DNA of 64,000 nucleotides from Alphaproteobacteria bacterium (GTDB taxonomy: Bacteria; Pseudomonadota; Alphaproteobacteria; CALKHQ01): NCBI GenBank assembly GCA_965227515.1, contig CBDDFZ010000001.1, forward strand, positions 2,720,001 through 2,784,000, in the 5' to 3' direction. The translations under genes and the position numbers were made by a program. The notes under the pieces were generated by a model. It did no database searches, was not told where the DNA came from, and worked only from the letters and a program-made list of their open reading frames with translations. Positions 1 to 64,000 of this stretch are shown piece after piece (position 1 is the stretch's first letter; each line of letters starts with the position of its first letter).

Positions 1-2
1 TC

Positions 3-1844
3 GATCAGATATTCGGCGGCAACGGCAACGACCAAATCCATGGAGACGAGGGCGGCGATCATCTCTATGGCATCGACGGCGATGACGAGATGTACGGCGA
101 TGCCGGCGACGACTACATGCGCGGTGGCAGTGGCCTTGACTTCATGTATGGCAACTCCGGCAACGACGCATTGTACGGCGATGCAGATCGAGACAACCTC
201 TACGGCGAGGATGGCGATGACACGCTGGACGGCGGGCGCGGCAATGACGAGCTTGTAGGCGGCATCGGCGCGGACTTCTTCGACCACGAGGGCATCGGCG
301 ACCAGGTCACCGAGTTCCAAAACGGCGGCGTCGATATCGTCCTCGACTACAGCTACGCCGATGGCGATGTGGTACGCGGCAACAGTTTCAGCTTCGTCGG
401 CGGGGACACGCACGTCTTCGACGACCGCGGTAATCTGATCTTCGTCCTGTCAGATTACAATCCCGCCGATGGCATTCGGCTGCGGACGTTCGGTGCCGGC
501 GAACCCACGGCAAATGCCGATCCGGTCGCTGCAGACGATGCGTTCGTCACCGACCAGGCCGTGTCGGTCGCCGGCAATGTGCTGGCGGACAACGGCTTTG
601 GTGTCGACAGTGACCCCAATGGCGATCCGCTGAGCGTTATTGCGGCGAGCTTCGTCACATCCAATGGCGGCACTGTCGCGCTGCTCGCCGACGGCAGCTT
701 CAGCTATGCACCGTTGGCCGGCTTCGTCGGCGCGGACAGCTTCGACTACACGCTCGAGGACGGCGAAGGCGGCAGCGACACCGGCACCGTCACGATCACC
801 GTCGAGGCCGTTGCGACTAACAACGATCCGGTGGCCGCCGACGATATTTTCACCGTTACGTCCGGCTACTCATTTTCGGGCAATGTGCTGGCCGACAATG
901 GCAATGGCGCCGACAGCGATCCCGATGGCGACACGCTCAGCGTGGTTGCGGCCGACACGCCTACCGACAGTGACGCGTACTTCGAACTGGCCGCGGACGG
1001 CAGCTTCTACATCGACCTCGGCGAAACCGGCGATTACACCGGCACCATCACTGTCGATTACACGCTCCTGGACGGCCAGGGCGGCAGCGACACCGGTACC
1101 GTGACGATCGAGATCACGGAATTTGATCCCACCGCCTTCGGCACACCCGGCGATGACAGCATGACGGGGACGTCGGCCGACGACACCATGGATGGGCTCG
1201 CCGGCAACGACACGATCATCGGCCTGGACGGTGCAGATACCATCTGGGGCGGCGAGGGCGACGACCTGATCTGGGGCGATGCCGACGATTGGGGCAGCGC
1301 CACCGGTGGGAACGACATTCTGTTGGGCGGCGGCGGTTTCGACCGCATCTTCGGCGGCGAGGGCGCCGACATCATCCGCGGCGGCGAGGGCGGCGACCAC
1401 CTCTACGGCATCAATGGCGACGACCTGCTGTTCGGCGATGAGGGCGACGACTACATGCGCGGGGGCAGCGGCGGCGACCATATGCAGGGCGGCGCCGGCA
1501 ATGACGGGCTCTACGGCGATGGCGACCGCGACGACCTCTATGGCGAGGACGGCGACGACATCCTGGACGGCGGGCGTGGCATCGACAATCTGGAGGGCGG
1601 AGCGGGCGCCGACTTCTTCGACCATGAGGGCATCGGCGACCAGGTCACCGATTTCCGCAACGGCGGTGTCGACTGGATCGTCGACTACAGCTTCGCCGAG
1701 GGCGACACCGTGCGCGGCGACAGCTACGCGGTCATCGGTTTCGACACCCATGTGTTCGACGACCAGGGCAATCTGATCTTCGATATCTCGGGTTATGACG
1801 CCGACGCCGACGGCATCGCGCTGGTACCGTTCGCGACGAGTTAG
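3..1844 (+). CDS. RTX (Ca-binding nonapeptide) protein with Ig/cadherin-like domains; probable T1SS substrate, 5' end outside window
   Basis: Frame open from window start; many GGxGxDx(L/M) repeats, two 'PVAADD...DSDPxGD.LSV...DGSF.Y...YTL.DG.GGSDTGTVTI' Ig-like modules, very acidic. Confidence 0.9.
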   Translation, partial: DQIFGGNGNDQIHGDEGGDHLYGIDGDDEMYGDAGDDYMRGGSGLDFMYGNSGNDALYGDADRDNLYGEDGDDTLDGGRGNDELVGGIGADFFDHEGIGDQVTEFQNGGVDIVLDYSYADGDVVRGNSFSFVGGDTHVFDDRGNLIFVLSDYNPADGIRLRTFGAGEPTANADPVAADDAFVTDQAVSVAGNVLADNGFGVDSDPNGDPLSVIAASFVTSNGGTVALLADGSFSYAPLAGFVGADSFDYTLEDGEGGSDTGTVTITVEAVATNNDPVAADDIFTVTSGYSFSGNVLADNGNGADSDPDGDTLSVVAADTPTDSDAYFELAADGSFYIDLGETGDYTGTITVDYTLLDGQGGSDTGTVTIEITEFDPTAFGTPGDDSMTGTSADDTMDGLAGNDTIIGLDGADTIWGGEGDDLIWGDADDWGSATGGNDILLGGGGFDRIFGGEGADIIRGGEGGDHLYGINGDDLLFGDEGDDYMRGGSGGDHMQGGAGNDGLYGDGDRDDLYGEDGDDILDGGRGIDNLEGGAGADFFDHEGIGDQVTDFRNGGVDWIVDYSFAEGDTVRGDSYAVIGFDTHVFDDQGNLIFDISGYDADADGIALVPFATS

Positions 1845-1882
1845 GGGCCGGGGCTAGCTCCTGGCTTGACGGAAAACCCAAT

Positions 1883-1969
1883 CGTCATGCTCGGGCTTGT
1901 CCCGAGCATCCACGTCTTTGCAACGACTGCCGCAAGGCGTGGATGCCCGCAACAAGTGCGGGCATGACG
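1883..1969. repeat. Intergenic palindromic element (REP/RIME-like) between convergent genes
   Basis: CGTCATGC...GCATGACG termini with nested hairpins; right arm is the exact reverse complement of 32 bp at 43182-43213. Confidence 0.8.
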
Positions 1970-2025
1970 GTGGAAGGTGGGGCTCTATCGAGCGCGGCGA
2001 CGACGGATAGAAGCTCGATCCACCC

Positions 2026-5000
2026 CTACGCCACGTTGACCGAGACCGTGACCACGTCGGTGTCCGTTCCGTCGGTGATCTGGTAGCTGAAGCTGTCGGA
2101 CCCGGTGTAGCCGCTGTCAGGCGTGTACTGCCAGATGCCGGTGGTCGGGTCGATGCTGGCGGTGCCGTTCGACGCCGTGCCCGACACGCTGAAGGTCAGC
2201 GGGTCGCCATCGGCATCGTTGGCGGTCACCCGCCCGTCCAGCGTGCCGTCCTGCGCCATGGAGTAGCTGGTGGTCGACGCCCAGGTCGGACCGCCATTGA
2301 CGGTCGCGCTTGAGCCGCCGGCAACCGCGTTGGCCAGCGTCGAGCCGCTGCCCTCGTCCATGTGCCAGTTGGCCACCAGGCCGTCCTCATCGCCCTCAAG
2401 TTGGCGGGCCAGGTTGTTGGAGATCTCCGCCGCATCGCGCGCCGTGTCCCACAGCCGTACGTCCGCGATTGCGCCGCCGAAGAAGTCGCCTGTCGCCAGC
2501 AGGCCCTGGTCGGCGCCGATCAGCATGCTGTCGCCGCTGTCGATGCCGTCGCTGTCGGTGGTGAACAGGTTGTCGCTCACCGAACCGTAGCCGTTGGTCC
2601 AGCCGGCGGCGCTGCCGTTCAGGTAACCGGTCACGCTGCTGGCGTTGGTGCCGGCCTCCTGGTCGATCACCATGCCGACGTGGTACCAGCCCGGCTGGGC
2701 GAGGTCGATCTGGGTCGCGGCCTGGTAGTTCTCGCCGCCCAGGGTGGCGCTCGTCGCGCGCAGCACCAGCGTGCCGTCCTCGATGGTGATGCGGTAGCCC
2801 TCGTCGGAGAGCAGGGTGCCGCCCTTGGAGAGCACCGTCTGGGTGCCGCCCGACCCGTCATAGTAGAACCACGCCTCGACCGTGAAGTCGCCGGTGCCGG
2901 GGTCGTGCGCACCGCCGGCCTGGCCGGCGTCGACATAGTCTGCGCTGCCATCCAGGTCCAGCATGCTGGTCCAGGCGGCGACCGGGGCGGCGTTGCCGCT
3001 GCTCGCGGCGGCGTCGAACTGGCGCCCGACAATGCCCGCACCGTCGCCGTCCTGTGCGTCGCTCTCCCACGCCGCGACCACGCTGCCGGTGCTAAGCGTG
3101 GCCAGGCTGATGTCGCCTTCGTTGTTCGCGGTCGTGCTGTTGATCGCGAACTCGGCGCCGACCCTGTCGCCATCGCTGTTGAAGCGCTGGGCATAGATGC
3201 CTTCGCCCGCTCCGTCCTGGCCGGTGGACTGCCAGGCGACCAGGAAGCCGCCGTCCGACAGCGCGACCACGGTCGCGGCGCCCTGGTCGCCATTGGTCTC
3301 TGTATTGACCTGGAACTCGAACTCGACCGGATTGCCGGACGTGTCGAAGCGTTGGGCGAAAACGCCGGACCCGCTGCCGTCCTGGCCGGCGGACGACCAG
3401 ACCACGACGAAGCCGCTGTCCAGGGCCGCGACGGCGGGTTCGTCCTGTGCGCCGGTCTCGGTGGTGTTGACCTGGAACTCCGCGCCCTGCGCCACGCCCG
3501 CCGCGTCGTAGCGCTGCGCGAACACGCCCCGGTCATCGGCGTCCTGGTTCTGCGACTGCCAGACGACGACAAACCCACCGTCCGACGTGCCGACCACCCG
3601 CGAATTGTACTGCTGGTTGTCGGTGGTCGAGTTGATCAGGAACTCGGTGCCCGCCGGGTTGCCGCTGGCGTCGTAGCGCTGGCCGTAGACGCCGGTCGCG
3701 CTGCCGTCCTGGTTCTGGGACTCCCAGGTCACCACGAACCCGCCGCCATCCAGGGCTGCGATGTCCGGGTTCTCCTGCATATTGAAGGTCTCGGTGTTGA
3801 CCTGGAATTCCGCGCCGGCCGGATTGCCGCTGGCGTCGTAGCGCTGGCCGAAGATACCGGCGTTGTTGCCGTCTTGATTCATCGACGTCCAGACCACGGC
3901 AAAGCCACCATCGGCCAGGGCGACGACCATGGCATCGTCCTGTGCGTTCGCGGTCTCCGTGTTGACCTGGATCTCGCCGCCGATGGCAGTGCCGCTGGCG
4001 TCATAGCGCTGGGCGAAGACGCCCTGGTTGCTGCCGTCCTGGCCGTTGCTATCCCACACCACGACATAGCCACCGTCATTGAGCGCGGCAATCGAGGGAT
4101 TGGCCTGGTCGTTCGCGGTGGTCGTGTTGACCAGGAACTCCGACCCACCGGTGAAATCGGTGGTCTCGGACTGGGCCACGACGGTGATCGAGGCGCTCTC
4201 GATGGCGCTGGAAAACAGGGTGCCGGTGGTGGTGTCAACCGGGCCCTCGCCGCTGGAGCCGAGCGACTGGTCCCACGCCTTGTAGCTGAAGGTGGCGGTG
4301 CCGTTGTAGTCGGCATCGGGCACGAAGCGGATGACCGCGGCCCCGTCCAGCAGATAGGCGGAGGTCGGATCGACCGCGCCGAACGCGCTGAACGTCGCCC
4401 CGCCGTCAGTGGAGTATTCCCAGGTGCCGTTGGCATCGTCGACACCCACGACGGCGATGCCCACGGCCACGGCGCCGTCGATATCGGTGATCGAGCCGTC
4501 GACCACGATGGACGAGACCGTGTCGCCGGCCGGCGCGGTGGTGTCCTCGGCAATGGCGCTCAGCACCGGGTTGCCGGCGGTGTCCAGCACAGGGGCGTCA
4601 TTGGCCGCGGTGACAGTGACGCTGGCGGTTTCGGTGGCCGCGGAGAACGCGGAGTTGCCGACGGTGTAGACCCCGGTGGCTCCGCTGGCCCCGGTGGACT
4701 GGTCCCACGCCTTGAAGGCAAACGTGGCGTCGCCGTTGTAGTCGGCGTCGGGGACGAAGCGAATCTGCGCGGTGCCGTCCAGCAGCAGCGCCGAGCTGGC
4801 GCTGACCGGACCGATGGCGGCAAACGTGGCACCCCCGTCGGTCGAGTACTGCCAGGTGCCGTTTGTGTCGTCGACACCAGTGATGGCGATGGCCTCGGCC
4901 ACCGCGCCATCCGGGTCGGTCATGGAACCGTCGGTCACGATGTCGGCGACGCTGTCGCCGGCCGGCGCAACCGCGTCCTCGGCGATGGCGGTCAGGACCG

Positions 5001-7737
5001 GCGTGCCCGACGTGTCCAGAACGGGTGCATTGTTGCCCGGATCGATGGTGATCGACGCGGTCTCCGCCAGCACCGAGAAGGCGGTGCCCAGGGTGGTGTC
5101 GACGCCGGTGTCGCCGGGCGAGCCGGCGCTCTGGTCCCACGCCTTGTAGGTGAAGGTGGAGGTGCCGTTGTAGCCCGGGTCCGGGACGAAGCGGATCAGG
5201 GCTGTCGCGTCCAGCAGCAGGGCCGCATTGTCGCTGACCGGACCGATGCTCGCGAACGTTGTCCCCCCGTCGGTGGAGTACTCCCAGGTGCCGTTGGCAT
5301 CGTCGACGCCGGTCACCGCGATGGCCTCTGCGACCGCGCCGTCGACGTCGCTGATCGAGCCGTCGGTGACGATGCTGGCCACGCTGTCCCCGGTGGGGGC
5401 GGCGCTGTCTTGCGCGATGGCGGTCAGGGTCGGCGTGTCGGAGATGTCCAGCACCGGCGCGTCGGCGCCCGGTGTCACGGTCAGCGTCGCGGTCTCGCTG
5501 GCGAACGAGAACGCATCGCCGATGGTGGTGTTGACGCCGTTGTCGCCGTTGCTGCCGGTCGACTGGTCCCAGGCCTTGTAGGTGAAGCTGGCGGTGCCGT
5601 TGTAGTCGGCATCGGGCACGAACCGCACCATGGCGCTGGCGTCCAGCAACAGAGCCGAACTCGCGCTGACCGGGCCGATGGCCGCGAAGGTCGTGCCCCC
5701 GTCGGTGGAGTACTGCCAGGTGCCGTTGGTGTCGTCGACGCCGGTGATGGCAATGGCTTCGGCAACCGCGCCGTCCGCATCGCTGATCGAGCCGTCGACC
5801 ACGATGTCGGCCACCGTGTCGCCGGCGGACGACACCGCATCCTCTGCGATGGCGGTCAGGTTCGGCGTGCCGGAATTGTCCAGCACCGGGGCGTCGGCCA
5901 CCGGGGTGACGACGATGGAGGCGGTCTCACTGGCGGCGGAGAACGCGGTGCCCGACGTCGTGTCGACGCCGGTGTCGCCGTTGCTGCCGGTCGACTGGTC
6001 CCAGGCCTTGTAGGTGAAGGTCGCGGTGCCGTTGTAGTCGGCATCCGGCACGAACCGGACCATGGCGGACGCGTCCAGCAACAACGCGGAATTGGCGCTG
6101 ACCGGGCCGATGGCCGCGAAGGTCGTGCCACCATCGGTGGAGTACTGCCAGGTGCCGTTGCTGTCGTCGACACTGGTGACCGCGATGGCTTCGGCAACCG
6201 CGCCGTCGGCGTCGGTGATCGAGCCGTCGACCACCAGCGCACCCACGGTCATGGCGCCCGACGCGCCGGCATCCTCGGCGACGGCGGTCAGGGCAGGCGC
6301 GCCCGAGTTGTCGAGCACCGGGGCGGTGTTGGTGGGTGTCGGCGCAGGCGGTGGCGGCGGCGTGTCGTCCTCGGCAGCGGCAACTTCGGCTTCGTCGTCC
6401 TCATCGTCCTGGGTGACGACAGGTGCTGGCGCTTCGTCGTTTGCGGCCGGCGCGAGCGTCACGGCCGGCGCCTCTTCAGCCGCGGCCTCCTCGGCCTTGG
6501 CCTCCTCGGCGGCTTCTGCCTTGCGGGTCTCTGTCACCGCCTCCTGGAAGGTGCGGGTGGCCGGCTTCTCTGCCGGCGGCGCCACGTCGTCGACCCTGGG
6601 AGTCCTGAAACCGCTGCCGCCGTCGTCGGCCGGGCCGAGGTTGAGGTCGATGCCCTCGGTGGGCGAGGTGCGGTTCTCGTTCCCGGGCTTCGGCGTCGCC
6701 GACGGCAGGATGGTCAGCGCCGACGAGAAGTAGTTGTGCATGGCGTCCGACGACAGCTCGATCGGCTCGCGCGGGCTGGCAGCGCGGCTGTAGGACTCGA
6801 CCATCAGGTTGGCGTCGGTGATCAGGTACTGGCCGCCGTCGGTGGAGACCATGATCTTGCCGACGGTGCCGTCGTCCTCGGCCAGTAGCGCCACCCGGCT
6901 GGTCTCGCCCTCGGCGGCGGCGAAGCCGGCCACCTTGGTGCCGCGCACACCGATGGTCATCGTCGGCAGCTCGATCTGCAGCGAGTCCTCATGCGCCTTC
7001 GCCGCCCGGCCGCTGACGAAGGAGAACGCGCCCTGCACGACCGACAGCAGGCCGCCGCCATCGCCGGACTCGGCGTCGTAGTGGAAATCCTCCAGCACCA
7101 TGCGGGCGTCGTTGCCGAGCGAGAACGACATGCCGTCGACGAAGCGCAGGCCCAGGCTGCCGTCGGCGCCGGTGACGACGATGTCGTCCTGCAGCACCGG
7201 CGTGCCGATTTCGAGCTGCACGCGCGACCCGTCGAAGCGGATCACCCAGACGTCGCCCACCACGTCCTCGACCTGGGCGATCGGCGTGTCCAGGTCGGTC
7301 TGGCTGGCGTCGCGCTCCGCGGTGGCGATGTCGGTGTTGAATGCGCTGCTTTCGCGCGGTGCACCATCGCCGCTGTAGCCGTGCTCCTGGGCGTAGCGCT
7401 CCTCATTGGTCATCGGCTCGACGCGCGCTTCCATGACAGGCGCGTCGCGGCTGGTGTCCGGCCCGGCCAGGATGCCGATGGTCCGGCCTGGCAATACCGC
7501 ACCGCCCAGCGCGAGGTCGGCCGGCGATGCGGACTCGAAATAGCCGACGATGCGCGCCATCGGACCGTCGGGGCCAACCACGACAAGATCCCCACCATCG
7601 CGCACGAAATCGGCCCTCAGCAGGCTGTCGGGGTCGCCCGGCACATCGATGCGCCCGGCCACACCTGCGGCGTCGATGGTTGGAATGTCAGCAATCTCTC
7701 CAAGGGAAAGGTTAGGAGAGTCGGTCGTGCCAGCCAT
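2026..7737 (-). CDS. Large surface adhesin-like protein: FecR/retention-like N-domain, 5 Ig/cadherin-like repeats, 7 x ~55-aa repeats, LamG-like domain, C-terminal Ig-like domain
   Basis: 1903-aa ORF; FecR-like 'DDIVVTGADGSLGLRFVDG...TIGVRGT'; 'APVLD.SG.P.LTAIAED' repeats; 'EFQVNT.T...Q..P..AAL..GGFVVVW.S..QDG...G.F.QRYD' repeats; 'FTVEAW...WYHV...IADVRLW' LamG motifs. Confidence 0.88.
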   Translation of the reverse strand: MAGTTDSPNLSLGEIADIPTIDAAGVAGRIDVPGDPDSLLRADFVRDGGDLVVVGPDGPMARIVGYFESASPADLALGGAVLPGRTIGILAGPDTSRDAPVMEARVEPMTNEERYAQEHGYSGDGAPRESSAFNTDIATAERDASQTDLDTPIAQVEDVVGDVWVIRFDGSRVQLEIGTPVLQDDIVVTGADGSLGLRFVDGMSFSLGNDARMVLEDFHYDAESGDGGGLLSVVQGAFSFVSGRAAKAHEDSLQIELPTMTIGVRGTKVAGFAAAEGETSRVALLAEDDGTVGKIMVSTDGGQYLITDANLMVESYSRAASPREPIELSSDAMHNYFSSALTILPSATPKPGNENRTSPTEGIDLNLGPADDGGSGFRTPRVDDVAPPAEKPATRTFQEAVTETRKAEAAEEAKAEEAAAEEAPAVTLAPAANDEAPAPVVTQDDEDDEAEVAAAEDDTPPPPPAPTPTNTAPVLDNSGAPALTAVAEDAGASGAMTVGALVVDGSITDADGAVAEAIAVTSVDDSNGTWQYSTDGGTTFAAIGPVSANSALLLDASAMVRFVPDADYNGTATFTYKAWDQSTGSNGDTGVDTTSGTAFSAASETASIVVTPVADAPVLDNSGTPNLTAIAEDAVSSAGDTVADIVVDGSISDADGAVAEAIAITGVDDTNGTWQYSTDGGTTFAAIGPVSASSALLLDASAMVRFVPDADYNGTASFTYKAWDQSTGSNGDNGVNTTIGDAFSFASETATLTVTPGADAPVLDISDTPTLTAIAQDSAAPTGDSVASIVTDGSISDVDGAVAEAIAVTGVDDANGTWEYSTDGGTTFASIGPVSDNAALLLDATALIRFVPDPGYNGTSTFTYKAWDQSAGSPGDTGVDTTLGTAFSVLAETASITIDPGNNAPVLDTSGTPVLTAIAEDAVAPAGDSVADIVTDGSMTDPDGAVAEAIAITGVDDTNGTWQYSTDGGATFAAIGPVSASSALLLDGTAQIRFVPDADYNGDATFAFKAWDQSTGASGATGVYTVGNSAFSAATETASVTVTAANDAPVLDTAGNPVLSAIAEDTTAPAGDTVSSIVVDGSITDIDGAVAVGIAVVGVDDANGTWEYSTDGGATFSAFGAVDPTSAYLLDGAAVIRFVPDADYNGTATFSYKAWDQSLGSSGEGPVDTTTGTLFSSAIESASITVVAQSETTDFTGGSEFLVNTTTANDQANPSIAALNDGGYVVVWDSNGQDGSNQGVFAQRYDASGTAIGGEIQVNTETANAQDDAMVVALADGGFAVVWTSMNQDGNNAGIFGQRYDASGNPAGAEFQVNTETFNMQENPDIAALDGGGFVVTWESQNQDGSATGVYGQRYDASGNPAGTEFLINSTTDNQQYNSRVVGTSDGGFVVVWQSQNQDADDRGVFAQRYDAAGVAQGAEFQVNTTETGAQDEPAVAALDSGFVVVWSSAGQDGSGSGVFAQRFDTSGNPVEFEFQVNTETNGDQGAATVVALSDGGFLVAWQSTGQDGAGEGIYAQRFNSDGDRVGAEFAINSTTANNEGDISLATLSTGSVVAAWESDAQDGDGAGIVGRQFDAAASSGNAAPVAAWTSMLDLDGSADYVDAGQAGGAHDPGTGDFTVEAWFYYDGSGGTQTVLSKGGTLLSDEGYRITIEDGTLVLRATSATLGGENYQAATQIDLAQPGWYHVGMVIDQEAGTNASSVTGYLNGSAAGWTNGYGSVSDNLFTTDSDGIDSGDSMLIGADQGLLATGDFFGGAIADVRLWDTARDAAEISNNLARQLEGDEDGLVANWHMDEGSGSTLANAVAGGSSATVNGGPTWASTTSYSMAQDGTLDGRVTANDADGDPLTFSVSGTASNGTASIDPTTGIWQYTPDSGYTGSDSFSYQITDGTDTDVVTVSVNVA
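4180..6330 (-). repeat. Five intragenic tandem repeats of ~430 bp (Ig/cadherin-like domains)
   Basis: Recurrent peptides GTWQYSTDGG and RFVPDADYNGTATFTYKAWDQS with highly similar DNA; boundaries approximate. Confidence 0.85.
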
Positions 7738-7978
7738 TACTATCGTTCCACTGCAGAAGTTCTCGTTGGAAAAAATTTATTTTATGAAAGTCAATCGGGA
7801 ATTAACATTTGTGGTGGATAATTTATTTACGTTTCGACGTTTAATCTAATTTTAGCGAAAACCGAGGCATATCGGCATGCCGCGCAGAGGTGCTTCGCGG
7901 CAGGAACTGAGAGACAAGATTCCGGAAAATGTTGCCAACGTTCGGCACATCGCGGCGGCCCTGGGATCGCCCTGAGCC
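7738..7978. promoter_or_regulatory. AT-rich divergent promoter region between the adhesin and the DUF3307-cyclase-T1SS operon
   Basis: Abrupt AT-rich stretch (AAAAATTTATTTTATG, ATTTATTTAC, TTAATCTAATTTTAG) in a GC-rich background, between divergent starts. Confidence 0.6.
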
Positions 7979-8503
7979 ATGATCGGAAGTGCTACCGGTG
8001 CATGCGGCCCCGTCGTCATCGAGACGTTCGCGGTTTTGGCCGTGCTGTTGTTCCTGAAGCACCTGGCCGCCGACGGTCCGCTACAGAGCAAGTACCAACT
8101 CAAGCACAAAGGCACGCTCGGGCATCCCGGCGGCCTGTTGCATGCGGGTATCCACACGGGGCTGACCGCGCTCTGCCTGGTCGGATGGCTGCTGTGGGCG
8201 CCGGTCGGGTTCCAGGCTTCGGATGGCCTGGTGATCGCGGCGATCCTGCTGGCCGAGTTCTCGATCCACTATTTCACCGACTTCACCAAGATCAAGCTCG
8301 ACCGGCATTTCGGGTGGTCCAAGGTGGAGGTCGCGCCCGACGGCACGGCGTCGCTTCGGATCAGTTCGCACGCGTACTTCATCATCTTCCTGGCTGACCA
8401 GACCGTGCATTCGTTGACCTATGTCTGGATCCTGTATGCCGTTGGCACCTGGATGGGCGGCCCCGCCGCGATGCTCAGTGCGTGCCAATGGGCTGCGGCG
8501 TGA
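7979..8503 (+). CDS. DUF3307-like membrane protein
   Basis: Motifs KH..AD..LQ, GLLHAGIH, HY.TD..K, DQ..H with hydrophobic helices. Confidence 0.8.
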   Translation: MIGSATGACGPVVIETFAVLAVLLFLKHLAADGPLQSKYQLKHKGTLGHPGGLLHAGIHTGLTALCLVGWLLWAPVGFQASDGLVIAAILLAEFSIHYFTDFTKIKLDRHFGWSKVEVAPDGTASLRISSHAYFIIFLADQTVHSLTYVWILYAVGTWMGGPAAMLSACQWAAA

Positions 8504-8504
8504 T

Positions 8505-10763
8505 ATGGCGGACGCTGCGACGACCCTGACGCCCGCCGGTGCCGGGGCGGCCGATGGCAATGGCCCGGCCAAGCACCAGTTGTCGTCGTCGCGCGCGTCG
8601 ATCCTGTCCGGTCTCCCTGCGCCATTGCGCCGCCTGTTGCGCGGCCTCGTGTTCAGCAGTCGGATGGCGGCAATTCTGGTTGTCGCCCTGATCGTCACCT
8701 TGCGGGTGGAAGATGTCCGCCCACTGCAATTGCTGCGGCTGGAGGTGGTCGACACCATGCAGCGGCTCTATCCGCGCACGCTCACCTCCGGTGCCATCGC
8801 CATTGTCGATATCGATGAGCCGAGCCTGATCTCCCATGGCCAGTGGCCCTGGTCGCGGGTGGCGATTGCCGACCTTGTTACGCGCCTGCGCGACGCCGGG
8901 GCGCTGGTGATCGGGTTCGATATCCTTTTCGCCGAGCCCGACCGGCTGTCTCCAACCACTTTCGGTGCCAACGCGGGCGACTTGCCCGACGCCATTCGCG
9001 GCATCCTGATGACCATGCCCGATTCCGACCTGGTGATGGCGGAGACCATTGCGCAGGCCCCGGTGGTGCTGGGCCGGGCGATGACCAACGACGCCGCGGT
9101 GGTGGCCCGCACCGGCAGCATGCGCAGCACGCCGGTGGCGGCCTTCGGCGGCGAGCCCCTGCCGTTCCTTTTCAGTTACGCGTCGCTGTTGCCCAATCTG
9201 GCCGCGCTGGAAGACGCCGCGAGCGGACTGGGCACCTTCACCCTCAGTCCCGAGCCCGATGGCGTCGTGCGCCGCGTGCCGGCGGTGATGCGTGTCGGCG
9301 ACACGGTCTATCCGTCGCTGGCGATCGAGATGATGCGGGTGGCGTTGGGGGCGTCCTTCTTCGAGATCCATACCAACCCGCAGGGCGCGGGCATCCAGTC
9401 CATCGGTGTCGGCGACTACGATATTCCGACCGACGGCGCCGGCCGCATCTGGCTGCACAACGCGCCCTACACCCCCTCGCTGTACATTTCCGCCGGCGAT
9501 GTGCTCGACGGCACCGTCGCGCCGGACGCTTTCGACGGCAAGTACGTGCTGATCGGCACGTCGGCCACCGGGCTGCGCGACCTGCGGGTTACGCCGCTGT
9601 CGCAGTCGATTCCCGGCGTGGAACTGCATGCCCATCTGATCGACGCGGTGCTGGCCGGCGACGTGTTGTCCCAGCCGCCCTATGCGCTGGGCGTGGAACT
9701 GGCGGTGACCGTGCTGGGCTGCCTGCTGCTGATTTGGGCGCTGCCCCGCATCGGTGCCGGCCCCAGTCTGGCGATCCTGTTCCTGATGCTCGCCATCGCC
9801 TGGGGCATCAGCATCCTGGCCTTCCTGGAATATGGACACATCATCGACGCCACCCTGGCCACCGTTGCCGCGGCGCTGGTGTTCGGGTTGCTGGCATATG
9901 CCAATTACGCACGCGAGGAACGGCGCCGGCGCGACATCCGCTCGGCTTTCGGCCAGTACCTCTCGCCCGAGCTGGTGCATCAGTTGGAGGCGCATCCCGA
10001 GCGCCTGCGGCTTGGCGGTGAGATGCGCGAGCTGACCTTCCTGTTCACCGACCTGGAGGGCTTCACCAGCCTGGTCGAACGCAGCGCGCCCGACGAGATC
10101 GTCCATGTGCTGAACGACTATTTGGACGGCATGTGCCGCATCGTCATGAACCACGGCGGCACCATCGACAAGATCGTCGGCGACGCGGTGCACGGCATGT
10201 TCGGCGCGCCGGTCGAGATACCCGACCACGCGACCAGCGCGGTGCGCGCGGCGATCGAGATCGACGCCTTCAGCGAACAGTTCCGCCGCGACCTGAAGGC
10301 GCGGGGCGTGGCGCTGGGCGTGACCCGCATCGGTGTGAACACCGGCCGCGTGGTCGTCGGCAATTTCGGCGGCGCGCGGCGGCTGGACTACACCGCCCAT
10401 GGCGACGCCATCAACACCGCCGCCCGGCTGGAGGCCGCCAACAAGATGCTGGGCACGCGCATCTGCGTGTCGCAGAGCACGATGGCGCAGTGCAAGGACA
10501 TCGCGTTCCGGCCGATGGGCGCGCTGCAACTGCGCGGCAAGTCGGTTGCGACCAATGTCTTCGAGCCGTTGATCGACGTGACCGATGGCGCATACCAGGA
10601 ACACTATGCAGCCGCGTTCGCGCTGATGGGGGCCGGCGATCCGCAGGCGCTGCCGGCGCTGGAGCGGTTGGCGGAGACCGCCCCCGACGATCCCCTGGTC
10701 GCGCTGCACTGCCGTCGCCTGCGGGCCGGTGAGGCCGGTGTCCGGATCGGGGCGGCGTCATGA
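8505..10763 (+). CDS. CHASE2-domain class III adenylate/guanylate cyclase
   Basis: CHASE2 motifs 'IVDIDE.SL...GQWPWSR', 'GFDILFAEPDR', 'PGVE.HA'; TM helices; catalytic 'LFTDLEGFT', 'DKIVGD', 'DYTAHGDAINTAARLE'. Confidence 0.92.
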   Translation: MADAATTLTPAGAGAADGNGPAKHQLSSSRASILSGLPAPLRRLLRGLVFSSRMAAILVVALIVTLRVEDVRPLQLLRLEVVDTMQRLYPRTLTSGAIAIVDIDEPSLISHGQWPWSRVAIADLVTRLRDAGALVIGFDILFAEPDRLSPTTFGANAGDLPDAIRGILMTMPDSDLVMAETIAQAPVVLGRAMTNDAAVVARTGSMRSTPVAAFGGEPLPFLFSYASLLPNLAALEDAASGLGTFTLSPEPDGVVRRVPAVMRVGDTVYPSLAIEMMRVALGASFFEIHTNPQGAGIQSIGVGDYDIPTDGAGRIWLHNAPYTPSLYISAGDVLDGTVAPDAFDGKYVLIGTSATGLRDLRVTPLSQSIPGVELHAHLIDAVLAGDVLSQPPYALGVELAVTVLGCLLLIWALPRIGAGPSLAILFLMLAIAWGISILAFLEYGHIIDATLATVAAALVFGLLAYANYAREERRRRDIRSAFGQYLSPELVHQLEAHPERLRLGGEMRELTFLFTDLEGFTSLVERSAPDEIVHVLNDYLDGMCRIVMNHGGTIDKIVGDAVHGMFGAPVEIPDHATSAVRAAIEIDAFSEQFRRDLKARGVALGVTRIGVNTGRVVVGNFGGARRLDYTAHGDAINTAARLEAANKMLGTRICVSQSTMAQCKDIAFRPMGALQLRGKSVATNVFEPLIDVTDGAYQEHYAAAFALMGAGDPQALPALERLAETAPDDPLVALHCRRLRAGEAGVRIGAAS

Positions 10764-12670
10764 CCGAACCGACGACCGCAACAGACGGCGACAAGCCGGC
10801 GGCGGCGACCGCGCATCCGCCCGCGGAGCCGCAAGTGCGCGCCTGGCTGCGCAAGCTGGAGGAGAAGTTCGGCGGTCCGCGCCGCCCGGCATCGACCGGG
10901 GCGGAAGCTGCCGCCGACACGCCATCCACGTCCCAAGACGATACCCAACCTCCGGGCGTGCGCGCGCTGATCATGAGCATGCTCGGCCAGCGCATCGGCA
11001 TGCTGCTGGCGTTGTCGCTGTGCATCAACGTGCTGACGCTGGCGGTGCCGGTGTTCGTGCTCCAGGTCTATGACCGCGTGGTGCAGCACGCCGGCTACGA
11101 GACCCTGGTCGGCCTGTGCGTGATGGTCGTGCTGGCCCTGGTGTTCGACTATGTCTTCCGGCAGGCGCGCGGCCGCATGTTCCAGCTTGTCGCCATGCGG
11201 CTGGACGTGGTGATCAGCCGGCGGCTGTTCGCCAAGCTGACCGCGATGCCGTTGCGCGCGCTGGAACGGATGTCGCAGGCGCAATGGCGGCTGGTGCTGC
11301 GCGATGGCGAGACCGTGCGCGATACGGTCGCCGGCCCGGCGACAAGTCTGCTGCTGGACGTGCCGTTCGTCATCCTGTTCCTGGTCGTCATCTGGACCAT
11401 CGCAAGCCCGGTCGCGTGGGTTCTGCTGGCGATCATGCCGGTGTTCATTGGCCTTGCTGTTGCGTCCCAGGTGCTGATCGACAAGTCGAGCGCCGTCGAG
11501 CAGGAAGCCGCCACCAACCGCGATGCGCTGGTCGACCAGATGGTCAGTGGGCGCACCACGGTGAAGGCGCTCGGCCTCGCCAGCGCGCTTCGCGGGCGAT
11601 GGGAGCAGCTTCAGGCGAGCCTGATGCTGCAGTCGGTGCGTCGCGGCGGCCGGGTCGACACGTTCAGTCATCTGGCGACCCAGATGGCGATGCTGACCAC
11701 CGTGCTGATGACGTCGTTCGGCGCCATCGCCATCATCAACCACGACCTCACCATCGGCGGACTGATCGCCGCCAACATGCTGGCGGCGCGCGTCGTCCAG
11801 CCGCTGACGCGGGCGGTTGGCGTTTGGCGCGGCATCAGCCGGTTCCGACGCTCCGCCGCGCGGGTCGATGCGTTGTTGGCCCAGCCGGACGAAGCGGTGC
11901 AGAGCCACATCGCGCACGCCGCCCCGCGCGGGGCCCTGCGCCTGGAGAACGTGACGTTCCACTACGATGGCGAACAGCGCGCCGTGCTCGATGGCATCAG
12001 TTTGGCCCTGGCACGCGGCATGACAGGCATCGTCGGACGCAACGGCACCGGCAAGACCACCATGCTCAAGGTTTTGCAGGGGCTCTATCGCCCCGACAAC
12101 GGGCGCGTACTGCTCGACGGTGCCGACATGACCCAGTACGGGCGCGACGACCTGGCCCGTTGGATCGGCTATGTGCCGCAGGAACTGTTCTTCATCGACG
12201 GCACCATCCGCGACAACATCGCCAAGGGCCGAGACGACGTCGACGATGCCGCGATCGTGCGCGCGGTGGAAACCGCAGGGGCGCAAGGTTTCATCGCCAA
12301 GCTGCCGGATGGTTTCGGCACCAAGGTCGGCGAGGGGGCGGCGCGTTTTTCCATCGGCGAGCGCCAACTGATGGCGATTGCGCGCGCGCTGGTCGACGAT
12401 CCGCCGGTGCTGCTGCTGGACGAACCGACCGCGCATCTGGACCCGACCGCCGTGGACGTGCTGACACGCCGGCTGGTCGACCTGTCGCGCAAGCGCACCG
12501 TGGTGGTCATCAGCCATGACCGCGCGCTGTTGCAGTGCTGTTCGACACTGGTGGCGATGGACGCGGGCCGTGTCGCCTTCTCCGGCCCGGCGCCTGAGGT
12601 GCTGGCGCGGCTGGCGGGGCAGGCGCGGCCGAAGAACGCCGTCATTCCCGGCAAGCCGGCGGCGGCCTAG
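10760..12670 (+). CDS. Type I secretion ABC transporter (permease/ATPase)
   Basis: 'P.F.LQVYDRVV' TM domain; Walker A GRNGTGKTT, signature FSIGERQ, Walker B LLLDEPT; ATGA overlap with cyclase. Confidence 0.92.
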   Translation: MTEPTTATDGDKPAAATAHPPAEPQVRAWLRKLEEKFGGPRRPASTGAEAAADTPSTSQDDTQPPGVRALIMSMLGQRIGMLLALSLCINVLTLAVPVFVLQVYDRVVQHAGYETLVGLCVMVVLALVFDYVFRQARGRMFQLVAMRLDVVISRRLFAKLTAMPLRALERMSQAQWRLVLRDGETVRDTVAGPATSLLLDVPFVILFLVVIWTIASPVAWVLLAIMPVFIGLAVASQVLIDKSSAVEQEAATNRDALVDQMVSGRTTVKALGLASALRGRWEQLQASLMLQSVRRGGRVDTFSHLATQMAMLTTVLMTSFGAIAIINHDLTIGGLIAANMLAARVVQPLTRAVGVWRGISRFRRSAARVDALLAQPDEAVQSHIAHAAPRGALRLENVTFHYDGEQRAVLDGISLALARGMTGIVGRNGTGKTTMLKVLQGLYRPDNGRVLLDGADMTQYGRDDLARWIGYVPQELFFIDGTIRDNIAKGRDDVDDAAIVRAVETAGAQGFIAKLPDGFGTKVGEGAARFSIGERQLMAIARALVDDPPVLLLDEPTAHLDPTAVDVLTRRLVDLSRKRTVVVISHDRALLQCCSTLVAMDAGRVAFSGPAPEVLARLAGQARPKNAVIPGKPAAA

Positions 12671-13966
12671 ATGAGCACCTTGGCCCTCGACCGGATCGAA
12701 AGCAGTTTCCCGCTGCCGAGCTGGCGCACGCTCTGCTGGGTCCTGATGGGGCTGCTGGCGGCGTTCGTGATCTGGGCGTCGCTGGCGACCATGAAGCAGG
12801 TGGCAACGGCACCGGGCACCATCGTGCCTGCCGGGCAGGTGCGGGTGATCCAGCACCTGGAAGGCGGCATCGTGGTCGACATCGCGGTCAGCGACGGCGA
12901 CACCGTGGCGGCCGGCCAGCCGTTGATCCGCCTGGACCTGGGCGGCCGGGGCCTGAGCCGCGAAGAGGCGCAGGCGCGGGTGGACGGGCTGTTGTTGCAG
13001 CGCGCGCGGCTGACCGCCGAGGCGTCCGGGATCGCGCTCAGCCTGCCGGAGGCGCCGGCATCGCGCCAGCCGGACCTGGCCCGCGCGGAGACCGAGGCGT
13101 TCGAGAACCGCCTGCGCCAGATGCGCAGCAATCTGGAGGTGCTGGGCGAGCGCAAGACGCAACGCGCGCTCGACCTGGAGATCATCGACACCCAGCTCGA
13201 TGGCCTGCGCCGCCAGATGGACCTCTCCACCGAGCAGCACAACATCACCTCGCAACTGGCGCGCGACGAGTTGTTTCCGAGGCTGCGGTCGCTGGAGATC
13301 CAGCTTGGGCTGGAGCAGTTGAACACCCAGATCGCCGAGCTTGTGCTGGCCCGGCCGCTCGCCGAAAGCGCGCTGGCCGAGATCACCGAGCTGGAACGCC
13401 AGGAGCTGATCCGCTACCAGACCGCCGCCACCGACGAGCTGCGCGAAGTGGAAGTGGAACTGGCCCGCCAGCAGGAGCTGTTGGGCCGCGCCTCCGACCA
13501 GACCGACCGCACAGCCATCTCCAGCCCCATCGACGGCATCGTCCAGGGCATGCAGGTCAACACGATCGGCGGCATCGTCGAGGCCGGCCAGCCGATCATG
13601 CAGATCGTGCCGGTGGCCGAGAGCATGGTGGTCGAGGCCCGGCTCTCGCCCACCGATATCGGGCAGGTCCACATCGGCCAGGATGCGACGGTGCGTTTCA
13701 CCGCCTATGACTTCCAGGCCTTTGGCGGTCTTGATGGCCAGATCGACTACATCTCCGCCGACCGCAATGTCGACCAGAACGGCGAGGCCTATTACCTGGT
13801 GAAAATCCGCCTGAATTCCCAAGCCCTGGCGGTGGATGGCGCCGGCGTACTGCCGATCCTGCCCGGCATGGAAACCCAGGTGGACATCCACACCGGCGAC
13901 CGCACGGTGCTGGACTACATCCTGCAGCCGGTGCTGAAGCTGCGGGACGACGCCTTTCGCCACTGA
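12671..13966 (+). CDS. HlyD-family T1SS periplasmic adaptor
   Basis: N-terminal TM, 'IQHLEGGIV..I.V..GD.V..GQ.L', coiled coil, 'ISSPIDGIV', C-terminal 'PGM...VDI.TG.RTVLDYIL.P'. Confidence 0.93.
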   Translation: MSTLALDRIESSFPLPSWRTLCWVLMGLLAAFVIWASLATMKQVATAPGTIVPAGQVRVIQHLEGGIVVDIAVSDGDTVAAGQPLIRLDLGGRGLSREEAQARVDGLLLQRARLTAEASGIALSLPEAPASRQPDLARAETEAFENRLRQMRSNLEVLGERKTQRALDLEIIDTQLDGLRRQMDLSTEQHNITSQLARDELFPRLRSLEIQLGLEQLNTQIAELVLARPLAESALAEITELERQELIRYQTAATDELREVEVELARQQELLGRASDQTDRTAISSPIDGIVQGMQVNTIGGIVEAGQPIMQIVPVAESMVVEARLSPTDIGQVHIGQDATVRFTAYDFQAFGGLDGQIDYISADRNVDQNGEAYYLVKIRLNSQALAVDGAGVLPILPGMETQVDIHTGDRTVLDYILQPVLKLRDDAFRH

Positions 13967-14070
13967 ATGGCGATGGCGCGTCGGCGAGCCAGGAAATCGC
14001 ACCGCAAGTTAGCGCTCCTTAAGTATTGGCTGCTAGACAAGCAGGACGGATTGATGACGGCGGCACAGGT

Positions 14071-15330
14071 ATGGCCCTCGAGGAAAATTACGGCAGGTCT
14101 TTCAGGAACGGTGAGATCGTCTTCCGCGAGGGAAGCGTAGGCAGTTGCGCCTACCTGATCGAGTCGGGCGCGATCGAGATCTCCATCCAGCAAGACGGGC
14201 AGACCGTGGTGCTGGCCACCCGCAAGGCCGGCGACATCTTTGGCGAGATGGCGATGGTGGACAACCAGCCGCGCTCGGCGACGGCGCGGGCCGTCGGCAG
14301 GGTGCAGCTGCTGGTGCTGTCCCAGGAACATCTCAGCCACCGCCTGGAAAACTGCGATCCGGTGATACGCCTGGTGCTGGGCACGATCCTGCAGCGGTTC
14401 CGCGAAACGCTGGACAGCCTGCAGTACGCCGTGTCGGATGCGGGCGTTCCGATGGCCGACAACCCCACCCACGCCTCCCGCCGCCGCGACAGTGGCTTGC
14501 GCATGTTCCTGGGCAAGGAGGATGCGCTCGATCGGCTGAAGCTTGAGCAGGAGGTCGCCGCCGGCCTCAAACGCCGCGAGTTGGTTCTGCACTTCCAGCC
14601 CATCGTCGACCTGAACAATGGGGCTATCCATGCGGTCGAGGGCCTGGTGCGCTGGGAGCATCCGACCAAGGGCTTGCTGATGCCGGGCGCATTCCTGGGC
14701 GTCGTGGACGCCGGCGCCATCGTCCGCAACTTCGGCACCTACATCGTCGATGCGGCGTGCGACGCCGCCGTGTTGATGGGCGAGCACTGCACCGCCGGCA
14801 ACGGCATGGCGCAACCGAAGATCCACATCAACATTTCGCCCAAGCACCTGTTGCAGCCGGACTTCGTCGACGCGGTCTGCGAGGCGGCGGCGGCCCATGG
14901 GGTGGCCCCCGGCGAACTGGTGCTGGAGGTGACCGAGGACCTGCTGATCGACCGCCCCGACGAGGCGCTACAGGCGCTGAGCGCCTGCACCAACCGGGGC
15001 TTCGAGGTTTCGCTGGACGATTTCGGCACCGGCTATTCCAGCCTGTCGTACCTGCGGCAGTTCCCGCTGGCGGAGATCAAGATCGACCGCAGTTTCGTTA
15101 GCCAGATGTTCTCCGACGAGCGCAGCATGAAGATCCTGGAGACGCTGTGCGATCTGGCCAACACCTTGAAGCTGCGCCTGGTGGCGGAGGGGATCGAGGA
15201 CGCGCAGCAGGCCGAGGTTCTGCGCTCCCTGGGCTGCCGCTACGGACAGGGGTATCATTTCGCCCGGCCGCTGCCGCTGGACGATGTGCTCGCCCTGCTG
15301 GATCGCGGGTCGGTCGCCTTGGCGAGCTGA
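14071..15330 (+). CDS. cNMP-binding + EAL c-di-GMP phosphodiesterase (copy 1)
   Basis: cNMP domain 'FGEMAMVD.QPRSATA'; EAL motifs FQPIV, EGLVRW, INIS, LEVTE, DDFGTGYSSL, IKIDRSF, AEGIE; start chosen at 14071. Confidence 0.92.
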   Translation: MALEENYGRSFRNGEIVFREGSVGSCAYLIESGAIEISIQQDGQTVVLATRKAGDIFGEMAMVDNQPRSATARAVGRVQLLVLSQEHLSHRLENCDPVIRLVLGTILQRFRETLDSLQYAVSDAGVPMADNPTHASRRRDSGLRMFLGKEDALDRLKLEQEVAAGLKRRELVLHFQPIVDLNNGAIHAVEGLVRWEHPTKGLLMPGAFLGVVDAGAIVRNFGTYIVDAACDAAVLMGEHCTAGNGMAQPKIHINISPKHLLQPDFVDAVCEAAAAHGVAPGELVLEVTEDLLIDRPDEALQALSACTNRGFEVSLDDFGTGYSSLSYLRQFPLAEIKIDRSFVSQMFSDERSMKILETLCDLANTLKLRLVAEGIEDAQQAEVLRSLGCRYGQGYHFARPLPLDDVLALLDRGSVALAS

Positions 15331-15484
15331 CCGGTTTCGTCGATTTGGCGTGCAGACCAGTCCGGTCTAACTTGACTAAAATCCACACATATTCACCGAC
15401 CGGTGATGTTCGCCGGTGATCAAACATTAATGCCGTTGTCCTAAAGTCGTCGCTGAATATGGGCGGTAGCTGAGCATAGGGGCA

Positions 15485-16714
15485 ATGGATTCGCACCGCG
15501 TCAAATACGATCCTGGCGATGTGATCTTCACGGAAGGCAGCATCGGTGACTGTGCTTACATTGTGGAGCACGGCACGGTTGTTGTTTCGGTCGTGCGCGA
15601 AGGCGCGCCGTCGATCCTGGCGCATCTGAGCGTTGGCGACATCCTGGGCGAGATGGCCATTGTCGACAATCGGCCGCGCTCCGCATCCGCCCATGCGCTG
15701 GGCCACGTCGAACTGACCGTCCTGTCGCAGGAACACCTGACCCATCGCCTGGAAGGCTGCGATCCGGTGGTCCGGCTGATGCTGGACTCCATCCTGCGCC
15801 GCTATCGCGAGACCTTGCGCATGGCCAATGGCGTCACCGCCTTGGACGCCGAGGACGCGCCTGACCAAGCGCGCGTCGGCGACGGTGGGCCGTCGGCAAA
15901 CCTGTCCGACGCGATCACCCAGATCAAGCTGGAGCACGAGTTGCGCCACGCCCTGGCGCGCGACGAGTTGGAGCTTCACTACCAGCCCATTGTCGACCTG
16001 AACGACCAGTCCATCGATTCGTTCGAGGGTTTGGTGCGTTGGCACCACCCCGAGCGGGGCTTGCTGATGCCGGGCGCCTTCATCGACGCCGCCGAGCTGG
16101 GGACGCTGGTGTCGGTCTTCGGGCTGCATGTCGCCACACTGGCCAGCGCCGGAGCGCGCGCCATCGCCGGCCAGTGCGCTGCCCACGGCCGGGCGGCGCC
16201 GAAAGTGCACCTCAATGTGTCGCCCCGCCACCTGGCCGTGCCCTCGTTCCTGGAGGACATCGGCAGGTGCGTGGCCGAGGCCGGACGCCAGCCGCAGGAC
16301 ATGGTGCTGGAAGTGACCGAGAACCTGCTGATCGAATCGCCGGAACAGGCGCTAGCCGTGCTGTCGGCCGCCGTCGACCGCGGCTTCGAGATCTCGCTGG
16401 ACGACTTCGGCACCGGCTATTCCAGCCTGTCCTATCTGCGCCAGTTCCCGCTGGCGGAGATCAAGATCGATCGTTCGTTCGTGGCGCAGATGTTCTCCGA
16501 CGAGCGCAGCCTGAAGATTGTCGAGAAGCTGTGCGACCTCTCCATGAGCCTGGGCGTGCGCCTGGTCGCGGAGGGCATCGAGGATGAGCGCCAGGCCGAG
16601 GTGCTGCGCAGCATGGGCTGCGGCTATGGACAGGGCTTCCACCTGGCGCGGCCGATGCCGCTGGACGACGCGCTGGGCCTGCTCGGCGCCGGGCCGCTCG
16701 CGCTGGCTGGATAG
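15485..16714 (+). CDS. cNMP-binding + EAL c-di-GMP phosphodiesterase (copy 2)
   Basis: Same architecture and motifs as copy 1; tandem paralogue. Confidence 0.92.
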   Translation: MDSHRVKYDPGDVIFTEGSIGDCAYIVEHGTVVVSVVREGAPSILAHLSVGDILGEMAIVDNRPRSASAHALGHVELTVLSQEHLTHRLEGCDPVVRLMLDSILRRYRETLRMANGVTALDAEDAPDQARVGDGGPSANLSDAITQIKLEHELRHALARDELELHYQPIVDLNDQSIDSFEGLVRWHHPERGLLMPGAFIDAAELGTLVSVFGLHVATLASAGARAIAGQCAAHGRAAPKVHLNVSPRHLAVPSFLEDIGRCVAEAGRQPQDMVLEVTENLLIESPEQALAVLSAAVDRGFEISLDDFGTGYSSLSYLRQFPLAEIKIDRSFVAQMFSDERSLKIVEKLCDLSMSLGVRLVAEGIEDERQAEVLRSMGCGYGQGFHLARPMPLDDALGLLGAGPLALAG

Positions 16715-16734
16715 AAGGCGCCTCAGTCAGCCCG

Positions 16735-17574
16735 CTAGCTACTGACCCGCTTCAGCTTCGCCGGCGCTTCCGCCGTTTCCATGAACGCCGATGTGTCTTC
16801 CGCGTTGGCGAACTTAAGGCCGGCCTCGGCGATGGACGCGTCGGGCACCTTGTGCAGCGGCGTGTAGAACGGGTGGTGGTGCTCCAGGTACGGGTTGTTG
16901 CGCGCCGCGTTGTAGCAGAAGATCAGCGTCCAGCGGCGGTTCGGCGACCGGTTCTGGTCCGACCGGTGCAGCGTGTTGCAGTGGAAGAACAGCGCGTCGC
17001 CGGGGTCCATCTCGCAATAGACCAGCTCAAGCTGCTTCATCGCCTGCTCGACCCGCTCGTGGTCGGCGCCGACCTGCTCGCCGTCCAGCAGGCCGTGGTC
17101 GATCCGCCCCATCCGGTTTGAGCCGCGCAGCACTTGCAGGCATCCGTTCTCGCGCGTGCAAGGGTCCAGCGCCACCATTGCCGAGGCCATCAGCGGGAAC
17201 AGGCAGCCATTGTTGTACCAGTAGCCGTAGTCCTGGTGCCATTCCCAGGCCCCGCCCTCGAACGCCGCCTTGGCGGTCAGCTTGGAGTGGTAGTGGTAGA
17301 CCTCGCCGCCGAGCAGGTCCTCCATGGTGTCGACCATCTTCTCCGAGCGCGCGGCGATGCCATAGACGCTGTCGCCGGGGTGGTTCCACAGCGCCATCTT
17401 GGTCGACATGTTGGCGGTGTCGAAGCGGTCGTAGAAATGGCCGCGGATCGCCGGGTCCTGCTCGATCGCCTGGCGCAGCAGCGCGCTCTCCCGCGGGTCG
17501 AAGAACTGGCGGACCATGACATAGCCGTCCTGGTCGAAGGCTGCGCGTTGGTCGGCGTTCAGCACGCTCGGCAT
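16735..17574 (-). CDS. Phytanoyl-CoA dioxygenase family 2OG-Fe(II) oxygenase
   Basis: HQD and distal H (WHQDYGYW, LHRS), 'ALDPCT.ENGCL.V..GS'; start set at MPSVL. Confidence 0.88.
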   Translation of the reverse strand: MPSVLNADQRAAFDQDGYVMVRQFFDPRESALLRQAIEQDPAIRGHFYDRFDTANMSTKMALWNHPGDSVYGIAARSEKMVDTMEDLLGGEVYHYHSKLTAKAAFEGGAWEWHQDYGYWYNNGCLFPLMASAMVALDPCTRENGCLQVLRGSNRMGRIDHGLLDGEQVGADHERVEQAMKQLELVYCEMDPGDALFFHCNTLHRSDQNRSPNRRWTLIFCYNAARNNPYLEHHHPFYTPLHKVPDASIAEAGLKFANAEDTSAFMETAEAPAKLKRVSS

Positions 17575-17678
17575 GGCGTTTCCCCGTTTTCTTGGTATGC
17601 CGCCATGGGGCCACCGATATAGCGAAAGATCAAGGACCACCACATGATCCGCCGATGAGCCGGCGACGTAATCAGTGC

Positions 17679-18443
17679 ATGAATGCAGAACCGACACATC
17701 GCCGCGCCTGGATTGCCGGGGCCGGCAAGGGCATTGGCCGCGCCGTCGCCACCCGGCTGGTCCGCCAGGGCTGGACCGTGGCGGTGAGCGCGCGCACCGC
17801 CGAGGACCTGGAGAGCCTGCGCGACGAGCTGCCGCGCGGCCGCGTCCATGTCTATCCGCTCGACGTCACCGACGCGGCAAAGACGGCGGAGACGGTCGAC
17901 GCCATCGAGCACGAGATGGGCACCCTCGACCTGGTCATCTTGAACGCCGGCACCCACGCGCCGATGCCCGCGACCGAATTCTCCGGCGAGACCGTGCGCA
18001 AGCTTGTCGAGACCAACCTGATGGGCACCGTGCATGGCCTGGACGCGGTGATCCCCCGCTTCCTGGAGCGCGGCGCCGGGCACATCGCGGTGACCGCCTC
18101 GCTGGCCGGCTATCGCGGCCTGCCGACCGCGGCGGCCTATGGCGCCACCAAGGCCGGCCTGATCAATATGTGCGAGGCGCTGAAGCCGGAGCTGGCGCGC
18201 GGCGGTGTGCGCCTGCAGGTGATCAACCCCGGCTTCGTGAAGACGCCGTTGACCGACCGCAACGACTTTCCGATGCCGTTCCTGATCCCGGTCGACCAGG
18301 CCGCCGACGCGGTGGTGCGCGGGCTGGGCCGCAACCGGTTCGAGATAGCCTTTCCCTGGCGGTTCGCCGCCCTGATGAAGCTGTTGCGGCTGTTGCCGCA
18401 CGGCCTGTTCTTCGCCGTCAGCCGACGCATGGTGCGCGCATGA
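17679..18443 (+). CDS. Short-chain dehydrogenase/reductase
   Basis: GAGKGIG, NAG, YGATK, NPGFVKT. Confidence 0.9.
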   Translation: MNAEPTHRRAWIAGAGKGIGRAVATRLVRQGWTVAVSARTAEDLESLRDELPRGRVHVYPLDVTDAAKTAETVDAIEHEMGTLDLVILNAGTHAPMPATEFSGETVRKLVETNLMGTVHGLDAVIPRFLERGAGHIAVTASLAGYRGLPTAAAYGATKAGLINMCEALKPELARGGVRLQVINPGFVKTPLTDRNDFPMPFLIPVDQAADAVVRGLGRNRFEIAFPWRFAALMKLLRLLPHGLFFAVSRRMVRA

Positions 18444-18868
18444 GAACCGATGAGACCGCTGTGCTGCAATACCGTCGGTTCCTGGAGACCCTGTCGCCGG
18501 ACACGTTGCGCCGGTTGCCCGACCTGGTGACCGCCGACGTGCACTTCGCCGACCCGTTCAACGATGTGCACGGGGTGGAGGCGATGGCCCACGTGCTGCA
18601 CGATATGTTCGAGAAGGTGGCCGACGTCCGCTTTCAGGTGCGCCACGCCGCGCGCGACGGCGACACCTGCCTGATGGAGTGGACGTTCTCCGGCAAGCTG
18701 GGCGAGAAGCCCTGGCAGTTCGATGGCTGCACCGTCGCCCGCTTCACGCCCGAGGGCCGGGTCCGCGAGCACATCGACCACTGGGACGCCGGCCGCCACC
18801 TGCACGAGCGCATCCCCGTCCTCGGCCGCCTGGTCGCGTTCGTCCGGCGGAAGGTCTCGGCGGGGTAG
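18440..18868 (+). CDS. NTF2/SnoaL-like protein
   Basis: 'DVHFADPFNDV.G', 'H.DHWDA' motifs; ATGA overlap with SDR. Confidence 0.85.
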   Translation: MRTDETAVLQYRRFLETLSPDTLRRLPDLVTADVHFADPFNDVHGVEAMAHVLHDMFEKVADVRFQVRHAARDGDTCLMEWTFSGKLGEKPWQFDGCTVARFTPEGRVREHIDHWDAGRHLHERIPVLGRLVAFVRRKVSAG

Positions 18869-18869
18869 G
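18764..18869 (+). repeat. Direct repeat copy 1 (3' end of SnoaL-like gene)
   Basis: 106 bp matching 21166-21271 with 4 mismatches by manual alignment. Confidence 0.92.
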
Positions 18870-18901
18870 GGCGCAGGCGCTCTTGAGCGCTGAATGCTTC
18901 C

Positions 18902-19816
18902 TCACGACCACACACCGGATTTCACAAGCGCCCGGGCAGTCGCCGGAAGGGTGCTGAGAAAGGCACCAATGTGAGGCACCGACCTGACGTCCCCCTGCCA
19001 GACTGCCTCGTGCCGAATAACCGCGGACCGTCCGCCGCTGGTCACGGTCGGAAACCGGCCTGGATCGCCCACGATCCTGGACGCCGGTAACAGGGCGGCC
19101 CCCAGGCCCAGCTCGGCCCATTCCTGCAATGCCGCATGGGACATCGCGCGGCCCGGATAGTAGCTCGTCTCCAAGCCCGCTTCGGCAAACAGCCGCTCGG
19201 TGGCCGGCGCAAGGCCGCATTCACCGGCCGTGAGCAAGATCGTTTCGTTCACGATGTCGGTTAGCGCCATTGTGGCATTGGCGTCATCGGGTGCGCCAAA
19301 CGGAGGTATCAAATGCAACGGATCGTCGAATAGCGGGCAGCGATGGCGATCGCGTGCCGATGAGAGCCCGACACCGAAGGCGATGTCGATCTGTTCGTCC
19401 AGCAGTCGCTGCTCCAGGCCACCGACACTGCATTCCTTGAAAACGACGTGCACTGCCGGGTTCTGCCGCTGGTACGCCTTGAACAGTGCGTCGATCCGCC
19501 GGATGTCGAGCAACGGCGTGAAGGCAACCCGGATCAGCGGCTGCTCCGGTTCAATCAGCGCCTTCGCCTCCAACTGCAGGCTGTCTACGGCAGCAATGAC
19601 CTCGATGATGGAAGGAAGGAGGGCGCGGCCGAACGCCGTCAGTTCCACTTTTCGGGTGGTTCGTGCGAAGACCGATCGCCCCAGAATGGCCTCCAGATCA
19701 GAAATCGAGGCCGAAATGCTTGGTTGAGATATGTTTGCGCGGCGCGCTGCCTCGCTGAACGAGCCGGCTTCGGCGACCAATGTGGCGTTGCGGAGCTGTA
19801 CGAGGGTCGGTCGCAT
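18902..19816 (-). CDS. LysR-family transcriptional regulator
   Basis: HTH 'GSFSEAARRANISQPSISASISDLE..LG..VF.RTTR.VELT..G'. Confidence 0.92.
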   Translation of the reverse strand: MRPTLVQLRNATLVAEAGSFSEAARRANISQPSISASISDLEAILGRSVFARTTRKVELTAFGRALLPSIIEVIAAVDSLQLEAKALIEPEQPLIRVAFTPLLDIRRIDALFKAYQRQNPAVHVVFKECSVGGLEQRLLDEQIDIAFGVGLSSARDRHRCPLFDDPLHLIPPFGAPDDANATMALTDIVNETILLTAGECGLAPATERLFAEAGLETSYYPGRAMSHAALQEWAELGLGAALLPASRIVGDPGRFPTVTSGGRSAVIRHEAVWQGDVRSVPHIGAFLSTLPATARALVKSGVWS

Positions 19817-20007
19817 TAATAGAAAAATCCGATAAGTTCATTTGATTAATCGGTATTCTAATACAACTGCCTGATCCGTCAAATGGGTTCCCGGAACGAG
19901 CGGCACGGCACGGGACGGAACCGGGCCCGGCGCTGCTCGAAGAAATGCCGAATGCAGGCTGCTGCGCGCGTCCTGCGAAGCGCGCACGAACCCAAGGAGC
20001 GGGCTTG

Positions 20008-20406
20008 ATGTCTCACGAACTCTTCTGGCTGGCCGCGACCACGTTCTTGACGGGGTTGATGTCGCTGCCATACGTCCTTGATCGCATAGCCGTGCGCGGC
20101 CTTGCCGGCACGATGGCAAACCCGTCTCCCGACGACAAACCGCAATCGGCGTGGGCAGTGCGTGCGCAACGGGCCCACGCGAATGCCGTGGAGAACCTGT
20201 GCGTTTTTGCTCCGGCGGTCCTGCTGGTTGAACTTGCCGGACGGCATTCGTCGCTGTCGGTGCTGGCGTGTGCCGTCTATTTTGGCGCCCGTCTCGCACA
20301 CTACCTGGTCTATAGCGCCGGAATTCCGGTCCTGAGAACTGCGGCATTCCTGATTGGCTGGGCTGCAACGATGCTGGTCCTGGCCGTTGCGGCCGGGGTG
20401 ATCTGA
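20008..20406 (+). CDS. MAPEG-family membrane protein
   Basis: 'RAQRAHANAVENL..FAP', 'YF.ARL.H..VY..G.P..RT'; AAGGAG RBS. Confidence 0.87.
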   Translation: MSHELFWLAATTFLTGLMSLPYVLDRIAVRGLAGTMANPSPDDKPQSAWAVRAQRAHANAVENLCVFAPAVLLVELAGRHSSLSVLACAVYFGARLAHYLVYSAGIPVLRTAAFLIGWAATMLVLAVAAGVI

Positions 20407-21080
20407 TGACGCGGGTTGCGGTGATCGCCGGCATCGGGCCGGGTCTCGGCGCGGGCTTGGTGGCGGCATTCGCATCGGCAGGCTATTTCACCGTCGGCCT
20501 GTCGAGGCGCGGTCAACCCCATGGTGCGGACCGCGGCCTGAAGGTGGATCTGGCCGACCGCCGGGCCGTTGCTGCAGCGATCGCGGACATAGCGTCATCG
20601 GTCGGGCCCGCCGATGTCTACGTGCACAACGCGGCGGTGCTGCATCACGGCCCGCTGGCCGAGACGGAGGCTGAGGATTTCGAGCGGGTCTGGCGGACCA
20701 CCGTGCTGGGTGCCGTAAACGGCGTGAAGGCCGTGCTCCCAGCCATGCTCGCACGCGGTTCGGGCGCGCTTCTCTTCTCCGGTGCAACGGCATCGATTCG
20801 GGGTGGCTCCGGCTTCCCGGCATTCGCGTCGGCCAAGTTCGCGCTTCGCGGATTTGTCCAATCCTTGGCGCGGGAGTTCCAGCCCAGAGGACTGCATGTC
20901 GCGCACGTCATTCTGGACGGTCTCATGAAGGGCACACCGTCCGTCGCTGCGTTCGGGGGCACCGAACAAGGCAGCATCGACCCTCATGAAGCGGGCCGCG
21001 CTTTTGTCTGGCTGGCCGAACAGTCGCCGCCGGCCTGGACGCATGAGCTCGACTTGCGGCCCCAGGCCGAAAAGTTCTAG
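20406..21080 (+). CDS. Short-chain dehydrogenase/reductase (atypical)
   Basis: GIGPGLG, HNA, 'SGATASIRG', FASAK, 'QSLARE..P.G.HVAHV..DG', 'WTHELDLRP'. Confidence 0.88.
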   Translation: MTRVAVIAGIGPGLGAGLVAAFASAGYFTVGLSRRGQPHGADRGLKVDLADRRAVAAAIADIASSVGPADVYVHNAAVLHHGPLAETEAEDFERVWRTTVLGAVNGVKAVLPAMLARGSGALLFSGATASIRGGSGFPAFASAKFALRGFVQSLAREFQPRGLHVAHVILDGLMKGTPSVAAFGGTEQGSIDPHEAGRAFVWLAEQSPPAWTHELDLRPQAEKF

Positions 21081-21099
21081 CGGCAGCCAGGCAACGGAA

Positions 21100-21270
21100 A
21101 TGACCGAATTCAGGATCAATGCGGATTTCTCCGCACGCATCGTCGTCACGCCGCAGGATCGCGTGCGCGAGCACATCGACCACTGGGACGCCGGCCGCCA
21201 CCTGCACGAGCGCATCCCCATCCTCGGCCGCCTGGTCGCATTCGTAAGGCGGAAGGTCTCGGCGGGGTAG
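21100..21270 (+). pseudogene. Chimeric remnant: ChrR-like cupin N-terminus fused to duplicated SnoaL C-terminus
   Basis: MTEFRINADFSARIVV resembles the start of ChrR-type cupins (recognised from memory), followed by RVREHIDHWDAGRHLHERIP as in the upstream gene. Confidence 0.7.
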
Positions 21271-21271
21271 G
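21166..21271 (+). repeat. Direct repeat copy 2
   Basis: Matches 18764-18869, offset 2402 bp. Confidence 0.92.
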
Positions 21272-21573
21272 AAAGCGGGCGAGCAAATAGGGATTAGCTT
21301 GCCAGCCATCCGGTCCTTGGGGGCGTTGGCAAGATTTGCGTTATAGTACAACCCCGTCTTGTCTCGCCAAATACGAAGTCTCGGCATGGGGAGTGTGGCA
21401 CCCCCGATGCATCCTCCCTGTTGGTCCGGGAGTTGCGTCCTGCTACACAATGAGCATCGCTCTACGGTGCGATTCCAACGTCCATATACGAAGCCAACCC
21501 AACGATTTGAAGCATCTGCAATGTTGCCAAAGAAGCACAGCGCTGCTAGGTTCCTTGAATAAGGAATAAGATC

Positions 21574-23556
21574 ATGAAACTGCTTTCGGCAAGAGTTTCG
21601 AACTTTCGCTCGGCTGAAGATTCAGAAGTATTTAGCGTAGATCATTTGACCTGTTTCGTCGGAAAGAATGAAGCAGGAAAGACGGCAATATTGCAGGCGT
21701 TAGCTGGATTAAACCCTCATCCGGCAACTCCGTTCGGGTACGTTCTTGAACGGGACTATCCAAAGCGATATTTGGCCCGTTATTCCGAGCGTCACCCGGA
21801 CCAAGATGCCGTTGTCGTGACCTCGGAGTGGGAGATCACTGATGAGACGAAAGAACAATTGGTTGCTGAGTTCGGCGATGGTGCTGTTACTGACTCCACA
21901 GTTAAAATCCTGCGGTCGTATGATGACAAAAATCCTCGATGGAGACTGCCCATTGACCATGCCAAAGCTATTGAATATCTAGTCGCCAATTCTGGATTTT
22001 CGGCGCCCGAAAAGAGTCAAGTAGGGAAACCAAAAAACTCAGAAGAGTTGAAGAATGTTCTCGGAAAGCTTGAAACTCCCAAGCATAAGGCGCTATTGGA
22101 AAAGATAAACTCATATCCAAATAGTGATATTTTGTCGCGAGCGCGGGATATAATTGAGCCATATTTTCCTCAGTTTATGTATTTTTCCAACTATGATCGC
22201 ATGAGTGCGGTCGTCCATCTTCCATCTCTGAAGGAGGTGAAGGATAGTGGTGCGCTATTGACAAACGAGAATCTGAGAGGCGATCGACTATTCCTCGAAT
22301 TCTTAGAATTTTCGGGTATTGGTTTGGAAGAAATTCTCGATGCGCAGACGTTCGAGAGCTTCAATGCGAAACTTCAGGCGGGATCAAACATTCTTACTGA
22401 GGAAATTCTAGAGTACTGGACCCAAAATCCCGATATTGAGGTTCGAGTCAATGTTGCGGACGGTAAGCCGGCCGATCCGGAGCCATTTAATGCGGGAGCT
22501 GTTGGACGCGCACGTATTTATAACCAACTTCACCGCGCTGACACCTCCTTTTCGGAAAGAAGTGCTGGCTTCACATGGTTCTTTTCTTTTCTGATCAAGT
22601 TTGATCGCGTCAAGAAAGAAGGGAGTCGTCCAGTTTTCTTGCTGCTAGATGAACCTGGTCTCACGCTTCACGGAAAAGCACAGGGTGACTTGTTAAGATA
22701 TTTCCAAGAAAAGCTGTCTCCACATCACCAGATGATTTACTCGACGCATTCACCGTTCATGGTATCTTCCGAGAAATTGATGAGTGCTCGAATTGTGGAA
22801 GATTTGGTCAATGTTGATGATCGTGGCCGGCGCACACCGATAGGAACGAAAGTCAAAGACGAAGCGCTCAGCAAAGATCGCGATTCTGTTTTTCCGTTAC
22901 AGGGCGCTCTCGGGTATGAGATCACCCAAACGCTATTTATTGGCAAACATACCCTGTTGGTGGAAGGGCCGTCAGATGTGCTATATCTACAGGCGCTTTC
23001 AACGGAATTGGGAAGACGTGGGCGAACCGCTCTCGATCCTTCATGGGTAATGTGCCCCACGGGCGGATTAGATAAGATACAAGCATTTGTATCTCTGTTT
23101 TCAGGAAATAGTCTGGATGTAATCGCGTTAACAGACTATTCGAAGAAGGGTAGATCGCGATTGGAGGCAATACGCCGAAGCGAAATACTCAAATCTGGCG
23201 GTCTTTTGACAATTGGAGATTTTGTGTCGCAGGAGGAGGCGGATATTGAAGACATATTTGAGCCGGCGCTATTTGTAGAAATCGTCAACAGCGCCTACGA
23301 GCTGCCGACCGATCACGCAATGACAAAGGAAACCCTCCTAGCGGCGGACGAGAATTCTGAAAGACTGGTTAAGAAAGCTGAAGCATACTTCAACGTCTTG
23401 CCTAATGATATTCCAACCTATGATCATTTTCGTCCTTCGTTGTGGTTAATCTCTCATCCGGATATTCTTCGGAATGAAAACGATTCTATTGCGGCGACCC
23501 TTGATCGGACTGAAGACCTCTGCAAAGCAATCAATGCGCTTAGGGCCGCAGACTAG
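21574..23556 (+). CDS. OLD-family ATP-dependent nuclease (ABC ATPase + TOPRIM), putative anti-phage
   Basis: Walker A GKNEAGKT, ERSAGF, Walker B LLLDEP, H-loop STHS, TOPRIM VEGPSD; visibly AT-richer than flanks; AAGGA RBS. Confidence 0.85.
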   Translation: MKLLSARVSNFRSAEDSEVFSVDHLTCFVGKNEAGKTAILQALAGLNPHPATPFGYVLERDYPKRYLARYSERHPDQDAVVVTSEWEITDETKEQLVAEFGDGAVTDSTVKILRSYDDKNPRWRLPIDHAKAIEYLVANSGFSAPEKSQVGKPKNSEELKNVLGKLETPKHKALLEKINSYPNSDILSRARDIIEPYFPQFMYFSNYDRMSAVVHLPSLKEVKDSGALLTNENLRGDRLFLEFLEFSGIGLEEILDAQTFESFNAKLQAGSNILTEEILEYWTQNPDIEVRVNVADGKPADPEPFNAGAVGRARIYNQLHRADTSFSERSAGFTWFFSFLIKFDRVKKEGSRPVFLLLDEPGLTLHGKAQGDLLRYFQEKLSPHHQMIYSTHSPFMVSSEKLMSARIVEDLVNVDDRGRRTPIGTKVKDEALSKDRDSVFPLQGALGYEITQTLFIGKHTLLVEGPSDVLYLQALSTELGRRGRTALDPSWVMCPTGGLDKIQAFVSLFSGNSLDVIALTDYSKKGRSRLEAIRRSEILKSGGLLTIGDFVSQEEADIEDIFEPALFVEIVNSAYELPTDHAMTKETLLAADENSERLVKKAEAYFNVLPNDIPTYDHFRPSLWLISHPDILRNENDSIAATLDRTEDLCKAINALRAAD

Positions 23557-23721
23557 CCCGAAGCGACTTCGCCCCTCGCGTGAGCATGGAATCCAAACGC
23601 AACCCTGCTACGTGGGGCCCGTCGTTTAGAGCCTCCTTGCGCTTGCTATCCGCCTCTTGATGAGGGCCAAGTCCTGGCCGCGAGTCAATGGGTTAGGATG
23701 CCGACTGGTGAAGGAAGCAAT

Positions 23722-23731
23722 ATGGCGCGCC
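23722..23731 (+). repeat. attL core
   Basis: ATGGCGCGCC identical to 42500-42509; followed by ...AGGA...TTCGAACC, echoing the tRNA T-arm. Confidence 0.82.
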
Positions 23732-23829
23732 TCGAAGGAGAAACTTCGAACCGCCTCATCGAAACCCTACAAGAATGGAATGACCACCTCAAGGCAGCCA
23801 ACATCGACCTCGGGGAGCCGTCGCCATGA
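23722..23829 (+). CDS. Detached C-terminal 35 aa of the serine recombinase (MARLEGETSNRLIETLQEWNDHLKAANIDLGEPSP)
   Basis: Begins at the att core in the same frame as recombinase codons M-A-R at 42500; TGA overlaps mobC ATG; not in the ORF track. Confidence 0.72.
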   Translation: MARLEGETSNRLIETLQEWNDHLKAANIDLGEPSP

Positions 23830-24275
23830 GACATGCCGACGTTTCCCCACATGGCAGCGACCTTGGCAAGGCTTTTCGCGGGGCTGCGGCGAAGCCCCCT
23901 TCCAAGAGCAAGGCGAACGCCGCCGCGCCCTTCTCCATCCGGTTCACGCGGGAAGAGCGGGACCGGCTGCAAGCTGAGGCAGGCCAGCAACCGCTTGGGG
24001 CGTACATTCGCTCCCGGCTGCTGGGCGATACGGCGGACAAGCGCCGTGTGTCCCGTCGCCCCAGGATCGACCAGGAAGTGACCGCCCGGTTGCTCGCCGA
24101 GCTGGGGAAGTCCCGCCTCGCCTCCAACATGAACCAGCTTGCCAAGGCCGCGAACATGGGCACGCTCGATCTTGGCCCTGAGGTTGCGCGCGATATTCGG
24201 GCGGCTTGCGCCGCGATTACGGACATGCGGGCCGCACTGATTTTGGCGCTCGGCGTGAGGCCGGAGCGTGGCTAA
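23826..24275 (+). CDS. mobC: MobC-like relaxosome accessory protein
   Basis: RHH-like 'FSIRFT.EER..L...AG...LG.YIR', 'L.ELG.S.LASN.NQLAKAAN.G'; directly upstream of relaxase. Confidence 0.82.
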   Translation: MRHADVSPHGSDLGKAFRGAAAKPPSKSKANAAAPFSIRFTREERDRLQAEAGQQPLGAYIRSRLLGDTADKRRVSRRPRIDQEVTARLLAELGKSRLASNMNQLAKAANMGTLDLGPEVARDIRAACAAITDMRAALILALGVRPERG

Positions 24276-25567
24276 TGATTCTCGTCGGCAACCAACGCGG
24301 CGGGGCCAACGAGCTGGCCCAGCACCTGCTCAAGGATGAGAACGAGCATGTCGAGGTCCATGAGCTTCGCGGGTTTGCTTCGGAGACCCTCCCCGAGGCG
24401 CTGAACGAGGCCTATGCCGTGAGCCGAGGGACGCGGTGCAAGCAGTTCCTCTTTTCCCTGAGCCTCAATCCGCCGCCCGGCGAGCGGGTCAGAACAGAGG
24501 CGTTTGAGAGCGCCGTCGACCGGGCCGAACAGAAGCTGGGCCTCACGGGCCAGCCACGCGCCATCGTGTTCCACGAGAAGGAAGGCCGCCGCCACTGCCA
24601 TGCGGTGTGGTCGCGGATCGATGCGGAGGCAATGAAGGCCGTCCCGCTGCCCCACTCCAAGCTGAAGCTCCAGGACGTTGCGCGAGAGCTGTATCGCGAA
24701 CACGGTTGGACCATGCCGCGCGGCTTCGTGAACTCGATAGAGCGCGATCCGCGCAACTTCACTCTCGCCGAATGGCAACAGGCCAAGCGTAACGACCGCG
24801 ATCCGCGCGAGATCAAGGCGGCGATTAAGGAATGCTGGGCGGTCAGCGACTCCCAGGCTGCGTTTGCACACGCCCTGAGCCAGCGCGGCTACGTGCTGGC
24901 GCGAGGGGACAAGCGAGGCTTCGTCGCTATCGATCGTCGCGGCGAGCCCTACGCGATTTCGCGCTCGGTCGGCATCCGGGCGAAAGAACTGCGGGCCAGG
25001 CTTGGGGACTCCGCCTTGCTGCCATCCGTCCAGGACGCCAGGGCGCAGATGGCCCGCGACATGGAAGCGAACCTGGCCAGGCTGCAGAAGGAACAGGAAG
25101 CGGCCCTTGCCTCACGGCTGGGAGACTTCAGAGGACAGAGGGATGCGCTGGTCCGGCAGCAGAGAGCTGAGCGTGAGGCCCTGGCAATGGGCCATGCCCG
25201 CCGCCAGGATTCGGAGATGCAGGCGCGGCAAACTCGCTTCAACACCGGGTTACGCGGTTTCATCGACCGGCTCTCCGGGCGGCGCAAACAGATTCAGGAG
25301 CAGAACCAGGCTGAAGCCTATGAGGGCCTAGTGCGCGACCGGCGGGAAAAGGACGAGCTGATCTTCCGCCACCTCGACCAGCGCCGCGACCTTCAGCAAC
25401 GAGCTGCCAAGCTCAGAGCTGTGACAGCCGAGCGGACACAAGAGCTAAGCCAGGACATCACGGCCTATCGGGAGCTGAACCAGGGGCACCGTGAGCGGTT
25501 GGATCGGCTGCGCGCCGGACGCCCGAGCAACAATCGGCAGGGGCCCGAACGCGACTTCGAGCGATAG
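24275..25567 (+). CDS. Relaxase/mobilisation nuclease (MOB-P-like)
   Basis: 'LFSLSLNPP', HUH motif 'FHEKEGRRHCHAVWSRID', C-terminal coiled coil; TAATG overlap with mobC. Confidence 0.9.
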   Translation: MILVGNQRGGANELAQHLLKDENEHVEVHELRGFASETLPEALNEAYAVSRGTRCKQFLFSLSLNPPPGERVRTEAFESAVDRAEQKLGLTGQPRAIVFHEKEGRRHCHAVWSRIDAEAMKAVPLPHSKLKLQDVARELYREHGWTMPRGFVNSIERDPRNFTLAEWQQAKRNDRDPREIKAAIKECWAVSDSQAAFAHALSQRGYVLARGDKRGFVAIDRRGEPYAISRSVGIRAKELRARLGDSALLPSVQDARAQMARDMEANLARLQKEQEAALASRLGDFRGQRDALVRQQRAEREALAMGHARRQDSEMQARQTRFNTGLRGFIDRLSGRRKQIQEQNQAEAYEGLVRDRREKDELIFRHLDQRRDLQQRAAKLRAVTAERTQELSQDITAYRELNQGHRERLDRLRAGRPSNNRQGPERDFER

Positions 25568-26029
25568 CGGCTGCCGTTCGGTAAATGACAAATGGGTTGC
25601 ATCAGCAACCCTGCTTCCGGCGAGGATGGGGGTAGCAAGGGCCAGGGTCAGCGCGGCGGGCGCACAAGCCGAAGGCGCGGAGCCTCGGGAGACCGCGCCC
25701 TGGCCTGCGCGAGGGGCGAAGCCCCTTAGTCAGACCATACCCGCAGGGTAAGACAGGAAAGCCTGCCAGGAGCGTCAGCATAGCGACGCCAAAGGCGGGG
25801 TGCGGGAAGCGGCGATCGGCTGGACAAGGTTCCCGGCGCACCCGCAGGAGCGAAGCGGGACCGAGTGCGCCCTTGGGAGGCCGTCAATATGAGGGCGCTG
25901 CCAAGCGACCCGCGCGAGGGATCGAAGCCGAATGGCCGAGACCGCTTGCGGGCTCAGTTCACGAGAGCCCAACCCGCAGGGCGCGCCCGGCATTCATTGC
26001 ATCATTCGCGATGACGCAATATTTTTCTC

Positions 26030-26065
26030 TTGACTCGACACCTTTGTGCGAGTTAGAACCGCATC
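26030..26065 (+). promoter_or_regulatory. Sigma70-like promoter of the R-M operon, probably leaderless
   Basis: TTGACT(26030)-N18-TAGAAC(26054) only 6 nt before ATG; no SD; imperfect inverted repeat ACTCGACA/TGTGCGAGT over the spacer. Confidence 0.55.
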
Positions 26066-26680
26066 ATGAACGATGATGCAGTATTTTTCATAAACCTCAA
26101 GGACGCAGCGCGCGTGTCGGCTGGTTATCCCCTGCGCGGCTCTGCTGAGGCGCTTGGACCGGGCGACGTGCGTTTTGTCCAGCTCAAGGACGTAAGCCTT
26201 GATGCCGACATCAACTGGACAGGCATCCCATCGGTGGAGCTGCCGTCCAAGAGAGTGCCGGAATGGCTCAGCGATAACGATGTCATTTTCTCAGCACGCG
26301 GCACGAAAACGCTGGCCTATCCGGTCACCGGCACACCCGGTCGCGCGGTATGTGCTCCGCAGTTCTATGTCATCTCAATCAAGGACCCGGAGAAACTGCT
26401 CCCGGCATTCCTCGCCTGGCAGATCAATCAGAGGTCAGCGCAGGATTATCTCGCGCGCTCGGCCACTGGCTCCTACATCCAGAACATTCGCAGGGGCGTC
26501 TTAGAAGCTCTCCCCGTCGCAGTTCCGTCGCTCCGCGTGCAGCGCGTCATCGTCGACTTTTGGCAAGCAGCACGACGCGAACGCACAACGCTCAATCAGC
26601 TTATCGAAACCCGTAACCGACAACTCGACGCGCTCGCCGTCGGGCTACTGCAGCCGCGCCAAAGGGGGGCACGTCAATGA
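26066..26680 (+). CDS. Half-size HsdS-like (single TRD) protein
   Basis: 'DVIFSARG', 'LLP.FLAWQIN', 'L..LPV.VPSL..Q..IV' HsdS-type motifs; coupled to hsdM. Confidence 0.8.
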   Translation: MNDDAVFFINLKDAARVSAGYPLRGSAEALGPGDVRFVQLKDVSLDADINWTGIPSVELPSKRVPEWLSDNDVIFSARGTKTLAYPVTGTPGRAVCAPQFYVISIKDPEKLLPAFLAWQINQRSAQDYLARSATGSYIQNIRRGVLEALPVAVPSLRVQRVIVDFWQAARRERTTLNQLIETRNRQLDALAVGLLQPRQRGARQ

Positions 26681-28188
26681 ACGCACAGGTCAGACAGGAC
26701 GAGATCAACAAGGCCGTGTGGGAAGCTTGCGATACCTTCCGGGGCACGGTCGATGCCGGAGTCTACAAAGACTACGTGCTGACAATGCTCTTCCTCAAAT
26801 ATATCAGTGACGTCTGGAACGATCACTACGAAGCGTATCAGAAGGAATACGGGGACGAGCCAGCACTTATAAACGAGATGATGAAGAATGAGCGCTTCGT
26901 TCTGCCAGAGAGCGCAAATTTCTATGCACTTTACCAGCGTCGACACGAAGCCGGAAACGGAGAACGAATTGACAAGGCCCTTCATGCAATTGAAGAGACC
27001 AATATCGGAAAGCTTCGCGACGTTTTTCAAGATATCAGCTTTAACTCCAACAAGCTCGGCGAAGAAGCTCACAAAAACGAGCTGCTTAAAGAGCTGCTAG
27101 AGGATTTTGCCAAAGACAAGCTAAACCTAAGACCAAGTCGAATTGGCAAGCTGGATATCATCGGCAATGCGTATGAATATCTGATAAAGCAGTTTGCTGC
27201 TGATGCTGGGAGGAAAGCCGGGGAATTCTACACCCCACCGGAGGTCTCTGAACTAATCGCTGAATTGGTCTCTCCTCAAGAGGGCGACGAAATCTGTGAC
27301 CCGACGTGCGGCTCCGGCTCCCTGCTCATGAAATGTGGAAAGCGCGTGCAGATTGAGAACAAGGGTTCGAAGAAATATGCCCTGTATGGACAGGAAGCGA
27401 TTGGCAGCACATGGGCTCTCGCTAAAATGAACATGTTCCTCCATGGAGAGGACAATCACCGCATCGAATGGGGCGATACAATCCGCAACCCAAAACTGCT
27501 TGATGGCGAAGACAGCCTCAAGCATTTTGATGTCGTTGTGGCCAATCCGCCCTTCTCTCTGGAAAAGTGGGGCCACAGCACGGCAGAAGGCGACAAGTTC
27601 GGGCGGTTCCGGCGCGGCATTCCCCCGAAGACCAAGGGGGACTACGCCTTTGTGCTGCATATGGTCGAGACCATGAAGCCCAAGAGCGGGCGCATGGCCG
27701 TCGTCGCCCCGCACGGCGTTCTTTTCCGTGGGTCAGCGGAGGGAAGAATTCGCAAAAAACTGGTTGATGAAAACCTGCTAGACGCCGTGATCGGCTTGCC
27801 TGAGAAGCTCTTCTACGGAACGGGCATCCCAGCCGCGATCCTCGTGTTCCGCAAAAAAAAGGGCAACAAGGACGTCCTATTTATAGACGCCAGCCGCGAG
27901 TTCGTGGCGGGCAAGAACCAGAACCAGCTAACCGACGATCACATCGCGAAAATCGTGCAGACTTATCAGGCGCGTAAGAGCGTCAACAAATATGCCTACC
28001 TCGCCACGCCCGAGGAGATGGCGGAAAACGACTACAACCTGAATATCCCCCGGTACGTCGACACATTTGAGGAAGAAGAAGAAATTGACTTAGTGGAGGT
28101 TCGGACCGAGCGCGAGAAACTAAAAGCCGAACTCGCAGACCTCGAAGCGCGGATGGACGGCTACCTTAAGGAGCTGGGCTATCAATGA
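26677..28188 (+). CDS. hsdM: Type I R-M methyltransferase (m6A)
   Basis: GEFYTP, DPTCGSG (motif I), NPPF (motif IV), HGVLFRG, YNLNIPRY. Confidence 0.96.
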   Translation: MNAQVRQDEINKAVWEACDTFRGTVDAGVYKDYVLTMLFLKYISDVWNDHYEAYQKEYGDEPALINEMMKNERFVLPESANFYALYQRRHEAGNGERIDKALHAIEETNIGKLRDVFQDISFNSNKLGEEAHKNELLKELLEDFAKDKLNLRPSRIGKLDIIGNAYEYLIKQFAADAGRKAGEFYTPPEVSELIAELVSPQEGDEICDPTCGSGSLLMKCGKRVQIENKGSKKYALYGQEAIGSTWALAKMNMFLHGEDNHRIEWGDTIRNPKLLDGEDSLKHFDVVVANPPFSLEKWGHSTAEGDKFGRFRRGIPPKTKGDYAFVLHMVETMKPKSGRMAVVAPHGVLFRGSAEGRIRKKLVDENLLDAVIGLPEKLFYGTGIPAAILVFRKKKGNKDVLFIDASREFVAGKNQNQLTDDHIAKIVQTYQARKSVNKYAYLATPEEMAENDYNLNIPRYVDTFEEEEEIDLVEVRTEREKLKAELADLEARMDGYLKELGYQ

Positions 28189-29432
28189 ATGAGGTTAGTA
28201 AGTCATCGGCATATCCAGAGACCGTGCAGCCGGGAATTCCGAAGCTGCCGACTAATCCACCGGCGGGATGGCAGCGCACACGCTTCGGCGAGCATCTTTT
28301 TGAAGAGAAGCGACCGGTGACGATGAATGATGATACGGAGTATGACCTCGTCACCGTGAAGCGCGCACGGGGTGGTGTTGTTAAGCGAGAGACTAAATGC
28401 GGGGCGGACATCTCGGTCAAGTCGCAGTTCGAGGTGAAGTCCGGTGACTTCCTTATTTCAAAGCGTCAAATTGTCCACGGCGCATGCGGGCTTGTCCCTG
28501 ATGATCTGGATGGCGCTACGGTTTCGAACGAGTACGCAGTACTTCGGGGGAATGACACGATTGATCTCCAGTTCCTGAAGCACTTCGCACACTCCATCTA
28601 TTTTCAGCAAACGTGTTTTCATTCAAGCATTGGCGTTCACATCGAGAAGATGATCTTCAAGACTGAACAATGGTTTGACTGGGAATTCGATCTACCACCG
28701 TTGAAGGAACAACGGTGCATTGCTGATGCGCTCTCCACTTGGGATGAATCACTCCGTGTAAATCGTGCGTTGATCGAAAATAGCCTAGCTTTGAAGGCCG
28801 CACTGTTAGAGGGACTTTTTTGCCAGGTTTTTGAGGTGCCCGCGAGCGGGCAACCCATAAGCTTGGGCCAGATTGCATCACTCGAGAAGCGCAGAGTTGA
28901 TCCATCTTCGTTGCACGAGGAAACAAAGTGTATCGAGCTTGAGCATATCGAGCAAAATACAGGGAGACTCGTCGGTTTCGATGACGCGCGAAACCTCGCC
29001 AGCTTAAAGGCTGTCGTTGAGCCTGGTTATATTCTGTTCGGTAAACTACGCCCTTATTTGCGCAAGTACCATTTCGCGGAATTTTCTGGGGCGTGTTCTA
29101 CGGAAATTTGGCCGATCAAGGCCGACGCGTCCCTGTGTCACCCGAAGTGGCTGTACTACCTCACGCAGACCGACGCTTTTTTCTCTGCAGTGAGCGTATC
29201 TTCCGGTTCAAAGATGCCTCGGGCGGACTGGGGCCTGGTATCCAGCGTCGAGTTCAATCTTCCGAACTTGGTGGCCCAAGAAACAACTGTGAGAATGTTG
29301 GATACGGCTGAAAACATCGTCGACTGTTTGATTCATAAACAAGCTTGTCTTGAGTCCGAGAAGAAAGCTTTGATGCAACAGCTCCTCACAGGCAAACGCC
29401 GCGTGCGAATAGCAAAGGAGATTACAGTATGA
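28185..29432 (+). CDS. hsdS: Type I R-M specificity subunit
   Basis: Two TRDs with 'LPPLKEQ..IA..LS..D' and terminal 'KKALMQQLLTGK.RV'. Confidence 0.92.
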   Translation: MNEVSKSSAYPETVQPGIPKLPTNPPAGWQRTRFGEHLFEEKRPVTMNDDTEYDLVTVKRARGGVVKRETKCGADISVKSQFEVKSGDFLISKRQIVHGACGLVPDDLDGATVSNEYAVLRGNDTIDLQFLKHFAHSIYFQQTCFHSSIGVHIEKMIFKTEQWFDWEFDLPPLKEQRCIADALSTWDESLRVNRALIENSLALKAALLEGLFCQVFEVPASGQPISLGQIASLEKRRVDPSSLHEETKCIELEHIEQNTGRLVGFDDARNLASLKAVVEPGYILFGKLRPYLRKYHFAEFSGACSTEIWPIKADASLCHPKWLYYLTQTDAFFSAVSVSSGSKMPRADWGLVSSVEFNLPNLVAQETTVRMLDTAENIVDCLIHKQACLESEKKALMQQLLTGKRRVRIAKEITV

Positions 29433-31102
29433 GTAAGTCACATTCATTTTCGATTTATCTTCTCAAGGAGGATTTCGATGCGAGGAACGCACTGAAGGCC
29501 GATCACACGCTGGACGATGCGGTCGCGGGCGAAGCCCTTCCCGATGGTTCAACCTTATTCGTACTCGACAACGCGCCAATTCCCCCCTGGTGGAAGGCCT
29601 ATTTTGGGATTCAGAAAGACCTGAGGCAGGCGCTCAAGGGCGCTGTCGTATTTCTTCCTGTCGATGGCCGTGTGTTTGCCATCACGTTCGGTCATGTCTA
29701 TCACAATCTTGTCGACACCAGCTACGAGTACGATTTCGGATTGCGCGTGACTCTCAACTGTCTCGACCCTGACAAGCTGAAGAGCACCGACATTCTGGAA
29801 CCCAGCGGTGCGAGGCGCCAGCGCACCCAGATGCCGACGGATTCTGATCTCACCTACTTCGACTTCGATCAGGACACGACCATTCTGAAAAGTCTGACCG
29901 GCAAGGTGAAGGATGAGCACAAGAGCTTGTTCAAGCACGCGACGGGTGCGAGCAACATCCGCGTCAGCTCGGATGTCACACCCGGCGGTTTGACTGAGCT
30001 ATGTGAGAAGCTGCTGAACCTCTACGAGGATGACACATACAAGACGACGTTTCCTGGGCTGCAGAACATCTCCCCCGTACGCGATCCCTCCATCCTCGCG
30101 GCTCTGGATGGCCTACTGGTCGAGGCGGTGAAGGCGAAGAGCGACAGCCTGTCTCTTAGCGTGCCGGAGATTCTGAACTACCATGAGGGGTTATGGGCCA
30201 CCTTCTCCGGCGCGGGTGCGGGGCTCATCTACGACGACGTATTCATCGGGCGGTACTATGAGTATCTGAACCAGCGTCAGGTTTCGCTTGACACCATCGA
30301 CGTCGAGACACTGCGCAAGCACTGCCTCAACCTCACCAACGAAGAAGGTCAGCCGCGCGGTGAGCGTCACAGCGTATATAAGTGCCTCATTTTTGATACC
30401 GCCCTTGGTGAATCCGGTGCGACCTACCACCTTTGCGACGGGAACTGGTACCTCGTTGATTCCGACTTTGTTACAGGGTTGTCGACGTTCCTGGACCCAT
30501 TCTGCGCTGAGAGCACATTCCCTGACTTCACACATGAGAACGAGGCCGCCTTCAATGAAGCCATTGCCGCTACAGGGACCGGGCTGATCTGCCTCGACAT
30601 GACCAGCATTGCTCCTGACGGGCAGAAAGGCGTGGAGCCTTGCGATGTGTACGAATTGAAGGACGGAAAGGCTGTCCTGCACCACGTCAAAATTTCTACG
30701 CTCTCCGCCCAGCTGAGCCACCTGTTCAACCAGGGAACCAACTCCGTCCACCTGCTGCGCGACGATGCTGACGCCCGCGACAAGCTGAAGTCGCTCGTTT
30801 CGGCGAAAGCCCCGGCGAATGCTCAGGATCAGTTCGCATCCCCGATCGACGGAGACCGCTTCAAGGTCGTCTTCCAGATCGTCACGCACAAGAACGCCGA
30901 GGCGAAGGCGCTCAATCTGCCGCTCTTCTCCCGAATCAGCCTGATGCGGGCGCTGAAGGACCTCCGCAGGATGGGGATCGAGGCGGAGTTCGCATTCATC
31001 AAAGACGCTACACCGACCTCGGCAGGAAAGAAGAAGAAGCGACAGTCCAAAGGCGACGACCAAGCAGCCAACAACGACAACCAAGGAGCGGAGGCGGCGT
31101 GA
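29429..31102 (+). CDS. TIGR04141/DUF6119-like sporadically distributed protein
   Basis: 'SIYLLK', 'FAITFGH...YEYDFGLRVTLN', 'G.WY.VD', 'E.CD...HVK...S..LSHLF.QG', 'LPLFSRISL' recognised from memory; needs HMM check. Confidence 0.75.
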   Translation: MSKSHSFSIYLLKEDFDARNALKADHTLDDAVAGEALPDGSTLFVLDNAPIPPWWKAYFGIQKDLRQALKGAVVFLPVDGRVFAITFGHVYHNLVDTSYEYDFGLRVTLNCLDPDKLKSTDILEPSGARRQRTQMPTDSDLTYFDFDQDTTILKSLTGKVKDEHKSLFKHATGASNIRVSSDVTPGGLTELCEKLLNLYEDDTYKTTFPGLQNISPVRDPSILAALDGLLVEAVKAKSDSLSLSVPEILNYHEGLWATFSGAGAGLIYDDVFIGRYYEYLNQRQVSLDTIDVETLRKHCLNLTNEEGQPRGERHSVYKCLIFDTALGESGATYHLCDGNWYLVDSDFVTGLSTFLDPFCAESTFPDFTHENEAAFNEAIAATGTGLICLDMTSIAPDGQKGVEPCDVYELKDGKAVLHHVKISTLSAQLSHLFNQGTNSVHLLRDDADARDKLKSLVSAKAPANAQDQFASPIDGDRFKVVFQIVTHKNAEAKALNLPLFSRISLMRALKDLRRMGIEAEFAFIKDATPTSAGKKKKRQSKGDDQAANNDNQGAEAA

Positions 31103-31145
31103 GAAAGCGTAAATCGCAGTCGGCCGCCGCGAAAGGAAGAACGAG

Positions 31146-32129
31146 ATGGCTGGCCTGACTACTCTTAACGACGTATTGGAGGCCACCGCCAAATTGCCGC
31201 GGGCGGTACTGCTCGGCAACGGCTTCTCAATTGCGCAAAGCGGCGGACAGTTCGGGTATGGAAGCCTGCTTGAGCACAGCGGTTTGGCAGGAGATGCTCC
31301 TGTCCGCCAACTATTCGAGATGCTTCAAACGGTCGACTTTGAAGAGGTAATGCACGCACTGGAAGCTGCAGCTTTGGTGGAGTCTGCATACGCAGACCAA
31401 CGGCGATCAGAGCAATTCCGTGTTGACGCGGGAGTCATACGCGATGCTTTGATACATGCGGTTCGAACCGTGCACCCTGGAATACAGTTTGAGATTCCAG
31501 AAGATGACATGGCTGCGTGCGCTGATTTTCTTGGGAAGTTTCAGCAAGTATTTACACTGAATTACGATCTGTTGCTTTACTGGGTCATTCTCAATGCACC
31601 GAATAACAAACATAACGATGGATTTGGCTTGGGTGCGCAGATTGGTGGCTTTCGTACATTTAGTGAACAAGCATACTGTTCGGTCTACTATCTCCACGGC
31701 GCACTGCATTTGTTTCTAAATGACGAATTGGAAACGCAGAAGCGTATCTCGGCAGGCGGAATAATTGATGCCATCGCCAGGTCGATCAAGAAGCGCAAGC
31801 AACTACCTCTTTTTGTTGCGGAAGGTACATCAATCCAAAAAGCATCAAAAATTCACTCCATCCCTTATTTGAGGCACTGCTACGAGCAATTGTCGACAAT
31901 TCAGGGTAGTCTATTTGTCTTTGGGCATTCTGCCTCGGGTGTGGATCATCACATCTACGATGCTATTTTTGAGAGCCGGATCACTATATTCGTATGCTTT
32001 GTGCATGACCCAAAGAATCAACTGAATGCCGTGGCGGAAAAATTCGCTCCCTATCAAGTCCGCAGAGAGGATGTCGCATTTTACTATGTAGACGCTTCGA
32101 GCGCGAATGTCTGGGGGCATACGGCATGA
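31146..32129 (+). CDS. DUF4917-like protein, SIR2-like fold
   Basis: LLGNGFS, FTLNYDLLLYW, DGF, YLHGALH, PLFVAEG, FVFGHS...D.HI. Confidence 0.78.
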   Translation: MAGLTTLNDVLEATAKLPRAVLLGNGFSIAQSGGQFGYGSLLEHSGLAGDAPVRQLFEMLQTVDFEEVMHALEAAALVESAYADQRRSEQFRVDAGVIRDALIHAVRTVHPGIQFEIPEDDMAACADFLGKFQQVFTLNYDLLLYWVILNAPNNKHNDGFGLGAQIGGFRTFSEQAYCSVYYLHGALHLFLNDELETQKRISAGGIIDAIARSIKKRKQLPLFVAEGTSIQKASKIHSIPYLRHCYEQLSTIQGSLFVFGHSASGVDHHIYDAIFESRITIFVCFVHDPKNQLNAVAEKFAPYQVRREDVAFYYVDASSANVWGHTA

Positions 32130-35100
32130 GCACCCCCAACACTGCAGAGCAATACTCTGCACATATTCCCGCTCTGCAAGTGCTCATGTCTCTTGGCTGG
32201 CGCTTCATGCCGGCCGGCGAGTGCATTGAGCGGCGTGGTGGCAATAAGGTAGTTATCCTAAAGGAAATTCTCATTGAGGCGCTTAGGAAGCGCCGTTTCG
32301 AGTACAAAGGACAATCATACCCACTATCTAATAATGCAATCGAGCAAATCGTCCGAGAGCTAACCTCGCCGCACCTTCAAGAAGGTCTTCTGACGGCCAA
32401 CGAGCAACTCTACAACGCATTAACGCTCGGCATCACGGTGACCGAGTTCGTTGACGGCAAGAAGCACTCACCAACGATTCCGATTATTGATTGGAGTAAT
32501 CCTGACGGTAACAACTTTACCGTTACCGAGGAGTTTGAAGTTCTTACCTCGGATGGGACACGCACGCGACGGCCCGACATCGTGTGCCTCGTAAACGGTA
32601 TCCCCCTTGCCATTATCGAAGCCAAGCGACCCGACTCCGGTAATCCCAACAAATCGATGATCGATGAAGGTATAAGCCAGAGCATCCGTAATCAGAAATC
32701 CGACGAGGTGCCGGAACTCTTCGCATACTCGCAGTTACTCATGTCCATCAGCGGACTTGACGGACGCTATGCGACCACAAAAACGCCCAAGAAGTTTTGG
32801 ACGCGTTGGAGAGAAGAGGAACTGTCAGAAGCGTGGTTCAAAGAAGTTAGGAATAAGCCATTGTCACTGAGCGAGCGGGACGCGTTGTTGTTTGGTAAAC
32901 CGAAATCCGTACAGGAACACTTTCGTGATCTGTGGGGCGCGGAGCAATTTGTTACCGACCAAGATCGAATGCTGATAAGCTTGCTCGCCAGAGATCGTCT
33001 GCTAGAGTTTGTGAAATTCTTCATACTATTTGACAAGAAGGCGGGCAAGATTGCCGCCCGATATCAGCAAGTTTTTGGCATCAAGGCGCTGATAGACCGA
33101 ATTTCGCAGGTGCGCCCCGACGGCGGACGCGAAGGCGGTGTGATCTGGCATACCACAGGTTCGGGCAAGAGCTTCACGATGGTCTTCCTGTGCAAGGCGC
33201 TCCTTCTGCACAGAAACCTCAGTGACTGCAGGGTCGTGGTCGTGACTGATCGGCTCGATCTGGAAAAGCAGCTTGCTCGCACTTTCCTGACCGGAGGGGC
33301 GCTTGGGAAGCTCAGCGCTGGTAGGAGAGAAGAGAACCGAGCCAAGGCGGCCACGGGGCGGGACCTGGCCAAGCGAATTGGAAAGGGGAACGAGCGGATA
33401 ATTTTCTCGATCATCAACAAGTTTGGAACCGCCTCCAGGCTCGCTGAGTGCTTCAACCCAAGCCCAAACATCATCGTTCTCGTCGACGAAGGGCACCGTA
33501 GTCAGAGCGGCGAGAATCATGAGCGGATGCGCAAGGCCCTGCCGAACGCCTCGTACGTGGCGTTCACGGGAACTCCACTCCTGAAGGACGACAAGACGAC
33601 CAACAAGTTCGGTCCGATTGTCCATGCCTATACGATGCAGCGCGCCGTCGAAGATGGAACCGTAACGCCCCTTCTATATGAAGAGCGTCGACCCGTTCTG
33701 GATATCAATGCAAAGGCCATAGATAACTGGTTCGACAAGATCACGGTCGGCCTGTCTGACAAGCAGAAAAGCGACCTAAAAGAAAAGTACGGCAAGAAGG
33801 GTCCCATGTACGGATCAGCAAATCGGATCGATCTAGTGGCCTGGGATATTGCCGTACATTTCAACGAAAACTTTAGAGCGTTGGGGAAGGACTTGAAGGG
33901 ACAGCTAGCCACGGACAGCAAGCTTTCAGCAATCCGGTACAAGAAGGCTCTCGACGCTACTGGCCTTGTGACCAGTGCTGTTGTCATATCTCCCCCGGAT
34001 ACTCGTGAGGGCCACGAAGATGTGGATGAGGCGGAGTTGCCCGAGGTGCAGCAGTGGTGGAAGGATAATATCAAGGGCGCTCCCGAAGACTATGAGCGTG
34101 ATGTGATTGAAGCATTTTCCGAACCAGGGCCGCCCGACATCCTTATTGTGGTGGACAAATTGCTGACTGGCTTCGATGAGCCTAAGAATGCGGTGCTCTA
34201 TATCGATAAGCCGCTCAAGCATCATAATATTATACAGGCAATCGCGCGGGTTAATCGCCTGCATGACGCGAAGAAATATGGCCTGCTAATTGACTACAGA
34301 GGCATTCTTAAGGAATTGGATACCGCCATTGACGGTTATCAGGACCTTGCTGAGCGCACACAAGCCGGATTTGATATCGATGATATTCAAGGCCTCTACG
34401 CTGATGTCTCTACCGAATATAAGCGGCTCCCGGCATTACACGAGAACCTTCTAGGTGTGTTTTCGGAGGTGAAGAACCGCGCCGATCTAGAACAGTACCG
34501 GCAGATTCTTATACCAAAAGTTGAGATTGATGAGTATGGGGAGGCTTCGGATGAACATCAAAAGGTCCGAGAGGATTTCTATGAAGCACTGACTGAGTTT
34601 GGCATCTGTCTAAAGGTCGCGCTGGGGTCGCGCTCGTTTTTTGAAGATGCGGCTGTCTCAGAGCAGGAAATTCAGACATATAAGCGTGATCTCAAGTTTT
34701 TTAGTGAGCTGCGACGCATTGCGAAACGCGATGCTCAGGAGACAGTCGATTTCAATGCCTACGAAGACCAGATCAGACGCCTGGTTGATCGCTATGTTCT
34801 TGGGGAGGAAATTCAGGAATCAGAAGGGGTCTACGTTGTCAACGATCTGGGTCAGAAAGAGAGAGCTGAAAAGTGGACACCGGAGAAGCTCAAGAACGAG
34901 ACCGATATCATCCGTTCGCGTGTGAAGAGAACGATTGAGCAGGATCTTGCTGATGATCCATATGCCCAGGCCTACTTTTCTGAACTATTGAGGCAGGCAA
35001 TCCATGAGGCGGAGGCGCTCTTCGAGCATCCGTTTAAGCAATACGCTCTGTTTAGGGACTTTGAAGACGAGGTTAAGGGGCGACGGGTAGAAGGAATGCC

Positions 35101-35398
35101 TCCGTCGTTGGGTGAGAATAAGCACGCGGCAGCCTACTACGGCATTTTCAAGCTCGTGCTAGGCAGCGATTTTGAGCAAGAGGAGACCTCTGACATTGCT
35201 GATATAAGTCTTGAGATCGACCGGATCGTTGTTGTTTCCGTAGCGGAGAACTCGCTGAATCCGCAGAATATCGAGGCGGCGATCCGCAAAAAGGTACTTC
35301 CTCTTCTTTTCAAGCGTATCGGTCTGGATCGGGCGAAAAATGTGTGTGAGCGCATTGTCGAAGTCACAAAGCTTGGCCTTTCGCGGGGTGACTTCTGA
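32126..35398 (+). CDS. hsdR: Type I R-M restriction subunit
   Basis: RPD...NGIPLAIIEAK nuclease motif; HTTGSGKS, DEGHRS, FTGTP, LLTGFD, QAIARVNR helicase motifs. Confidence 0.96.
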   Translation: MSTPNTAEQYSAHIPALQVLMSLGWRFMPAGECIERRGGNKVVILKEILIEALRKRRFEYKGQSYPLSNNAIEQIVRELTSPHLQEGLLTANEQLYNALTLGITVTEFVDGKKHSPTIPIIDWSNPDGNNFTVTEEFEVLTSDGTRTRRPDIVCLVNGIPLAIIEAKRPDSGNPNKSMIDEGISQSIRNQKSDEVPELFAYSQLLMSISGLDGRYATTKTPKKFWTRWREEELSEAWFKEVRNKPLSLSERDALLFGKPKSVQEHFRDLWGAEQFVTDQDRMLISLLARDRLLEFVKFFILFDKKAGKIAARYQQVFGIKALIDRISQVRPDGGREGGVIWHTTGSGKSFTMVFLCKALLLHRNLSDCRVVVVTDRLDLEKQLARTFLTGGALGKLSAGRREENRAKAATGRDLAKRIGKGNERIIFSIINKFGTASRLAECFNPSPNIIVLVDEGHRSQSGENHERMRKALPNASYVAFTGTPLLKDDKTTNKFGPIVHAYTMQRAVEDGTVTPLLYEERRPVLDINAKAIDNWFDKITVGLSDKQKSDLKEKYGKKGPMYGSANRIDLVAWDIAVHFNENFRALGKDLKGQLATDSKLSAIRYKKALDATGLVTSAVVISPPDTREGHEDVDEAELPEVQQWWKDNIKGAPEDYERDVIEAFSEPGPPDILIVVDKLLTGFDEPKNAVLYIDKPLKHHNIIQAIARVNRLHDAKKYGLLIDYRGILKELDTAIDGYQDLAERTQAGFDIDDIQGLYADVSTEYKRLPALHENLLGVFSEVKNRADLEQYRQILIPKVEIDEYGEASDEHQKVREDFYEALTEFGICLKVALGSRSFFEDAAVSEQEIQTYKRDLKFFSELRRIAKRDAQETVDFNAYEDQIRRLVDRYVLGEEIQESEGVYVVNDLGQKERAEKWTPEKLKNETDIIRSRVKRTIEQDLADDPYAQAYFSELLRQAIHEAEALFEHPFKQYALFRDFEDEVKGRRVEGMPPSLGENKHAAAYYGIFKLVLGSDFEQEETSDIADISLEIDRIVVVSVAENSLNPQNIEAAIRKKVLPLLFKRIGLDRAKNVCERIVEVTKLGLSRGDF

Positions 35399-36123
35399 TG
35401 GATGGGATACTGGGTTATGGCGGAGAGAGGATTAGGTATACCGTTGCCCGAAACCCGAGCCTGTCGTCCAGAGTTCGGATTCATGTTCATCCTAATGGAC
35501 TGATAGAGGCCGAGGCACCGCCGGACGCCCTTCCGGCTGACATAAAGGCAGCCCTGCGTAAACGTGCGCGATGGATCACGCGTCAGCTCCGCGAACTCGC
35601 GGGCGCTCGGGCTCACGCATTGCCTCGGGAGTTTGTGAGCGGCGAAACGCATTTTTTCCTCGGTAGGCGATTTCAGCTGAAAGTCATTCAGTCTGACGAC
35701 GAGCCATCGTCGGTGCTTCTCAAGGGTGGGCAGATCAGGATCACCCTGCCCTGTTTCGACCGGGCGGCGGTGAAGCGGAGGCTGAATGACTGGTACTGGG
35801 CCAAGGCTGAGGATTACCTGGGTCGGCGCCTCAGCGAGGTCGCAACACGCATCGCGTGGATTGATGATGAGCCCGAACTCAAACTGCTCGCGATGAGGAA
35901 GCAGTGGGGAAGCTGCTCGCCCTCGGGGGCGATCCATTTGAATCCGTGGCTTGTGCGGGCTCCGCGCGAGTGCATCGATTACGTGATTGTCCACGAGCTT
36001 TGTCATCTGAGAGAGCACAATCACAGCAGGCGTTTCTACAGCCTGTTGGATCGGCAGATGCCGGGCTGGCGTCACACCAAAACTCGGCTCGACGGGATGG
36101 CCGAGCTGCTGCTCGCGGAATGA
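35398..36123 (+). CDS. YgjP/DUF45-like zinc metallopeptidase
   Basis: 'GETH..LG', 'QWGSCS', 'IDYVIVHELCHL.E.NHS..F'; usual position after hsdR. Confidence 0.9.
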   Translation: MDGILGYGGERIRYTVARNPSLSSRVRIHVHPNGLIEAEAPPDALPADIKAALRKRARWITRQLRELAGARAHALPREFVSGETHFFLGRRFQLKVIQSDDEPSSVLLKGGQIRITLPCFDRAAVKRRLNDWYWAKAEDYLGRRLSEVATRIAWIDDEPELKLLAMRKQWGSCSPSGAIHLNPWLVRAPRECIDYVIVHELCHLREHNHSRRFYSLLDRQMPGWRHTKTRLDGMAELLLAE

Positions 36124-36440
36124 CTTCTACACAAATCGCATCCAACCAGCGCGAGGTTGGTCGCAGGGTCCAGGGTGCGCGACAGGCACCTTGGTCATGG
36201 GGGTGTCGGGGGCTATTGCCCTGACGAGTGGTCAATCGGCGATACGATTGAATGGCGCGGAATTAGGCTCGATGCCTAGACGCGCCACAGGCCGGGGGGA
36301 TGCAACGGGGGCGCGCAGCGGGCCCCCTTGCCAAGAGGCGCTGTATTACAGCGCACATCTTGCGGAACGCATGAACCATCCAATTGGAACAGGTGTATTA
36401 CGTCCTACAGGCTGCCCAAGGTTCCGGTCGGAAATAGGTC

Positions 36441-37010
36441 TCACCCGGCACGCTGAACCCGCTTGCTCGCTGTGCGGTACGCGCGCCAGGCTCGGTCACG
36501 AGCGCTCTTGCCTCGTTCAACCAGGGCTCGCTGCGCCTCGTCCTGCACAGGTGCGCTGCGGCGGCGATCCCAGATCAGTTCGGCCTGCGCATAGCGGACG
36601 TAGGCCCGCACTCTTTCGGCTTGGACGGCATCCAACTCCGGCTCCTGATCGATGGGTCCGGTTAGCTCGATGATCTTGTGGATGTGCTTGCGGACCAGCC
36701 GGGGCGGCAGTTCGTCCAGCCAGTGAATCAGTTTGGCGGAATGGGGATAGACCTTGTCCTTCCGAACGCCTCGCCTTTCTCGTAGCTGGCGTTTCACCGC
36801 CGGGGGCAAGCCAGGATCATCCGCCGTCATTGCGGCGTCCGAGTAGTACCCTGTGAGGATCAAGCGCCAGCGAATCTGGCTGTAGCGGAGATAGACCGTG
36901 TTGCGGCTGAGGCCGCATACGTCGGCTGCTTCCGCGGGCGTTCGTCGTTCCGAGTAGCATCGAAGCAGCGTTTCAGCCTGCGCGGCTGTCATGCGGCTGC
37001 GCTTGCTCAC
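36441..37010 (-). CDS. Hypothetical HTH protein resembling an IS1595-type transposase lacking the DDE core
   Basis: 'KRSRM...LLRCY...TPAEAADVCGLSRNTV' HTH; GTG start. Confidence 0.55.
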   Translation of the reverse strand: MSKRSRMTAAQAETLLRCYSERRTPAEAADVCGLSRNTVYLRYSQIRWRLILTGYYSDAAMTADDPGLPPAVKRQLRERRGVRKDKVYPHSAKLIHWLDELPPRLVRKHIHKIIELTGPIDQEPELDAVQAERVRAYVRYAQAELIWDRRRSAPVQDEAQRALVERGKSARDRAWRAYRTASKRVQRAG

Positions 37011-37271
37011 GACCGCCAGCTCTAGAGGCTCCTCAGCCTGCTAACTGCGACACGTATCATGGCGTGTTTTCAGATAGATAAGTCCGGTTTGCGTCAGTCT
37101 GTCTTGTCATATGTTCGGTCGCCAGCCTTGGCAAGGCCTTGCGGCGGGCACACACTCAATCAGCGCTCATCGCGCTTCCACAAGAATCCTTCGTCCACGC
37201 CGCGAGCAACGCTTTGACCAGGACTCCGTCCTGGCCGGGCGTGCGGATCAGAGCGGCGACGGAGGACAGCC

Positions 37272-37715
37272 ATGATCTATTGCAGACACTGCGGGCAGCA
37301 CGTTTGGAAGGCTGGCAGCCATGCCGCCAATGACAACGAGCAGCTTGCTCCTGACATCTATGTCGCGAGCGACTGGGAGCTTCGGCGTGCGGCGCACTAT
37401 TGCCGCATGGCGATCGTGCTCGGCGAGCTGAAGAAGAGTCTCGGCCTGCCGCGCCGCCAGATTGCCGATTGGCTGTCCGACACGATCTACTCCTACCCAG
37501 GCCGCATCCTCTTGCCAGACGGGCGGCCCTATTCCCTGCCGGAGATCGATGACGCCTTCAACAACGACGGCTCCTTCCGATGGCTGTCGGATTTTCTCCG
37601 CGCCACTACCGAGCCGCCACGCCAGCAGCCGCAGCGGCGCATTCTGGCCCGGCTCCGTCTGATCGATCTCGCACTGCGCATCGACAAGCACCGCCGCGAC
37701 CAATGCAGCCAATAA
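37272..37715 (+). CDS. Hypothetical protein
   Basis: GGAGG RBS; N-terminal CxxC; internal AANDN. Confidence 0.65.
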   Translation: MIYCRHCGQHVWKAGSHAANDNEQLAPDIYVASDWELRRAAHYCRMAIVLGELKKSLGLPRRQIADWLSDTIYSYPGRILLPDGRPYSLPEIDDAFNNDGSFRWLSDFLRATTEPPRQQPQRRILARLRLIDLALRIDKHRRDQCSQ

Positions 37716-37827
37716 GGCGCACGACTTCCGCCCGGCTTCCGCCCACGCGGCGGGGCCGGGCCCAATAGAAGGGTCGGCAAGCGCGCTGGCCGACTGGGTT
37801 GGCGCTCGCCACGGCAGAGGAGAGCGG

Positions 37828-38124
37828 ATGACCTTTCGGGACAAGCAACGTGAAGCCGGGCGATCGATGCTTGCGGGCTCGATCAAGGGCCTCGGCAATC
37901 TGGCGGCGGCAGCAGCGACGTTCCTGCTCACGCCGCTCGCATATGGCGCGACGATCGACTGGGTCGAGGATTTCACGTCCGAGCACTACGGCCGCGACTG
38001 GACGGACATCAGCGGAATCGTCTGGTTCGTGATCGTGGCAGGGGTCGTGTTCTTCACGGCTCGGGCGTCGATCACGACGCTGATCACGATGGGCGGGTTC
38101 GCGCTCGCCTCGCGCCTGTTCTGA
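37828..38124 (+). CDS. Small membrane protein
   Basis: GAGGAG RBS, 2-3 hydrophobic segments. Confidence 0.7.
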   Translation: MTFRDKQREAGRSMLAGSIKGLGNLAAAAATFLLTPLAYGATIDWVEDFTSEHYGRDWTDISGIVWFVIVAGVVFFTARASITTLITMGGFALASRLF

Positions 38125-38148
38125 GCAACCTGAGAAAGGAGAACCGTG

Positions 38149-38277
38149 ATGGCTCAGTATGACCGGGTTGGCGGCGGAACCTTCGGCGTCTATCGCAAGC
38201 GCGGTGGCGGCGGAGGTTGGGGAGGCGCGATCGTGCTGATCGCGATCGGCCTCCTCGTGCTGGCATCGATCGGCTAG
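38149..38277 (+). CDS. 42-aa single-TM protein (MAQYDRVGGGTFGVYRKRGGGGGWGGAIVLIAIGLLVLASIG)
   Basis: Strong AAAGGAGA RBS, open frame to TAG, C-terminal TM helix; below the ORF-track cutoff. Confidence 0.72.
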   Translation: MAQYDRVGGGTFGVYRKRGGGGGWGGAIVLIAIGLLVLASIG

Positions 38278-38296
38278 CGCTCCACCCCAACCCATC

Positions 38297-38324
38297 GAAC
38301 GGGGGGCCTTCGGGCCCCCCGTTC
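38297..38324 (+). terminator. GC-rich hairpin (attenuator or stabiliser) before the coupling-protein gene
   Basis: GAACGGGGGGCC-TTCG-GGCCCCCCGTTC perfect 12-bp stem with TTCG loop; weak U-tract. Confidence 0.6.
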
Positions 38325-38339
38325 TCGTTGGAGAGACCA

Positions 38340-39950
38340 ATGTCACACCCGTTCAACGAAGAGCATCGCTTCGGTAGCGCTAATTGGTCAGATGAAGCCG
38401 ACATGCGGGCGGCTGGCCTGTTTGACTCTGATGGTCCGCAGATCGGCTATGTCGGCAGCCGGGCCATGCATCTCTCGGGCGATGCCCCGATGATCACGAT
38501 CGGCGGCGCAGGCTCGGGCAAGCTCCGGGACCTGCTGGCCTACGTGGTCTGCAATTCGCCCGGCATTCCGATGATCGTGCTCGATCCACGCGGTGAGTTG
38601 GGCGCGATCTCGATCCATGTCCATGCGGGACATGATGAATATGCCTACTTCTGGAACCCAGTCCGCACCTGCAACCTGCCGCAGCATCGCTGCAACCCGC
38701 TCGACATCCTGAAGCTCGATGCGCCGGACTTCCATGCGAACGTGCGGTTCATCACCGAGGGCTTCATCGCGCTGCGCGGCGGTGAAGGTCAGTATTTCTG
38801 TATGCGCGCCCGCGAATGGATGGGGGGCATTCTCAAGTCCCGCGTCGAGCAGCTCGGCGGCACGTCGCTGCCGGACCTCTACCGCATCGTCAACTCCATC
38901 GAGTCCGACCGCACCGCCTGGGCGGATCAGCTAGAGGCCATGCTTGTCAGTCGGTTCGACGATGTGCGCCGCGTAGCTGCGGAGATGCTGACCAAACAGC
39001 AGGACGCGCCGAAGGAATTCGGCGGCATCCTGGGCGAGATTTATGCCCATCTCGGCTTCCTCGACGATCCGGTGCTACTGGCCTCTCTCGAAGAGCCGGA
39101 GTTTTCGCTCTCTGCGCTCGTCGATCCAAGCCGCGTGGCGAAGGTCTTCCTGAACATCCCCGCCGAGTATCTCGCGCTCTGGTCGCCCCTGGTCCGGCTC
39201 TTCTTCACCGTGGCCATGCTCTATAAATCGCGGCGTCCGGGCGGTCGGCGCGTCATGCTCGTGGTCGACGAGGCGGGCCAGCTCGGGCGTTTCGAAACGC
39301 TCTTGCGCGCGTTCACTTATGGACGCGGCGCGGGCGTTCGCGCCTGGGCCATATTCCAGGACGCCGGACAGATCGTCCGCAATTTCGGTGCCCCCGCGCT
39401 TCAGGGATTCCTCGGCTCGGCGCAGATGCGTCAGTTCTTCGGCGTGCGCGACTACGAGACGGCACAACTGATCTCCTCGATGCTGGGCACCGAGACGCTG
39501 GAATATGACGACAAGCTTCAACAGGACGCGGCCAAGCGCCAGAAGTGGGAGACGCTGCGCCGGGTGATGAGCGACGGCGATCCGTTCGAAGCGGCGTATG
39601 ACTATGCGCACTTCAAGCGCAATGCCGGGCACCGTACCAAGCAGGCGCGTCCCCTCATGACACCCGACGAGGTGTTGGCGCTGCCGGAGGATCGCCAGAT
39701 CCTTTTCATCTCGGGAAAGAATCTGAAGCCGATCCTCGCGGCCAAGTACCCCTACTTCACGCGCCGCGAGATGGCGGGCAAGTACCTGGCGAACCCCTAT
39801 CACCCACCCACGGACAGCGTTGTCGTCGCCACTCGTCTGGGCATGCGCCGCCGTCGGGTAATCACGGAGCCCGTGCCTCGGCGCTACGCAGGTTTCCCCC
39901 AGTTCCAGGGCGGAACCTTGTCATACGTGGAAGGTCACAAACCGGTCTGA
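38340..39950 (+). CDS. VirD4/TraG-like type IV coupling protein
   Basis: FGSANW, Walker A GGAGSGKL, DPRGEL, NPLD, Walker B VVDEAGQL, GRGAGVR...FQD..Q, 'RPLMTPDEV'. Confidence 0.88.
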   Translation: MSHPFNEEHRFGSANWSDEADMRAAGLFDSDGPQIGYVGSRAMHLSGDAPMITIGGAGSGKLRDLLAYVVCNSPGIPMIVLDPRGELGAISIHVHAGHDEYAYFWNPVRTCNLPQHRCNPLDILKLDAPDFHANVRFITEGFIALRGGEGQYFCMRAREWMGGILKSRVEQLGGTSLPDLYRIVNSIESDRTAWADQLEAMLVSRFDDVRRVAAEMLTKQQDAPKEFGGILGEIYAHLGFLDDPVLLASLEEPEFSLSALVDPSRVAKVFLNIPAEYLALWSPLVRLFFTVAMLYKSRRPGGRRVMLVVDEAGQLGRFETLLRAFTYGRGAGVRAWAIFQDAGQIVRNFGAPALQGFLGSAQMRQFFGVRDYETAQLISSMLGTETLEYDDKLQQDAAKRQKWETLRRVMSDGDPFEAAYDYAHFKRNAGHRTKQARPLMTPDEVLALPEDRQILFISGKNLKPILAAKYPYFTRREMAGKYLANPYHPPTDSVVVATRLGMRRRRVITEPVPRRYAGFPQFQGGTLSYVEGHKPV

Positions 39951-39966
39951 GATGAAGGGCAGTGTC

Positions 39967-40260
39967 ATGAGCGACGATGTGAAGAGGGACAACACGGGCA
40001 AGGAGATCGACACCGCTCAGAGCAGGAGCAACGGGCCTAGCTTCGTTGCCCTTTCTGCGCGGGATGTCGGGGAGAAGACATACTACAACCGAGTCGGGGC
40101 GGCCTTTCCTCACAAGGACGGTGAGGGCCACACCGTGGATTTGGAATCGGTGCCGGTGAACGGGCGCATCATCTTGCGGACGCCCAAGGACCGGCTTCAA
40201 TCCATGAAGGACGGCACCGGCGCGGCACAGGAGCGCCGGAGCCAGGAGCGTGGTCGATGA
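39967..40260 (+). CDS. Small mobile-element protein, possible ssDNA-binding
   Basis: 'RVGAAFPHKDG.G..V.L..VPV.G.I.LR.P' motif familiar from alphaproteobacterial mobile elements; Arg-rich tail. Confidence 0.7.
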   Translation: MSDDVKRDNTGKEIDTAQSRSNGPSFVALSARDVGEKTYYNRVGAAFPHKDGEGHTVDLESVPVNGRIILRTPKDRLQSMKDGTGAAQERRSQERGR

Positions 40261-40535
40261 GCGGCCCGAACCGCAACACGTTGCACCCGGACATCGCCAC
40301 CAAGGCGGAACTGGAACGCTTGCGCGCAAGCCGTCCGGTTCCGGCTCCCACTCGTCATCTGACGCCGATAGGGCCCGATGCCGAGCACACGAGGCGTTCC
40401 CTGCACGAAGCCGACGAACGGCGCATCAGCTATCTGCAAGATCGGCTGCAACGCGTGCGCGACGGTGCCGAGCGGGATCACAGCTTCGCGCGCCTGCAAG
40501 GCCACGCGAAGGCGGATTTCGGGCGCGAGCAATGA
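40257..40535 (+). CDS. Hypothetical protein
   Basis: ATGA-coupled to the previous gene; helical, Arg-rich. Confidence 0.6.
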   Translation: MSGPNRNTLHPDIATKAELERLRASRPVPAPTRHLTPIGPDAEHTRRSLHEADERRISYLQDRLQRVRDGAERDHSFARLQGHAKADFGREQ

Positions 40536-40549
40536 AGGCAAACTATTCG

Positions 40550-40579
40550 TTGCAATGAACACATGTTCATGTTATGTTC
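40550..40579 (+). promoter_or_regulatory. Sigma70 promoter with overlapping alphaproteobacterial LexA box
   Basis: TTGCAA(40550)-N17-TATGTT(40573); GTTC-N7-GTTC at 40565-40579 over the -10; inverted repeat ATGAACA-CA-TGTTCAT at 40555-40570. Confidence 0.78.
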
Positions 40580-40631
40580 TCCTCTTCGGTTCACTTGATG
40601 AAGGGGAGAAAGAAACAAGAGGAAGAGCGGC

Positions 40632-40988
40632 GTGACCAACAAACAGCACCAAGGCCAGAGCAATAAGACAGAGGGTGATACGCTGGTCCTGGATAGGCTG
40701 GCGGATCGCAATCCATCGGATTTCGATCCGGCGGAGTATCTCCCCGATATGGAGGAATTCGATCTCAGCGAGGAACAGGCAACGGAGTTGCTGACCACGC
40801 TTTGGGAGATCATGAAAGCCTTCGTCGACCTTGGCTTCGGCGTCGATTCAATCCACCGGATTTTTCCCGAGTTGGTCGGGGTTTCTGGGGAATTGGAAGC
40901 CGATCAGGTAGACTCGAAGGACGACCATCTGACAGACACATTCGACCAAGCCGCGTCCAGCGACGCGGAGCAGAAGAAGGATTCATGA
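40632..40988 (+). CDS. Acidic hypothetical protein coupled to the recombinase
   Basis: GTG start after GAGGAAG; ATGA overlap with recombinase; D/E-rich. Confidence 0.7.
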   Translation: MTNKQHQGQSNKTEGDTLVLDRLADRNPSDFDPAEYLPDMEEFDLSEEQATELLTTLWEIMKAFVDLGFGVDSIHRIFPELVGVSGELEADQVDSKDDHLTDTFDQAASSDAEQKKDS

Positions 40989-42901
40989 GCGAGACCATCA
41001 TCAACAGCAAAGCCGTCATATACTGCCGCGTCTCCAGCACGGCGCAGACGCGGCGCGGCGATGGCCTCGGCTCTCAGGAAACGCGGTGCCGCGAATACGC
41101 GCGCGTGCGCGGCTACGAGATCGTGCAGGTGTTCACCGACGATCTGAGCGGCAGCGCCGTCGACCGTCCTGGCGTCAAGGCGATGCTCTCCTTCCTGAAA
41201 AAGCATCGCAGCAATCCACACGTCATTCTCGTCGACGATATATCGCGCCTGGCCCGCTCGGTGAGCGCGCACATCGAATTGCGTGCCGCGATAACGCTGG
41301 CAGGCGGGCGGCTGGAATCCCCGACCCTCGAATTCAATGACGATGCCGACAGCGAGTTGCAGGAATATATCCTCGCGACCGTCGCGCAGCATCAACGCCG
41401 CAAGAACGCTGAGCAAACCAAGAACCGGATGCGTGCGCGCGTCATGAACGGCTACTGGGTCTTTCAGGCTCCGGTGGGCTACCGCTATGAGAAGTCCGGG
41501 GGGCACGGCAAGGTGCTCGTCCGCGACGAGCCTCTTGCCTCTATCGTGCAAGAGGCGCTCGAAGGCTTCGCCACTGGCCGCTTCCAGATTCAGGCCGAGG
41601 TCAAGCGCTTCCTGGAATCCCATCCTCAGTATCCGCGCGACCGCAACGGTGAAGTCCGCAATCAGCGCGTCACCGAGCTGCTGACCCGTGGCGTGTATGC
41701 CGGGCTGGTCGAAGCGCCGTCCTGGGACGTGGGTGTGCGAGAGGGCAAACACACCGGATTGATCTCGTTGGAGACCTTCCGAAAAATCCAGGACCGCCTC
41801 AACGGCAAGGGCCGTGCGCCGGTCAGAAAGGACCTGAGCGAGGACTTCCCGCTTCGCGGCGCGGTCGTGTGCGGGTGCTGCGGAACGCCACTGACGGCTT
41901 GCTGGTCGTCCGGTCGCAAAGCTCGCTATCCGTATTACCTCTGCCCGAAGCGGGGCTGTGAGAGCTACGGCAAGTCGATCAAGCGCGATCAGATCGAAGG
42001 TGAGTTCGAGGCGCTGCTGCTCACCCTCCGGCCCTCCGAGGGCCTGTTCCGGGTGGCCTGCGCCATGTTCAAGAAGCTCTGGGACACGCGGCTTGAATCC
42101 CACAAGGCCGAAAGCCGTTCGCTCGGCGCTGCGATCACGAAGATCGAGCAGGATGTCGATCAGCTGCTCGACCGGATCGTCGAGACGGATTCGCCGTCGG
42201 TGATCCGTGCCTACGAGAAGCGGATCAAGGAGATGGAGCTGCGCAAGATGGAACTGCGGGAAAAGGTCTCACAGTGCGGGCGACCGATCCTCGGCTTCGA
42301 CGAGTCACTTAGAACCGCCCTCGATTTCCTCGGAAACCCGCAGAAACTCTGGGCTTCTGACCGTATCGATCACAAGCGCGCTGTGCTCAAACTCACCTTT
42401 GGGGAGCGTCTGTCATACACCCGAGATGGAGGGTTTAGAACCGCCGATGTGGCCTTACCTTTCAAGGCTTTAGCCGACTTCTCAGGGGGTAAAAGCAGAA
42501 TGGCGCGCCCGGCAGGATTCGAACCTGCGGCCCCAGGATTAGGAATCCTGTGCTCTATCCTACTGAGCTACGGGCGCCCATGCGGCAGCTCGGCCAGTCC
42601 GGAACGGGTGAGTCCGCGCTGTCGATATGTCCGGCAATCTAGTCGCTGGCGGGCCGAATTCCAAACTGATTGGCAGCAGCGGGGGCGCCCGGTATCGTGG
42701 CGCCGGGCGGACGTGGTGGAATTGGTAGACACAACAGACTTCGCGAACGGGAGTGCCCGTGGGGAAACCCGCGGTGCAGAACCGCTCAAATTCGGGGAAA
42801 GCTTCGCGGCCGGCGCAATTTCACGTGGCCGTTGCCGATCCCGAGCCAAGCCCGTGCCGGGGCCTCTACCGGGCAACGGTGCGGGAAGGTGTAGAGACTA
42901 G
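40985..42901 (+). CDS. Large serine recombinase; native coding ends at attR (~42509), then reads through tRNA genes in the integrated state
   Basis: Catalytic YCRVSS, 'SG...RPG', 'DDISRLAR', 'APVGY', zinc ribbon CGCCG...YYLC...C, coiled coil. Confidence 0.92.
   Translation: MSETIINSKAVIYCRVSSTAQTRRGDGLGSQETRCREYARVRGYEIVQVFTDDLSGSAVDRPGVKAMLSFLKKHRSNPHVILVDDISRLARSVSAHIELRAAITLAGGRLESPTLEFNDDADSELQEYILATVAQHQRRKNAEQTKNRMRARVMNGYWVFQAPVGYRYEKSGGHGKVLVRDEPLASIVQEALEGFATGRFQIQAEVKRFLESHPQYPRDRNGEVRNQRVTELLTRGVYAGLVEAPSWDVGVREGKHTGLISLETFRKIQDRLNGKGRAPVRKDLSEDFPLRGAVVCGCCGTPLTACWSSGRKARYPYYLCPKRGCESYGKSIKRDQIEGEFEALLLTLRPSEGLFRVACAMFKKLWDTRLESHKAESRSLGAAITKIEQDVDQLLDRIVETDSPSVIRAYEKRIKEMELRKMELREKVSQCGRPILGFDESLRTALDFLGNPQKLWASDRIDHKRAVLKLTFGERLSYTRDGGFRTADVALPFKALADFSGGKSRMARPAGFEPAAPGLGILCSILLSYGRPCGSSASPERVSPRCRYVRQSSRWRAEFQTDWQQRGRPVSWRRADVVELVDTTDFANGSARGETRGAEPLKFGESFAAGAISRGRCRSRAKPVPGPLPGNGAGRCRD
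42500..42509 (+). repeat. attR core overlapping the tRNA-Arg CCA end
   Basis: ATGGCGCGCC. Confidence 0.85.
42501..42577 (-). tRNA. tRNA-Arg(CCT), intronless
   Basis: Reverse complement GCGCCCGTAGCTCAGTAGGATAGAGCACAGGATTCCTAATCCTGGGGCCGCAGGTTCGAATCCTGCCGGGCGCGCCA; full cloverleaf, 77 nt. Confidence 0.97.
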
Positions 42902-43094
42902 ACGGGCGGCGCCTGGGGCCGGCTTCCGTCGCGTTTGGCGCGTCGGGCGGCCGGTGACGGCGAAGGGATAGTCCAGGCCCCAAACGGCGCGCGCTTTTAC
43001 GCTTCGAGGCGCGGCCGGCGGCGAAAGCCGTGGCGGGTATGAAAATCTGTTGCACCTTGTGTGCGTGCGGGTTCAAGTCCCGCCGTCCGCACCA
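42707..43094 (+). tRNA. tRNA-Leu(TAA) split by a group I intron (exons 42707-42741 and 43042-43094)
   Basis: Acceptor GCGGACG/CGTCCGC+ACCA, D-loop GGAATTGGTAGAC, spliced anticodon arm ACAGA-CTT^AAAA-TCTGT, long variable arm, GGTTCAAGTCC. Confidence 0.93.
42742..43041 (+). ncRNA. Group I self-splicing intron (trnL-UAA/IC3-like), 300 nt, no homing endonuclease
   Basis: P AAATTCGGGGAAA, Q GATCCCGAGCC, R GTGTAGAGACTAGACGGG, S AAGGGATAGTCC; P1 with U.G at the 5' splice site; GAAA-capped hairpins; terminal G. Confidence 0.93.
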
Positions 43095-43180
43095 ATTGCT
43101 TGGGCCGGTTTGCTGATCATGTCGGCACTTGTGCAAGTGCGGCATTGTGGCCGCCCTGAAACGCAACATGCACTCCAAGA

Positions 43181-43305
43181 TCGTCATGCCCGCACTTGTT
43201 GCGGGCATCCACGTCTTTCATTCGGCGATGTCAAGTCGTGGATGGTCCCTCGGGACCGGCCAAAGGCCGGCCCGAGGACAGGCTCACCAAGCCCGACCAT
43301 GACGA
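43181..43305. repeat. Palindromic element, same family as 1883-1969, with an extra nested hairpin
   Basis: TCGTCATG...CATGACGA termini; shared 32-bp arm; insert CCTCGGGACCGGCC-AAA-GGCCGGCCCGAGG. Confidence 0.8.
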
Positions 43306-43401
43306 TGGGGAGGGGACATCGCGCGATAACCGGAATGGACCCTCGGCCTTCGGCCAAGGGTCACAAGTGAGAGCGGGTGAGAGGCCGAAGCGCCTTGCCG
43401 C

Positions 43402-44100
43402 TCACTCCTCGAACGGGCGCAGGAATTCCGCCTCGATCAGGAATTCGACCTCGTCGGAGACACCCATTCTCGAGCCCTCGGGCGGCACGCCGAAGCCCAT
43501 GCCGAAGTCGGAGCGCAGCAACGCGCCAGAGGCGGAGAAGCCGATCCGCGAGTTCGGGTCGTAGGGGTGGCTGACATAGCCGCCATTGAAGATGACATTC
43601 AGGGTCACCGGGTGGGTGACGCCGCGCAGCGTCAGGTCGCCGGTGACGTCCGCCGTGGTCTCGCCGGTCAGCGTGACGCCGGTCGACCGGAACGTCATCT
43701 CCGGATGGGTGGCGGTGTCGAACCAGGTCTCGCTACGCAGGATCGCGTTGAAGTCGAGCTCGTCGGGGTCGGGCGGGTGGGTCTCGATCGAGGCCGGGTC
43801 GATGGTGGCGCTGACCGACATCGTCTCCGGTGCGGCGGGGTCGAACTCCAGGGTCGCATCGAAGCGCGCGAACCGGCTGACGAAGTGCGAGAAGCCGATG
43901 TGGTCGACCCGAAAGATCAGGCTGGCGTGGATCTGGTCAAGCCGGTAAGTGCCGGCCGGAAGCTCTGTCGGCTCCGCCACCGTGGGGTCGACGAATGCTG
44001 CCTCGTCCTGAGCGTTGGCGGCGGTTGTCGCGCAAAGGGCCAAGCCTGCGACGGCTGGCACGAACGTCGTCTTGACCCGACCTATCCAACCCCTAACCAT
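43402..44100 (-). CDS. YceI-family protein
   Basis: Signal peptide; 'Y.LD..HASL.F.V.H.GFS', 'GDLTLRGVT.PV.L', 'GFSA.G...RSDFGM'. Confidence 0.88.
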   Translation of the reverse strand: MVRGWIGRVKTTFVPAVAGLALCATTAANAQDEAAFVDPTVAEPTELPAGTYRLDQIHASLIFRVDHIGFSHFVSRFARFDATLEFDPAAPETMSVSATIDPASIETHPPDPDELDFNAILRSETWFDTATHPEMTFRSTGVTLTGETTADVTGDLTLRGVTHPVTLNVIFNGGYVSHPYDPNSRIGFSASGALLRSDFGMGFGVPPEGSRMGVSDEVEFLIEAEFLRPFEE

Positions 44101-44171
44101 GCTGTGCTCCCATCTGTCGCGACCCGGGCGCATGTCTTTGCGCATGGCGCGCGTGCCGGTCAATCCCCGCC

Positions 44172-45026
44172 TCACATCTCCTGGCGAACCTGGGCGTAGG
44201 CCAGCAGCGAGAACAGGCCGGTGCCGCCGATCAGATTGCCGGCCAGCGCCGGCAACAGCAACCCGCCAAAGCCGTGGCCGACGCCGACCTCGCCAGCCAG
44301 CATCAGCAGGAACACCTCTCCCGAGCCGACCACGATGTGGGCGAACTGGCCGATGGCGATCACGTAGGTCAATAATGCGATGACCCAGAACCGCGCCGAC
44401 TCCGCGCTCGGCAGCATCCACACGATGGCCGCCATGAAGAAACCGGCGGGGATGCCGCGGATCAGCGCCTCCAGCGCGGTCAGCTCGGCGAAATGGCGCG
44501 AGATCGCGAGCATGCCCTCCACATGGTCGGAGTGCGACGTGCCGATGAAGGTCACCAGCAGGGCGACGATGAAGGTGCCGGTCATGTTGGCGCCAAGCAC
44601 CACCCCCCACAGCCGGGCGGTGCGGGTGAGCTTGGCACGGCCGAAGTCGGCCAGCAGCGGCAGGATCACCGAGATGGTATTCTCGGTGAAGAGCTGCATG
44701 CGGCTGAGAATGACGATGATGAAGCCGACGCAGTAGCCGGCGCCCTCGATCAACGGGCGGTAGGGCGTGTCCGGCAGGTGGTGGTGCAGGATGCCGGTGA
44801 CCAGCAGCGAGGCGGAGATGGCGATGCCGGCGGCCACGCCCGACCACCACAGCGAGGACACCGGGCGGTCCAGCTCCTCCTCGCCTTCGCGGCGGACGAT
44901 CTCGTAGACCACCCGTGGCCGAAGACGCTGGCGGTCCTGGGTGACCTCGCGTTCTTCGGCGTCCAGGCCCTCGGCGTTTTGCCTGCCGGCGTTTTCCCTG
45001 GCGTCGCGGGCCTGGTCGTCGGCCAT
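44172..45026 (-). CDS. Formate/nitrite transporter family protein
   Basis: 'EGEEEL.RP', 'QLFTENT', 'H.V.GS', 'GNLIGG'; multiple TMs. Confidence 0.88.
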   Translation of the reverse strand: MADDQARDARENAGRQNAEGLDAEEREVTQDRQRLRPRVVYEIVRREGEEELDRPVSSLWWSGVAAGIAISASLLVTGILHHHLPDTPYRPLIEGAGYCVGFIIVILSRMQLFTENTISVILPLLADFGRAKLTRTARLWGVVLGANMTGTFIVALLVTFIGTSHSDHVEGMLAISRHFAELTALEALIRGIPAGFFMAAIVWMLPSAESARFWVIALLTYVIAIGQFAHIVVGSGEVFLLMLAGEVGVGHGFGGLLLPALAGNLIGGTGLFSLLAYAQVRQEM

Positions 45027-45032
45027 GCGGGC

Positions 45033-45971
45033 TCAGACTGGCGTACGCACGGGCTGGCCGGCGAAATGCAGGTCCAAATTCTCGATGGTCAGGTCGCCCA
45101 TGGCGCGCCGGGTCTCGGTGGTGGCGCTGGCCACGTGGGGCTGCAGCACGACATTGTGCATGCCGATCAGTTCCTCCGGCACATTGGGCTCATTGGCGAA
45201 CACGTCCAGCCCGGCGGCGGCGATGCGGCCGTTGCGCAGCGCGTCGATCAGGGCGGCCTCGTCGACCACCGAGCCGCGTGCGACGTTGACCAGGAACCCG
45301 TTCGGTCCCAGTGCCTCCAACACCTCGGCATTGATCAGGTTCCGGGTCGCCGGCCCGCCGGGGCAGATCGCGACCAGGAAGTCGACGTCGGCGGCCATGG
45401 TCACCAGGTTGTCGTAGTAGGGCAGGTCGACATCGGGCTGCTCGCTGCGGCCGTGATAGACCACCGGGCAGTCGAACGCCGCGCAGCGCCGCGCGATCAC
45501 CTTGCCGATCCGGCCCAGGCCCAGAATGCCGACGGTCTTGCCGGAGAACTTGGTCTGCAGGGCCATGATGCCCTCTTTCGGCCAACGGCCGTCGCGCACA
45601 TAGCGGTCGCCCTGCGGGATCGCGCGCGCCACCGACAGCAAGAGGCCGATGGCCAGGTCGGCCACGTCATCGTTCAGCACGCCGGGGGTGTTGGTGACGG
45701 TGATGTTGCGTTCCCTCGCCGCCGCCACGTCGATGCCGTCATAGCCGACGCCGTAGCACGAGATCACTTCCAGCTTCGGCAGCGCGTCCATCAACTCGGC
45801 CGAGGCGCCGTGGTGCCCGTCGGTGGCGATGCCGCGCACCCGGGGGGCGATCTCGGCCAGCAGGGCGGCGCGGTCGTCCGCCTCCCACAACCGGTGCGCT
45901 TCGTACTTCTCGGCAAGCTCGTCCATGATCCGTTGCATCAACGGGCAAACGATCAGGATCTCGGTCTTCAT
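45033..45971 (-). CDS. D-2-hydroxyacid dehydrogenase
   Basis: GVGYDG, NTPGV, GLGRIG, NVARGSVVDE, GLDVF..EP, PHVAS. Confidence 0.93.
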   Translation of the reverse strand: MKTEILIVCPLMQRIMDELAEKYEAHRLWEADDRAALLAEIAPRVRGIATDGHHGASAELMDALPKLEVISCYGVGYDGIDVAAARERNITVTNTPGVLNDDVADLAIGLLLSVARAIPQGDRYVRDGRWPKEGIMALQTKFSGKTVGILGLGRIGKVIARRCAAFDCPVVYHGRSEQPDVDLPYYDNLVTMAADVDFLVAICPGGPATRNLINAEVLEALGPNGFLVNVARGSVVDEAALIDALRNGRIAAAGLDVFANEPNVPEELIGMHNVVLQPHVASATTETRRAMGDLTIENLDLHFAGQPVRTPV

Positions 45972-46032
45972 GCTCGGGTGGTCTCCGTCAGGTGGGCGCG
46001 GTGGCCGCTCGGCCGCGTGAGGTGTGGGCTAT

Positions 46033-46650
46033 CTACTGCTCGATAAATGAAAGGATGGGGCGCCATTCCTCGACATAGTCGCGGGTGCGGCTGCCGCCGA
46101 TTTCGCACAGGCCGAGGCCCTGGGTCGCGGCCGTGGTGTAGAGCTGGGTCTCGCGCAGGGTCGCGACCGTGGGGAAGGGCAGGGCGTCCAGGAACGCGTT
46201 CAGACGGGTCAGCGCGCTGGTGCGCAAGCGCACCCGGTTGGCGATCAGGCCGACCTGGCGGCGCTGCTTGCGGATCGGCTTGGTGTCGGCGATCTGCTTC
46301 AGGAAGCGGCGGGTGCCGTCCTCGTCGAAAATCGACGGCAGCACCGGGATCAGGATCACGTCGCTGTCGTCCACCAGGTCGCGGCTCAGGCTCTTGCGCA
46401 TCGCCGCCACGCCATCGATCACGACAATGTCGGATTTCTTTGGCAGCTTGTCGCCCGCGTCCAAATCGACCGCGCGGATTGGCGGGGCGGTTTTCGGCCG
46501 CCGGCGCAACCAGGTCAGCGCGCCCTGCTGCTTGTCCAGATCGGCAAGCGCGGTGGCGTGGCCCTTGCCGGCCAGAAGGGCCGCCAGGTTGGTTGCGACG
46601 GTGGTCTTGCCGCTGCCGCCCTTGACGTTGGCGATGCTGATGACGCGCAT
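46033..46650 (-). CDS. Orphan ParA-family ATPase
   Basis: Deviant Walker A KGGSGKTT, DLD.Q, VVID, PS..D. Confidence 0.88.
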   Translation of the reverse strand: MRVISIANVKGGSGKTTVATNLAALLAGKGHATALADLDKQQGALTWLRRRPKTAPPIRAVDLDAGDKLPKKSDIVVIDGVAAMRKSLSRDLVDDSDVILIPVLPSIFDEDGTRRFLKQIADTKPIRKQRRQVGLIANRVRLRTSALTRLNAFLDALPFPTVATLRETQLYTTAATQGLGLCEIGGSRTRDYVEEWRPILSFIEQ

Positions 46651-46804
46651 GGGGCGAACTTACGCGGCGTGCCCCGAGGTTGCCAAGCGCGATTGCCGGG
46701 CGCGATCGCCCTTCCTGACGGTCGGCGCGATTGCCTTCGGCGGTTGCCGGTGCGAAGGTGCCGCGCCGCGGTGAAGTGACCAGCGAAACTACAGGGTTGA
46801 ACCG

Positions 46805-47659
46805 ATGACCAAACCGATTGGAAACAAAGGCTGGATTGCGGCATTGGGCATGGCGGCGGCACTGCCGATGGCCGGCCCGGGCTCGGCCAGCGCACAAGAC
46901 GTGCTGCCGGTGATCGGCTTGCAAAACTTGGACACGATGGCGGTCGACTGGGCGTTCCAGTGCCTGATGGGCGGCGTGCAGAACGGCCAGTTCATTGACG
47001 CCGATACGGCGGCACCGCAATTGCGCGGCGGCGAGGTGGTGCGCTGGCTGACATTGGAGGGCCAGCAGGGACGGGCGCAAAGCCAGCTTCCGTACTCGCC
47101 CGACGACGTTTGCGACTGGATGCACATCACGGACGCGGCGCCAATCCCGCAGGGCCCGATCACGGCGGTGGGCGTGGGCGGCAATTGGGACGCGATGCCG
47201 GGTATCGTGCTGAACAGCCCGGAGAGCGTGACCTATCGCACCGCGACCGCCCAGGCGATGCGCGAGCTTGGCTTCAACGTGCCGGATCAGGTGCGGCTGA
47301 CCCAGGTGATCCGGGTCGATATCGATGGCGACGGCACGGATGAGGTGCTAGTCACGGCCTCCAACCGCGACCTGCGCAACCAGACCCGCGTGCAGGCCGG
47401 CGATCATTCGATGATCTTGCTGCGCCGGGTGGTGAACGGCGAGGTGATTACCACCGTGATCGATGGCGAGTACCACGAAGTTGAGCGCGAATTCGCAGCA
47501 CCGCTGGAGTTCATGGTGCATGCGGTGGCCGACCTGAACGGTGACGGCGATATGGAGGTCGTGCTGTCGGTCGACTACTACGAGGGGATGGCGATCGAGG
47601 TCCACGACGTCATCAACGGCCAGTCCGAGATCGTCATGGGCTGCGGTTGCGGCGTCTGA
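46805..47659 (+). CDS. Secreted hypothetical protein with DxDGDG Ca-binding loops
   Basis: Signal peptide (ASA/QD), DIDGDGTDE, DLNGDGDME, ends GCGCGV. Confidence 0.72.
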   Translation: MTKPIGNKGWIAALGMAAALPMAGPGSASAQDVLPVIGLQNLDTMAVDWAFQCLMGGVQNGQFIDADTAAPQLRGGEVVRWLTLEGQQGRAQSQLPYSPDDVCDWMHITDAAPIPQGPITAVGVGGNWDAMPGIVLNSPESVTYRTATAQAMRELGFNVPDQVRLTQVIRVDIDGDGTDEVLVTASNRDLRNQTRVQAGDHSMILLRRVVNGEVITTVIDGEYHEVEREFAAPLEFMVHAVADLNGDGDMEVVLSVDYYEGMAIEVHDVINGQSEIVMGCGCGV

Positions 47660-47687
47660 CGCCGACGAGCGGGGCCGCGCGGGCGCG

Positions 47688-48440
47688 ATGGAGCCGCTGA
47701 GCGACCTGATCCCGATCGGGTGGCCGATCCTGGTCGGCGCATTCTGCGCCACCGCGCTCGGTGCCATGATCCAGTCGATCGCCGGTTTCGGGCTCGGCCT
47801 GTTGGCCGGGCCGACGCTGGCGGCGCTGGATCCGGCGCTGGTGCCGGCACCGGTGCTAATCGTCACCTTCGCGCTCGGCTGCATCATCGTGGTGCGCGAC
47901 TGGGGGCGCATCGCGTGGCAGGAGGTTGGGCTACTGACCGGCGGACGGTGGCTGGGCGCGCTGCCGGCGGCGGCCCTGGTCGCCTATGTCAACCTGACCC
48001 TGTTCTACATCATCTTCGGCATCATGGTTCTGGTCGGCGTGGCGCTCAGCCTGGCCGGCAGGACGGCGCGCTTCACCAACCGCAATTTGCTGCTGGCCGG
48101 CGTCGGTTCCGGTGTCATGGGGACATTCGCGTCCATCGGCGCGCCGCCGATCCTGATGGTCTACCAGCAAAGCCGCACCGAGCAGGCGCGCGGCACGCTG
48201 GCCGTGGTGTTCGGCATCGGCGGCCTGTTGTCGGTGCTGGCGCTGACAATCTTCGGCGAGGTCGGGGCGGCGGACCTGGTGCTGGCCGCAATCCTGTTGC
48301 CGGCGGTCGTCGTCGGCTTCGCGCTGGCCCGGCCGGTGGGGCGCATGCTGGCGGCCAGCAGCCTGCGGTGGTTCGCCATCGGCGCATCGACGCTGGCCGC
48401 GTTCTACCTGATCGGCCGCGGTCTCATGCAATTATTGTAG
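47688..48440 (+). CDS. TauE/SafE (TSUP) family exporter
   Basis: 'Q...GFG.GL...P', 'G..SG.MGT..SIG.PP'; highly hydrophobic. Confidence 0.85.
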   Translation: MEPLSDLIPIGWPILVGAFCATALGAMIQSIAGFGLGLLAGPTLAALDPALVPAPVLIVTFALGCIIVVRDWGRIAWQEVGLLTGGRWLGALPAAALVAYVNLTLFYIIFGIMVLVGVALSLAGRTARFTNRNLLLAGVGSGVMGTFASIGAPPILMVYQQSRTEQARGTLAVVFGIGGLLSVLALTIFGEVGAADLVLAAILLPAVVVGFALARPVGRMLAASSLRWFAIGASTLAAFYLIGRGLMQLL

Positions 48441-48444
48441 CAAG

Positions 48445-49059
48445 TCAGGTGTTCCGGTAACGGACCAGAGACCCGGTGCCGCTGGGCGCGTTGTCGTCCA
48501 GCTCGCCGCATACGGTCACCATGAACCGCACGACGTTGCCGTCCGCGCTGTCCACCAAAGGCACGATCAGCTTGTGCCAGGTGCTGATGCGGGGGTCGTC
48601 GGCCGGGTCGTGGCGGGCATAAAGCGGGGCCCGGGCCGCCAATGCCGATTGGTAGCACTGGTTCAGGAACGCGGCGGCCGAGCGGTCCAGCGTCGAAAGC
48701 CGCCGGCCGGTCAGATCCTCGTCGTAGTGCCAGACCAGTTCGCTCGGATACAGCCGATAGATGAAGTCGTGCCCGTCGTTGACGACGTCGACCAGCATCA
48801 CCCAGCCGAGCAATGGGCCAAGTGCGGTGGGGTCGAGCTGATCGACGGTGGGGCAGTCGGCATCGCCGCGGATCTCGGCCCAATGCTCCAGCGCGAACCG
48901 CAGGCGCTTGACCGGCAGGTCGCTGGCTTTCGGGTTCAGGATGAAGACCGGTGGCGTCTGGCCGCGCTTGCGGCTGCCGGTGGTGCGGCCGCGCGGAATC
49001 TTGGAAGTGCCGGGCTTGCCCAGGGCCGAAGCGATATAGGTCACGTTGCTGCGCGGCAT
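48445..49059 (-). CDS. PAS-domain (PAS_5-like) protein
   Basis: 'W...RG....P....LDP..L..LLG.VMLVDV......F.YRL......D.TGR'. Confidence 0.72.
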   Translation of the reverse strand: MPRSNVTYIASALGKPGTSKIPRGRTTGSRKRGQTPPVFILNPKASDLPVKRLRFALEHWAEIRGDADCPTVDQLDPTALGPLLGWVMLVDVVNDGHDFIYRLYPSELVWHYDEDLTGRRLSTLDRSAAAFLNQCYQSALAARAPLYARHDPADDPRISTWHKLIVPLVDSADGNVVRFMVTVCGELDDNAPSGTGSLVRYRNT

Positions 49060-49392
49060 GAGTCAACCTGAGCGCGAATGTGAACGCACAAATTCGATTA
49101 CTTGCTTGCGCAAATAATTCGGGTCGGAATGGCTTTGGCAAATTCGCCGAAACGGCGTCTTGTCACCCCTCAGTGAGGGACAGTAGCCGGACACCGGTCC
49201 GGAGGCAAGCCGTAGGCGAGTCTTCGCTCCGCGATGAATGCTGCCAGTTGAAAAATGCATATTTCCGCTCGGTTCTCTTACCTGAAGGCCGCCGCCGCCT
49301 GCTTGATGACAACCGCCATCAAACATGCAGCAATGCGGCAGCACAAAGACATAGGTTGGTCCAAAGTGTGGGGTTGGTCCAAGGTGTGGCGC

Positions 49393-50172
49393 ATGCGCTA
49401 TGGCGACTATCTGAAGCTGGACGGGTTGCTGGGCTGCCAGCAGCCGGTCAGCGACCAGCACGACGAGATGCTGTTCATCGTCATCCATCAGGCAACCGAG
49501 CTGTGGATGAAGGCTGGGCTGCACGAACTGGATGGGGCGATTGCCACGATCCAGGGCGACGACCTGTCCAGGGCGTTCAAGATGCTGTCGCGGTTCTCGC
49601 GCATCCAGTCGCAGCTCATTCAGTCGTGGGACGTGCTGTCGACCCTGACACCGGCCGACTATCTGACGTTTCGCGGCAAGCTGGGCAGCGCCTCGGGCCT
49701 GCAGTCGCTGCAATACCGGCTGATAGAATGCCGCCTGGGCGCGCGCAGCCCGGGCCTGGTCGACCGCCACGCCGACGACCCCGATGCGGCGGAGGCGTTG
49801 CGCGCGGCCTTGGCGGTGCCCAGCATCTACGACGTTTCGGTGACCAAACTCGCGCAGCGCGGGTTCGCCATCGCGCCAGCCTGCCTGGAGCGCGACCTGG
49901 CGCAGCCGCACGCGCTTGACGGGACAGTGGTCGACGCCTGGATGGCGGTCTATCGCGATCCCGAGCAGTACTGGGACCTTTACGAGTTGGCGGAGAAGCT
50001 GGTGGACGTGGCGGACTGGTTCCAGCAATGGCGATTCCGGCACCTGACCACGGTCGCCCGCATAATCGGCGACAAGTCCGGCACCGGCGGCACCTCTGGC
50101 GTGGCCTATCTGCGCCGTGCCCTGGACCACCGGTTTTTCCCGGAGCTGTGGGAGGTGCGGACCCGCCTGTAG
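49393..50172 (+). CDS. kynA: Tryptophan 2,3-dioxygenase (start uncertain)
   Basis: YGDYL.LD.LL..Q, HDEMLFI.IHQ.TELW, ASG.QS.QYR, WRFRH..TV.RIIG.K.GTGG.SG..YL, FFPELW. Confidence 0.93.
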   Translation: MRYGDYLKLDGLLGCQQPVSDQHDEMLFIVIHQATELWMKAGLHELDGAIATIQGDDLSRAFKMLSRFSRIQSQLIQSWDVLSTLTPADYLTFRGKLGSASGLQSLQYRLIECRLGARSPGLVDRHADDPDAAEALRAALAVPSIYDVSVTKLAQRGFAIAPACLERDLAQPHALDGTVVDAWMAVYRDPEQYWDLYELAEKLVDVADWFQQWRFRHLTTVARIIGDKSGTGGTSGVAYLRRALDHRFFPELWEVRTRL

Positions 50173-50307
50173 CGGCGCCGACGCGCGGTTCCGTCGGCAG
50201 GTTTCGTGCTTCGTTAACCGTGTTCTGTGATACCGGAGCGTGCGCAAGATGGCGTGGATTGCCGGCCCCGCGCCGGCCCGGCACGTCCCAACGACCGAGG
50301 ATCAGCA

Positions 50308-51186
50308 GTGTCAGTGACGGAACGGAGCTCGACCATCGACGAGGCCTGCCGTTTGCTCGGCGTGTCGCCGCACGCCAAGCCCGATGAGATCCGTGCCGCC
50401 TACCGCGCCGCCGCCAAGCGCTGCCATCCGGACCTGTTCGCCGGCGATGCGGAAAAAGAGAAGCAGTTCAAGGAGCTGACGGCAGCCTATGCGACCCTGG
50501 TCGATCCGGACCGCACGGCGCCGCGCCCTGGGTCCGCACGACCGGGCCCCGCGCGGCCGGGCCACCACCCGGGTGGGGCGCGACCCCCAGGCGCTCGGCA
50601 CGGGGCGCCGCGGCCGGCACCGAAACAGAAGGACGGCAAGCGGCGCGGCTTCCTGGCCATCGACGGGGCCAATGCCGCCTATGACGTCGAGGTCCCGATC
50701 GCATCGGTGCCGGCGGGCTGTTCCAAGACGATCACCACGACCGACGGCCGCGCGTTGAAGGTGACGGTGCCCGCCGGGATTGCCGACGGTCAGGTGCTGC
50801 GCCTGCGCGGCCAGGGCCTGCCCGGCAAGTTCGGCGGGGCCGCCGGCGATGCACTCATTTCGGTCACAATCGTCAACGATGGTCGTTTCCGCCGCGACGG
50901 GCTCGACGTCCATGCCGACATGAACGTGACGCTCGGCGAGGCGGTGCTTGGCGGTACGGCGACGCTGGTCACGCCGGCCGGGCGGGTCAACGTGTCGGTG
51001 CCATCGGGCAGCAACACCGGGGCCACGCTGCGGCTTCGCGGCAAGGGCTTGCGCGATGTGTCGGGCACCGAGGGCGATTTGTTGGTCCGCCTGCTGGTGA
51101 CGCTGCCGAAGCAGCACGACGCGGCGTTGCGACAATTCGTCGAGCATTGGGCGGCGGCGCATCCATACGATGTGCGTGGCGGGTAG
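50308..51186 (+). CDS. DnaJ/CbpA-like co-chaperone without zinc finger
   Basis: J-domain HPD; C-terminal 'VPAG..DGQ.LRL.GQG', 'LRLRGKG'. Confidence 0.88.
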   Translation: MSVTERSSTIDEACRLLGVSPHAKPDEIRAAYRAAAKRCHPDLFAGDAEKEKQFKELTAAYATLVDPDRTAPRPGSARPGPARPGHHPGGARPPGARHGAPRPAPKQKDGKRRGFLAIDGANAAYDVEVPIASVPAGCSKTITTTDGRALKVTVPAGIADGQVLRLRGQGLPGKFGGAAGDALISVTIVNDGRFRRDGLDVHADMNVTLGEAVLGGTATLVTPAGRVNVSVPSGSNTGATLRLRGKGLRDVSGTEGDLLVRLLVTLPKQHDAALRQFVEHWAAAHPYDVRGG

Positions 51187-51274
51187 GAGCATGTAGACTT
51201 GCGTTTGAGCGGTCTATGAATTGCGGACGGCGCGGCGGAACAGCCGGCGCAAATCGAGCTTCGGGAGATCGAGT

Positions 51275-51772
51275 ATGAAATCGATGCAACCCTTCACCTT
51301 GGCAGTCGGCGCGGCTGTGATGGCTGCGGGCCTGCTGGCCGCGACCGGCGCTGGCGCCGTGATGTCGGGTGGCGACGGCCCTGGGCCCGACCCCAGCATG
51401 TCGGCGTCGAACCAGGCGCTATTCGCGGAAGGTGCCGATGCGATTTCCGCCGGCAACTACGCCGCGGCGCTGGCGCCCTTGGGCGAGTTGCAGACCGCCG
51501 ATCCGCGCAATGCGGACGTGCTGAACATGCTGGGCTATGCCACCCGCCAGCTCGGCCAGTACCAGGAGTCCCTGGAGTACTACCGCCAGGCGCTTTCCAT
51601 AGATCCGGAGCATCTGGGCGCCAACGAGTACCTGGGCGAGCTCTATCTGGCGCTGGGCAACCTGGCCGCCGCGCAGGAGCGCTTGGCGGTGCTGGACGAG
51701 GTCTGCCTGCTCGGCTGCGACGAGTATGACGCGCTGGCCGCGGCCATCGACGCGTTCATGGTGGCTGAATAG
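51275..51772 (+). CDS. Exported TPR protein
   Basis: Signal peptide; 'NADV.N.LGYA.R.LG', 'H.GA.EYLGELYL', CxxxC near the end. Confidence 0.85.
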   Translation: MKSMQPFTLAVGAAVMAAGLLAATGAGAVMSGGDGPGPDPSMSASNQALFAEGADAISAGNYAAALAPLGELQTADPRNADVLNMLGYATRQLGQYQESLEYYRQALSIDPEHLGANEYLGELYLALGNLAAAQERLAVLDEVCLLGCDEYDALAAAIDAFMVAE

Positions 51773-51872
51773 TTGACTAGCTCGTCGCGCGTTTAACCTG
51801 CAACGTGCTCAGGCCCGATCATTGAGCGGGTCGGCCCCGACCGCAAGTCGCCGAGAATCTGCAAATCCCCCA

Positions 51873-52008
51873 TTGTCATCCTTGGCCGAGGCCAAGCGAA
51901 GCGATGGGCGAGTGCCGAGGATCCATCCCGCCGTTCGCGCGATGCGGACCATGGATCCTCGACGCGGCGCGCGGAACAAGTTCCAGGCGCGCCGGTCAAG
52001 GATGACAA
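51873..52008. repeat. Palindromic intergenic element (GTCATCC...GGATGAC type)
   Basis: TTGTCATCCTTG.../...CAAGGATGACAA termini; internal GAGGATCCAT/ATGGATCCTC; between convergent genes. Confidence 0.75.
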
Positions 52009-52074
52009 AGGAGTTTGTTACGGGGCAAAGGCGCCTACGTACTGATGCGGATACAGAATCCGGCGCCCGGTACT

Positions 52075-53742
52075 CTAGCTAATTTCTTCCGGCAGTTCGG
52101 CCGCGTTGGGCACCAGGGTCACCACCATCCGCTCGACCCGGCCGCGCACATCCACGGTCTCCATGCGATAACGGCTGACGTCGAGACCGGCGCGGTCGGC
52201 GACGCTTTGCGCCAGGATCAGTTCGACCTTCTGCTCCTTGGTCATCGCCTCCAGCCGGCTGGCGGTGTTGACGGTGTCGCCGATGGCGGTCAGCCCGGTG
52301 GCCGAAGCATGGCCCATCTCGCCGACGATGGTCGGGCCGAAATTGATGCCGATGCCGATGCGCATCGGGCTGTCGAGTTCGCCGGTCAGCGCCTGGTTGA
52401 GGGCATCCAGGTGTAGCGACATGCGCCGCGCGGCGTCGATGGCGCGCCGGCACGCCTCGGCCGGGTCCGAATCGATGCCGAAGATCGCCATCACCCCGTC
52501 GCCGATGAACTTGTCCAGGTGGCCGCCGGCATCCTCGACCGCCGTGCCCATGGCGCGGAAATACCGGTTGAGGATGAACACCAGGTCGAACGGCAACTGG
52601 CCCTCCGACAGGGCGGTGAAGCCGCGCATGTCGGCGAACAACACTGCGACTTCCTGCTCCTGACCGCTGCGGCTGGCGGCGGCTGCGCGACCGGCGGCGG
52701 CGGTGGCGGTCGGTGGCAACAGCGGCACGATGGTCACATCGCTGGTCGGATGGGTCTGGCAGGCCAGCCGCACGTTGGGCGGCGCGCCGACCCGGTTCAG
52801 CACCCGCTGCTCGGCCTCGCTGGTCGGCGGCAGGTCCTCCAACCCTTCGCTGACACGCACGCGGCAGGTGGAACACCGCCCACGCCCACCGCAAACGGAG
52901 GCGTGGGGCACATCGTTGGCGCGGCTGACGTCCAGGATGCTGGCACCGATCGGCGCCACGCAGGACTGGCCGCCGGCATACTGCACCCGGAACCGCCGGT
53001 GGCGCCGGCGGACCACCACCAGCACCAGCCTGGCGGCGATCGTCGCGGCCAGCACGATGCCAAGGCCGATGAAGATGTAGTCGCGCAGCGACAGCAGGAA
53101 CGCGATCTGGTCGTCGTTCAGCCAGTCGATCCGGCCGAAAAGGCGTTCGCGGGCGGCCTCGTCCTCGACAATGACCGCCAGCTCCCGGCCCATGGTGGCG
53201 AAGCCGAACAGGGACGCCACCGGAATGAGCAGCGCCGCGCCCAACAGGTATGGCATGGCGGTGGCGTACCACGGCTTCAGCCGCAGCCAGGCGTGCAGCC
53301 CGATGCAGCCATGCCCCCACGCGGCGAACAGGGCACCGACCTGCATCAACCCGCTGACCGGGTCGTACACCCACAGCAGCAGCACGATGTAGACGTAGTT
53401 GATGTCCTGGTCGAAGATCTGCTGCGCGGCGCGGGTGCCGATCACGTGCTCCAGCACCAGGGCCGGGATGGCGAGGCCGAGCAGCAACTGCGCCGCCTCG
53501 CTTGGGCGGATATGCCGAAACCGCCGCCGGCTGATGATGGCCCAGGCGGCCAGCGCCATGTGCACCAGGAAGCTGCCGTAGAGCGCGACCTGGAGCAGGA
53601 AGAACTCCCAGAACTCGTGGAAGACCTCCTCAACCGCCAGGGCGGCGCGCAGCGAATAGACGCCGACCGCGTGGTTCAGCAGGTGCGTCACCACAAAAAA
53701 CATCAGGATGAGGCCGGTAACCAGCCTGACCTTGCGCACCAT
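52075..53742 (-). CDS. Membrane class III cyclase with His-rich (putative heme-b) anchor and 2Fe-2S domain
   Basis: TM His residues (THLLNH, WGHGCIGLH); CGGRGRCSTC...RLAC; FADMRGFT, DKFIGDG, TAIGDTVNTASRLE. Confidence 0.9.
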   Translation of the reverse strand: MVRKVRLVTGLILMFFVVTHLLNHAVGVYSLRAALAVEEVFHEFWEFFLLQVALYGSFLVHMALAAWAIISRRRFRHIRPSEAAQLLLGLAIPALVLEHVIGTRAAQQIFDQDINYVYIVLLLWVYDPVSGLMQVGALFAAWGHGCIGLHAWLRLKPWYATAMPYLLGAALLIPVASLFGFATMGRELAVIVEDEAARERLFGRIDWLNDDQIAFLLSLRDYIFIGLGIVLAATIAARLVLVVVRRRHRRFRVQYAGGQSCVAPIGASILDVSRANDVPHASVCGGRGRCSTCRVRVSEGLEDLPPTSEAEQRVLNRVGAPPNVRLACQTHPTSDVTIVPLLPPTATAAAGRAAAASRSGQEQEVAVLFADMRGFTALSEGQLPFDLVFILNRYFRAMGTAVEDAGGHLDKFIGDGVMAIFGIDSDPAEACRRAIDAARRMSLHLDALNQALTGELDSPMRIGIGINFGPTIVGEMGHASATGLTAIGDTVNTASRLEAMTKEQKVELILAQSVADRAGLDVSRYRMETVDVRGRVERMVVTLVPNAAELPEEIS

Positions 53743-53977
53743 GGACGGTGTCGCTCCGTTCGTTTCTTGTTGGCCGGCAGGCCGTTAAGGGCGGGAGGCT
53801 GCCAAGCGAATGCGGCACAGTGTGCCGTGACAGGCGAATAGGCAATACCGGCGCACTGATATCCGTGTGATATCGGTCATTGCGCGATTGATTGTTTGTT
53901 GACACCGGCAACCTCGCCACGCAGCACTACGCCCCACGGGCGCGGTCGGCGCGGGCGCGGCAATTCGGAGACACAGT

Positions 53978-54793
53978 GTGGTCCTAGTCTGGCTGGTGCT
54001 GGCGGTGGTCGTGGCCTACGCCGGCGTCGTGGCGTTCATGTACTTCCGCCAGCGCCATCTGCTTTTTCACCCGAACGCGTCGCGGCCGGATCCGGAGGCA
54101 CTTGGCATCGGCGAACTGGGCGAGATCGCGCTGCACACGGCCGATGGCCTGACGCTGCGCGCCTGGTATGCGCCGCCATCAATGCCCGATGGCCCAGTGC
54201 TGGCGTTCTTTCACGGCAACGCGGGCTCGCTGGACGACCGGCCGCACAAGCTGCGCATCCTGCTGGATATGGGGCTGGGCCTGATGTTCGTGGCCTGGCG
54301 CGGCTACAGCGACAATCCAGGCAGTCCGACGGAGGAAGGGCTCTACACCGATGCCCGGGCGGCCCTGCACTGGCTGGGCGACCAGGGCATCACGCCGGCG
54401 CAGACGATCTTCTACGGCGAATCGCTGGGCACCGCGGTCGCGGTGCGGATGGCGACCGAGATGAACCCGGCTGCCCTGGTGCTCGAGGCGCCGCCAAGTT
54501 CAATCTCGGACGCCGCGCGCTTCCACTATCCCTGGCTGCCGATCCAAGGCCTGATCAAGGACCGGTTCGACAGCCAGGCGATCATCGCTCAGGTCACCGC
54601 CCCGATCCTGATCATGCACGGGCACATGGACAAGGTCGTGCCGCTGCGGCTGGGCGAGAAGCTGCACGCCGCCGCCCCGTCGGGCGCGCATTTCTGGACC
54701 TCCGAGACGGCCGTGCACATGGACCTTTACGAGCATGGCGCGGGGCCGGTGGTGGAGCGCTTCCTGCGCGACAACGGCGTTATCGCCGCCTAG
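53978..54793 (+). CDS. Alpha/beta hydrolase
   Basis: FHGNAG, RGY, GESLG nucleophile, HG..D.VVP, H. Confidence 0.9.
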   Translation: MVLVWLVLAVVVAYAGVVAFMYFRQRHLLFHPNASRPDPEALGIGELGEIALHTADGLTLRAWYAPPSMPDGPVLAFFHGNAGSLDDRPHKLRILLDMGLGLMFVAWRGYSDNPGSPTEEGLYTDARAALHWLGDQGITPAQTIFYGESLGTAVAVRMATEMNPAALVLEAPPSSISDAARFHYPWLPIQGLIKDRFDSQAIIAQVTAPILIMHGHMDKVVPLRLGEKLHAAAPSGAHFWTSETAVHMDLYEHGAGPVVERFLRDNGVIAA

Positions 54794-54917
54794 AGCATGA
54801 TCACTTAAGTCGGCACCGGCCCTCTCCCCCACCCGGCCACCCACGAGAGTATCCTGCTGGGCGGCCGGGTGGGGGAGAGGGCTGGCGCAGATTCAGCGTA
54901 AGCTGATCCCGATCTAG
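54790..54917. repeat. CTAG-bounded MITE-like palindromic element
   Basis: CTAGAGCATGATC...GATCCCGATCTAG ends; internal 23-bp stem CCGGCCCTCTCCCCCACCCGGCC / GGCCGGGTGGGGGAGAGGGCTGG. Confidence 0.72.
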
Positions 54918-54923
54918 TTACCC

Positions 54924-55622
54924 TCAGCCACCGGGAATTTCGGTCGTCGGATCGCAGAACTCACTTGCCGGGTCGGCAAGGCACTGCCGGACCGCACCGA
55001 CATAGGCGCGCAGATAGTCGTTGGCCGCCGTGTCGCCGGACGCTTCCAGTTCGTCGAGCATCGCCGCCGCATCCCCGTCGTGGCCGGCGTGGATCAGCGC
55101 GAAGGCGGTCAGCGCCGTGTAGAACGGCCGGCTTTCCGGGTCCGCTCCGGGCAGGGCGTCCGGGGCCTCGCTGGCCATCAGTTCCAGGTAGGCGGTGTCT
55201 GCCAGCGTGTGGCCGGGATCGCGCGCCAGGCCACGCGCCAGCAGGTTGAAGCGCAGCCAGGCATCGTCGGTGCCGAGGTAATCCTCCGCATACCACGCCA
55301 CGTAGTAGGGCGACTGGGCGCTGACCGCCGCGTAGGCGTCGGAAGCGACCAGGTCGCGCAGCCGCGCGACTTCATCGTCGGTGAAGTCGCGATAGACCGG
55401 AAACCCGCTGCCCGGGCATTGCGGCATGTGGGTGACGAAGTCGCAACTGGTCACCGGCGCCAGCGCCATGGTGTAGCCGAAGTAGCTGCAGCTCGCCGTG
55501 CCCGTGACCTCGAAGATCAGCCCGTCGATCGGGCAGGTCACGTGTTCCGGCACCGGTATGCCGGCCGAAGCCGGCGCGCTCAGCAACAGGCAAAATCCGA
55601 GACAGGTTATACTTGGCCGCAT
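54924..55622 (-). CDS. Secreted Cys-rich hypothetical protein
   Basis: Signal peptide (ASA/G), CPIDG...C...C...CP; AAGGA RBS. Confidence 0.72.
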   Translation of the reverse strand: MRPSITCLGFCLLLSAPASAGIPVPEHVTCPIDGLIFEVTGTASCSYFGYTMALAPVTSCDFVTHMPQCPGSGFPVYRDFTDDEVARLRDLVASDAYAAVSAQSPYYVAWYAEDYLGTDDAWLRFNLLARGLARDPGHTLADTAYLELMASEAPDALPGADPESRPFYTALTAFALIHAGHDGDAAAMLDELEASGDTAANDYLRAYVGAVRQCLADPASEFCDPTTEIPGG

Positions 55623-55949
55623 CGTTCCGTCCTTTGTGGTCGTCTGGCCGAAACCAGTGTTCGGCCGTGCCCGCGTGTCGTCTGTCCCTTGAAACGATGC
55701 TCGAATGCCAACGCGGCGGAATGATGGCGGCGTCCCACTGTCGTGTTTTGTTGGGCAAATGCCCGCAACGGCTTGACATGATCGAAATCGGCGACCTACC
55801 GTCATGGTGTCGCCGCGCACCGACGCGGCGTGCTCCAACCAAGGCAACGCCCATCAAGTGCACGCCCGTGCACGCGAGGGCGGGCCGCCAACCAAGAAAC
55901 GCGGTTGGGGCAATCGACATCGGGCAAACCCGATTTGGGAGGAGACCAG

Positions 55950-64000: not shown

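Follow-up and report, generated by a model that had tools for sequence, protein, structure and literature searches.

An integrative mobilizable element at a tRNA-Arg gene

The 64,000-nucleotide stretch of alphaproteobacterial DNA analysed here, called the window in the following, contains an 18.8-kb integrative mobilizable element (IME; positions 23722-42509) at the 3' end of a tRNA-Arg(CCT) gene. Its features are compiled in Table 1. The element carries an integrase gene and is flanked by att sites at a specific chromosomal target. It encodes a MobC-like protein, a relaxase and a coupling protein without a complete mating-pore system, and by this gene content it is an IME. No T4SS pore genes were detected among the ORFs scanned from 23.7 to 42.5 kb, several small ones of which had no family match. 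Within the cargo region, hsdS and hsdR are separated by inserted DUF6119/TIGR04141 and DUF4917 genes. PHROGs and NCBIfam offered no name for the tail ORF, the acidic ORF or the 92-aa ORF, and for the 102-aa ORF nothing except a weak match to a PHROG of unknown function. By its position, the acidic ORF is a candidate accessory or directionality factor. Large serine integrases require such a factor as a separate protein in order to excise, and the tail is a further candidate on the strength of its predicted docking. We also considered pPDL2 (PMC3516476) as a relative and dismissed it; it is unrelated and has a 328-aa phage-type integrase.

Table 1. Features of the element and its insertion site (window coordinates)
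Feature	Position	Strand	Remarks
attL	23677-23766		Host arm B, core 23722-23731, element arm P'; TCGAAC at 23746-23751
Tail ORF, 35 codons	23722-23829	+	Would be the recombinase C-terminus on the circle; TGA overlaps mobC ATG
mobC-like relaxosome accessory gene	23826-24275	+	NikA-like/MobC (Pfam)
MobA/VirD2-type relaxase	24275-25567	+	Pfam; ATG overlaps mobC stop
Cargo: type I restriction-modification genes, YgjP-like metallopeptidase gene last	26066-36123	+	Order: S-like fragment, hsdM, hsdS, hsdR
HTH protein, possible regulator	36441-37010	-	Weak Pfam matches, below curated cut-offs
VirD4/TraG-type coupling protein	38217-39950	+	Pfam; start codon uncertain
Two small ORFs, 102 and 92 aa	39952-40535	+	4-nt overlap at 40257-40260; no family match
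Acidic 118-aa ORF	40632-40988	+	Stop overlaps recombinase ATG
Large serine recombinase (int)	40985-42901	+	ATG at 40985; 505 codons to the core at 42500, then antisense-tRNA read-through; stop 42899-42901
attR	42455-42544		Arm P within int CDS, core 42500-42509, tRNA arm B'; TCGAAC at 42519-42524
tRNA-Arg(CCT)	42501-42577	-	Left intact; encoded CCA end is the probable crossover site

By domains and fold, the integrase (Int) is a large serine recombinase. Pfam recognized a Resolvase domain at residues 10-157 (E 1.3e-26), and R15 and S17 are invariant across 53 sequences. The Zn_ribbon_recom domain scored above its Pfam cut-off and the Recombinase domain, with 20.5 bits, just below its cut-off of 21.1. 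In the AF2 model, helices 352-400 and 404-430 form a hairpin, the inserted coiled coil. Foldseek matched the integrases of SPbeta, Bxb1 and PhiC31 over 520-608 columns, with E values between 3.9e-17 and 2e-13, and no curated family of PHROGs or NCBIfam was reached at its cut-off. The reading frame of Int enters the core in frame (...GKSR/MAR). In the integrated state the protein has 638 aa, and the part that starts at the core accounts for 133 of these, in agreement with the ~130 aa of read-through across the antisense strand of tRNA-Arg that the first-pass annotation had described.

The core 10-mer ATGGCGCGCC lies at 23722-23731 and 42500-42509. Because the tRNA-Arg(CCT) gene occupies the minus strand from 42501, the core consists of an A followed by the antisense of the encoded CCA, the discriminator base and five acceptor bases. 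By itself, this repeat is weak evidence for the element ends. It occurs five times in the window versus 0.91 times expected, a count reached in 1 of 100 shuffles, and the three other copies, at 45100, 52439 and 60196(-), lack att and tail features. Leftward of 23722, low-GC foreign DNA with an OLD-family gene continues, and no tRNA fragment was found further left. An empty site was sought in 30 relatives; these were distant kin only (69-75% identity in the flanking gene) and none had a syntenic empty site. Likewise, the sequencing-run contigs examined revealed the integrated form only, with no excision and no circle junction. One X1 contig spans the integrated state, and the X23 and X24 contigs do not bridge the site. 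A joint 23648>42491 (side 35), away from the att cores, is present in one X1 contig; the letters between are not known.

Related recombinases at the CCA end of tRNA genes

Among 8000 candidates scored, 2998 were homologous to the recombinase at E <= 0.001. Of the 120 homologues listed, with 57-81% identity to the recombinase, 103 have a tail that matches an antisense-tRNA pattern. At 51 of 63 related loci, a minus-strand tRNA gene ending in NTGG, the antisense CCA end, was found at or near the 3' end of int (39 Arg, 5 Leu, 3 Ser, and one each of Ala, Lys, Thr and Met), and the read-through tails of int are all in one frame. The family has moved between at least seven tRNA types, tRNA-Glu in the genome studied here being one of them. 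In the integrated state, the read-through tails range from 3 to >130 aa and their conservation is limited to the tRNA sequence; the annotated lengths of the recombinases range from 479 to 768 aa. An acidic ORF lies directly upstream of int in 38 of the 63 loci. The other end, with a conserved tail, was located for 17 elements, namely that of the window, one more in this genome, locus L011, and 14 of 19 relaxase-anchored loci. In L033 and L045, remnants of int adjoin attL, which would be explained if attR can itself serve as a target. Representative proteins matching the tail numbered 1049. On the basis of these comparisons, the split-recombinase layout holds for the whole large family and is thus wider than the first-pass annotation had proposed. 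A survey of Mesorhizobium describes five IMEs and one ICE with serine recombinases (PMC8627217), and members of the split-recombinase family may already be among those it covers.

The far-end tail continues the recombinase frame

The tail ORF, read from 23722 in the frame of the recombinase, encodes MARLEGETSNRLIETLQEWNDHLKAANIDLGEPSP. Two earlier claims, that the core lies in frame inside the recombinase gene with the att crossover in its ORF and that the joined ends specify a 540-aa protein, were borne out: the former at both core copies, the latter by a frame of 505 plus 35 codons without a stop between. The predicted chain of acidic ORF, recombinase, mobC and relaxase could be traced through all of its overlaps in the window. 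At each joint, the stop of one gene overlaps the ATG of the next: ATGA at 40985-40988 for acidic ORF and recombinase, ATGA with the mobC ATG at 23826 for tail and mobC, and TGATG at 24273-24277 for mobC and relaxase. An overlap of tail stop and mobC start is seen in 13 of 16 elements, in 10 of these as ATGA.

The 17 tails share the consensus xARLDGExSNxLFExLxxWNxxL, in which N10, W19 and L23 are invariant and L16 is nearly so. As expected in the first-pass annotation, the far-end tail is therefore kept in related elements at the protein level. For tail bases 30-69, the diversity per site was 0.44/0.29/0.645 at codon positions 1/2/3; inside the att half-site, it was 0.29/0.37/0.38. This pattern is that of coding sequence beyond the att half-site and indicates selection on the tail as a protein.

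An alignment of the tail with the C-termini of homologous recombinases had been suggested as a check. Natural fragments in which an Int-like C-terminus and the tail share one frame do exist, as seen for 8 of the 150 best tail-profile matches and for the metagenome contig L092, but no full-length fusion of ~540 aa was found; the longest protein among the 150 tail matches listed has 223 aa. Several fused forms are partial or decayed, and L092, P0140 and P0164 carry internal deletions. A word-indexed search with the 43-aa tail ORF of the window returned no longer proteins, with only four candidates sharing words; such a search is insensitive because the tails have few 5-residue words in common. 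An attP-specific DNA pattern was detected in one metagenome contig and in no viral contig. Small ORFs starting at the core NTG made up 55 of the 150 best tail matches, so production of the tail as a peptide of its own is also conceivable.

Half-site spacing and crossover

The right half-sites share TCGAAC, located at +19 in the tRNA arm and at +24 in the element arm, where the P' features of attL are common to the 17 elements. Across these, the identity between B' and P' was 44% at an offset of +5 bp and 17-36% at 16 other offsets. In serine integrases, the second motif of the DNA-binding domain is described as 5 bp nearer to the centre in attB than in attP (PMC11722253), and the spacing of the right half-sites matches this rule at the sequence level. 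The left arms, B versus P, showed no shared motif and no enriched offset across the 17 elements. For this reason we dropped GCCGACT, which lies 5 bp nearer to the core in the host arm of the window than in the element arm, as a general motif. Large serine integrases characteristically cross over at 2 bp inside a short core and lack long direct repeats. The identity between attL and attR spans 3-12 nt. In 8 of 17 pairs, attL and attR have different bases immediately ahead of TGG, and in L011 the first mismatch to the right occurs at +4. These flanking mismatches place the crossover probably within TGG, i.e., the encoded CCA end of the tRNA.

Predicted docking of the tail on the recombinase

Complex prediction with the tail as a separate chain yielded ipSAE values of 0.62/0.62/0.50 for tail and Int, compared with 0.00 for the best of three controls. 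The partner pLDDT was at least 61, and at least 77% of the contacts were common to the runs. Of 80 solved complexes, 58 attained this mark, as did 2 of 110 mismatched pairs; these counts are approximate, own alignments having been used. The predicted contacts connect tail residues 9-30 with Int residues 362-369, 441-449, 455-470 and 490-495, which in the AF2 model correspond to the first helix of the coiled coil and to the helices that follow the coiled coil; W366, F448, L449, L470 and P492 in these regions are invariant or nearly so. The prediction thus places the tail helix at the coiled-coil base, which is also the binding site of directionality factors. Natural fused fragments were modelled in place of the 540-aa protein joined in silico. 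In the AF2 model of P0140, the tail forms a helix at residues 187-201 with a pLDDT of ~80, and a VIA search with the fused fragment returned generic coiled-coil hairpins only.

Discussion

We consider it likely that the element belongs to a large IME family whose large serine recombinase uses the encoded CCA end of tRNA genes and carries attP inside int. The attP site would lie within the last part of the coding sequence, with the left half-site P encoding ...LPFKALADFSGGKSR, the right half-site P' encoding the start of the conserved tail, and the crossover falling in the TGG between them. The circle junction would read ...GGTAAAAGCAGA-ATGGCGCGCC-TCGAAGGAG..., in frame. On the free circle, the whole 540-aa gene would end in the amphipathic helix SNxLFExLxxWNxxL, and acidic ORF, int, tail, mobC and relaxase would form a single overlap-coupled chain, with the coupling protein gene and the two small ORFs upstream on the same strand. 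Integration would cut this chain. The recombinase would lose the helix and read antisense tRNA as a variable junk tail, and mobC and relaxase would come to lie at the far end, adjoining host DNA. The circle would in this way express mobC and relaxase through int, and the tail may alter the behaviour of the recombinase.

The first-pass annotation had further proposed that transfer is licensed only from the excised circle. In the window, an OLD-family gene on the same strand ends 166 nt before attL, no plus-strand terminator-like site was found between the two, and in the host flank the core ATG is preceded, at a distance of 4 nt, by the SD-like GAAGGAAG. On sequence grounds, the tail ORF, mobC and relaxase may therefore be expressed by read-through in the integrated state, which in this window counts against strict circle-only licensing. 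A consensus scan of 23300-24400, a weak one in a genome with 66% GC, revealed no sigma-70-like site.

Tentatively, the exchangeable C-terminal helix may be a built-in directionality switch. Tethered at the factor site, it would lock the circle enzyme in integration mode despite the acidic ORF; integration would remove the helix, and the factor could then drive excision. If true, whether the element is circular or integrated would decide in which direction its own recombinase works.

The tail may have a plainer role. attP could merely sit on the 3' end of int, with the tail kept for P', the mobC ribosome-binding site and translational coupling, and the two C-termini would be equivalent. The first 30 tail bases are indeed constrained at the DNA rather than the codon level, the (G/E)P(S/A)P-type tail ends, such as GGGGAGCC in the window, resemble in our own reading a mobC Shine-Dalgarno sequence, and the integrated enzymes carry tails of widely varying length without conservation beyond the tRNA. 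However, neither a ribosome-binding site nor a half-site needs the coding periodicity of bases 30-69 or the constancy of W19, L16 and L23, and the helix is predicted to dock on (nearly) invariant Int residues, with controls at zero. We regard this simpler account as possible, though doubtful. Less probable still is that the tail acts mainly in trans as a separate 35-45 aa protein started at the core NTG, a directionality factor or relaxosome partner whose fusion to Int is incidental. A start codon is available, the base before TGG being A, G or T in 14 of 15 ungapped tails, more than a third of the best tail matches begin there, GAAGGAAG precedes the ATG in the window, and it was as its own chain that the tail was predicted to bind. 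Yet the TG of NTG is fixed by the CCA of the tRNA, so a possible start is no sign of selection, the host arms vary between elements without a common motif, and the circle has no stop between int and tail, which means that the fused form would be made anyway.

It is very improbable that the 10-bp repeat is a chance match and that the true ends, or the circle junction, lie elsewhere. The number of copies in the window and the foreign DNA that runs on to the left of 23722 would fit such a view, but att features are confined to the copies at 23722 and 42500, the DNA further left holds no tRNA fragment, and NTGG, TCGAAC at +24, tail and mobC recur together with different tRNAs and cores.

In Tn916, joining of the ends brings the transfer genes behind a promoter located at the opposite end, and these genes are expressed after excision. 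The present element is like Tn916 in that circularization links transfer genes to the other end of the element. Tn916, however, has a tyrosine integrase and a transcriptional coupling over a non-coding joint, whereas the joint of the present element is spanned by a reading frame that overlaps mobC. The first-pass annotation had drawn its analogy to mycobacteriophages with attP in the repressor gene. In BPs and its relatives, attP lies in a coding gene whose C-terminus differs by state, but it is the repressor that is split, the integrase is of the tyrosine type and the C-terminus controls stability (PMC4557955); here, the recombinase itself is split. In the archaeal SSV1-type integrases, attP lies in the int ORF, a tRNA gene is the target, integration splits the gene and excision restores it (cf. 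PMC8371274). Unlike these tyrosine recombinases of archaeal viruses and plasmids, the enzyme described here is a bacterial large serine recombinase, the exchange is limited to its last ~35 codons, and the frame, once restored, is coupled to mobilization genes. The element works like an SSV1-type split integrase but, with its serine enzyme, is not a member of that group. The RAP44-like Riemerella phages are bacterial, have attP in int and leave the tRNA, targeted at its 3' end, intact. They differ in their phage nature, the XerD-type tyrosine recombinase and the position of the site at gene nt 25-43 (5' end), and the excerpted account describes no link to transfer genes (PMC12169736).

A helical module on the C-terminus is also known from engineered integrase-RDF fusions of SPbeta and PhiC31, where a linker of ~18 residues places it at the base of the coiled coil (PMC11722253; PDB 9dxd, 9teh). 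In the SPbeta fusion, the tethered module sets the direction of recombination (PMC11722253). Those fusions are man-made and favour excision, whereas the natural one would exist only on the integrating circle. Our literature searches turned up no account of a serine recombinase whose gene is divided at a tRNA by the element's own att site.

According to the Islander paper of 2014, serine integrases do not target tRNA genes (PMC4383910). We found one phage exception (PMC6536676). This is the Paracoccus phage vB_PamS_Pami6, which like our element carries a serine recombinase and was assigned to a tRNA gene (tRNA-Met) of an alphaproteobacterium but is a phage, and for which the excerpted report describes no split gene (PMC6536676). 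The large family described here contradicts the textbook view by targeting the conserved T-arm and CCA end of tRNA genes. If true, the CCA end of tRNA genes would be a near-universal landing site for a serine integrase family. A state-dependent C-terminus would explain the erratic annotated lengths of these recombinases and the many small ORFs called at island ends. As a natural integrase of this kind, the enzyme would also offer a new way of controlling directionality, which is the chief unsolved problem in the use of serine integrases for genome editing.

A recombinase gene split by its own attachment site

The core ATGGCGCGCC is present at both ends of the element, and the features between and around the two copies are listed in the table. 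ARAGORN found a single tRNA in the window, and its placement shows that the core consists of one base and, after it, antisense sequence of the encoded CCA, the discriminator and five bases of the acceptor stem. The 10-mer occurs five times in the window against 0.91 expected, five copies being reached in 1 of 100 shuffles, and att features are absent at the three other copies. Since the core is not rare alone, the case rests on its context and on the comparison with related elements.

The recombinase gene (int) reaches the core after 505 codons and continues through the antisense strand of the tRNA, giving 638 aa in total. Its frame resumes at 23722 for 35 codons, here called the tail, whose TGA overlaps the mobC ATG. 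The first-pass annotation had described these coordinates and reading frames as a recombinase gene split by its own att site, and all of them hold in the window. The full-length SPbeta, Bxb1 and PhiC31 integrases are structural matches of the AF2 model of Int (mean pLDDT 81); the enzyme belongs to the large serine recombinases. Among the genes between the two cores, none for a mating pore was seen, and the island is thus classed as an integrative mobilizable element.

Features of the element and its flanks (window positions)
Feature	Position	Strand	Remarks
OLD-family AAA/TOPRIM gene	21574-23556		Same strand, outside the element; GC 0.46 vs ~0.67 for the host
attL core	23722
mobC-like gene and MobA/VirD2 relaxase	between cores
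Type I restriction-modification system, then YgjP-like peptidase gene	26066-36123		Between cores; interrupted by DUF6119 and DUF4917 genes
HTH protein	between cores	minus
VirD4/TraG coupling protein	between cores
Two small ORFs and acidic ORF	between cores		Acidic ORF stop overlaps int ATG
Recombinase (int)	ATG 40985, stop 42899-42901	plus	Resolvase, Recombinase and Zn_ribbon_recom domains
attR core	42500
tRNA-Arg(CCT)	42501-42577	minus
Repeat right of the tRNA	43181-43308		~70-130 nt; at least 10 other genome copies, 75-93% identity

Within the restriction-modification region, the DUF6119/TIGR04141 (557 aa) and DUF4917 (327 aa) genes sit between hsdS and hsdR, and the YgjP-like metallopeptidase gene overlaps the hsdR stop. 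Together with the restriction-modification operon, these genes may form a composite defence module.

The recombinase family at tRNA genes

With the 505-aa part of Int as the query, 8000 candidates were scored and 2998 matched at E <= 0.001. The 120 listed homologues of these 2998 are 57-81% identical and 479-768 aa long, and their C-termini share a conserved LPFKAL motif and diverge directly after it. The sequence that follows fits a pattern such as MARPxGFEPxT...SIQLSYG in 103 of the 120 listed; this pattern is the translated antisense of the tRNA acceptor, T and D arms. Among the 17 without a pattern match, seven show the motif by eye, four end a few residues past M-A, three are truncated or frameshifted, two have unrelated C-termini and one reads the tRNA in another frame.

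A minus-strand tRNA lies at -20 to +160 nt from the end of the int match in 51 of 63 related loci (39 Arg, 5 Leu, 3 Ser and one each of Ala, Lys, Thr and Met). NTGG ends all 51 tRNAs, and the extensions share one frame in the related loci where int reads through. The tRNA of locus L039, 155 nt off, is probably not the actual target. At attR, the int strand is rich in A over the final ~12 nt of the element arm ahead of TGG (K, E and N codons), both in the window (42480-42499) and in 50 related loci. The integrated tRNA thus gains a T-rich 3′ trailer from the element, which may be relevant to tRNA 3′ processing or termination.

Attachment sites

We compared the half-sites of the element (P, P′) with those of the host (B, B′). 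Counted from the base that precedes TGG, TCGAAC starts at 24 nt in P′ and at 19 nt in B′, where it corresponds to the T-loop. Across 17 elements, the identity between B′ and P′ was 44% at offset +5 and 17-36% at the 16 other offsets. The available text of PMC11722253 places the motif for the second DNA-binding domain 5 bp nearer the centre in attB than in attP; judged by these alignments, the right half-sites follow this rule. The left arms (B vs P) showed no comparable offset relation in the 17 elements, and the elements have no conserved sequence in the host arm downstream of the tRNA. A GCCGACT match in the window was ruled out as a general left-arm motif, no such relation being present across the 17 elements.

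In 8 of 17 pairs, attL and attR have different bases before TGG, and the rightward attL/attR identity ends as early as +4 (locus L011). These observations place the crossover dinucleotide, most likely, at TG or GG of the antisense CCA.

A conserved tail at the opposite end

In L011, attL was found inside the locus itself. The relaxase was searched in 25 further genomes and matched in 21; in 19 genomes the match and int shared a contig, with the match upstream, and the 1.8 kb upstream of the match was examined. A core match followed by an in-frame tail was present in 14 of these 19 stretches. One further stretch (L029) has a tail with an in-frame TGA, and its relaxase is broken too; core plus tail was not found in the stretches fetched for L017, L018, L036 and L042.

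The tail alignment has 17 rows, namely 16 tails (the second element of the window's own genome was left out) and a fused metagenome contig, L092. N10, W19 and L23 are invariant and L16 nearly so, with the consensus MARLDGExSNxLFExLxxWNxxL. In the 15 ungapped tails, the diversity per site at codon positions 1, 2 and 3 is 0.44, 0.29 and 0.645 for bases 30-69, which by codon position is the pattern of a translated frame. For bases 0-29 it is 0.29, 0.37 and 0.38, with TGG and TCGAAC fixed, and this is the pattern of a DNA site. The tail end and the mobC start overlap in 13 of 16 elements, in 10 of them as ATGA; in the other three, mobC starts ~14 to 100 nt past the tail. The proposed split-gene anatomy is real and conserved family-wide among the related elements compared. 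The tail is a translated, selected sequence, which would be joined to the recombinase only when the element ends are joined.

Two elements of one genome (G020), L091 at its second relaxase locus and L085 (L041), carry an acidic insertion of 14 residues that separates the SN motif from the LFxxLxxW helix, so the linker length before the helix varies.

Natural fused forms

An intact P-core-P′ junction pattern was found in one metagenome contig, L092, where ...PFKALADFSEGKSR-LARPGGETSNELFEVLADWN... lies in one frame, followed by the mobC start; the upstream part of this int has an internal deletion or frameshift. A search of 1.84 billion representative proteins with the tail profile gave 1049 matches at E <= 0.001. 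Among the best 150 of these, 55 begin at the core, 83 have unrelated host-flank residues upstream, 3 missed the motif and 9 were flagged for an Int-like C-terminus before the tail. By eye, the flagged P0135 is decayed, and P0237 is false as a fused form. The proteins P0140, P0164, P0242, P0192, P0187, P0222 and P0248 align to the Int C-terminus of the window and then to its tail, so that the expected alignment of the tail with recombinase C-termini is borne out by natural sequences. P0140 and P0164 lack large parts of Int, and no full-length fused protein occurs among the best 150 of the 1049 matches (longest 223 aa).

Decayed int 3′ remnants lie directly left of attL in L033 and L045. The attL host arm in the stretches upstream of these loci (L080 and L088, respectively) resembles the int 3′ end. 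Several stops interrupt the L033 remnant; in L045, the match to the P arm covers the 13 nt immediately before the core, and a transposase-like ORF adjoins. These host arms suggest tandem insertion into an occupied site, and the natural fused junctions may stem from such insertion, not from circles.

In ORFs at attL flanks, the real tail is often preceded by two to three tail-start-like units in tandem (MARPxExSSN...), as in P0121, P0126, P0137, P0163, P0206 and others. These units resemble arrays of partial copies of att or of the tRNA end and are possibly scars of repeated integration.

Other members in the same genome and flanking insertions

A second member on C1, a contig of the window's own genome (C1:192383-197962), has an Int of 56% identity that reads into tRNA-Glu(CTC). 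In this 5.5-kb element, an 11-nt core recurs 5.5 kb upstream and is followed in frame by MASPRGFCSNTLFQTLEDWN... Its int looks intact and its tail is conserved; by eye it carries transposase-like ORFs, and mobC is missing. The third element is a 2.1-kb remnant without int at tRNA-Arg(CCG) (C1:1590117-1592297), with a tail-like ORF at attL, a 12-nt core repeat and a P arm reduced to ~12 nt.

The OLD-family gene may have inserted separately and earlier at the same tRNA site; neither a tRNA fragment nor a second repeat was found at its left edge. The repeat right of the tRNA is probably REP- or MITE-like.

Predicted role of the tail and the acidic ORF

When the recombinase (505 aa) and the tail (35 aa) were entered as two chains, complex prediction gave ipSAE values of 0.62, 0.62 and 0.50, and 0.00 for three controls. 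The partner pLDDT did not fall below 61, and the runs had at least 77% of the contacts in common. Among 80 solved complexes, 58 came up to this docking mark, as did 2 of 110 mismatched pairs; these counts are only rough here, as own alignments were used. In the predicted complex, tail residues 9-30 (including N10, L16, W19 and L23) contact Int 362-369, 441-449, 455-470 and 490-495, which in the AF2 model form the beginning of the first coiled-coil helix and the helices after the coiled coil. The contacted residues include the invariant or nearly invariant W366, F448, L449, K469, L470 and P492.

According to the available text of PMC11722253, the SPbeta factor has an essential helix, which packs between the inter-hinge segment and the second DNA-binding domain, and a factor fused to the integrase C-terminus via an 18-residue linker works. 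The natural tail has a geometry similar to that of the engineered fusion, with ~18 residues and then a helix; this resemblance is a predicted one.

In 38 of 63 loci, the acidic ORF immediately precedes int, and in the window the two overlap as ATGA. It matched no known family and is, by position, a candidate accessory factor.

Integration state and transfer

Neither excision, nor a circle, nor an empty site was seen in the sequencing-run contigs and 30 relatives, all distant kin. The OLD-family gene stops 166 nt before attL, and a scan there found no plus-strand terminator-like site. In the host flank, the SD-like GAAGGAAG precedes the core ATG. From these features, some expression of the tail ORF and mobC/relaxase in the integrated state is possible.

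SSV1-type archaeal tyrosine recombinases likewise have attP inside the integrase gene, but the enzyme there is a tyrosine recombinase, whereas it is a serine recombinase here. In Tn916, transfer genes are expressed after circularization. RAP44-like Riemerella phages have attP in a tyrosine integrase gene split at its 5′ end (available text of PMC12169736), and mycobacteriophage BPs has it inside the repressor gene (available text of PMC4557955). In 2014, tRNA genes were stated not to be known targets of serine recombinases (PMC4383910, in the text available); in the accessible part of PMC6536676, one phage with a serine recombinase is assigned to tRNA-Met. A Mesorhizobium survey lists serine-recombinase integrative mobilizable elements, their sites being given in its supplement (PMC8627217, main text as available). 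In the literature searched, we found no description of a serine recombinase gene crossed by its own attP, of family-wide use of the tRNA CCA end, or of a state-dependent integrase C-terminus.

The integration state would decide which C-terminus the recombinase carries and whether mobC and the relaxase are coupled to it. This regulatory reading is plausible and fits every conserved feature of the sequences. The split-gene arrangement and its coupling to mobC are a variation on known kinds of arrangement.
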